This document shows, in pieces, positions 1 to 55,560 of a stretch of DNA of 55,560 nucleotides. Position 1 is the first letter of the stretch; each line of letters opens with the position of its first letter. This DNA is from Octopus bimaculoides (lineage: Eukaryota), in NCBI RefSeq assembly GCF_001194135.2, contig NC_068988.1:82965941-83021500 (forward strand). Reading direction: 5' to 3'. The notes under the pieces are model-generated. The model ran no database searches. It was not told the DNA's origin and saw only the letters and a list, made by a program, of their open reading frames with translations. The translations under genes were made by a program, and so were the position numbers.

Positions 1-143
1 AACTACACTTACCTGTTTCCAAGCAAGGTAATATTTCTCTATGGCAAGGCATGTTTTTCATGAAAGATTGGACATGAATGACACTGCTGACACCGTTTGC
101 AACTATCACACAATGTCAAAACAAACACACATGAACATATATA

Positions 144-830
144 TGTAATGGTTGGTAGAAATTTACCAATTGTACTGGTTATAAGATGAACGATAATCAA
201 CATTTTTATAGAAATATTTATTTACCGTTACTTTCATAGTTGCCATACCACGACGGGTAGGTTAATGTAATCGTATAACAGTTTGTATGTAAAGCATACA
301 AGGTAAAGAATTTCGGCCTGTATCTGTATGTACACTTTCTCATAGTAGCATTCATATATAGAGAGAGATGGTAGTGTTATAGAGAAAAGAAAATGCTAGT
401 GATAGTTATAGCGTGTGCGACGTTGTCTCACAGTGGCTGACAGTAAACTTCATTTCTCCCTCTGGCCAAGGTTGTAGTTGGTCAGCCAGACTTCGTTCTC
501 CTTGAGTCGTCACCGGCTGGTGACTAGCCTGTTGAGGCGTCACCGATTGGTGACTAAAGAGAAACTTTGCTTGGAGATCTCCTGTTTTTATAGCTATCGA
601 GAAGGGTAGTGAGTGCAAAGGATTTAGCAGGCGGTGTTGTTTATCTCTATTCTAGATGGAGTAGAAGAGGTCAGAAAAGGGTCAAGTGGTGGAGACACCG
701 CTTCGGCCTAGCTAAAGGCATCTGGGACACATCTAACTGCTGACAGATTAAAACCGTTGTTCCACTGCGGGAAAAGTTCTGCCGCAGTGTTAATTCAAAT
801 TTGTGGCATAGTGGATCAAATCCACTTCAC
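144..830 (-). mobile_element. LTR-like block, possible solo LTR
   Basis: Complex, GC-elevated block set into simple repeats. On the minus strand: TATAAAAA near 583-590, AATAAA at 217-222, and a CA end at 144-145. Right boundary and TSD not resolved. Confidence 0.35.
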
Positions 831-949
831 GCCTGCAAGATTCCTATATATATGACGGATTTCCTTCAGTTTTCATCTATCAAACCCACTCACAAGGTTT
901 TGGATGTCTCAAGGCTATAGTAGAGGCATCATGCAGTAGGCAGTGAATA

Positions 950-2130
950 ACAACAACAAGAATAACAACAACAAGAATAACAATATCTTTATTAGCCACA
1001 AGGGCTCATACATACAAAAAATAAAATATCAATAATGGGAAGGGGGTTAAAAAAAACATCTCAGAGTGGTGAACAAAACAAGGAATTGCAAGGACATTAT
1101 ACAATAAACATTAAAAATGTGATAAGGATTAAGGAAACAATTCAAAAATATAAAAAAAGCAAAACAATAAAATTTGAACAATGGAAACACAAATTATCTG
1201 ACTCATCCATACATGGATGAGAAAACTTCTCTTGAGTCAGATCAGGGCTACCAATGACTTTGAAGATCTTCCTGTTATATTTTTTTCTGGTTAGTCTATA
1301 TACTTGTTCATTCCAAAAGAACCCTTGAGCAATTTGGTGGGGTCAAAGTAGTCAAGGAAAAGCCCACCTCATGGTAGTAGTAAATGTAAAATTGTTTGAA
1401 GGTTTTCTTTAAAGACTTTTATTAATATCATGTTTTTATTAATATCTTGTTTTCGAATCTAATCAGAGTTCATCTTCCATCAATCTGCACAAAATCTGTG
1501 TCAAAATAATTGTGTAAATCCTTTAAGTCTTCTGTGATTTATGTATTACTTCATTTGTTTTATAAAAAACTGATTTTCAAAGCAATGAGGGAAGAGATGA
1601 GTTCCTCACAATTTTTGCTCGTCTTAATTTGAGGGTGTATTCTTTCTTTGGGTATATTTTATTAACGTTTTTACAAGTCTTCCATCCTTGCTCACTTTTC
1701 AATTCTATTATCAAAGAGGATGAAAAAGAATTGCTGGTTATGGCAGAGAAGATACTTTGCTTCCTGGTCTGCTTATGTAATCTGAAACAATCTCTTTTTT
1801 TATGTTTGCATCTAGTGGTGCAATTGTGGTCTGTTGCTGCTTTTTTTTTTTTTTAGCTTTTCCAGTTCTGAGCTGAAAGCACTGCTATGTGTACCAGCAG
1901 AGTTTTTGACCTGATTAGTCAACTATGAAGTTTTTATTGACAATCACTACAGGACAAAATTACAATAATTTTGTGACCATGAAGATATATCTGTTCATAG
2001 TGATCCCACTCAACCATACATCACCAGCACTGACCAACTTTTCATGAAGTGCTACAACAATGATCAGAGCTCAGCATTGCTCCTGATACCTTTATTGTAC
2101 TGTGACTCTGTTGTTGCATTCTCTTGAATT
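950..2130 (-). mobile_element. Degenerate non-LTR retrotransposon 3' fragment
   Basis: Minus-strand AATAAA followed by a (TTG/TTA)-type simple-repeat tail at ~950-995; broken coding-like sequence upstream; family not resolved. Confidence 0.35.
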
Positions 2131-2904
2131 CTGTAGGATTAATCTGTAAGTAGACGTGGGACGCATTGATATTGTATCTATATCTCATCCTCAGTTTTAA
2201 AAAAAGAAGCAACAAATAGAAAGAGCATCATGGCATTAGGAAAGATGTTCAGCAGTAGAAACCAAGCCAAAACTGACTGTGGAACCTGGTGCCATGTGGT
2301 CTTTCTTTGATATAAATTTTTCTTGTCCAAAGTTTGTCTTTTGCAAATTATGTTTGCAAAACTGGTCCTTCACTCAAATTTCTATTTTCATTTTCTTCAT
2401 TTTCATGCATGTGTTTATGTGTGTGTGTGTGTGTGTGTGTGCACGTGCGTGCACACGCGTATGCATGCATCTGTGCGTGTGTGTGTGTATTGTTTTTGCT
2501 AAATGTATCACTAGGAACTCTCTCAAAAGTTTTATTCCCTGCAGAAATATCAATATTTTATGATCAAAAGTGTATGTTTTCTTTTTTGCCATGTTTCTAT
2601 TAGTTTTCTTCTTTGGTGTTTAAAATCTGCAGTAACATGTTCTCTGTCAATATAATTGTTTTAGTGGCTGTTCTGCATTGCAATTTTCTACATGTATGTA
2701 AACAAATTGGGAAATATAGAGTTTGTCTAACAATAGACCATTTTTCATCTGAAACCTGTCTGGGTAGACTCTTAAATTTTTTTCCTGTATGAAAATAATC
2801 AAAACTCATTCATGTAGTTTAAACTTGATGGAATCTAGTCTCAAAGTACAAAAACATATTTGAACAAGTCAGCCATCAATAATATATATAATAATAGTTT
2901 CTGA

Positions 2905-3110
2905 CTTAGGTGCAAGGCCAGTAATCTTGAGAGGAGGGGGACTAGTCAGCACCATCAACACTAGTATTTGACTGGTACTTTATTTTATTGATCACAGAGG
3001 GATGAAAGTCAAAGTTGGCCTTGATGGGAATTGAACTCAGAATGTAAAGAGTTGGAACAAATACCGTAAAACATTTTTTCTTTTACTGTCGCTTTTACCA
3101 ACTCAACAAT
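2905..3110 (-). mobile_element. tRNA-derived SINE, decayed copy just downstream of the GPCR stop
   Basis: Reverse complement matches the core of the intact copy at 39641 (ttctgagttcaa...gccaactttgactttcatcc...aataaaataaagtaccag). Confidence 0.75.
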
Positions 3111-3196
3111 AATGATAACAATGATTTCTTTTCTATTTTGATATCAATGATTTCAATATCACCCACTGAAACGAATCCATGTAATTACTGATTTTA

Positions 3197-3490
3197 TTAC
3201 ATATGAGTGTCACTAAATGGAGGTTGAGGATATAAGGCGTTATTTTCAGTGTCGCTATCACTAAACATTGTCAAACTCCTGTCTCCTATAGAACTGCTTG
3301 GTGTTAGATCATAATGAGGACGGTAGTTTGGAGATAACAGTTCATGACTAATAGGACTTGATAAGGTTGACGTAGTTGTCTGTTTATGAATACAAGTGGT
3401 AGAGACACGAGATGAACGAGTCACTGACACATTCCGGAAACGCAAAGTGCTTGGGAAACAGTTTAATTTCATTTGGATGGTATGACGAAC
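3197..3490 (-). CDS. GPCR terminal coding exon, helix 8 and Ser/Thr-rich C-tail (97 aa plus stop)
   Basis: atatttgcag|GTT CGT CAT ACC ... CAT ATG TAA; continues NSE|V as in class B receptors; matches ORF 3197..3496. Confidence 0.88.
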   Translation of the reverse strand, partial: VRHTIQMKLNCFPSTLRFRNVSVTRSSRVSTTCIHKQTTTSTLSSPISHELLSPNYRPHYDLTPSSSIGDRSLTMFSDSDTENNALYPQPPFSDTHM

Positions 3491-4286
3491 CTGCAAATAT
3501 AATCATGGTGTGGAATAAATATAAAAGTTTAAAGGCAATGTTATACATAATGAAGACAAAGCATCAACTGTTTGTTTTATCAATAGATGGTCCAGTTTTA
3601 ACATGGAATTGGACCTGGGTTAGAGACTTCATTTGCTAGAAGTACACCTATTTTATCATAGTCATTAATAAAGGTATTACATTCTTCCTTAACTATTCTG
3701 TGTTGAAATCTAGACATAGGGTATGATTTATTTTTCATCAATTCAAAGTCAATGAAATAAGTACCAATAACACTGTGTAACATAATTTTTGTCCTTGGGT
3801 AGCAACTGTTATTTCCTATTTTCTTACCCCTAGAAAGTATGAAAAATGGCTATTTCCTTCAAACTTTGCTTTTGTTACACTTAGTCAAATCTCAAAGAAT
3901 CCCTCTCAACACTGGTTATGATGCTTCCCCGCTACTCCTGCTAATGATCAGAGATGCACATGATGTCAGCCACTAAGGGACATGCTTATGTGGTTAAGGG
4001 CAAACAACTGACAAGCAATTCTGTGGTATTGAGCAGAATACTTGCTATAACAATATTTCTGCTTCAGCAATTCAGTGCTGAATCTGTCTGGAATGTAATG
4101 GGAAACAGATCAGCTGCAAAACATTGATGTCCAGGTCACAAAAGCAAAGTTTGAAGGGAATAGTAGTCATTTCCTTTGATTTCTAGATAGAAGCAAATAG
4201 GAAATAACACTTTCTGACCAAAGACAAATAATAAAAACAATTGTTACACAGTGTGATATATTATTGGATCAATAGGTGACCTATCC

Positions 4287-4475
4287 TAGGGGTTCCCAAC
4301 CATTGGGCCAGGGATCACTTTGTAGTGGGTCACACAGAAACTAAATTTTAAAATTTTATTTCTATTTTATTGACTATTGTTGTTTTGTAATGCACTTGAT
4401 CTCCTGGTCCATGAAAAAAAAAAACTGCTTTGCACAAAACTGGTCCATAATGCAAAAAATGGTTAGGGGCCACTA
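4287..4475. mobile_element. hAT-type MITE
   Basis: Imperfect TIRs taggggttcccaacc / ggttaggggccacta; flanking 8-mers acctatcc / acctacca (6 of 8) resemble a decayed TSD. Confidence 0.65.
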
Positions 4476-7400
4476 ACCTACCAGATTAAAGGATGTACTT
4501 TACATTGCATCAATATGACCTCCAGTTTAGGAGGTGTTCTCTAGATTTCAAAGCAGTTATCTTTATCTAAAATAATTTGGAAATTAATGAAGGATTTAAT
4601 TGAGTACAATATCAAATGATCAATTGTTCAACATGCAAAACCCTACAGTGGTTATAATAATAGGTGCTTGTTAAGCATTGTGGAGATTATGATCATCATT
4701 TAAAGTAAGGACAACATTATTGATAGATTTCATGAACTTATTGAGATGAAAATATAAATTATGCAACATCTTCCTCCATTACAAACTCTAATGCTCATTT
4801 AATTTTACTAGTTAATCCCTTCTCATCTGCAGTTAATGATAAATTCTAAAAGAAATTCATATTCCCTCACTAAATAACTTATTAGTAATGTATACATAGA
4901 TTGCACAACACCTTCCTCTGCTACAAATTCCTATCAAACAGTTCTTGTCACTCTATTTATTTGAAGTTACTGATAATTTCATAAGGAACCTTACCTTCTC
5001 TTGCCTCTAAGTCCACACTTCATATATTTAGCAAAATATTATAATGTTCCTTGGTAGACCTTCCACTTAATCTTATTAACCGGTCTACCAAACTGGATCT
5101 AGATTACTCTTCTTTGTTACTACTTCATAGTAATGTGGGGATTTGGCTGAGATTATGCACTTCCAACATCTTTCACACCTGATACCTAACTTATTACTTC
5201 AGTTACTTTCCACTCTCTCCAAGTGTTATTCTAACTCTTACTACCCTTGTTTTTTCATATTTCATTTTCCTATATGCCTAACAACCTTAAATGTATGTAT
5301 ATGTGCATGTGTTGCTTTTTTGTGCATATGAGTTTATGCATCTATAACTATATGTGTAACTTTGTTCCCTTACCTCATTTTAGATATTTTTTTTTGTTGC
5401 ACAATTTCTTATTTCTACTATTACCTTTAACTAACTTCCAGTGTACATCTGCATTATAGTAAAGCCTAGAATTGAAACCTTACAGCTTCAGTAACTAGGA
5501 ACACGTCACACTTAGATAAGGCAATGCACCTTGAACACTAACCTACCAGCTTACAGAAATACCATCCCATATTATGGAATGTTCTATCATGTTCCTGATA
5601 GTTCCCAAGCATATAGGGGTTATGTAAGCAACAAGGCAGGCAAGCACAGCTAGAGGTGGCAAAGGACCCAATGCGCACAACATGTGCTTGCACACAGCAG
5701 TGGTTAGACAAGGTTCCAGAGTAGATAGATGAATACAGTATTCTTTTTCCTACTCAATCTGTGTTTAAATGAATCTTTTCATCATCAATGTACTTCTCCA
5801 AGCACATACCACGAACACAATATTCTCACCTCTTGCCACACAAATAAGTAGCCAGCCAATTCTTAGACATAAACAAACCAGAGACACATTTAGGATGCAT
5901 AGACAACAAGCCCTTTAAGCAGACAAGTTGACTATGATGGACAGAGCATTATTCTCACTTCTCATGCAAAGTTAATCTTTCCTGTTATTAATTTAACTAT
6001 GAACTACATCTGCTTCTAGCACTCCACTATACACTACTGGCAAGCAACTCTGAAAAATGTTAATATTGTAATGTACTTCTGTAAAAATAAATGTCACCCC
6101 AACAAAGAAAGACTCATTACTTAAGCCACAATATGTTTGTGTGTGTTTATATATATATATACTTGATATACATATATTTCAACAGTGTAATATGGTATTT
6201 GTTTGTAAAGATTTATGTGTAAATGTTGTGCAGGTGTACCTATATTTTATTCTTTTATTTTTTTTGTTTAGCATAAGTGTGTGTTATGGGTGTGTAGATA
6301 CATCTACGTTTTTGGTCGTGTGTATATCTACATTTTTGGTCGTGTGTGTGTGTGTGGAGTAGTGTATTCATGTATGTATACATACAAGTAACCTACTACC
6401 ATTACCTTATTTTGTCCTTATTCTCTCATTTTTCTTTTTCATTTTCCTCTTCCCCATTTAATGCTCATATGAAATTTTATTACTCAAGTTTATCTATCCT
6501 AAACAATAAACATCCCAGCTTTTGATGCACCAGCTATCCATTATAGGTGTGTTACATATACATTAATGAAATTATAATCCACTGCAGGCACTGCAATAAT
6601 TTGAGTATGCTGATAACAAAATGAAACCACACCAGTTTAACACTATTAATTCTTTAGTGATTTCAACTTACACTCTGATTTTTATTCTTTCTGCTAGGTC
6701 AAGTTTCTGTTGCATTTTCCATTACAGGGGACTATTTTCAACTAAACAATCATATGTACCTGATGAAATAGTACACCAGATGGCTACAAGACATTCATGT
6801 TATATAAGATGCGCCTGATGTGCTTTTGAAACAGTTTTAGTACTCAACTATCTCTTCTGTTCATTTTATTTACACTCCCATCCATTTATATCATATATTT
6901 AAGAAAAAGAAGAAAAAGAAGAAAATGGAGAAATTGACATATAGATATCAGTTTATTGAAACAAATCCAATTTCGGACAATATCAAACTCATAGAACCTA
7001 CAATTGTTTCCATGTCCAATCAATTAATTCAAATTAGAAAAATTAAATTAAAGATTCATATTGAATTATAGTTAATTGAAAATTTTGTCAGGGTCAGAAC
7101 TTGATGAAAAAAGGATCTAAATCCCAATGTGTTGATATATCATTGGTAGACTCAGCATTAAATTCAGATACGTGTATTTGTGCATTCTAATGTATTTAAA
7201 AAAAAAAACATTACTTGTGTATATGCAACTTTGTTTAAATTTATTTGTGTGTGTTTATGTGTTAATATATTGAAAAACAAAGGAGCCATTAGGTTGCCTA
7301 AATGATATTTAGATACAGTTAATTGTAATTAAAAACATTTCTTCCTAATTTTCATTATTACTTGTGAGAGTACGAAATGTCAACAAAATTTTTTAATCAC

Positions 7401-7479
7401 TTAAGAATTATATTGTAAGCCACTTAGTTAAAACCTCTAGTATTAATAATTAAATACTATTTTTTTAATTTTTATAATT

Positions 7480-9160
7480 TAAAACACAAATCGTAGTTAC
7501 TTTAACTATGTACCACATGACCATGACAAAATTCAGTCTGTTTACATAACATGGTAGCTGTATATTACGTCAACTAGACTTGTGTACAATATATTAAAAA
7601 CATTTTTAAAATTTTAATATCCACTAAGAATTATTTTCTGAGCTTCTTGGTTATAATTATTAGTATTATCCAATTAATACATAATATATTTTACTTTAAT
7701 ATTACTTATTTTAATTATAATTATAATTTTCCTAAGATACGTATTTATATATTTCTAGATAGTCAATTTATAAGATAGTTAATTTATAGTTTTAGTAACA
7801 TTTTCATTTTATTTTAATGGTAATTCTTAAATACATATTTACAGGCGTGGACACAGGACAATTCCCCCTCCTTTTTAGTGTTAAGAAGCTTATGTTTAGA
7901 AGTTAAAATCTGAAATAATTCTTCAACACAAGGATCACAATTTGTACCTCCAATTCTATAGGCATTTGCTTGGCTTATTATTTCCCACTCTATGCTATAC
8001 TTTTTATTCTTGTCCTTCAAGTCCCAAATAAATTTGCTAAGACTGGTATAAGACAAATTAGTTCTATTATTAAAGGTGTATTGATGTTTTTTAATATAAT
8101 TTTCCATTGAACCGATATAAAAATAATTTTTACCTTCAGATTTCACTTCACATCTATATACTACATTTTTTTGCTTGTAATAATTTTTAAACAAACAGTT
8201 ATTTCTAAATTTGCAATCATAATATATACTTTCATTTTTATTCTTATTTCTATTTTCATTTATAGAATTACATTTATTATTATTATTGCTCATACTGTTA
8301 GGCTTTAGGTTAAGATGGGATCCAATGTGGGTTGTTTCCTTTGTACATTAGATGATTTATTAGTACATTCTTTACTATCATTATCACTTTTGTTGTTCTG
8401 CAAAGTATTAGTATTACATTTATTTGTATTATTATAGAAATCAGTTAATTTCCTATTGTTAAGTGAAGAAATAACTTGGAAAACATTTCTAGAGACAGAA
8501 TGTGCCACACTTTGATTACTGGAGTTAATTATATCATAATATCTATTTTCTTTAGTAAAATGTTTATTAAAAAGTTTATATAGGGATCTAACCAGGTTAT
8601 TTTCAATTAGCTTGGTGAATGGAATAATAAATCATATAATATTGCTCCTACTAGAAGTTCCATTACAATTATCCAATTCCCAATCAATATTATGGGGTAT
8701 GTCGTTTAACTCTATTTTTATTACTTATATCATTTTTATCAGAATTATCAGATGAACAAAGCAATAAACTGGTTTCCGTATTTTGTTTTTCATTGTTACC
8801 TATTGCACATTTATTTTTATTTCTATCCTTATTTCTATTCTTCCTAGGTCCTTTAAATGTTATGTTATTACGAGTTACACCAGTATTATTCATACAACTG
8901 AAGTCTACATTTGACTCATAATATTTTAACCTCTGCTTATATCCAGTTCTACTGAGTGCCATGTTATAATAGTCTGCATTTTTGTTGAAAATTTCTTCAC
9001 TAGATGATAAATTAGATATTCTTCTAGATATATTGTAAACTTCTTTTTCTCATGCATAAATGGTAATATATTCATATCCATCAATGTGAAGCTAACATCT
9101 TTTAGTACTTCACTGATACACTGAACAAACCAGAGAACTTGGATGCTGACATCCCTTTAA
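7480..9160 (-). mobile_element. Penelope-like element A, 5'-truncated (RT C-terminus plus GIY-YIG endonuclease)
   Basis: ORF 7814..8293: VVYRCEV...YFYIGS...SLSKFIWDLK...IEWEII...CDPC...LLN. ORF 8690..8962 begins ALSRTGYKQRLKY. Frameshifted thumb-region remnants lie near 8950-9150. Confidence 0.88.
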
Positions 9161-9204
9161 GAGGTATTTATATCCTTGAAATAATTAAACTATATATATA
9201 TATG

Positions 9205-9365
9205 ACAGGCTTCTTCCAGTTTCCATCTACCAAATCCACTCACAAGCTTTAGTTGGCTCAGGGCTATAGTAGAAGACACTTGCCCAAGGTGTCAAGCAGT
9301 GGGACTGAATTTGAAATCATGTGGTTGGGAAGCAAACTGCTTAAACACACAACCACAGCTGTCAC
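9205..9365 (-). mobile_element. CORE-like tRNA SINE (related copies near 850-940, 22415-22570, 29070-29220, 31243-31395)
   Basis: Reverse complement contains ttgggcaagtgtcttctactatagcc, shared by the dispersed copies. Confidence 0.75.
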
Positions 9366-9832
9366 TAACCATTTCCCACAAGTTTCCATTCCCACACTGT
9401 GAGTGTTCTGGAATTCGATTCCAACTCATGTTTTTCCTGCCAATGTTCAAGCTAATTATAAACAACATTGATGTCACCAATCTAGGAGGGAAGGTCATGG
9501 GATTATTATCTCCACTAGACTCTGTTAACAAAGTTTATCACATAAAGAAAGCAATGTTAAATGTAGTTTGATATTGATTTGAATACTGTTCTATATCTTT
9601 TATTAAAACCATCTCAAAATATACACACACTTTTAGACACTCTCTATTTTTGCTCATCATTCATTTATTTTCTGTTGATTTTACTGTTTCAAAACTTTCT
9701 GTGACCTTTAGCAGCCTCAGACTATTGTTGCCAAATATATAATTGATAGCACCACTTCCAAATAACTTTACCATTTTATTTTATAATAGTTGAACATTTC
9801 TATGTTTTGTTCTATCCACTTGGCATGTATAT

Positions 9833-9875
<43 letters not shown>

Positions 9876-9933
9876 TTAAAATTAAATCAACAAAAAAATT
9901 TTAAATAACATTCTACAAACAATTGTAACATAC

Positions 9934-9975
9934 CTCACTGTTTAAAAAGCAGTAGAAAACTGCCACGAAAAGACC
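9934..9975 (-). CDS. GPCR exon, end of TM7 (42 nt, phase 0 to 0)
   Basis: cctttttcccag|GGT CTT TTC GTG GCA GTT TTC TAC TGC TTT TTA AAC AGT GAG|gtatgt; encodes GLFVAVFYCFLNSE. Confidence 0.96.
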
Positions 9976-10168
9976 CTGGGAAAAAGGAAACAGGAAAAAA
10001 GTGATTAATTGAAATGAAACTGAAATAAAAAGTGTTAGCTGAAATGTATTTTCATTCTATAATTTCTATTGCAAGCCAATGCTAGGATAATAACAATGTC
10101 TATGTATTTCATTTTATTTAGGTATAAAGGTAGCTGAAATTTATTCGCATTATATAATTTATGTTGCA

Positions 10169-10223
<55 letters not shown>

Positions 10224-10536
10224 GTTGAAATTTATAGAAAAACAAAAGATGGAGAATAGTGTATGAACAAGAAAGTGTATTAGTTTGATGCTTGGGAAAA
10301 ATGAAAAAGTCTTTTACGTTTTGAGCCTATGCTCTTCAACGGAAAGGAATAAGAGAAAATAAACAGAGAGAATGAAAAAAAACTTGTAGATTTCAGCAGT
10401 CCAGCATATGTGTGTCTGTGTGTGTGTGTGTGTGTATGTATATAGTAATTACATAGCATTCATAGTATATATATATAGAGAATATTATCTTTTGATATTA
10501 ATACTGCTTCAGTTGCCATTAATTATTTTACATATC

Positions 10537-10540
<4 letters not shown>

Positions 10541-10599
<59 letters not shown>

Positions 10600-10605
10600 A
10601 CACAC

Positions 10606-10665
<60 letters not shown>
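10541..10665. repeat. (CA)n(GATA)n compound microsatellite
   Basis: Direct reading. Confidence 0.98.
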
Positions 10666-10883
10666 TAAGAATCCATAAATCAGAAAAAATATGCACTTAT
10701 ATATCTGTTGCCATATTTTTCCATATCTGCCATCTCTGAAGACCACTTCATGTTAGTTAACCATCTTGTTATCTAATATCCAGTGCAAAACTGATTGGTA
10801 CAATTGGTTGAAGTGGATCTATAATACTGTATAGACACACACACACACACTCTTTCTCTCTCTCTCTCTCTCTGATATATATA

Positions 10884-11756
10884 CAGTGTGTGATGGGTAA
10901 ATTTTCGCCATTTTATATTTTTAATTTCGCGCTTGCGCATTGTTTGTTTTTCATTTTGTCGACTACACAGTATAGTAGGATCAGTTGGGCACTGTGTGTG
11001 AGAAAAACAGCACCATGACACAATTCACTCTGCCAGAAATTTGGAAATGACATGCTGTACTGCTTAGCATTAATGCCGGAAGCTCCAACATGAACATTTC
11101 AGAGTGTTTGAGTGTCAATCTGAAGACAGTGCAATCTGAGGATGTGTACCAAGAGTGATAAAAATCAAACATCTAGTCAACATCATGGTGTTTGGAGAGA
11201 TCACTAGTGATGGTGACATTATGCCTCCATTCATCTTCCTACACGGCTTCACTCTCAACATGGAGGCCTACGTCAAGTACCTGAAGGAGGTAGTGCTGCT
11301 TTAGGTCAAGAGGGTGGCTACTGGAAGACCCTATGTCTGGCAACAGGACTTTTCACCATGCCACACAACCAGAAGAACAAGGTCATGGTAGTTGGACAAT
11401 TTCTATGACCACATCACTCCTAACATCTGGCCATCTGACTCCCCAGACTGAAAACCCCTTGACTATTATGTGCAGTTAAGCAAGAGACCAACAAAACTCC
11501 TTGTAACACCAAAGATGAACTGAAGGCAAGGATTATGGCAGCATTCAACAAGGAGACCATCCAGAAGAGTTGCAGGAAATTCCGAAGTCATCTGGAGACT
11601 GTGGTTGAAGCCAATGGTAATTTTATTGAATAAATTTACTCTTTAGTATTTCAAGATATTTTTACATAATTTTGGTAAATATATCTTTTAAAATGAGATA
11701 TCAGCATTATTTTCATTTTTGTATAATTTAGACAACAGTTTATTCACTGCACCCTG
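10884..11756 (+). mobile_element. Internally deleted maT (Tc1/mariner DD37D) element, copy 1
   Basis: TA flanks. TIRs cagtgtgtgatgggtaaattt / acagtttattcactgcaccctg. WQQD to PLD spacing is exactly 37 codons; there are in-frame stops. Confidence 0.9.
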
Positions 11757-12246
11757 TACATATATATGTTATGGTGTGCAAGAGAGACGATTGCGCTGGT
11801 ATGGTCATTTGGCGAGAATAGATGAGGATAGCTGTGTGAAAAAGTGCCACAACCTAGCGATTGAGGGTACCTGTGGAAATGACTAGATAGGATATAGGAT
11901 TTTAGTGAATTCACACTGAGTGTCAGAGTGATTTAGGAGAATAAAATTACATCAGGAGGAAAGAAGGCAAATTAAGAATTAAAAAATATATGTATTTAAA
12001 ATAATTATCACCAACATAGTTTCTATATTTTTAAATTGGAATTCCAGTGAAAATATAATAATTCCTTTAATATAACTGTTCTTTCTGTTAATATTCTATA
12101 CACTAAATACATAAAACTATAATATTCCACTCTGAAAATATACAGAAACCTATAATATTCTATGCAATAAATATATATGGAACTATAATATTTTACACAG
12201 TAAATATAATACTCTACATACTAAACATACATAAAACTACACAAAC

Positions 12247-12382
12247 CTGAAATGATTGCAGGATGGTATCTGTATAGATCAATATGACTGAAGATGTTGA
12301 ACTTGCACTTGGTTGAAGAATAAACATTACATAAGTTATGCCCAACAAAGGTAGAAGCACCAAAGCACCCTTGACAGCTTTT
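12247..12382 (-). CDS. GPCR exon, TM6-ECL3-TM7 (136 nt, phase 2 to 0)
   Basis: aatttcag|A AAA GCT GTC AAG ... TCA TTT CAG|gtttgt; encodes KAVKGALVLLPLLGITYVMFILQPSASSTSSVILIYTDTILQSFQ; lies inside ORF 12214..12477. Confidence 0.96.
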
Positions 12383-13792
12383 CTGAAATTAAAGAAAATA
12401 CACATAACATTATCTGAATAAAGTAAATAAAACTCTACATCATGTATTGAGTTTTTTCTTCCATTCATTATAACCAATATACTTTATGCCCCTACTGGCT
12501 TTCAGCTAGTTAACCATTACAAATGAGCTGAGGATACACCATCAAATAATGGAGAAGATATGTAATTATTGAATCACTGAAGAACATTGCCATACAAAAC
12601 TTAGCAAGTGAATAGAGTAAAGTGAAAACATGTCTTGAAGAAGAATGAAATGGAAGGTATTTCTCTTCAACAAAAGTATGACCAATGTACCTGTATGTGA
12701 ATACCATTTCAACCCCCACCCCACAAATCCCAGAAAATCAAAAGAAGTGGAAAGTTTGAAAAAGAGTTATTCGAGCTTATCAAAACATTAAGATTCAATG
12801 GCAATGCTAATACTTTTCAAAATATGTTGAGGAGTATTTACTGCCAACTACAAACTCTAACAATACATTATTCATTATTCAGGCATATATATAAAACCAA
12901 GATCTTGTATGAGTTTGACAGAAATACGCAGTAAATTATTATTTGACAATATAACGAATACATATGAAAAACTTAGCGCAAATACATACAACATAAGTAA
13001 TAATGAAGTAAAAGACTTAGTCATGCATTTGAACATAAAAGAACATGAAAAATGCTCCCAGCCCATGTAAACTGTACTTAACATTAAAAGATCATAAAAA
13101 TAGTTTTATTGTAAACATTAAATGTCAGCTGAGCAGTCTGAGCTAGCAAAAGCATATTAGGTTCTCTAAATACAAAAATTAAGTGAACCTAGCACAATAG
13201 AATTGTAGTAGCAATGTTATTAGGCAGATTAATCCTATCTAAGACAACCCAATTGTAGAATTTTATCTGTTTGATAGTGTAGAGTACCACCCATCTTTTT
13301 CTAGGAATTTTTTTCCTGTAAGCTCTAGAATTAAAAAAAAATATATGCCACCATAACAGATACTAACATTATTATGATAATGAATGTAAGAAAATCGTAA
13401 TAATTTTTTAGTAATTCCTTGTTTTTGGTAACACAAAAATAAACTTTCAATGTATTTATGGGCAGCCATCATAGAGCTGATAGAGACAGATCTCATCTCC
13501 TATACACGCTCCATGTACTGATGAACAGAACAGAAGCTACCTATATAGAACTCTATGCTCTGCATTCAAATCCTTCCAGTGTCCATGAAATAAAATATCT
13601 GTTAAATGCTGGGGTGCAACTCTTATTCCGACCAATTGTTGTGTCTTAAACATTCTACCGGGTCAAAAGTGGGAGTGTTGAGAGATTGTTATGTTTGTTA
13701 GCAACTAATATGGCCACTAATAAACATTAAGTAAGTCTATGGCATGGTACATACTGACACCGAATTATATTCATCTGCAAGTGATGGTTATG

Positions 13793-13794
<2 letters not shown>

Positions 13795-13866
<72 letters not shown>
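13795..13866. repeat. (TA)n microsatellite
   Basis: Direct reading. Confidence 0.98.
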
Positions 13867-13871
<5 letters not shown>

Positions 13872-14029
13872 ATTTATAGATCTATACCAACATTTGGTAA
13901 AAATATTGTATCTGTTATCAACGTAGCAAAATTCTCACATGTGAGTTTTTGTATGTATATCAATTTAAATAAGAGCTAAAAGATGATCTATTGTAAAAAC
14001 TTTATTATGACCTATGATCATATATATAT

Positions 14030-14140
14030 ATAGTCTGCGATGGACTGGCGTCTCGTCCAGCTGGAGGCGGGGGACACATACACCATAGAAACCGGGAAAC
14101 CGGGCCCATGAGCCTGGCTAGGCTTTAAAAGGGCACATAA
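14030..14140 (+). mobile_element. 3' fragment of the SINE family at 16713
   Basis: gatggactggcgtctcgtccagctgg...gaaaccgggaaaccgggcccatgagcctggctaggctttaaaaggg, near-identical to 16864-16955. Confidence 0.8.
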
Positions 14141-14299
14141 ATAATAAAAAATAAATATATATAGTAGTAACAGAAAAAGAGGAATTTTGATTATCCCCAT
14201 CTGGTGAGTTGTAATATATATAAGAAATTAAAAAGGGAAAATACACACACTTTATCTACTTTTAATATAATTTTTAAATATATTGACCGGTTTTGCTTT

Positions 14300-16395
14300 C
14301 ACTGTTCATGATATTATGGTTTACTTATTTGAATATGTATTTTCTTAAGAAGAAATTTTTGTCCATGTTGTGTGTAATGATATTTACGAGTGAATGGCTT
14401 CACAAGTAGAAAAATAAGGGGAGGTTATTAGTTATCGTTATTATTGTTGTTGTGGGCAAGGGAGATAACTGTTCAGCTTTCGGTAAGAAGAGGGGAATAT
14501 ATATGTGTACACAAAAAAAAAGGTTTCGAAAAACATGTTTAGTGAGGGGATTTATGTACAGTGATGTAATCATGAACTGAAATATGTTAAAAGATAAAAG
14601 TTGGTTATGCATGCATATTAAGATGTGTTCTGTATTTTTCAATGAAAAAAGTTTCTTTATTTAAACATTCTTGTGGGGAGATTGTGTCTTTGCACTGGTA
14701 GAAGGGGAAGACTGAAATTTGGTTTGATGTTATCTGCACATTTTTCTATATGTTCACTAAAAGGAATTTTCCTGTATTGCGGGAAACAGATTTTCTCTTT
14801 ATGTAGAGTGGTTCTCCTTCTCAAGGTCATACTCGTCTGTCCAATATAGTTGTGTCCGCAACCCGAGCAGGTTATTACATAAATTAGGTTCTCAGAGGCA
14901 CAAGTGAAACTAGTTTTAATTGTGAACCTCTGTCCTTGTTTGAAAAGGAAGTCTGAGCCTTCAAGTAAGTTGGGGCGGATTCCACAGTCTGAGTGTCCAC
15001 ATTTTTTAATTGTTGGTTTCGTGGTTGTTTTATAGAGCTTTGAATTTGTTAGTAGTCTCTTTAGCGATTTGTGTTGCTTTTTGAATTAGATGAGTTTGTG
15101 CGTTTTCAGGATGTCATTCATTTTTGGATCTCTCTAGTTAGTAAAGGAAGATTTTGCACAATAGTGTTGAATGCCTCACTGTTTCTGGGGTTGTGTGTTG
15201 ATATAAATAGTAGTGTTTTGAGATGAGGTGTGGTGTTATGTGCTCTTGTTCTTAGTGTTTTTATGTCTAATGTTTTGGCATGTTTAAGTCCCTTGTCTAT
15301 AAGTGAGGGTGGATATTGTCTTTTAGTAAGCGTTGTTTTGAGGTCTTGAAGACGAAGGTCCCGAGCTGTTCTATCAGACACTATTGTGTAAATCCTTTTT
15401 CGACAAATTGAAAGAGATATTTTTTTTGATGTGTTTCAGGTGGCATGAGCTAAAGTGGAGATATTCTTTAGAATCAGTTGGTTTAAAAAAGATGTCAGTT
15501 ATGATTTGATTGTTGACTTTTTTTATCATGATGTCTAAAAATGGGAGCTGTTCTTTGTTATATTCCATTGTGAATTGAATGTTACTATTCATATCATTTA
15601 GTGTTGATTTGAAGTCCAAAAGTTTGTCGATGTTCTCCTTCCAAATGATAAAACAGTCATCCGGGTATCTTTTCCAATTTTCTCTTATGTAAAGGTAAAA
15701 TGGGTAACCATATTTCTGAAGTGATACTTCATATAAGGTGATTTCAAAATAACCCATTATTAGGTTCACAAGAACAGGGCTGCTTTTGTTCCCATCGCAA
15801 TTCTGCATTTCTGACGATAGTATGTGTCATCAAATAGAAAATAATTGTTCTGAAGTATAAATCTTAAAGATTCAATAACAAAGATCTGATTTATGTGTTC
15901 TGTGAGTACTTCAGAGTACTTTTCCAACCAGAATTTAATTGCTTTTATTCCATAGTCATGTAGGATGTTGGTGTAAAGATTGATAAGGGTAACCAATATT
16001 GCCTCTTCATTAATTGTTTTTGGTAGGTGTTCTAGCATGTCTAAATCGTCTCTAATGAAACTTTTGATGTATTTCAGCAAGGGTTTCAGTAGGATGTCTA
16101 GAAAATTGCTTAGGCGGTGGGTTTCACAGGCTGGGCCAGCTACAATGGGTCTTAAAGTTAAGTCTTCTGGTGTTTGGATATTTATGTATTTGCCTGGTGA
16201 TTTTTTTGCAGGCTTCATTGATTATCTTGCTCTTGTGTATTTTAGGAAGGCCATAAAAAAGACTGGGTTTACATTTGAAGTTTGTGATGTAGTCTGTTTC
16301 TTTTTCTGTCAGGCCTTTTCCATATAGAAGAATTAAGGATGCAAGATTTTTCATTGTTTTTTGTTGTTTATAGTTTATAACTTTTTCGTAGAATA
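14300..16395 (-). mobile_element. Penelope-like element B, 5'-truncated pseudogene (RT plus Cys-flanked GIY-YIG)
   Basis: Frameshifted ORFs: FYGLPKIHK, LRPIVAG, LYTNI, AMGTKAA, WKRYPDDCFIIW, LPFLDIMI, YLHFSSCH. Around 14720-15000 it reads NLIYVITCSGCGHNYIGQTSMTLRRR. Confidence 0.93.
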
Positions 16396-16396
16396 T

Positions 16397-16607
16397 ATTG
16401 CCAGTACCGCCTGACTGGCCTTCGTGTGGGTGGCACGTAAAAGCACCCACTACACTCTCAGAGTGGTTGGCGTTAGGAAGGGCATCCAGCTGTAGAAACT
16501 CTGCCAAATCAGATTGGAGCCTGGTGTAGCCATCTGGTTTCACCAGTCCTCAGTCAAATCGTCCAACCCATGCGAGCATGGAAAGCGGACGTTAAACGAT
16601 GATGATG

Positions 16608-16608
<1 letters not shown>
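16397..16608 (+). mobile_element. RTE-LINE 3' tail repeat ending in (GAT)n
   Basis: ggttggcgttaggaagggcatccagctgtagaaac...aacccatgc.agcatggaaagcggacgttaaacgatgatgat; abuts the truncated 5' end of Penelope B. Confidence 0.85.
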
Positions 16609-16641
<33 letters not shown>

Positions 16642-16658
16642 ATACATGTATATATATG

Positions 16659-16711
<53 letters not shown>

Positions 16712-16712
16712 G

Positions 16713-16960
16713 GAGGCACGTGGCTTAGTGGTTAGAGTGTCACCACCATGATTGTAAGATTGTGATTTCAATTCCTGGACCGGGCTACGCGTTGTGTTCT
16801 TGAGCAAAACACTTCATTTCATGTTGCTCCAGTCCACTCAGCTGGCAAAAATAAGTAACCCTGTGATGGACTGGTGTCCTGTCCAGCTGGGGAACACATA
16901 TGCCATTGAAACCGGGAAACAGGGCCCATGAGCTTGGCTAGGCTTTAAAAGGGTGCATTT
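16713..16960 (+). mobile_element. tRNA-derived SINE, near full length
   Basis: A-box TGGCTTAGTGG, B-box-like gatttcaattcc, central ttgagcaaaacacttcatttc domain; sits in (TG)/(TA) microsatellites. Confidence 0.8.
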
Positions 16961-16968
16961 ATTTTTTT

Positions 16969-17057
<89 letters not shown>

Positions 17058-17299
17058 TGTTTACATCATAAGAATTTTGAAATTTCAAGAGACTGTGAAA
17101 TACTTCATTTTTGATAAATTATTTATATTATTTATCTATTTATTTATATAAAGCTATTGTTTTCAGCTTTAACTTGGATTCAACTACTTAAAACAAATTA
17201 TATGTATATATATGCACATACACATACATACATATATGTACATATAAACATACATATATAATATATACACATATACATGAATACATACACACATATATA

Positions 17300-17830
17300 C
17301 ATATAGATGGTGACTGTCTACTCCTTATGCAGAGTCTGACCACCTCCTGTATGTACACCTTAGAACCATCATGGTATCTGATGTGACTTTTGAAACCAAT
17401 GTTTTGAAAAGACACCCACATACATTGCAAATCTGATTTGGACCACCAAGAGCTGCAGTTAAGTTCTGATCTTTGTGGATCTTAAAGTGTCTTTTGAGAC
17501 CTCTATTAGATTTGCAGACCTTTTGGCATACATTGCATTGAAGGGTGTGCACAGACATATAAGCAAAATAGTTGGTGGAGGTTCGTTTTCTATGGGTTCA
17601 CAAATGAGGTTTGAGCCCAGCAAAAGAAAGGCATCGTCTGTCACAAACTGTACACACAAAAAGGTCATTGTGATTCACCTTCTCGATCATAACATTCTTC
17701 TTTAAATTTCTCTTGAGTCTTGCATGCATTATCCTGGCCTCTTCAAACACTTTCACTCCACTCCACATTTTTGTTTGCCATCCAGCTTGATCCAAAGCAA
17801 GGGTTTCTATGTCCTCTGGATCCATACAGA
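17300..17830 (-). mobile_element. RTE-clade LINE C-terminal fragment with C2H2-like fingers
   Basis: ETLALDQAGWQTKMWSGVKVFEEARI...FVCTVCDRRCLSFAGLKPH and CNVCQKVCKSNRGLKRHFKIH (ORFs 17598..18143 and 17325..17558). Confidence 0.8.
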
Positions 17831-17904
17831 TACATGCATACATACACACACATATATAATACATACACACGCATGTATACATATAATATATACATATTGT
17901 AAGA

Positions 17905-18316
17905 TTGAGAAGACCCGGCAAGCCAAGTAAGATCGTTGCCAGTGCCCCTGGACTGGTTCTTGTGCGGGTGGCACATGAGATGCACCATTTTGAGCGTGGC
18001 CGTTGCCAGTACCGCCTGACTGGCTCCTGTAGGATTTTCGAGCGAGATCGTTGCCAGTGCCCCTGGACTGGCTTGTGCGGGTGGCACATAAAAGACACCA
18101 TTTCGAGCGTGGCCGTTTTCGTGCGGGTGACACGTAAAAGCACCCACTACACTCTCTGAGTGGTTGGCGTTAGGAAGGGCATCCAGCTGTAGAAACTCTG
18201 CCAAATCAGACTGGAGCCTGGTGTTGCCATCCGGTTTCACCAGTCCTCAGTCAAATCGTCCAACCCATGCTAGCATGGAAAGCGGACGTTAAACGATGAT
18301 GATGATGATGATGATA
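17905..18316 (+). mobile_element. RTE-LINE 3' UTR/tail, long variant with internal gccagt-containing subrepeats
   Basis: Starts gagaagacccggcaagccaagtaag, has repeated ttgccagt(g/a)cc units, and ends in (GAT)n. Confidence 0.85.
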
Positions 18317-18689
18317 TTTCCTTTATGGCAAGACATCAACACATCTTCTATTTAGTAGCCTTGGAGGCTTTTAACTTTGTAATATAGCATTTGTTGTTTA
18401 TATTTTAGTATACACATCCAAACACACGCAGTTATGCTATAATGTATTACAAAGTATATTCACCAAGATTATAGCCAATACTGTATGTAATGTTAGATGT
18501 AAACACCTTATCTTTGTACACAAAATCCTTGTGGGAAGAAAAAAAAGGAATCAACTGAACTAATTCCTATCCTTCTTTTAGATTTTATCAGCAACTGAGT
18601 ACTTGTTGTAACTTTCCACAGAGACACTGTATATAAAAGCAAAATTATTGTTCAGAGGAAAATACTACTATGTTGTAACCAAATATGAC

Positions 18690-19140
18690 TTCATCATCAT
18701 TATCATTTAACTTCCATTTTTCCATGCTGGCATTGGTTAGGTGCTTTATCTGGAGCTGTTAAACTGGAGAGCTGTACCAGGCTCCAGTCTGCTTTGGTTT
18801 GATTTCTACAGCTGGATGCCCTTCCTAATGCCATCCAACTCTACAGAGTGTACTGGGTGTCAATTATGTGTCACCAGCACAGGAACCTTTTATGTGTCAC
18901 CAGTATGGGTGCCTTTTATGTGTCTTTTACAAGTCAATAGCACTGACCATAACCATGATTTCACTTATCTTGACATGTCTTCTCAAGCACAGCAAATCGC
19001 CAGAAGTCTCAGTTGTTTGTCTTCGGCTCCATGAGGCTCAACAACTGAAGATCATGTTTCACCACCTCATCGCATATCTTTTTGGGTCTACCTCTTCCAC
19101 AGATTCCCTCCACAATTAGAGATCAGCACATCTTTTCACA
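18690..19140 (-). mobile_element. RTE-LINE 3' end (ORF end plus tail)
   Basis: Minus strand RGRPKKIxDEVVKHDLQLL-like text followed by the same tail and a (CAT)n run on the plus strand. Confidence 0.8.
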
Positions 19141-19704
19141 GATGTCCATAACAGAAATACCATTGTTTTAGTTTAAAGGAGTGAGAGCCACAAAGTATAA
19201 ACTTTATGGTTTTTCTGAGGGTGAAACAGACAAATGGACACATTGGTATGAATCCAAACAATCTGACACAGTCACAAACCTGTTGTTCTTTTAAAGGTGA
19301 TTTGAAGATGATTTCACTGTTATTTATAACATATCAATTGACAAAATACAGACATCTTTGTTGGATTGTCTAACAGTTGAAAAGAATATTACTTGCTTTG
19401 TCTTGAAAGGAAATTAACCCTTTTCAATATTCCTGCTGTAATAAAATGATTCTATAAAACACAACTGATAAAACAGTAGTGTTTACTGCTGTCTATTGAA
19501 AGAATGAATGTCACTTCTGAAGTAATGTGTCAACAACACAAATAACAGCTTTCAGAATGCTTGGAAAACTGCAGAGTAGAATCTCTTCAACTGTATATAA
19601 TCTTCACTCTAAACTATGAAGAAAGTCACAGCTTGGGCTATTAACACAGCGGACTAACATTGTTAAAATATATTTTCTGCTTCATATATAAGCAGGCACA
19701 GCTA

Positions 19705-20045
<341 letters not shown>

Positions 20046-20169
20046 GTCACTCCCCACTCTCTCTGGGATTTAGAAAACAAGTGTTGCAGGTTATTTTCCA
20101 GTGAGACAATAATCCAAGCAGCCTATAATGCAAAGGTGGCTACAGATAATTAGATACAGTATCTCAAAA

Positions 20170-21980
<1,811 letters not shown>

Positions 21981-22264
21981 TGACCTTGTACATGTTGCAT
22001 GGGTGTCTTTTGGGGTGTCCTTTGTCATTTTACTATACTTTTTACAAAATTTGCTGTTGCTATTGTTGTTTAACCCCAGGTAAACCCTGATCAAGCAAAC
22101 CTATGATCAAAAGAGTTCCAACTAGAAATCTTGTGTTATTTATATAGGCATATAGGACTGCATTATGAGGATGTGATTTGAGGGAGATTTGGTTGCTATT
22201 TCTAGCAAGTAGGGTAACTATGTAGATGTTTCCTCACTTTTGTTTCAGAGCTCTGTAACTCGAA

Positions 22265-22295
<31 letters not shown>

Positions 22296-22744
22296 GGGAA
22301 TGTGCATGTATATGTGTATGAGTGTATGTATGCATGTAAGTTCTTGTGTATGACGATGAAAATATGTGTGTTTGTTTTGATATTTGTAATTTGTGAGTAT
22401 GTATGCTTATACACACAAATTACTCTGTGGTTAAGAAACTCACTTCACAAGTCCTAGGTTTGATCCCACAGCATAGCATCTTGAGTAAGTGTTGCTTACC
22501 AAAGCCTCAGCTCAACCCAGGTTATATGATGGAAACTGGGTGAACAGAAACCGGATGGAAGCCTATCAAATGATCTGTACTTGTGATTAAAAAATCCAGC
22601 TGTGTTGCATGTCTGTGGAATACTAAGCCACATCTACATTAGTATAATGAACAAGTTGTTCAGTTGAATGTACTACAAAAATACTCACTGTTGAAACTGA
22701 TGGTCAAAAACATAATCTCTCAAAAAACCATGTAATATATATAT

Positions 22745-23112
22745 CATCATCATCATCGTCTGTTTTCCATGCTGGCATGGGTTGGATGGTTTGACTGGGG
22801 ACAGGCAAGGCAGGAGGCCTCACCAGGCTCCAATCTGATTTGGCAATGTTTCTACAGCTGGATGCCCTTCCTAATGCCAACCAATCCGAGAGTGTAGTGG
22901 GTGCCTTTTACGTGCTACTGGCACGGGAGCCAGGCAGTCGGCATTGGCATCGGCCATGTTCGGATGGTACTTTTTACGTGCCACTGGCATGGGGAGCCAA
23001 TCAGGTGACACTGGCAATGACCCACGCATGAATGGTGCTTATTGCATGCCACCAGCACGAGAGCTAGTCAGGCAGTACTGGCATCGGCCACAACTACAAT
23101 TTCCATTTGATT
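22745..23112 (-). mobile_element. RTE-LINE 3' tail repeat, running into an assembly gap
   Basis: (CAT)n then ttccatgctggcatgggttgg...ctacagctggatgcccttcctaatgccaacc. Confidence 0.8.
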
Positions 23113-23651
23113 NNNNNNNNNNNNNNNNNNNNNNNNNNNNNNNNNNNNNNNNNNNNNNNNNNNNNNNNNNNNNNNNNNNNNNNNNNNNNNNNNNNNNNNN
23201 NNNNNNNNNNNNNNNNNNNNNNNNNNNNNNNNNNNNNNNNNNNNNNNNNNNNNNNNNNNNNNNNNNNNNNNNNNNNNNNNNNNNNNNNNNNNNNNNNNNN
23301 NNNNNNNNNNNNNNNNNNNNNNNNNNNNNNNNNNNNNNNNNNNNNNNNNNNNNNNNNNNNNNNNNNNNNNNNNNNNNNNNNNNNNNNNNNNNNNNNNNNN
23401 NNNNNNNNNNNNNNNNNNNNNNNNNNNNNNNNNNNNNNNNNNNNNNNNNNNNNNNNNNNNNNNNNNNNNNNNNNNNNNNNNNNNNNNNNNNNNNNNNNNN
23501 NNNNNNNNNNNNNNNNNNNNNNNNNNNNNNNNNNNNNNNNNNNNNNNNNNNNNNNNNNNNNNNNNNNNNNNNNNNNNNNNNNNNNNNNNNNNNNNNNNNN
23601 NNNNNNNNNNNNNNNNNNNNNNNNNNNNNNNNNNNNNNNNNNNNNNNNNNN
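23113..23651. other. Assembly gap
   Basis: Run of N. Confidence 1.
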
Positions 23652-24637
23652 ACACACACAACTCTTTTTTTTTTCATTGATCCTCCTATTTTGTAATTAT
23701 GATGATCATATTGGCCATAAATCTAAAATAACATTTTTTCCTAACTGTAAAAATCCCTGTTCACTACTCAAAGCAGGACTGAGATGATGTTTCACTGATG
23801 AGGTACAATAATTCTGAAACATGTCTGTAACTGTCACCTTCCTCATAACAAACAACAGAAATTTCACTCTAAAATGCAAAAATACCATTTTCTGTGAAAT
23901 TAATTCTTAATTCCTTGAAATTATTTCCCTTTTGTTTTTGTGAGTTGTAAAACAACTACCGCTAGCTTTTTATTGTTGTTGTTTTCCTTCAACAACTAAG
24001 AGGCAAATTTCAATTCATGTAGAATTGTTTTCATCCATCATTCAATGCACCATCACTTATCTGAATTATTTGATGTCATATCAATAATACATATAAGTTA
24101 CTTTACTCAGCTGTTTTGATAATTATACAAGCTATACCAAAACAAAAATCTTCCTAAGTGTTTTTATGATTAAAGATATCCTTGTTCACTGATCAAAGCA
24201 AGACTGAGATGGCTATACTTCACTGATAAGATATTAAAAAGGACCAAATGCTTTACATATATTATTCAGTGCATCATTATTTTTATTGTACTAATGTACA
24301 AGGAATCTATTTGCTTTTTCGCAACTGCTGCCATAATTAAGGCTACTTGTTGATATCATTTGCTTGGAAGTGTTTTATGCCATTCTGTTGTTAAGCAATT
24401 TTAGTCATATTTTCTTCTCTAAATTGTAGGAAATCTCTTGCTATTTTCTATTGCAGTACAGAAATCATTCAGTTTATAAGTACAAAAAAATATGTATTCT
24501 GTTCTTACAATCCATTGTGTAATTTATATGCTTTCTATTTCCATTGTACTATCTGTTCATACATAGACAAATCTATAACATATATAAAGATATAATAGAA
24601 ATCATGCATAGGAAGATATCACACAGATACAACAAGA

Positions 24638-24673
<36 letters not shown>

Positions 24674-24689
24674 TCGAATATATACATTC

Positions 24690-25880
24690 ACTGCTCTATG
24701 CTGATGACCTTGCACTAATTGCGGAGTCACTATCAGAACTAGAGGAGAAGTTTCAGGTGTGGAAGCAAGGACTAGAATCGAAGGGCCTTAGAGTCAACCT
24801 AGCTAAAACCAAAATCCTAATAAGTAGGAAGGTAGATAAAACACAAACCCCTTCAGGTAGATGGCCCTGCTCAGTATGTAGAAAAAGAGTAGGTAGTAAC
24901 TCTATAAGATGTACCCGGCGCAAGCTATGGACACATAAGAGGTGCAGCAATATCAAAGGCAGGTTAACTAGGAAGTTAGTTTTTGTATGTGGCAGATGTT
25001 CAGGTGCAATAAACACTGTAAACAAACAGGAAACAACTTCTATCTCATTCCAGGNNNNNNNNNNNNNNNNNNNNNNNNNNNNNNNNNNNNNNNNNNNNNN
25101 NNNNNNNNNNNNNNNNNNNNNNNNNNNNNNNNNNNNNNNNNNNNNNNNNNNNNNNNNNNNNNNNNNNNNNNNNNNNNNNNNNNNNNNNNNNNNNNNNNNN
25201 NNNNNNNNNNNNNNNNNNNNNNNNNNNNNNNNNNNNNNNNNNNNNNNNNNNNNNNNNNNNNNNNNNNNNNNNNNNNNNNNNNNNNNNNNNNNNNNNNNNN
25301 NNNNNNNNNNNNNNNNNNNNNNNNNNNNNNNNNNNNNNNNNNNNNNNNNNNNNNNNNNNNNNNNNNNNNNNNNNNNNNNNNNNNNNNNNNNNNNNNNNNN
25401 NNNNNNNNNNNNNNNNNNNNNNNNNNNNNNNNNNNNNNNNNNNNNNNNNNNNNNNNNNNNNNNNNNNNNNNNNNNNNNNNNNNNNNNNNNNNNNNNNNNN
25501 NNNNNNNNNNNNNNNNNNNNNNNNNNNNNNNNNNNNNNNNNNNNNNNNNNNNNNNNNNNNNNNNNNNNNNNNNNNNNNNNNNNNNNNNNNNNNNNNNNNN
25601 NNNNNNNNNGAGGCAAGACCTTCGAACATTGGGCCTCACCGAGGTGATGACTACTGACCGAGACCTTTGGAAATGTGCTGTGCGTGAGAAGACCCGGCAA
25701 GTCAAGTGAGATCGTTGCCAGTGCTCCTGGACTGGCTCTTGTGCGGGTGGCACATGAGATGCACCATTCTAAGCGTGGACATTGCCAGTACCGCCTGACT
25801 GGCCTTCATAGGATTTTCAAGCGAGATCGTTGCCAGTGCCCCTGGACAGGCTCTTGTGCGGGTGGCACATAAAAGACACG
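24690..25880 (+). mobile_element. RTE-clade LINE RT fragment and 3' end, spanning a gap
   Basis: LLYADDLALIAES...GLRVNLAKTK...WPCSVCRKRVGSNSIRCT..WTHKRCS; after the gap DLRTLGLTEVMTTDRDLWKCAVREKTRQVK* and UTR subrepeats. Confidence 0.88.
25055..25609. other. Assembly gap
   Basis: Run of N. Confidence 1.
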
Positions 25881-26346
25881 AATATTATTGCCTTTATAAT
25901 GTAATCTAATATAGATAAGCATATTGGCAATAATTCCTCTCTTCAGAGATGTATAGAGTTATATATGTGTGAAAAACGAATGGCATATATAATAAGATGA
26001 TATTAATTAAAATATTAAAAAATATTAAGAATATTAAAAATATTAAAATATAAACTGTCCTTTGATGATTTGTGAATGTAATCCCTCCTATAATTTGGAA
26101 ATTTCATATTTTTCATTTGTAGAAATTTTAAATGATATATAGTTTTTTTAAAGTTGATATATTTTTCATAATATTTGAGAATTCCAGTATATAATTATAG
26201 TAAAGTTCATCTTGTTGTTGGATATATTGGTAATCCTATGAATCACATGTAAATAAATTTATTCAAAAACAATTGCAAGTTTTTCAAATTTAGGTGCATT
26301 TTCAACAACAAATTTTCCTGTATATATATATGTATATATATATGTA

Positions 26347-26382
<36 letters not shown>

Positions 26383-26451
26383 TGCACACGCACATATATA
26401 TATTTATGAAGCTATAATAGAAAAAATAAGATGGTAATTTGAATTACGTAC

Positions 26452-26537
26452 CTGTAGTCAACAGCTTCTGGTGAATTAGCCATGCGAAGTTTAACTATCA
26501 ATATCCAGATAATACTGATAAAGAAAATCACGTTTGC
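26452..26537 (-). CDS. GPCR exon, TM5-ICL3 (86 nt, phase 0 to 2)
   Basis: ctttattacag|GCA AAC GTG ATT ... GAC TAC AG|gtacg; encodes ANVIFFISIIWILIVKLRMANSPEAVDY(R). Confidence 0.95.
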
Positions 26538-26754
26538 CTGTAATAAAGCATTAAAAGTTAGAGTACTATCATCAATAAACAACAACAAACTTTTATGTAA
26601 AGAAAGAAATCACTGATTCTTTGATAAAGACATAAAACCTGAAATTTTCTTGAATTTTTTATTTTCATTCTTTTTAAGTGGATGATGTTCACATTTATCA
26701 ATGTAGGGGTTTGTCAACTTATCTTCCTCCTCCTCATTATCATTATAATTAAGA

Positions 26755-26930
26755 CGGTGAACTAGCAGAATCGTTGCCACACCAGGTAAAATGCATAGCA
26801 GTATTTTATATGTCTTTACATTCTGAGTTCAAATTCTGCTAATGTTGACTTTACCTTTCATTCTTTTGGGGTCAATAAAATAAGTACCTGTTGAGCACTG
26901 GGGTTGATGTAATTGACTTATGCCTCCCTG
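26755..26930 (+). mobile_element. tRNA SINE, same family as 39641 (other decayed copies near 28400-28620, 33200-33370, 34400-34830, 36370-36560)
   Basis: ttctgagttcaaattctgc...tgactttacctttcattcttttggggtcaataaaataagtacc. Confidence 0.75.
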
Positions 26931-26959
26931 AAATTACTTATACCAAAATTTGAAACCAA

Positions 26960-27770
26960 TACTGTTAACAATCTTTTGAATATGAATGGTGTCATGTTGT
27001 ATGCTGCGAAGGAGAAACAATTTGAAGTATCACTGCAGATAGTACATGGATTTTCCAAAGAAATAAATATGAAATGTGGTTTAGAAAAAATGTGCCAAAG
27101 TGACTTTGAAGAGACAAAAATTTATTAAGAACGCTAATATGATACTAGATAATGAAACTGAATTAAGAGAATTAGTCCCCCAAAAGACATACAGATACTG
27201 AGGAATGCATGAACTAGACAATGTACAACACATATAAATGAAAGAAAAGTTCATGAAGGAATATTACAGGCACATCAAATTAATACTTAAAATAGAGTTA
27301 AATGCAAGAATAAATTAATAGGTATTGGTTGTAGCTGTCCTCAAAGTAAGTATTCTCAATAGGATGCAAAGTATTCTCAATAGGATGCAAAATATTCTCA
27401 ATAGGATGCTAAATGACGAGCTTGGCTAAATAGGAAAGCAAGGGAAATAATGACTGTATTTAGAATACACCACCCAAAATCTGACCCTAGAAGATTATGT
27501 TCAAGAACAAGAAATCTTTTAAAAGTAGAAAACTATTACAAAATAGCCAGAGTAGAATTGCTAAATATCTAGTACAGAATTATGGAAAATTAATGCAAAT
27601 AGTGACAAAGAATGAACAAAATAAAATTTAAAAAATGTTTTCTATCTCCAAGGAAACCACCAAATGGAAAATAGAGTCTGCAACAACAGCCAGCTATGAA
27701 GAAAATGGAAAAACAATAACAGAAATCATGAAACAGTTAAATTTAAACTAAAATTGGCAAAACATATTCC
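26960..27770 (+). mobile_element. Decayed R4/Dong-like LINE RT fragment
   Basis: MLYAAKEKQFEVSLQIVHGFSKEINMKCGLEK resembles the post-YxDD region of RLE-type RTs; many stops. Confidence 0.6.
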
Positions 27771-28009
27771 CAATCTTCTGTTCATAACACACACACATAC
27801 ACTCACATATTCACAATCTCTTGTACATAACACACACACAATTCACACAGATACATACACAATTTGCATGCATGCGCACACACACTTGCACACATATAAT
27901 TCAAGTAGAAGGATGAACTTGACAAACAGCTGGTAGGAAGAGGTAAAGAAATAATAATTTTACATAGCTGTGTATGTGTTTGTGTATATATATATATATA
28001 TATATATGG

Positions 28010-28380
28010 ATGAGAAGACCCATCAAGCCAAGTGAAATCAGTCATGGCTGATGCCAGTGTTGTGTAACTGGCACCCATGCTGGTGGCATATAAAAAGCAC
28101 CCTTCAAACTATGGGCCTCACAGAGGCAGTGACAAGTGACCAAGACCTTTGGCGATACACCATGTTGTCAAGCCAAGTGAGATCGTAGTCGTGGGCAATG
28201 CTGGTGTTTCATAACTAGCATGTAAAAAGCTACACTCTTGGAGTGGTTGGTATAGAAACCATGCCAAATCAGATTGAAACCTGGTGCAGCTACCCAGCTT
28301 ATCAGCTTTCAGTGAAACCGTTCAATCCATGCCAGTATGGAAAACGGAAGTTAAATGATGATGATGATGATGATGATATA
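28010..28380 (+). mobile_element. RTE-LINE 3' tail repeat
   Basis: gagaagacccatcaagccaagtgaaatc...aatccatgccagtatggaaaacggaagttaaatgatgatgat. Confidence 0.75.
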
Positions 28381-29597
28381 TATGTAAAGGTAATATTAAT
28401 AATGACTAAGGTGGCAGGCTGGCTGAATTGTTACTGTGCTGGAAAAATTGCTCAGTGGCATTTCTTCTGACTTTACATTCTGAGTTCAAATTCTGTCCGG
28501 GTCAACTTTGCCTTTCATCCTTTCAGGGTTGATAAAATAAGCACCAGCCAGTTGTGAACTGGGGTTGGTATAATCAACATAGCCCCTCCCCTGAACTTGC
28601 TGGTCTTGTACTAACGTTTGAAATCGATATTAATAGTATCTGTTTATACATGGTGGTAAAAGTATACCCCCAAAGGGTAACACTAGTAATAATAATGATG
28701 ATGATGATATGAACTTTTCCAAAATAATAATCATTATAATTAAGATAATAATGATGATGAAACTACCACTGCTACTGTCGTCATTGCTGCCATCATTGTC
28801 ATTGTTGTCTTCATTATCTTTCTCTATTTGCTTCACTGCAAATTCATTTTGTTGAGGAACCAAAGATGTTCCTCTGATTCTCAGCTGTAATTATGTTACC
28901 TAGCTCAACCACTCTTCCTTCCTCTTTAGTATAACAATACAACATGGTATTAGAAGTAGATCTAGCAGCAGCAGTGGTGGTGATAGTGGTGGTGGTGGTG
29001 GTAATGGTTGTTTGTTTTGCTAATGAGTTTTAGAATATAGTTTAGTGAACAAATTCATTTACAGAGATTTTTGGACGCAGTTATTACTGTGTAGTTAAGA
29101 AGTTTGCTGCTCAGTTACAGGATTGCAACACCTTCTACTCTAGACTCAGGTGGAATAAAGTTTTGTGAGCATAGTTTGGTTAGTAGTTTCCTGCTTTTGG
29201 GTTTGGTAGATTCACTAACTTATTAGGTTTAACACCTTGACTATCTGGACCTGAGCGCTTAGCAGAGTCTCTCTCATCTGTTGTAAACATTTTCTGGTCA
29301 GATATTTCCTGTCTTCCCTGACGAGATGTAAAACATGTATTAATACAAAAATATTAACACACATACACACACAAACGCACGCATGCACACGCATGCACAC
29401 GCATGCACACACACACACACACATACATGACAATGCATTCCATTCTTCAGAACAAGAGCCATCACACATATGCGTGTGTATATATATATATATATATGTA
29501 TCTATATGTACATGTAGATGAAGGTATGTACATACATGTACATATATATGCATATACTCATATATTGTTTATATATATATATATATATATATATGTA

Positions 29598-30292
29598 CAG
29601 GGTGCAATGGGTAAATTGTTGCCATTCGTTGCCATTCTATGCTTTCAATTTCGCACATGCACATTGTTTATTTTGGATTTTGTTGACTACACAGTATAGT
29701 AGGGTTAGATGGCCTTTCTGTGAGAAAAACAGCACCATGAAGCAATTCACTCTGCCAGAAATTTGGAAACAACATGCTGTACTGCTTGGCATTCATGCTG
29801 GAAACTCCAGTATAAACATTTCAGAGTGTTTGAGTGTCAATCTGAGGACAGTGCAATCGGAGGACATGTACTGATAGTGATAAAAATCAAACATCCAGTC
29901 AACCTCATGATGCTTCAAGTGATCACTAGTGATGGTGACGTTATGCCTCCATTCATTTTCCCACACAGCCTCACACTCAACACGGAGGCCTACATCAAGT
30001 GCCTGGAGGAGGTAGTGCTGCCCTGGGTCGAGAGGGTGGTTGCTGGAAGACCCTGTATCTGGCAACAGGACTCTGCACCATACCACATGAGCAGGAGAAC
30101 CCAGTCGTAGCTGTCTGACAATTTCTACGACCACAGCACCCCTAACATCTGGCCACCTAACTCCCCAGACTTGATTATGTTGTGTTGTGTTGGGTACAGT
30201 TGAGTGAGAAAACAACAAAATTCCTTGTAACACCAAAGATGAACTGAAGGCAAGGATTATGGCAGCATTCACAGTTTATTCACTGCACGGTG
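29598..30292 (+). mobile_element. Internally deleted maT element, copy 2
   Basis: TA|cagggtgcaatgggtaaattg left end, acagtttattcactgcac right end; WQQDSAPYH and WPPNSPD motifs; colinear with copy 1. Confidence 0.9.
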
Positions 30293-30310
30293 TGTGTGTG
30301 TGTGTATATG

Positions 30311-30341
<31 letters not shown>

Positions 30342-30710
30342 TATCAATAATTAATATTATCAAGGGCAATGAGAAATATTAGAAATTTCTACTACCAGTG
30401 GCCTAGCGTGTAAAATTTAGTCAATAGACTATATATTATTCATATAAATACAGTGTACATTTAAACACATAAGAGGCATCCATTATATGGATTCCTTGCA
30501 TGCTAGAAAGAACAGTTAAATTCCATACCACTATTTAGGGATAAAACTTCGAAGGGAATGAAAAATAAAAACATTTACCATCTAACTCCTGGACCAATGG
30601 TTTCAGACTTATTTTAGCAAATAAAATAATTTGCTAAGTGAAGTCTTCTTAGAATGTACAATTAGAATGTATAAGCATGAGGCAGATACTGGATTGACTC
30701 GTGTATATAT

Positions 30711-30966
30711 NNNNNNNNNNNNNNNNNNNNNNNNNNNNNNNNNNNNNNNNNNNNNNNNNNNNNNNNNNNNNNNNNNNNNNNNNNNNNNNNNNNNNNNNNN
30801 NNNNNNNNNNNNNNNNNNNNNNNNNNNNNNNNNNNNNNNNNNNNNNNNNNNNNNNNNNNNNNNNNNNNNNNNNNNNNNNNNNNNNNNNNNNNNNNNNNNN
30901 NNNNNNNNNNNNNNNNNNNNNNNNNNNNNNNNNNNNNNNNNNNNNNNNNNNNNNNNNNNNNNNNNN
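30711..30966. other. Assembly gap
   Basis: Run of N. Confidence 1.
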
Positions 30967-31005
<39 letters not shown>

Positions 31006-31188
31006 TCATCATCATCATCATCATCATCAACATCATCGTTTAACATCCATTTTACCATGTTGGCATTGGGTTAGACAGTTTGACAGGAGCTGGCCAGTCA
31101 GAGAGCTGTCCCAGCTCCAATTGTCTGTATTGGCATGGTCTCTAGAGCTGGATGCCCTTCCAAATCCCATAAACACATACACACTCTG

Positions 31189-31230
<42 letters not shown>

Positions 31231-31399
31231 GCATACATGCATAGGCATAGCTGTGTGGTTGAGAAATTTGCTTTCCAAGTACATGGTTTCAAGTCCAGTC
31301 CCATTGTATAGCACTTCTTTACATAAGTGTCTTCTACTACAGCCTTGAACCGACCAAAGTCTTGTGAGTAAATTTGTTAGACAGAAACTGAAACTGATG

Positions 31400-32035
31400 C
31401 AGAAAAGGAATTTGGATGCAAATAAGCTACATGGATGTGACAACTAATGCAGACTTTGTAGAATTAACATTGAGTATGTCACCTACTTCGTAAGTAGCAG
31501 CCCCAAATAATGTCCTCATGGTATTACTTAACAGTGAAACAAGATGTTACGGCTGGAACACTAATGAAATCTATGGTATGGATAATCTTAGCAATACAAA
31601 TATTAGAAGCAACAGTGATGTGAATGGCACAGCAACACATTTTGTAAGACTACAAGTGGAACATCCATGTCAGAACTTCAGTAAAAAACAGACCAAACAT
31701 TATGATCTGGGAGAGAGAAAGGAAACTATGCACAATAGTTGAAATCAGTTGGCCAGTAGATTTCAGCATAATGTTAAAGGTTAGTAGAAAAGAAAACTTC
31801 TATGTTGAACAATTGAAAAATATGAAAATTTTCCATCCAAACCATGAATTTAGGTTTCCACCAAAAATTATTGGAGTATTTGGTCATGTGACTTATTGCC
31901 TCAGAACCAATTTTGAGAAGTTGGGATTCACAAAGCCAGAAAGAAAATGCCTAATTAGGAGATTAGAGCTATAAGCTATCAAAGGTAAGGTTGTAATATG
32001 TGAAAGATTCATGAAATTCAGTGTGTAATAAGATA
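31400..32035 (+). mobile_element. R4/Dong-like LINE 3' end (CCHC knuckle plus restriction-like endonuclease)
   Basis: CRLCRINIEYVTYFVSSSP, then IWERERKLCTIVEISWPVDFSI..K..K..Y....IIGVFGHV (ORF 31702..31974). Confidence 0.8.
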
Positions 32036-32987
32036 TACATATGCATTGTCATCAATGCTTAGCCTACACACACACACACACACGTGTGTACATGCATACA
32101 TACATGTATACATAAGTATGTGTATGTGTATATACATACATCCATACATACACACACACACGCACACATAATTCAAATAGAGGTTATAATAGCCTCATAA
32201 AGGGATGGTATCATCCAAGGAAATACTGGTTCAATACCTAATATTTTTTGGGGAGGAGATTAATATCCATAAAATAATAGGTTTATATATAAACCATGGT
32301 TTATAGTCACGTGGATGAATAATAATAAAATGGAAATATTGAAGTTAATAAGAGTTTATTATCGGCAAAAAAATCGATCCTTATCCCTTACAGCTGTTTC
32401 AATCAAGTTCAGTGAAATTAAATAAGTATTAAAATCATATTTCTGAGCTTAATTTCTTCAGAGGGAGGAAGAATATACCCTTAGATATTTTATGCATTAT
32501 TTGAATCATCACAGTAGACTGAATAATATTGTTTATGATTGGTAATGGTATATGTCTTGGTGAGGGGGTAACAGGTTTGTTATGGGTAAGATATAGTATG
32601 CAAATATAATTAGTGTAATGAAGAGTAAGTAAATAGAGATTGAAGATTAAATTACAATGTGAATAAAGTACATTATGAATGAGGTGAGGAATTGAATTAC
32701 ATTTGTAAGTTATATATAATATAAAAAAATTGAGATAAATATATCTATATATAAAAATACACACATACATGTAAAAATATATACATATATACATATACAC
32801 ACATACATATATATATATGTGTGTGTGTGTGTGTGTAGAATGTGAATATAGTTATCTATGCAACAGAAGCATACGTAGGTCATAGTTAAACCAAATATGC
32901 TATATAATTGACTCTAAAAAAATATGTAGATACATTAATCTCAATAGTCATTGTAATTGTCTTGTCTGTCTGTCTGAATGTATGTAT

Positions 32988-33023
<36 letters not shown>

Positions 33024-35219
33024 TTGTATGTGTGTGTAAGTACAAACATTGTTAAAGAGATGTGTAGAAGGGAGTATGGTATTTATTACATAAAGACATG
33101 GGTAACAACATATGTAATATACTGAATATGATATTAAATGCATCTTAATTTGATTGAAAGAAACAAACAAAATTGTTCCAATCAGTTATATTCTTTCTAA
33201 TTTTGGCCCAAGGTCAGTAGTTTTGAGTGGAGGGGCAAGTTGATTACACCAACTGAAAGAATGAGTCAAAATTGACCTCAGCAGAATTTGAACTTAAAAC
33301 ATAGAGATCCAGAAAAAATAACCACTAAGTATTTGTCTGACATGCTAATGATTCTGACAACTCACTGTCTTCAGACCTAAATATCATATTAGAGTATGAT
33401 AGTAAAATGTTATCATGTTTAAGTAATTATGACATCAGCAATACAGAAAAAAAAAAAGATATAAAGGGCTAAATGCTACCTATATACCTACATCATTTGT
33501 TGCTGCACTAAAGCTGTTCTTCAACTTTGTACCACTTGCAAGAAGAGAAGAAAGAACATTATTGATCAAAGTACAGATATTCCCTCTTACTCCATCTTTT
33601 CCCTAATTCTAGAATAAATAAGCTTATATATATATGCTGGAGACATTGGTCATTTGTTTTCATATAAATTTATGGAAGAATAACTGCTATGTGGGCGAAA
33701 TAATTCTTTACTTTCTCTTTCTCATTTCTCTTTGTCTATCAATCAATGACATAATTCATACATATGCAAGATCTAATGGTTATTATGTATGGGCTTGAGT
33801 TGAGTTTGGTGGTGTGGAAATAAAGTAATTCTTTGCTCTAATGTCTTCAGTGAAGTGCAGTCCATTGATAAGAAGTAGTATTGCACACGAACAATAGACC
33901 TACTCAATAAGAATTGCAGAATGTAGTATGTTTCAAGGGGAGGCAGTTATTATAATTTCATTACCAAGATATCTTGGATTGAATTATTGTAAGATAATGA
34001 TTAAGAAATAAAGGTATCAGAATTATTGTTGTTTACACCTGGTCAACTTGATACAACAGACCTATGATTAAAGATGTTCCAGCCATGACCATCACATACT
34101 GTCTTTCAGACTGTGTATTTAGAACCAATTATTCAATTTCTTAAAAGACATGATTTGATGGAAATTTAGTTGCTATTTCTTGCTGGTCAAGCAGCTACAT
34201 TGAGGCTCCCATATTGACTTGAAGATCTCAGAGGTACAAGGACAAAGAAAAATGACATTTTGAGATGTTCACTATTTCCTGAAGGGCAGAAATAAATTCT
34301 AGAAATATTTTAAGTAGAAATCAATGCCAGGTCATGCAGTTAGCTCAGCCACAAGTTCCTAGACAGTACATAAATATTTCTAATTTAGATACAAAATCAA
34401 CAATTTTGAAAGAAGGGGTTAGTTGATTATCTTGATCCCAATACTTGACAAGTACTTTATATTATTGACCACAGGTGCGTTAAAAATTCAAGTTGACCTC
34501 GGTAGGATTTGAACTCTGAACATAAAGAGCCAAAAGAAATACTGCCAGGTATTTCTTCCAAAGTTCTACCATTTCTGCCAGCTCAACACGTTAATGTATT
34601 AGCATATAATGCTGTATAAGGGTTTCTAATTTAAGCAGAAAGCCAGAGTTTTTAAAAGGTGGGGAGACAGTCGAGACCATCGACCCCAGTACTTATCTGA
34701 TACTTTATTTTATTGACTCTGAAAGATGAAAAGCAAAGTCGACCTTGGGAACATCTGAACTTAGAACATTAAAAAAAGCAGAAAAATGCTGCAAGGCATT
34801 TTCCTGTTATGCCAGCAATTCTGCCAGCTCACCACCTTGAAGTATAATGGAAGAATATTATGCAACTGATTTCTTGGTGTCTCTTTTAATCTTCCATGCA
34901 ACATATGCTTAAAAACAATGAATAATGGGGATTTAAAAAAAAATATATATCTTGTATCTATAAGTAAGTTGTTTCATAATCCATACAGAAAACGAAGCTG
35001 ACAAGTGTTAGGAAAGAAATTATTGGGAAGACTTCAAGCCATGATGCTCTTCTCTCTAGTGATAAAATATGGAAAATGAAGTGGCATGGTCATATAATGT
35101 GACACTATGACACTCCATGTCTAGTGATTTTGGTTGTGATAGACAAATTCTTTTCCTGGTAAAAGAGAAGACCATGTAGGAGAAAATGAGCAACATCAAG
35201 GACTGGAGAAAGAGAGAGA

Positions 35220-35530
35220 CATCATCATCATCATTGTTTAACGTCTGCTTTCCATGCTAGCATGGGTTGGATGATTTAACTGGGGACTGGCGAACCAGAT
35301 GGCTACACCAGACTCCAATCTGATCTGGCAGAGTTTCTACAGCTGGATGCCCTTCCTAACGCCAACCACTCTGAGAGTGTAGTGGGTGCTTTTTACATGC
35401 CACTGGCACGAGGGCCAGTCAGGCAGTACTGGCAACGGCCGTGCTCAAATGGTGTTTTTTATGTGCCACCTGCACAGGAGTCAGTCCAATGTTTCGTTCA
35501 CATGCCACTGGCACGAGTGCCAGTAAGGCG
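35220..35530 (-). mobile_element. RTE-LINE 3' tail repeat
   Basis: (CAT)n, ttccatgctagcatgggttgg, ctacagctggatgcccttcctaacgccaacc. Confidence 0.85.
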
Positions 35531-35804
35531 AATCTGGAAACGATGTAAATGGAAAATAAAAAAACTGATTGATGACAGGGAAAAATGTAGAAGGGAGGAT
35601 GTTGAGTCTTTTGTGATCTACCTATGATCTCCCTATGTTGTGAATTTCAGTTTGATAATATTTATGAGAGAATCAGTGAGTTTTGATGATTATGTTTTTG
35701 CCTAAAACCTTTCATATATTTGATCATCTCCAAATCAAAATCATACTTTTTGTTTGCTGAGAATTTTACAATATGTTGCCAATAATATAAATCCTGATAC
35801 TCAC

Positions 35805-35874
35805 AAACAGAACCAGAAATACAGGCACACAATGGATGTAGTCAAAATTGGACATAGGTACAGCTATCCAACAC
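35805..35874 (-). CDS. GPCR exon, ECL2-TM5 (70 nt, phase 2 to 0)
   Basis: ttattgtttcag|G TGT TGG ATA GCT ... CTG TTT|gtgagt; encodes CWIAVPMSNFDYIHCVPVFLVLF with the conserved ECL2 CW. Confidence 0.94.
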
Positions 35875-37149
35875 CTGAAACAATAAAATGTATTAGCCAA
35901 GTTTTTATTGTTTAAATAAACAATACCTATTCACATTTGCATTCATTTTATCCACCAACACTCCTGTATCTTCACTTCATATACTTCTATCATAAATGAA
36001 ATACTGTTATAACTGTTACAAATAAAAATATGCTCTTATCATTATTATTTTTTGGCCAATTTGATTTACAGAAAGTGTTTATGGAAAGGCCAAAGCAGAA
36101 GATGGCAACCAAGAAATACGTAGGCAGATAATTATCAAGAACTGAACAGAGTTAAAATATTGTGAATGTGTAAAGAGAGCCAAAGAAAGACTGAGATGGT
36201 GATCCATGGTATTCATACTACTGAGAGCAGATGATACATGGTGATGGTGGTGGTGGTGGTGGTGATGATGTTGTTACTTTTGCTGGTGGTTGTGGCAATG
36301 TTGTTGCTGCTGCTGTTGCCGCTGATGATGACTCTTTACTGCTATTAAGCATTTAAACTCAATATAAAAGACAAGATGGCAAAGTCATTAGAATGTCAGC
36401 TTCTTTCTGAGTTTAAATCCTATCAGGATCAACTTTATCTTTCGTCTGGGATCAAATAAATAAGTACCAATCCGAAGTATTGAACTAAGGAAATCGTTAG
36501 AGCATCAGTCAAGATGCTTTGCTTTATTTCTTCTAGCTCTTAGCATCCTGAGTTCAAATCATACAATGGCCTTGGGTGGTAGACTGAATCCATTGCCTAG
36601 TTTAATGACATGTGACATCATAAGTGCCTTTTGAGGAGTTCACTTTGTTGCAAGCATTCAGACCAAGTCTCAAGTTTGAGGATACCTTCCTCCCTCTCCC
36701 ATCCGTTTTAGAAGCTCTGTAAACAGTCATGGGTGATGCCCTTCCAACCTTACTAAACCTGTAAAAACCCCAAAGCTTGAACACATTCACAAATATACAG
36801 ACAGGAACTATGAAATATCAGTAATTATTAAATGAAATATCAGTAATTATTAAATGAAATATTGAATGAAAATGAAATATTGAAATATTAAATGAAATAT
36901 CAGTAATTATTAAACTATGAAATATCAGTAATTATCTATGGTAATAGTTCATGAAGTACATACAGAACAGTGAAAATCCAAACAACAAAATATTCATTCA
37001 TAATATTTTCTGGAAGATTCAAATGGGAAATAGCTGATTGCATTTTGTCAGTGAAGAATATCTCCTCCTTGTCGAGAATATGTGCTCATAACATACTGAT
37101 GGTATGTAAAAAGCACTCTTCAAATGTTGGGCAATATACTGCGCTTGAG

Positions 37150-37555
37150 AAGACCTGCCAAGCTGAATGAATTTGTAGTCATGGCTGATGCCAGTGTCAT
37201 GTACCTGGCACCTGTTCTGGTGGCACGTAAAATGTACCCTCCCAACTTTAGGCTTCACAGAGGCAGTGACAAGTGACCAAAACCTTTGGCAATATAATGT
37301 GGTTGAGAAGACCTGTGAAGCCATGTGAGATCATAGTCATGGCCAATGCCAGTGTTTCGTAACTGGCACCCATGCTGGTGGCACATAAAAAGCACCCACT
37401 ACCCTCTTGGAGTGGTTGGCATCCAGCTGTAGAAACCATGCCAAATCAGACTGGAACCTGGTGCAGCTACCCAGCTTACCAGTTTTCAGTCAAGCTGTCC
37501 AACCCATTCCAGCATGGAAAATGGACATTAAATGATGGTGATGATGATGATGAAC
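37150..37555 (+). mobile_element. RTE-LINE 3' tail repeat (further copies at 31005-31170 minus, 38830-39070 plus, 49815-50095 minus)
   Basis: gagaagacctgccaagc...ccagctgtagaaaccatgccaaatcagactgg...attaaatgatggtgatgat. Confidence 0.8.
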
Positions 37556-38506
37556 ACACATGATCCACCAGTGTAAGGAGGCTTTGAAACACAGCAGTAT
37601 TTCAACTTGTGTATCTTCTTAGTAAAAGTCACCACCAGATCAGTGAATCTAACAAGATTATTGATTTTTTATTTATAGACCTCAGCAAACAAATTACTTG
37701 CTGATGCTAATTCATGAGGTGCACACAGAACAGTGAGACACAGTGAAACACCATGGTGTCTCAAAATCCCCTTACATCAATGGATCATGAGTGCTACGGA
37801 CATACATTGTCTAAAGGTATGAGATGTTCTCTGATAATGAAATACAACAGTGATCAGCATATTCACATTCAAATCTGCCAGAATGTATTGAGATTGAATA
37901 GATACATTATAATCAATGGTAACAACATTAAAACAGGAACAGTAACAGCATGCAGCAATGACAACATCAAGAGTGACAAGCTGTGTTGCGTTTATCTTAA
38001 ACAAGTGATTTAATACTCTGAAAACAGAAAAATGCAAATCAGAGTCAATTTTAAACTACTATTAGAAAATTTCACATTTATAGCATTAAATATTTTAATT
38101 AGTTTAACTTCATTTTAACGTCTACTTTACATGCTTGCATGGGTCAGATGGGACTATGCTTGTGGAGAGGGCATATGGCTTGACACCCTTCCTATAGGCA
38201 ACCTTCACCTGTTTCTAAGCAAGGTAATAATCCTCCAGTCTATGGGAAAACAAACAACCAGGAGATAGTTACATGGAGAATTGGAAGTAAATGACACCAT
38301 TTAAAGGCACTTTTTGTTTACAAAGATTGTGCAATGCGTTACATAGCTTGGACATGCTTTTACAGTAGACTGCAAGCAAACAACAGCCTGTATGAATAGC
38401 AATAATTTGGTTAAAGTCAGCAAACACATATATAAACAAGGAGAAATACTCACTCACTTGCACAAACACTCGCACACACATATCCATCCATCCCTCCATT
38501 CATCCA

Positions 38507-38553
<47 letters not shown>

Positions 38554-39314
38554 TTCTCTCTCTATCTCTTTCTCTCTCTCATATACATTTATAAATATAT
38601 ATCAGACAAGAGAAAAAAAGAGAGAGGATGGATGAAAGCGACACTTCATCACCACTATTTTATTTCTTGTTCCACCTTGTCTTCAATAGTGTTAGTAGCC
38701 TTGTATCTCTTCTTCAGCGAGAGATCTGTTCTGTTCTCTTCTTTCCTATTTTAACCTCTCACCTCCTAGCATAAACCTGCTTCCCTCTCTTCTATAGTTC
38801 CACTCACTCAAAAAGAATCTTAGTCTCACAGGCTGCATGGCGACTTTACTAGTACTAGTGACATGAAAAAAGCACCCAGTATATGCTACAAAGTGGTTGG
38901 TATTAGGAAAAGCATGCAACTATTGAAATCATGCAAAACTGACACTGGAGCAGAACACAGTCCAGGGACCTATCAGACCCTGTCAAACTATGCAACCCAT
39001 GCCATCATAGAACATTGTTAAATGATGATGATGACGATGATGATGTTGATGACGACAATGATGATGATGATATTTGAGAAGCTTCATTTTTTGTCAACCA
39101 ATTTCACTCAAATTGTGCTGATCAACATGCAGCTACAGTATAAGATGTTAGTTATAATCAACAGCATCCACACAATGGGATTGAACCATTAACTATGTAG
39201 GCTAAAGTGAACTTCTTAACTACACAACCATACTTGTGTCTTGTTTATTCAAACATGGTTCTTGAATGATTGCCACTACAGTAATGAAACTACAACAAAC
39301 AGAGCATTTATTAA

Positions 39315-39535
39315 CCCTTTAGCACTTAAACCAGCCATATCTAGCCCAAATATTCTAAATGTTGTATGTTGAATCCAGCTAGATCTGGTCCTTCACATCT
39401 AGCCTGCAATATCATTTTAAAAATAAACAACCTTAACATCGAAATCTCAAATCTGCAAGATAATGCATGGTCAATTAAAAACAGTGTTAATTAAGTAAGC
39501 ATTACATTTGACAGAATAATCTGAAGGCTAAAGGG
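39315..39535. mobile_element. piggyBac-type MITE
   Basis: TTAA|ccctttagc ... gctaaaggg|ttgc; 9-bp TIR, right TTAA degenerate. Confidence 0.75.
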
Positions 39536-39640
39536 TTGCTTCAATAGGTCAAGATACGCAAAGTATCAGTGATATGTTTATTTTTAGTTCAAGCATGCAT
39601 GCATGCACGCATGCACACACACACACACACACACACACAA

Positions 39641-39983
<343 letters not shown>

Positions 39984-40365
39984 TTCAAAAGTATTGTTCT
40001 ACATCAAGAGACATACAGAAGAAGATTTCCAGAAACAATCAGCTTGAAATATTGAAATACAAATGGTCTTTACTGTAACAAGGTTTGTATCTTATCTTCA
40101 AAATCTTCTAAGTAGATCATTACACAGGAGTTTATATAACATGTTTTGGACAGACAGTAGTCACTGCTCATAAACATAGCTGACATGCAAGTATTTCTGT
40201 ATGTGTATATACATACTTACATTGATTTATGTATGCATGTATATATATATATCTATGTGTATCTACATGCACATGTATCAATCTTACTATAACTATCTGT
40301 CAGTATGTATTTATGCAATGTCTGTATGTGCGTGTGTATAAATTTATATATATATATATATATAT

Positions 40366-40403
<38 letters not shown>

Positions 40404-40480
40404 AAAATATACTGCATATATCAGGTGAATGGGGAATTAATGACGATTATGAAAGAATTTTTATTCAAGAAACTACTTAC

Positions 40481-40541
40481 GAGTTATTTTCAAAGTGAGC
40501 TTTTAGAAGTGCCCAGACAAGAATTAATGGGAAAGGAATTC
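40481..40541 (-). CDS. GPCR exon, TM4-ECL2 (61 nt, phase 1 to 2)
   Basis: tctattatag|GA ATT CCT TTC CCA ... AAT AAC TC|gtaagt; encodes (G)IPFPLILVWALLKAHFENN(S). Confidence 0.95.
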
Positions 40542-41246
40542 CTATAATAGAAAGACAACAGATTATAAGTTTGTTAAACATAAAGAAAAATATTGAGAAT
40601 CTGTACACTGACATACATACACATAAACATGCATACATGCATGCAAACATACATGCATGCAAACATACATAGATGCCATCAGTTAGAGAAACAATGAAAA
40701 CTTGTAAAACATTTCAGGGCTTCTTCATTTGAAGTTCCTGGGTGAACATACACACAGTCACATATACATATGGAATACATTTGCATCTGCACTTTTAAAT
40801 TGTAATGAAACACACAAACGCTTATTCTATTGGGACGTGTACACCTTTGAGTGGAAGTTTATCCATACACACATACATAAACCATTTCAAGTAACCACAA
40901 ACACAAGTGATGTCTTGACTTAGACAAAAGAGCCTTGCCACTTTGTTAGTGACTGGCATGAAGTCAGCAGGAGAAAATTCTTAAAAACAAATATCAAAGA
41001 AACATACCTGTTTATGTGTGTTTGTGTGTAGAAGAAGAGAGAGAGGGGAGAGAGAGGTGGAGGGAAGGGGAGAGAGAAAGAAAGACTAGAGAGTGTGTGA
41101 TATTTAAATTTTGCCATCTTGTCAACTTACAGTGACAGTCATTATGTATTCCTTGAGAATAAAATATTTTAGACTTTACTTTGGTATTTTGTCATTTTCC
41201 AGGGAATCAGCTAATGTTATTTGCTCTATTTAATCTTCTCTGAAAG

Positions 41247-41286
<40 letters not shown>

Positions 41287-42099
41287 ATGTGTGCGTTTAC
41301 ATTTCGAAATGTAGAAGCTTCGAGAAATATGTATGTATGTGTGTGTGTATGTATGTATGTATGTATGTATGTATGTATGTGTGTATGTATGGATGGATGG
41401 ATGGATGGATGTGTGTGTGTGTATGTATAAATATAAAAACGGAACAAAACACAATAGAGGGCATTAAAACATTTGGACAGATGGACAACACAAAGGTGAA
41501 CAAGAGAAACAACAATTAGAAGGACAGGCAATAAAAGACGGGTCATTCTTGGCTTTCTTTCTTCTGTCAAATACCAGAAGTCACGACCATTTTGGACAGT
41601 TACACTTGAGATGGTTCGATCTGGTTGTCCCCAAAAAAACTCTACGCTAAGAGCATTAGACCCCTTTGTAAGAAAGCTAGCGAATGTGTATGGCAACAAA
41701 GATTAAAAAAAACCCAGAGAACATGGTACACAATTACGAATACAACAAGAAATAGCAACAGGCGTCTTTCTACTGAGAATGATTCAAATTGAGCTGTTAT
41801 ATTTCGGGACGGTAATTTTTTTTTCTACCAAATAAACACATGCATTATATATTTGTTCTTCACTCATTTATTGCTGTTTTTATTCTAACTCAAGTCCATT
41901 GTCTGGAAATCTTTCGTCACACATCTGTGACCTCCTTAGCAACACTTTCCATTTTCACGTGTGCTCTTGTTCTGCTTATTCTATTCTAATGGAATAAGCA
42001 GAGCAAGAGCACACAGGAAGAATATGAACAGTAATAAATGAATGAAGAATGAATATATAGTGTGTGTGTTTATTTGGCAAAAAAAAAGGACCATCCCAA

Positions 42100-42373
42100 A
42101 ATACAACAATATCTGTTTCAATACATGACTTCACATCAGGCATCTTGCAGCACAAATTCATAAACATTGGTTCATGGGAGTAACTGTTTTCCAAAGCCTC
42201 ATATTGTTGTGAATTGCTTGAAATGTGGAGTAGATAAACAGCTGACAACTGATGAAGGGTCGTTGTTTATCCTACTTGTCTTGTTTTCCATTTGTTCCTC
42301 TTGTTGTTCACATACCCAAGTTTGCCTTCTTATTTTATGTTGTTTATGTTTTATGATATCCTGTACCCATATA

Positions 42374-42413
<40 letters not shown>

Positions 42414-42730
42414 CTTGGAAAAGGATGTGTGGCGTTCGATCATATAATAATATAAATAATATATAAATATATGCATATATCCATACATATATGTACATAC
42501 CTACATCTATATGTATACATACATGCATATATGGGTACAGGACATCAAGAAAACGTTAAACAATGAGAAACGAAAACATAAAAACGAAAACGAACTTTTT
42601 TCAAGCAACAAAAAAACAAACAGAGAAACGAGACATGCAACATAAAGAGTATACCCCTTCGTCAGTTGTCCCTGTTCCATCTACTCCACTGAAATGCAGA
42701 GTAGATGGAACAGGGACAACTGACGATAAC
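42100..42730. mobile_element. Two tail-to-tail copies of a Penelope pseudo-LTR-like repeat, plus a terminal hairpin
   Basis: The plus copy (~42100-42380) and the minus copy (~42517-42690) both carry gacaaCTGA(T/C)GAaggg and end in tga(t/c)atcctgtacccatatatgcat-like text. Confidence 0.55.
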
Positions 42731-44261
42731 TAATCTCTTCAGTTATCTGGCACATACCCAAGAGAAAACACAGGTATAAACCATTTTTGCATGTGTGTGT
42801 GTGTGTGAGCATGTATGTGGGTATATATATATATATATATATATATATTGGCGAATGGGTGGGTGAGCATGTGTGTATTTCAAATGAGGGTGGATGAGTA
42901 TATACATATAGGCACATGTATGTGGGTGTGCGGGCGCGCATGTGTATGTATGGACTTGTGCGCTTACGCGAATCCTATGGACATTTTTACTCCTTTACCT
43001 TTACTCCCTCCCCTCACTTAGCAGTCATTCTAATAGCTCTTTTGTCTTAATAACGGTCAACTACACAGTAATTTCCCTTTGTTTAACGGTTATTTTCATA
43101 GCATTTTTCAATGGCCAGATAACTGAAGAGATGGTGGTGTGGGTTTCTGCCCCAGTATCCGAAACTCGGAGTTTTATCATGGCTACTGAATAATTGTCAC
43201 ATATTATTTACAGATAAATTCCTCAATTTACATAATATTGAGGTCTCTTTCTTTCTTTTGTTGTCTTTTCTATCAATATATATATATATATATTTATATA
43301 TAATGTAAGATTAATATAACATGAGGATGGAGGATATCAGGCTTTAATAGTAGAACATAACATTTATTTCTGTGCCACACACCAGCTTTAAGTTGCTGTA
43401 TTTAAATTCATATACCATTATAGAAGATCTTTACGGTTATGTAGTTGTTTTGCAAGATTCTTGATATGAACATGTATTAAAACAGATATTGTTATACTTG
43501 GAGATGGTCATTTTTTCTTTTTTACTGATTAAACACATGCAATATTTATTTGATCTTCACTTAAGTTTTTATTTGTATTATTTTTAGTTTTTACATCTGT
43601 CAAAGGTCTTCTGTTACATGTACTGTGCCCTCATCACTGATTCTGTCCCATGTGTCTCCTCTTGTCCTGCTTATTCCATTTTGTCCTATTTAATAGGAAA
43701 TTGTTCTTTATAATTACTATATTATTGAATATTTTTCAGCAACAGCCATGTGTGGGTGCTTATTGCTTACCATCAACTATTATAATGCAGACACACACAC
43801 ACACATACACATTCACATAATCCCTTTCTTCACACATACTCATGTCACTGTCAAACTGAGGACTCTTTTACTGAAAGATATTTTTACACAGGACCCCTTA
43901 GAAGTTCACAAAATTTGTTACGAAGTGTTTGGAAATAAATATTCATTTTTATACACAATATAGAATTGTCGATGATTTCTGACACTTGAAGCTTTACTTC
44001 TGCCACTCTTTACAACAACAACAAAAGGTGATTTCAGTTGGAACACTAAAACTTCTTTACTTAACTATGTAACAACAATAATACTACAAAAGCTGAACGT
44101 TGAATTTGGTGACTATTGCCATTGAAAACAGGCTGCCTGCTGAGAAATATAGTCATCTTAATTTATAATACTAGACAGAGTAGACTAACTTAACAATAGC
44201 TTTCTGATAATATAATTTACATACTCCAAAATAATTGATAAACAGCTTTCTGTATGATAGT

Positions 44262-44664
44262 CAGGGCCAGATTTAAACTGGGAGCTGAGGCACTTCAAGT
44301 TTAATGGGTCCCTTATACACAAGAATTAAAATCTTAGACAATTACCAAATTTAAATCTCAAAACCCATCAATTTCAAATAATTGAATTTGAAGAGTTAGC
44401 AGAGGAAGTTTAAATAAATGACTGAAAATGTCACTTTATAGATAGACTTTTTCAAAATTCAAGTTTCGTTTTTCACACGTCCACTTGCAGTGTTTGACTT
44501 TTCCTTCAATGTGAAAAGTAGAATGAAGGAAGGAAGAGTGGGGTAAGATTTTTTTTTCCTTTTAATTTGAGTTACATGTTTCAGAATGTAGAATAAGATA
44601 AAATGACAGAAAATTACAAAAAAGAAAAAAAATCATTTTTGTGGTTGTTGTTCCAAAGCCATAA

Positions 44665-44698
<34 letters not shown>

Positions 44699-46250
44699 CA
44701 GAGAGAGAGAGAAAGAGAGAGGCAGGTAGAGATACCAACATTTAAAAGACATGGATTTTTAAAATTCATCTTTTAAAATGGCTTCTCTTCATTGTTTTGC
44801 AATGGATGAAAAAAAAAAATTAAAAAGCAAGGGAAGCCCCGACAAAAATGGTGAAATTCAAACTGCTATTTCTGAAAGTCTGCTTTTCCAGTAAGAGTAT
44901 GTGGGGCACTATGAGAAATATTTACTGCATTTTTGACTTTGAAGAAAATATATTTTTTACAAATGTTCAATACCTTGCCAGAACTATATCAGCAAAGTAA
45001 AGACCTTCTCTAAACATTGTAAAACCTATAGCATAGTCCGAATACTATTTCAGAAAATTATCACTGTTCTCTTTGAGCATATAAAAGACAAATTTAGGTG
45101 GAGCAAAATGGGTAAGATAAGACAAAGTAAATATACCCTTCCAGTTCTCCAGAAATAAAATTTGAAAAAAGAGTCATGCACATGAACATCCATCTTTAGA
45201 CATCAGAAATACAACTAAATTTAAAATGTCTTGGTCAAATGAAAGAAGATTATTAATCTAAAAACTCATCACCAAAAATTATCCAGATATTTTATTATTT
45301 ACCTCAATTACAATGGGGTTAAATTTCTTGAAAATAGTGCCTGTCACCTATATTTCAAACTTTCAACTTCAACAGCAACTATGTAAACTATACTGACCAA
45401 TTTTTACTCCCAGCTATGTAACCTATACTGACCAAATTTTACTCCCAAAGATGCTGCAATGGTACAATATGAGAAAGAAAATAACAAGAAATCAAAAATT
45501 ATTGATATTGACCCAGTTACTAATTTTGCCCCACTTCCATATAGTAATTCCATGTATTTGACAGAATGATGAAAAATATTAAAAAATAAGAAAGAGAAAA
45601 GATTCAACATTAAGAAACATTTGAATATATATGCAATAATTCGAAAGCTGAAAAAGAATGCTTTTAGCTGTTGAAAGATGTAATTTTATAATTAAAACTA
45701 AATTCAAAAGTTTTCTTTACTCACTTGCATTCAAAGCCTCCCTGAAATAAGTTTAGAAGTAGAAATGTATGTGTGTGTGTGTACGCTTTTAACCAATAAT
45801 GGTCAAGCCAAGGTCAAGCTCAGGCATGCATTGAAAGAAGGAATTTAGCCTGGAGACAATAACATTTTTCTATCAATCTCTTTATCTTTATATACATTTA
45901 TACTTACATACACACACAAACACACATACACTCACAGATACATACAGACAAACATTTTCAGGAGTGTTCTGTTGTTTCCCTTTTCCATCCCAAAAGTAGC
46001 TACAATTTCCTTGGGAAGTGCTTTGGGACTGTTTTTTTAATTGAATAATTTGCTGTCCCTAAAGTGGCTGTCATAAAAGAGAATCCATTTTTTAAGAAAT
46101 CAAGATACCTTTGTATATTGAAAGACAGCCTCTTCATGCCTGATTCCTGTACTGAGTGCTACATATCCTTCCTAGCAGTGGCCTCCCCCCCACCAATATC
46201 TAGTTGCTTGTGGCAATTGTCCCCTCCGCCCATCCATAAATCCAGTCCTG
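44262..46250. mobile_element. Non-autonomous hAT-type element, ~2 kb
   Basis: TIRs cagggccagattta / taaatccagtcctg; flanking 8-mers atgatagt (44254-44261) and attatagt (46251-46258) match 7 of 8. Confidence 0.8.
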
Positions 46251-46443
46251 ATTATAGTATAGAGAGATTGCACCCATAAGGAGAAAGTCATTATCTTAAT
46301 GAATAATTCTAGCTATGATAGACTTACACAGATACACATAGGCAAATGCACAAACACAGATACACATAGGCAAATGCACAAACACAGATACACATACATT
46401 CCCTCTAAAAGCATATGCACAATGCTTGACAAACATTACTTAC

Positions 46444-46597
46444 CCCATCCTATTAGTTTGAAATGCCAAAGCTGGAGTTTTTCTGAAGAATATGTCCAAA
46501 CGACAATCATGTGCAAGTGAAGACCTTCAACAAACATCCAATAGAAGTTTGTACTCTGGAAGTAATTGAAAGCTGTCACCAAAGCTTTACATAACCA
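46444..46597 (-). CDS. GPCR exon, TM3-ICL2-start of TM4 (154 nt, phase 0 to 1)
   Basis: ctatctctag|TGG TTA TGT AAA ... GGA TGG G|gtaagt; encodes WLCKALVTAFNYFQSTNFYWMFVEGLHLHMIVVWTYSSEKLQLWHFKLIGW. Confidence 0.96.
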
Positions 46598-48750
46598 CTA
46601 GAGATAGAAGATAATGGGCATAAGATTAGTGTTGTTTAATAAATAAATTTTTATATGTACAAACAGTGCAGTATTAATTTAATTTAAAATTTCATATTCA
46701 ACTTTAAGAAAATACTCAGCCAAATATTTTTTATAACTTTTGTAAATTTTCCTTTTCTTAATCACTTGTTTATTTACCTAATACTTACACATTCAACTGT
46801 CCTTTCATGCCTTCTATACTCTCTCCCCTATCTTTTCATTCAATTATTCACTTGGGTGAATAAACCATTAACTGCTCAACCAGCAAATTGAATTCTGTTG
46901 ACCATAGAAGAATCAAAAGCTCTACATTGCAAACTAATAAAATCATTTTCATTATGCAATTCTTTAAGTGTTTATTGCAATTAATAAGTTATCTGGAACT
47001 GATTGTTCAGAGATAATTACATTTACCAGGAATAAATTGCCACCCTGTGTATAGAATGCAAACCCCACAATCTTCATCTGTTAACTTGTATTTATGGTGG
47101 CTTGGCCACTTGACAACCTTGATTTGGTTAGGACTTTTGAAATAGCTTTTACAAATAAAATGGAATTTCCTGGGGTGAGGGATAGGTCCAGGATTTAGGG
47201 TGAATTTTAAAGTACTCCATATTGCAAAACACTTGTAAATAGTTTAAAAAGAATTTTCCTTTTAAATCCATATTTTTCAAATGTCTCAGTCCTGCCCTTC
47301 GGAGTAGCTACTACGATTAAAAAGATTATTTTTTCTTTTCTTTTTGCTATTTCTCGATTTGTTTTTTAGAATAATGCACGTTCTAAATAATTTAGAATTC
47401 ACATTTTTGAGAAAAACAAATTCTTAAACACTTTTCCTCCTTCATTGTACCTTTCATGATTAAAATTTCTTTTCTTGTCATTATTTATAATTTTATAGTA
47501 TTCCAAATTGTGAAACACTTCTGATAGACATGTAATTTGCATTGAAAATTTTTATTTTATTTTCAAAAATTTGTGTTTTTCAAATTTCTTACTCTGCTCG
47601 CCCCCATACCCTTTATCCATAATTGCCATTCTATTCTTGAAAACAAAATTCTTTAAATTTCAGTTTTTGAACATCTTTTGTCCCACCACCAAAACCAACT
47701 TTATTTTTACACTTTTGCCAATCTTTAAAACCTTTTTCCTTTTTCTATTCAGGTGGCTGCAAAAAATAAGTTTAATGAACCATATTTACCAGATGTTTGT
47801 TAATTTTTTTCACCCCCAAAATACTTTAATCACAAAATGTATGATAAAAGGTAATTGAGAAATTGTTTTTTATAAAAATATGTATTACAATTGTTTCAGA
47901 ATGTGGAAATGAAAAATAATGAAGATGAAAAAATCATGTGTGTGTGTGTGTAAGTGCATGTGTGCATATGTGTGGAGAGGGCTGAAACATTTGAAAATAT
48001 AGATTTTGCAAAAAAGGTTTTAGTTTATACAATAAAGTGATCTGCAAGTGTTTTGCAATGTGGGATACTATAAAATATTGAAAAATACCAACCCTCCACA
48101 TTAAAAAAAACAAAAAAGAGAAATTTGTGACAGCTATTCCGAAAGCCCACTTTTGATTTGTTTATAAATAGAGACTATAAAACATTCTCAATACCCAATG
48201 AGCTTGAATATCTCCAAACCATTAATAGCCTATCAACATTCATTGACATTATTAGACTGTTTGTCATGTAGCACACTGTACTATTCCAAAAACTTGTTTA
48301 GTCTGGTTATCACAAATGGTTGTGCCATGCTGGTCATTCATTCACTTTCATTGTTCTTGTTGGGATGTGACACCACCCTAACTTCTGCTATGACATGAAG
48401 GCAAACATGTAGGAATAAGCTTATTGTTTGTCTTGTACATCAGTTTCCAGTTTTACTAACCAACGTTGCGAAATGAAATCTGAGATGTAATGATATTTGA
48501 TACAAAATATCTGAGAGCCTTGTCCAAAGTTAACAGTTTTCATTGGGTTTCATAGCACAACTTGTCTCAAATATGTTTTATTGAAGATCTAAAGTATTTT
48601 TTTCTATTAATATCCCAGCTTACATACAGAGAGAAAGAGAGAGAGAGAAGATTGGAAGACACATCAAATAATATTATTCTGCACAAATGAACTGGCCAGA
48701 AAATCAGTTAAGTCAAATTCAATGAGTGTCTATTTGTTTTCTCTACTCAC

Positions 48751-48877
48751 CTCAAGATGGGGTTTGTGAACGGCCACATGTTCTATACTATGTCGCATGG
48801 CCAGCCAAATGATGTTACGAAGGATAAAACTCATAATTAAGTGGCAGTGAATCTTATTTCGAAGACATCGCAGATTT
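48751..48877 (-). CDS. GPCR exon, ICL1-TM2-ECL1 (127 nt, phase 2 to 0)
   Basis: ttttttctttag|A AAT CTG CGA TGT CTT CGA AAT AAG ATT CAC ... CTT GAG|gtgagt; encodes NLRCLRNKIHCHLIMSFILRNIIWLAMRHSIEHVAVHKPHLE. Confidence 0.95.
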
Positions 48878-49119
48878 CTAAAGAAAAAAGTCAACGTTAA
48901 GATCTGGCTTACCGTGGGTATTGTAACAGGATATACTGAACATTATAATAATAAGGGAACTTGGACATAGTTTGTAAAATAAATGTTACGTTTGCTTCAG
49001 GGGTATGTGTGCTAAATTGGCAACTGGGGCAAAGTGAGTAATTTGTGATTTCTTGCTATTTTCTCCCTACCTGTTTGAAACCATTACATTGCAAGTATTG
49101 CATCATTATTTTGTACTGT

Positions 49120-49730
49120 CACATCATTGTAATTGGGGCTGCTAATAAAATATCTGGATAATTTTAGTGTTTAACAATCAATAGTCTTTTCTCTGTTGGA
49201 TTCCAAGTCAATTTTTCCCGAATTTGATCATTTTCAGTTGTCAAAAAATGATGTCTAAACTTGGGTAAAATGAATAATGACTAATATGAATAATTTTTCT
49301 CCATAACTGCATGGTGTATAAATATATGATGAAGAGAGCCACTCCAGCAGATTGGGAAGAATCTATAGAGAATATTTTATGTTGAGCTTTTAGATTAGTC
49401 AAATTTTGTTAATTTCATATCATGTGCAATTTTTTCCATGGACATCTTTCAAAATTTGACCTAAATATTAAAAATTTTTGTTGTATTTCTGATCTTTTTG
49501 ATGTTTAAACCTTTTCTCAAATATAATTCTGGAGAATTGAAGAGGTAAATTTACCTTATCTTGCCTTACTCATTTTGCCCCAGCTAAATTTTTCTTTTTT
49601 ATGCACAAAGAAGATGCAGATAATTTTCTGAAATAGTGTTCAGATTATGTTATAGTGTTTTAAATGCATTTAGAGAAGGTCATTTGCTTTGATGATAGAG
49701 ATTTTGGAAGATAGTGAACATTTGTAAAAA
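49120..49730 (-). mobile_element. Inverted fragment of the same family as the interior of the 44262 hAT element
   Basis: For example gataattttctgaaatagtgttcagattatgttatag...ttagagaaggtc...gaacatttgtaaaaa (~49619-49730) matches the reverse complement of ~44955-45063. Confidence 0.8.
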
Positions 49731-51014
49731 ATTCTTTTTTTCATAGTCAAGAATACAGCAAATCTTATGCAGTGTGCATCCCCAATACACTGTATATATA
49801 TATATATATATATCAGCATCATTTAACGTCCGCTTTCCATGCTGGCATGGGTTGGACGGTTTGACTGGGGACTGGTGAGCCAGATGGCTGCACCAGGCTC
49901 CAATCTGGTCTGGCAGAGTTTCTACAGCTGGATGCCCTTCCTAACGTCAACCACTCCGATAGTGTAGTGGGTGCTTTTACGTGCCACTGGCATGAGGGCC
50001 AGTCAGGCAGTACTGGCAATGGCCACGCTCAAATGGTGTTTTTACGTGTCACCTGCACAGGAGCCAGTCCAGTGGCACTGGCAACGCCCTCGCTCGTATG
50101 TATGTATGTATGTATGTATGTATGTATGTATGTATGTGTATGTGTGTGTGTGTGTGTGTGTGTATACATATACATATATACAAATAGTTACACACACACA
50201 CACACACACACATACATACACATTACAATTGACTGTTTTTTTTAATGAAAGTATGGAAATGAAAGAATGAAGAATATATTTTCAACTGAACCATTTAGCA
50301 ACCTAGCAGTGACAAAAGATTTATAAATGTTCAAAATATAAGTGAGCAAAATACACACATGCATGCACATACACTCACACACATAGTTTTATTAATTTCC
50401 TATATTTCCATAAAACTCACTCAATCATGTAAACTCATTGTGGCTCTACCAACAGTGCTTCTAATATGATTATTGGATGAGTTCCCCAAATTAGTTATGT
50501 TTCATGAGAAACGATATGAGCCAAACTAATTTTTAACATAAAGCAACGTGTTTTGAATATTTTTCATCATTAATTTTTAAACACTAGCATCAGTACCCGG
50601 TCTCGCTCAGGTTTAGTAATAACTAAAATAATATAATCATGTGGTTTCAATATATTTGGGATAAATTCCTTTTAAAACGAGTTTGACAATCTGCAGCTGA
50701 TCTTGGAATGTTGGTTGTACTCCAGCAATTCAGAAGATGGCTCAATTTGATCTTCTTAAAGGATAAAATAAATAAACGTAACTAGCATTTATAAATAATT
50801 GAAACATATTATTCATAAAAACTTTTTAATTTACAAAATCGATTATCATTCATAGAAAATAATACATTTCTCATGCCCAAAACATTTTAATCTCTATGAA
50901 GTAAACATCTTTTTTAGAAAGTATTTAAAAAAATTTACTGTATGAATTTGAGAAAAAATACCTTCATGGCAATTTTTCTGCTGCCTAGAGGCAAACAGTA
51001 GTCTATGATTTGCA

Positions 51015-51056
51015 ATACGTACATACATACATACATACATACATACATACATACAT

Positions 51057-51091
<35 letters not shown>

Positions 51092-51280
51092 TACATACAT
51101 ACATATATACATACATACACACGCATACATACATACATACATACATACATACGCATACATACATACATACATACATAACACTTACATACATACACACACA
51201 CATACATACATACATACATACATACATACATACGTACATACATACATACGTACATACATTCATACATACATACATACATG
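51015..51280. repeat. (CATA)n/(CA)n compound microsatellite
   Basis: Direct reading. Confidence 0.98.
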
Positions 51281-51490
51281 CGGCACAATGTTGTTGCTAA
51301 AATAATTTACAATGCCATCCACAAAAAATTCTGTCTTGAAATAAACTTAGAAAACCCCTCTGTTATGGAATACATTCATAAACACCAACTCAAGGAATAC
51401 TGGTGGAATATTCCCATCAAAACTTCTGTCAAATGTAAACATAACAGGCCGGATATTGTTGTTTGGGACAAAGGTATGTACTGTCGTACA
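51278..51490 (+). mobile_element. R4/Dong-like LINE endonuclease fragment
   Basis: RHNVVAKIIY...YWWNIPIKTSVKCKHNRPDIVVWDK, with the RHN and RPD motifs of RLE domains. Confidence 0.8.
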
Positions 51491-51661
51491 GTTTAGTCGA
51501 AGATTCTAGAAGGATGGTTAACAGTTATAAAAAACTGGCAAATTCAAGCACTGATCCACTAAACTGTTTTGGGGAATCTATGTCACTTGTTTCAGTGAGT
51601 CATTCTTTCTCCTCACTCTCTTTCCTACTCCTCCTCCTTTCACTTTTAAGTAACATGCATA

Positions 51662-52774
51662 TGTCGTAGTTGACGAAAGGCTTTACTTGTAGTGTCCAGT
51701 AACACATGTTAATTATGTGGTTAATTTCCTTGCATTACCTTTGTAGCGTATTTTTCTATCTCTCTGTTATATATACATGGATGCAGACGTAGTGGATAAC
51801 AGCTAGTCTTCAGCCACACTTTTGGACCCTGTTGTGTCCACCACTCTGATTGGTTGGTATTGGCACATTTTGTCTCCTGTTCTATTTTGTGCCAAGGTGC
51901 AACCCAACCAATTGCAGCCTTCAGATAAGGTCACGTGAGACAGTCTTTCTGAACCCCAGTTTGAGCCGACAGGATATTATAAATAGCTAGCTTTTCACCG
52001 TCACAGTTTTGTCAGCCTTCTCGGCTCCAGACCCTCTGAGGTCTAGCCGCTGACTACAGAGCACACAGCCAGTTCCAGCGACGACAACAGCAGCTTCATG
52101 GAGAACACCAACACTTCGTTCAACAGCATTCAGGACCTCCATCTTCGTCGCCTCCAGCTTCTAGCGTCTACATCAACTTCTCTACGTACACGCCACCAAC
52201 AGCACCTGCACCCGCACAGGTTCTATCTCTTCACTCTTTGTGAATTACTTCACCGTGGTTAACAGCGAGTACAACCTGCGACGACCTCCTGTACCAAGTA
52301 ACCGGCCGCAGCATTGAAACCTCAACTTCTCACGACATGTGTCTCTTCTCGGCTCTGCATTGCCGCCACAACTTCTTCTTACAGCACCTCAATTACTGTG
52401 TACCTTGAATACGAACTGGTATTTCCCATCCTTGTGTTTGGACTTTCTTCTAACATCCTTATAGACTATTTTCTGTTCTGTATTTTTTGCACACACATAC
52501 ATCCATGTTTGTATACACATACATTTTGTTTACATGACGGCCTGTCTATTATTGTGTTTATATGTCACACTCACACACACAGAAATACATGTTGAGATAT
52601 CAATAAACCCTTCTCTTAAACCTTCTACCGGTTGTGTCTCTCTTTTCCTTTTGGCGCTTATATACATTTAATCTTTTCTCGTGTTTTTTTTATTTGTATC
52701 GACCGTGCGATGTGCTAAAGGAGCCATTCCTCGTCACCATCTCCTGGTCGCACGGTCGTTATACCTTCATGACA
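51662..52774 (+). mobile_element. Probable solo LTR (~1.1 kb)
   Basis: TGTCGT...ATGACA termini; CCAAT-like and CACGTG boxes; tattataaat near 51975; AATAAA near 52601; no TSD found. Confidence 0.6.
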
Positions 52775-53597
52775 TTATCCAGTAAGTTACATACTGAAAA
52801 TTCTTAACCGTTATGTTCATTGAACATTGATCCATTAATTTATTGAACATATATTCGTAAAGTTAACAACGCAGGTTAATTAAATATTTGGAAAATCAAA
52901 CTGTAGTGTGGTCATTGTCTATACACGCAACCTTCTTAACTCGTAAATAGTCTAAGAAGAATATATGACTAACCATTACTCTAAACGACTATTTTTGCGA
53001 TCAGAACTAAGTTATTGGCAGAAATATATTTGGAAACCTGTTGTCAACCTCGTTGAGGAAACAAAAATGCGACATGATACGATCTACAGAGGATGGAAAA
53101 ATCAATGTCATCCACATAATTTTTGTCGATGATTTAAGCTGTTTTCATGTAATATTCAGGATACCAATAGATGATTAGGATTAATTACAGTAGAGTTTGG
53201 TAAGTAGTCGAGAAAAGATTGTCGATTGTGAATAGGATACCAGTGGCTTTTCAGTCTCCCCTGTCTCCAGTAATGAATGTTACAAACATCTCAGAATTAA
53301 CGAGAACAATCATTCATCTGTTGTAAAGAATCTAAAGACAGTTTCAGGTATTTCATATTCAAGGAAAGCAAATTTTTTGTGTTTCTTAGTGACGAGATTT
53401 TAGAAAATGGTGCTGTTTATAGGATCAAAGGGTAAAATAAATTATCGTCTTTGATTTTAAAATACAAGGTGGGCCAAAAGTCACGCACAAACTAAATCTA
53501 ATACGCTCCGGAATTGTCAAAGAAATGCTTGAATTGTTCTAAAATTGAAAAAATAAAGAAATAACGATGAATACACACGTACTTGTATATGATGAAA

Positions 53598-53723
53598 ATA
53601 CGAAAACTAAAAGAAGCAGCACATATGCTAGGACACAACAACCTCCTAAGCAGACCGAGTGCAGATATGAACAGCATATGGGAACCAGTATTAAGGAAGG
53701 ATAGGAGAATATTAGATTTATAA
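53598..53723 (+). pseudogene. C-terminal tail of a Penelope-like GIY-YIG ORF
   Basis: IRKLKEAAHMLGHNNLLSRPSADMNSIWEPVLRKDRRILDL*, matching the RKxKEAxHI...N/LxR...W end of PLE endonucleases. Confidence 0.7.
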
Positions 53724-53746
53724 GCCCTAAAATTCACTCCATAATT

Positions 53747-53816
53747 GCATATGGCGTAGTGGTTAAAAGCGCGGGATACTAACCCCAAGATTCCGAGTTC
53801 GATTCCAGGCAGTGAC
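53747..53816 (+). promoter_or_regulatory. tRNA-like Pol III internal promoter (not a functional tRNA)
   Basis: A-box TGGCGTAGTGG (53752-53762), B-box GAGTTCGATTCC (53795-53806), ggg-atactaa-ccc anticodon-like arm; no good acceptor stem. Confidence 0.8.
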
Positions 53817-53880
53817 CTGAACAACAGCAAAAAACAAAATCGAAAAATACCTTAGGAATGAGAACCCAAAATTTTCCCAA

Positions 53881-53926
53881 GACACCTGATGAAGGCTGGA
53901 GGGTATATCAGCCGAAACGTTGTGTT
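53881..53926 (+). ncRNA. Minimal type I hammerhead ribozyme
   Basis: Stem I GACAC/GUGUU, core CUGAUGA (53886-53892) plus one extra A, stem II GGCUG/CAGCC, GAAA (53914-53917), palindromic ACGU in place of helix III; predicted cut after GUU at 53921. Confidence 0.8.
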
Positions 53927-54091
53927 AACAACAAGATGAGGACAAATATCCATCAATTCTAAAAAAAAGTAAGTACTGCGGTCAATTCGTTTGACTAAAA
54001 TTCTTGAAGATTGTGCCTCTAAAGACTGAAACAAGTAAAAGATAAAAAATATATATTTTTATATATATATAAAACATACATAAATACAAGC

Positions 54092-54129
<38 letters not shown>

Positions 54130-55560
54130 TTTGAGTTACAAGAATTTCATAGGTTTCAAACTATCATTAGAATACTGCAGCAGACAAATGTATTGAGAAT
54201 TGAATGTGAGAGTTAATGAAACTTGTTACATGACAGCTTAATTTACTCGGCGAAAATCAATCAATGAGAATTTGAACATTTTACTAGGAAAAGCTTGTGA
54301 AACAAAACGCATAACTTGTAAATTTATTTGGTTTGCACAATAAAACATAGCCAATATATGCTGTAGATTGAATTCTATTCAATTAAATCTATTTAAACCA
54401 ATAGAAAGTATTCATCATCTAATTTTCCCCAATTTTATTCAAATGGCATCTTCAACTTATTGAAAGCCGAACGTTTCTGTTCCAAAACGCTTTTTCAGAA
54501 TATTTGCCGTAAATTTTTAATTTGATTAAAATTTTTATTTGAGTGCATTTCCAGTGCACACATCCTTTTTGCCTTGGAGCACTCTTTAAACATTTCAACG
54601 ATATGACAGAGTGCATTATTCAGCTGAAGTATCTATATTTTCCTGACAGCAAATTGATTTATTGTGCTGAAGTATTTACATTTTCACTAAAGCATTTCCC
54701 TTGAATGTTTCGGAAAAGGTTCGAAAAAATTTTGAAACGAAATGTTACCGGTAGTTGACAATTATTGGCGAATGAGATCTTGCCAGTTAGCCAAATGGCT
54801 TGTTTCGGGTTTGCGGCCTAGAATATAATTTTTAAAGGCTTAGTCAGAGGGAGAAGTGCAGTGCTCACGAATCCTTTCAAGACCTCTGTATTTGGTGAGG
54901 TGGAGGGAGGGAGGAAAAGACCCTTAGACTAGTGACCTGGTTTGATTACTTACAATGGAAAGGACGTTACTAAAGGCACCCAAGGCATAAGTGGCAATGT
55001 TAAACTAGGCAAAAAACTTCAAAACTGTACCTCAGGACTGAATTGATATAAGATTAATTTTAATCTATATTTTTAATTGTGTATAATGGTGTGTGCTAGA
55101 GTTTATTAGCGAGAATCTTATTTAAGAACATTATCATTATTATTTTTTAAGTGTGCTTCTGTTTAATCGGGATCCTCTAGTTTGAATGTTATAATTAATA
55201 TCTAAAAAATTTTTCTACGGTATGAATGCTTTATTTATTTTGATGATTATTGCTCTAACGGGTTTTTAAAAATTCTATAGCGTTCTCAATTGATCAGCAA
55301 CTGAACTGTATAGTATACAATTTTTATGTTTGAGTTGATTTGCCGTTTGCTCGTTCCTTGCACATTTGGGATGGACGGTTGTGTGCCATCTAATACCTTT
55401 TCATCCTGTTTTGTATATTTTCATGGGTCAACTATGAAAATTGGATTTGAATGTCTTCTGTTTTTATTGGCTGTATATAACTAATAATAATAACAATAAT
55501 AGCAATAATAATGGGACCCCGAGGAGATGGAGTATCCTATATTTTATAATATTTTATAAT

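What the first reader, a model, noticed from the sequence alone, without database searches (positions are those of the whole stretch)
3197..48877. A CRF/DH44-type neuropeptide receptor hidden as eight exons across 46 kb
Seen: eight GT-AG exons splice with matching phases into an uninterrupted 322-aa TM2-to-C-terminus; most are absent from the ORF track or appear only in fragments. Known: RKAVK..LVLLPLLGITY, GxPFPxIxxWA and FYCFLNSEV point to the CRF/DH44 branch of class B1, and molluscan egg-laying hormone belongs to the CRF/DH44 peptide family. Inference: this is a candidate receptor for an ELH/CRF-like peptide in an octopus. Its several non-canonical residues suggest a divergent paralogue.
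Basis: partly seen in the sequence, partly recalled or inferred. Interest (0 to 1): 0.72.

Follow-up and report, generated by a model that had tools for sequence, protein, structure and literature searches.

The report
Known octopus CRF/DH44-type receptor gene
The eight exons are real and splice exactly as described, but they are the 3' part of an Octopus bimaculoides CRF/DH44-type peptide-receptor gene that RefSeq already annotates, so this is a correct rediscovery and not a hidden gene.

Summary
Eight AG...GT exons on the minus strand (48877 to 3197) join in frame into a 322-aa product running from TM2 to the stop codon. All three N gaps lie inside introns 4 and 5, at least 843 bp from any exon, and no residue is missing at those junctions.

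The product is 100% identical to residues 138-459 of O. bimaculoides XP_014778785.1 ("corticotropin-releasing factor receptor 2") and ends all six O. bimaculoides protein models. The gene spans about 145 kb, and its TM1 and ECD exons lie beyond position 55560.

The CRF/DH44 assignment holds:
- Solved structures: CRF1R scores 1e-71, PTH1R 6e-44 and CALCR 9e-36.
- In an NJ tree, the split from PTHR, calcitonin, PDFR-like and cluster-B receptors has 94% bootstrap.

Published O. maya qPCR primers match exons 4 and 6 exactly, which supports the spliced E4-E5-E6 chain.

Two parts of the interpretation fail:
- The gene is one of a cephalopod-specific pair, but it is not more divergent than its paralogue.
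- No ELH/DH44 precursor has been found in any cephalopod (PMC6425005), so the ligand is unknown.

Novelty: already known. Interest is low.

The parts
48751..48877 (-). Coding exon 1 of 8 in the window (127 nt; residues 138-179 of XP_014778785.1). It encodes TM2 and ECL1. Its first base completes the Arg137 codon.
   Evidence: AG/GT boundaries and frame; tblastn to P0001; helix map from the AlphaFold model.
46444..46597 (-). Exon 2 (154 nt; residues 180-231). It encodes TM3 with the disulfide Cys182 and the EGLHLH motif, then ICL2 and the start of TM4. It ends in phase 1 inside GWG.
40481..40541 (-). Exon 3 (61 nt; residues 231-251). It encodes TM4 (GIPFPLILVWA) and ends in phase 2.
35805..35874 (-). 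Exon 4 (70 nt; residues 251/252-274). It encodes the ECL2 cysteine (CW) and the N-terminal half of TM5. It contains the O. maya qPCR sense-primer site at 35835-35814.
26452..26537 (-). Exon 5 (86 nt; residues 275-303). It encodes the C-terminal half of TM5 and ICL3, and ends in phase 2 (AG|A = Arg303).
12247..12382 (-). Exon 6 (136 nt; residues 303/304-348). It encodes TM6 (RKAVKGALVLLPLLGITY, the PxxG hinge), ECL3 and the N-terminal half of TM7. It contains the O. maya qPCR antisense-primer site at 12358-12377.
9934..9975 (-). Exon 7 (42 nt; residues 349-362). It encodes the C-terminal half of TM7 (GLFVAVFYCFLNSE).
3197..3490 (-). Exon 8 (294 nt including the TAA stop; residues 363-459). It encodes helix 8 and a disordered Ser/Thr-rich tail that ends in a conserved ...SSSIGDRSLT[ML]FSDSD...DTHM motif.
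26538..35804 (-). Intron 4 (nominally 9267 bp). It contains the N gap 30711-30966, which abuts a SINE-like repeat copy at 30967-31164.
12383..26451 (-). Intron 5 (nominally 14069 bp). It contains the N gaps 23113-23651 and 25055-25609, both flanked by interspersed-repeat copies, and a LINE reverse-transcriptase fragment on the + strand at 24544-25054.
48878..55560 (-). Part of the intron upstream of the TM2 exon (more than 6.7 kb within the window). It holds no match to residues 1-137 (ECD, TM1).
   Evidence: tblastn with P0001, P0002 and P0003.

Best explanation
Window positions 3197-48877 (minus strand) hold the last eight coding exons, TM2 through the C-terminus, of an Octopus bimaculoides gene that is already annotated. 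The gene encodes a class B1 (secretin-family) peptide GPCR of the CRH-receptor / DH44-receptor orthology group (RefSeq XP_014778785.1 and five further O. bimaculoides protein models).

Shown here:
- The exon chain, its frame and its exact identity to the RefSeq product.
- Placement in the CRHR/DH44R clade.
- A cephalopod-lineage duplication that gave paralogue A (this gene) and paralogue B (XP_014771477.1).
- Strong purifying selection and expression as a spliced mRNA in related cephalopods.

Inferred from established class B1 pharmacology:
- The extracellular HRM domain, which is encoded upstream of the window, captures the C-terminal part of an amidated helical peptide of about 40 residues.
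- The peptide's N-terminus inserts into the TM bundle.
- TM6 kinks at the conserved P-L-L-G hinge, and the receptor activates Gs and raises cAMP.

The natural ligand is unknown. By homology it should be a DH44/CRH-type peptide, but none has been identified in cephalopods.
For: - Exon model: 8 GT-AG exons giving 322 aa with no internal stop.
- Exact identity to residues 138-459 of XP_014778785.1 and to the C-terminal 322 aa of all six O. bimaculoides protein models.
- Gene span of 144.7 kb in GCA_001194135.2.
- Pfam 7tm_2, E = 1.8e-55.
- PDB sequence search: CRF1R 1.4e-71 and CRF2R 4.8e-70, then PTH1R 5.9e-44, VIPR1 8.9e-39 and CALCR 8.5e-36.
- Of the top 120 database hits, every one that carries a receptor name is called a CRF receptor.
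- NJ tree of 123 taxa and 262 TM-domain columns: CRHR/DH44R versus the outgroup block 94%, cephalopod A+B 100%, type A 98%.
- Hallmark residues retained: H2.50, E3.50, the TM3-ECL2 cysteines, W4.50, N5.50, PxxG, Q7.49, Y7.57 and N7.61.
- Only 4-5 of 322 residues differ from O. vulgaris and O. sinensis.
- A type-A mRNA on intronless contigs in five RNA-seq runs is colinear across all 7 junctions, with dN/dS about 0.1.
- O. maya qPCR primers match exons 4 and 6 at 100%, giving a 142-nt amplicon that is possible only from spliced cDNA.
- AlphaFold model: ECD plus 7TM plus helix 8. It superposes best on CRF1R and CRF2R (TMt 0.81-0.84, rmsd 3.4-3.8 A).
Against: - No RNA-seq from O. bimaculoides itself could be aligned here, so junction support comes from RefSeq models and from other cephalopod species.
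- Ligand, G-protein coupling and physiology are inferred, not measured.
- T6.42 of the class B polar lock is Ala, and Y3.53 is His in this paralogue. Basal activity or coupling could therefore differ from vertebrate CRF receptors.
- The literature reports no DH44/ELH precursor in cephalopods (PMC6425005).
- The tree is NJ only. Deep nodes inside the family are weak (lophotrochozoan clade 23%, type B 64%).
- By Foldseek E-value alone, CALCR and PTH1R chains rank above the CRF receptors, because the CRF chains lack the ECD.
Confidence: 0.93

Rival explanations
1. One reading: a previously unannotated, unusually divergent CRF/DH44-type paralogue that serves as the receptor for an octopus egg-laying-hormone-like peptide.
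For: The family assignment is right. A second paralogue exists. The O. maya orthologue is expressed more highly in the female white body and heart during the reproductive phase (PMC6522055). CRF-like immunoreactivity has been reported in octopus neurons (PMC5736919).
Against: - The gene is already annotated.
- It is not more divergent than paralogue B: MRCA-to-tip 0.25 vs 0.26; unique changes are fewer or not significantly different in every comparison; and it departs from conserved columns at 26 sites against 28 for B.
- ELH is a gastropod-restricted clade of DH44, and no ELH/DH44 precursor was found in O. bimaculoides, Sepia or Euprymna (PMC6425005).
- My own peptide-profile search found no cephalopod hit, but it failed its positive control.
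Confidence: 0.1
2. An orphan by ligand loss. The ancestral DH44/ELH gene is truly gone in cephalopods, and the two retained receptors are activated by a recruited, non-homologous peptide or signal constitutively.
For: - Repeated failures to find the precursor in cephalopod genomes and transcriptomes (PMC6425005).
- Both receptor paralogues are intact and constrained.
- All six cephalopod sequences carry Ala at T6.42. From my own knowledge of PTH1R and VPAC1 mutants, substitutions at this position raise basal activity in other class B receptors.
Against: - Short, fast-evolving peptide precursors are easily missed.
- CRF-like immunoreactivity exists in octopus, although antibody cross-reaction is weak evidence.
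- Arthropod DH44R-type receptors carry Leu at 6.42 in 18 of 18 sequences. As I recall, some of these have been deorphanised as ligand-activated receptors, so losing Thr does not imply ligand independence.
Confidence: 0.2
3. A decaying or non-functional gene copy (pseudogene) that merely keeps an open frame.
For: Very long introns full of repeats. Two unusual residues at conserved switch positions.
Against: - The frame is intact across 8 exons with canonical splice sites.
- Only 4-5 of 322 amino-acid differences among three Octopus species.
- dN/dS about 0.1 against a distant type-A orthologue.
- Transcripts in several cephalopods and qPCR in O. maya.
- All structural hallmarks are retained.
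Confidence: 0.02
4. A member of a different class B1 branch (calcitonin/DH31, PDF, PTH or cluster-B 'secretin-like' receptors) that carries convergent CRF-like motifs.
For: Foldseek E-values rank CALCR and PTH1R chains first. NCBI automatic names within class B are unreliable: a PDF-receptor-like cluster is also labelled 'CRF receptor 1-like'.
Against: - Sequence scores to CRF1R and CRF2R are about 90 bits higher than to any other solved class B receptor.
- The split from the outgroup block has 94% bootstrap.
- The best TM-score, rmsd and identity are to CRF1R and CRF2R. The Foldseek E-value ranking is explained by the missing ECD in the CRF chains.
Confidence: 0.01

Closest known systems
Octopus bimaculoides XP_014778785.1 / XP_014778784, -86, -87, XP_052826176, -77 ('corticotropin-releasing factor receptor 1/2', RefSeq; gene on a 97.8-Mb chromosome of GCA_001194135.2)
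   Same: It is the same gene. The window's spliced product equals residues 138-459 exactly, and all six protein models share this C-terminal 322 aa.
   Different: Nothing differs in the window part. The models differ only in ECD exons that lie outside the window.
Orthologues in O. sinensis (XP_029639676.1) and O. vulgaris (CAI9726726.1), and the O. maya 'CRHR2' transcript assayed by qPCR (PMC6522055)
   Same: 98.4-98.8% identity over the 322 aa. The O. maya primers match exons 4 and 6 perfectly.
   Different: 4-5 substitutions, for example F234L in TM4 and T332I in ECL3.
Cephalopod paralogue B (O. bimaculoides XP_014771477.1, O. vulgaris CAI9735959.1, Argonauta hians)
   Same: Same family and architecture (HRM + 7tm_2). 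It shares most cephalopod-specific residues, including T6.42A, and forms a 100%-supported clade with paralogue A.
   Different: About 54% identity and a different chromosome. B keeps Tyr3.53 where A has His. The C-tails differ, although both end in T-x-hydrophobic.
Human CRF1R / CRF2R (for example PDB 6p9x, 6pb0, 6pb1)
   Same: The best solved-structure match by sequence (1e-71) and by superposition (TMt 0.84, rmsd 3.8 A, 44-46% identity). It shares RKAVK.TLVLLPLLGITY, G.PFP.I..WA and FYCFLNSEVR almost verbatim.
   Different: About 45% identity. The octopus protein has Ala for T6.42 and His for Y3.53, and a longer, unrelated Ser/Thr-rich tail. Its ligand is unknown.
Arthropod DH44 receptors (NCBI 'diuretic hormone receptor', for example the Diorhabda and Hetaerina clusters P0184 and P0155; Drosophila DH44-R1/R2 belong here to my knowledge)
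   Same: Same orthology group in the tree, separated from the PTHR, calcitonin, PDFR-like and cluster-B receptors.
   Different: A separate, 91%-supported arthropod clade. It has Leu at 6.42 and Tyr or Phe at 3.55.

Membership tests
Class B1 (secretin-family) GPCR | A 7tm_2 transmembrane domain scoring above Pfam's gathering threshold | tested here: met
   PF00002 scores E = 1.8e-55 at 188 bits (cut-off 20.6) and covers profile positions 31-250 of 250, that is TM2 to TM7.
Class B1 (secretin-family) GPCR | An N-terminal hormone-receptor (HRM) ectodomain with six conserved cysteines | tested here: met
   It is not encoded in the window. It is present in the full-length product that ends in the window's 322 aa: PF02793 is recorded for P0001 and P0127, and cysteines lie at positions 11, 28, 37, 51, 68 and 83.
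Class B1 (secretin-family) GPCR | TM3-ECL2 disulfide cysteines and the P6.47-x-x-G6.50 hinge | tested here: met
   Cys182, Cys252, Pro314 and Gly317 are present. These positions are invariant or nearly so in all 123 aligned receptors.
Class B1 (secretin-family) GPCR | The HETX polar lock (H2.50, E3.50, T6.42, Y7.57). This is a conserved motif, not strictly defining. | tested here: inconclusive
   H147, E203 and Y356 are present, but position 309 is Ala. The same Ala occurs in all six cephalopod sequences. Arthropod DH44R-type sequences have Leu in 18 of 18, and 4 of 24 deuterostome CRHRs have Ala, so the position is not diagnostic.
CRH-receptor / DH44-receptor orthology group | Closest similarity to CRF1R and CRF2R among characterised class B receptors | tested here: met
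   CRF1R scores 245 bits and CRF2R 240 bits. The next are PTH1R at 154, VIPR1 at 137 and CALCR at 127 bits. Of the top 120 hits, every one with a receptor name is called a CRF receptor.
CRH-receptor / DH44-receptor orthology group | Phylogenetic placement inside the CRHR/DH44R clade and outside the PTHR, calcitonin/DH31R, PDFR-like and cluster-B clades | tested here: met
   NJ tree with 300 bootstraps: the split between the family and the 55-sequence outgroup block has 94% support. Clades were labelled from source names. Limitations: NJ only, and automatic names.
CRH-receptor / DH44-receptor orthology group | Activation by a CRH/DH44-type peptide with a cAMP response | not testable with these tools
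   This needs heterologous expression and peptide assays.
   The literature reports none in O. bimaculoides, Sepia or Euprymna (PMC6425005). My profile search of 5.8e9 proteins found no cephalopod hit, but it also missed known bivalve precursors, so it is uninformative.

The most novel reading that the evidence does not exclude
Cephalopods keep two selectively constrained CRH/DH44-type receptors that arose by a lineage-specific duplication, although the cognate DH44/ELH precursor is truly absent. The receptors would then have been re-wired to a non-homologous ligand or to ligand-independent signalling, helped by the cephalopod-wide T6.42A change. [quoted passage not shown]
Probability: 0.15. 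Interest if true: 0.6.

Novelty: already known. Interest (0 to 1): 0.15.

Why it matters
As a discovery it matters little. The gene, its exon chain and its family name are already in RefSeq for three Octopus species. According to PMC5736919 the 2015 genome paper lists a CRF receptor among its class B GPCRs, and the O. maya orthologue has been quantified by qPCR.

The check does have value as validation. A reader working from raw sequence alone reconstructed a 2%-coding, 46-kb gene fragment exactly.

Two side points may interest specialists:
- Octopuses have two CRHR/DH44R-type genes from a cephalopod-lineage duplication, whereas a survey of molluscan class B receptors reported a single copy (PMC7200681).
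- Both copies are conserved even though no DH44/ELH-type ligand has been found in cephalopods. This makes the pair a concrete target for deorphanisation.

Tried and rejected
- TM1 and ECD exons in 48878-55560: tblastn with three full-length cephalopod proteins found nothing, so they lie outside the window.
- Orthologous genomic DNA for an exon-versus-intron conservation and dN/dS test: the loci exist, but their ranges (145 kb and 121 kb) are too long to be served. I used a more distant mRNA instead. dS was saturated, NG86 failed, and only LWL85 gave about 0.10.
- Cephalopod DH44/ELH ligand search: a profile of 15 mature peptide units taken from the PMC6425005 supplement was run against 5.8e9 proteins. 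It returned 3 hits, none from a cephalopod, and it failed to recover the known bivalve precursors. It is uninformative.
- Species of the unnamed Logan transcripts P0002, P0005 and P0006: the SRA run numbers matched only unrelated papers. The duplication therefore cannot be dated relative to the octopod-decapodiform split.
- Rfam and tRNA scans of the window found nothing.
- Pfam on the long intronic ORF chains found only a LINE RT fragment and sub-threshold zinc-finger hits. The ORF chain at 16549-14660, the ORF at 8347-7817 and the ORF at 29763-30110 had no hit.
- Foldseek E-value ranking does not resolve the subfamily, because the CRF receptor chains lack the ECD.
- 'Pseudogene' and 'other class B branch' were considered and rejected (see the rival explanations).
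Full report
**Observation**

I read the splice-site context of each stop-free segment and used a remembered CRF1R fragment only as a lead to find the TM5 exon. This located eight exons:

| Exon | Coordinates |
|---|---|
| 1 | 48877-48751 |
| 2 | 46597-46444 |
| 3 | 40541-40481 |
| 4 | 35874-35805 |
| 5 | 26537-26452 |
| 6 | 12382-12247 |
| 7 | 9975-9934 |
| 8 | 3490-3197 |

Each exon follows a pyrimidine-rich tract ending in AG. Exons 1-7 are followed by GT, and exon 8 ends in TAA. Joined, they give 970 nt. After dropping the first base, which completes an upstream codon, the product is a 322-aa protein with no internal stop; the other two frames contain 23-24 stops. Coding sequence makes up 2.1% of the 45.7-kb span, and no ORF of 110 aa or more overlaps an exon. 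That explains why an ORF track misses the gene.

**Assembly gaps**

Gap 30711-30966 lies in intron 4, and gaps 23113-23651 and 25055-25609 lie in intron 5. They are 4174, 2801 and 843 bp from the nearest exon edge. Copies of a SINE-like interspersed repeat abut all three gaps, which is the usual reason for such assembly breaks. The protein is continuous across the E4/E5 and E5/E6 junctions in three comparisons: against human CRF1R, against an intronless cephalopod mRNA, and against the RefSeq protein built on the newer chromosome-level assembly. No coding exon is therefore hidden in a gap, and only the intron lengths are uncertain.

**Identity**

- Pfam 7tm_2 matches at E = 1.8e-55 and covers profile positions 31-250 of 250, that is TM2 onwards.
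- In the large protein collection the best hit is O. sinensis 'corticotropin-releasing factor receptor 2 isoform X2' at 98% identity and 100% coverage.
- Its 90% cluster contains RefSeq models from O. bimaculoides, O. sinensis and O. vulgaris.
- The window's product is an exact substring, residues 138-459 (the C-terminus), of O. bimaculoides XP_014778785.1. All six O. bimaculoides protein models end with the same 322 aa and differ only in ECD exons.
- The window is therefore O. bimaculoides, and this exon chain is already annotated.
- The gene spans 144.7 kb in GCA_001194135.2 and 121.5 kb in O. vulgaris.
- tblastn with three full-length cephalopod proteins finds nothing for residues 1-137 in the window.

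**Family**

- Among solved structures, CRF1R (1.4e-71, 245 bits) and CRF2R (4.8e-70) are far ahead of PTH1R (5.9e-44), VIPR1 (8.9e-39), the secretin receptor, PAC1 and CALCR (8.5e-36).
- An exhaustive search of 1.84 billion cluster representatives gave 466 clusters at E <= 1e-30.
- I built an NJ tree of 123 sequences on 262 TM-domain columns and labelled its clades from source names. It shows a deuterostome CRHR group (crinoid, hemichordate, amphioxus, tunicate, vertebrates), an arthropod 'diuretic hormone receptor' (DH44-R-type) clade, and a lophotrochozoan group containing the cephalopods.
- These are separated from a block of lamprey PTH1R-like, 'secretin receptor-like' (cluster B), CGRP/calcitonin-receptor-like and PDF-receptor-like sequences. 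That split has 94% bootstrap support and the arthropod clade has 91%.
- The refutation condition named in the finding, placement with calcitonin/DH31, PDF or PTH receptors, is not met.
- An AlphaFold model of the full-length orthologue (pLDDT 77, pTM 0.65) shows an ECD, seven TM helices, helix 8 and a disordered tail. All top PDB matches are class B1 receptors.
- Foldseek E-values favour CALCR and PTH1R chains, which include an ECD. The TM-only CRF1R and CRF2R chains give much the best superposition: TMt 0.81-0.84, rmsd 3.4-3.8 A and 44-46% identity, against about 0.65 and 9-14 A.

**Is it functional and expressed?**

- Only 4 (O. vulgaris) or 5 (O. sinensis) of the 322 residues differ.
- A type-A orthologue (P0002, 69% identity over this 322-aa region) is encoded on intronless 1.5-1.9-kb contigs in five independent RNA-seq runs. 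It aligns to the window protein with no indel at any of the seven junctions. dN/dS is about 0.10 by LWL85, with dS saturated, so this is only a rough value.
- The qPCR primers published for O. maya 'corticotropin-releasing factor receptor 2' (PMC6522055) match the window perfectly at 35835-35814 in exon 4 and at 12358-12377 in exon 6. They are 23.5 kb apart in the genome but 142 nt apart in the spliced mRNA. The reported amplification supports the E4-E5-E6 chain, which spans exactly the two introns that carry the gaps. That paper reports higher expression in the female white body and heart.
- An O. vulgaris Crhr2 transcript (MF467256) is listed for the gastric ganglion. The same paper notes that a CRF receptor appears in the class B list of the 2015 O. 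bimaculoides genome paper (PMC5736919).

**The 'divergent paralogue' claim**

There are two loci per Octopus species on different chromosomes. The six cephalopod sequences form a clade with 100% bootstrap, split into type A (this gene plus P0002, 98%) and type B (64%). This indicates a duplication in the cephalopod lineage. A is not the more divergent copy:

- Bit scores to other molluscan CRFR-like proteins are about 340 for A and about 345 for B.
- Distances from the cephalopod ancestor are 0.25 and 0.26.
- Tajima-type relative-rate tests with six outgroups never show A evolving faster; where there is a trend, B has more unique changes.
- At 121 columns that are at least 90% conserved in non-cephalopod CRFRs, A departs at 26 and B at 28.

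At the class B switch positions the protein keeps R2.46, H2.50, C3.29, N3.43, E3.50, L3.54, W4.50, the ECL2 Cys, P5.42, N5.50, P6.47-x-x-G6.50, Q7.49, G7.50, Y7.57, N7.61 and E8.41 (the position numbering is my own assignment). There are two exceptions:

- Y3.53 is His. This is specific to type A, although His also occurs in 7 of 55 outgroup receptors.
- T6.42 is Ala. This is true of all six cephalopod sequences. Arthropod DH44R-type sequences have Leu there in 18 of 18.

Neither change argues for loss of function.

**The ligand claim**

CRH, DH44 and ELH are accepted homologues, but gastropod ELH forms a lineage-specific clade. De Oliveira et al. found no ELH/DH44 precursor in any cephalopod data set: the O. 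bimaculoides proteome, Sepia CNS transcriptomes and the Euprymna genome. They proposed loss in the lineage (PMC6425005). I found no later paper reporting one. My own profile search, with peptide units taken from that paper's supplement, failed its positive control and is uninformative. CRF-like immunoreactivity in octopus neurons is only weak evidence for a ligand. 'Candidate receptor for an ELH/CRF-like peptide' is therefore an inference from homology with no identified ligand.

**Mechanism**

This is inferred from established class B1 pharmacology and was not tested here. The ECD binds the C-terminal part of a helical peptide, and the peptide's N-terminus engages the TM core. TM6 kinks at the conserved PLLG hinge, and Gs and cAMP signalling follows. 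The conserved C-terminal T-x-hydrophobic ending (THM, THI, TGV or TKV in the cephalopod sequences) resembles the PDZ ligand of CRF1R; that comparison rests on my own knowledge.

**Surroundings**

The introns are repeat-rich. About 20% of the window matches elsewhere in the window, and none of those matches overlaps an exon. There is a LINE reverse-transcriptase fragment on the + strand at 24544-25054 (RVT_1, 9.9e-8), plus several degenerate ORF chains with no Pfam hit. There are no Rfam families or tRNAs. I saw no second gene.

**Verdict**

Novelty is 'already known'. A residual point of interest is that cephalopods keep two constrained CRH/DH44-type receptors, whereas PMC7200681 reported a single copy in molluscs, and no cognate peptide has been found.

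Noticed in passing
window 24544-25054 (+), abutting the N gap at 25055: An ORF carrying a reverse-transcriptase fragment (Pfam RVT_1, 9.9e-8, with a YADD motif) plus a sub-threshold PHD-finger hit. It looks like a LINE-type retroelement remnant inside intron 5, truncated by the assembly gap.
   Followed up: partly
window, for example 49804-50093, 35220-35488, 22735-23027, 18039-18303, 16397-16628, 37340-37549, 30967-31164, 25685-25879: A SINE-like interspersed repeat of about 200-290 bp occurs in at least 10 copies (72-92% identity, both orientations). Copies sit next to all three N gaps, and none overlaps an exon. About 20% of the window matches itself elsewhere.
   Followed up: partly
window 29589-30271 and 10875-11547: A 685-bp dispersed repeat pair (83% identity) in introns 4 and 6. 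The copy at 29589-30271 holds ORFs on both strands (29763-30110 on +, 29793-30272 on -). The + strand ORF gave no Pfam hit. It is probably a DNA-transposon remnant.
   Followed up: partly
window 16549-14660 (-) and 8347-7817 (-): Chains of long, frame-shifted ORFs (about 690 aa in total in the first). By eye they resemble a retroelement polymerase followed by a GIY-YIG-like block (IYVITCSGCGHNYIGQTS; FYIGSMENYIKK), but neither had any Pfam hit at E <= 0.01.
   Followed up: partly
window 17328-18146 (-): An ORF with two C2H2-like zinc-finger motifs. All Pfam hits are below the curated cut-offs. It is embedded among SINE copies and is likely a transposon-derived fragment.
   Followed up: partly
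related proteins P0127 / P0130 (O. bimaculoides) and P0126 / P0003 (O. vulgaris): Each Octopus species has two CRHR/DH44R-type genes on different chromosomes, forming a 100%-supported cephalopod clade. A survey that included the O. bimaculoides genome states that molluscs have a single CRHR-like gene (PMC7200681).
   Followed up: yes
window 3197-3300 (-), the C-terminal end of exon 8: The otherwise disordered tail ends in a block conserved between type-A orthologues (YDLTPSSSIGDRSLT[ML]FSDSD...DTH[MI]). Both paralogues end in T-x-hydrophobic, which resembles a class I PDZ-binding motif like the -TAV of CRF1R (from my own knowledge; not tested).
   Followed up: no
window, for example 39800-40000, 19685-19868, 50938-51306, 10531-10700: Abundant microsatellites and low-complexity tracts, including (TG/CA)n, (TATG/CATA)n-like repeats and CTAT-rich repeats. 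They produce long spurious ORFs such as CVCVCV... and MYVCMYV....
   Followed up: no
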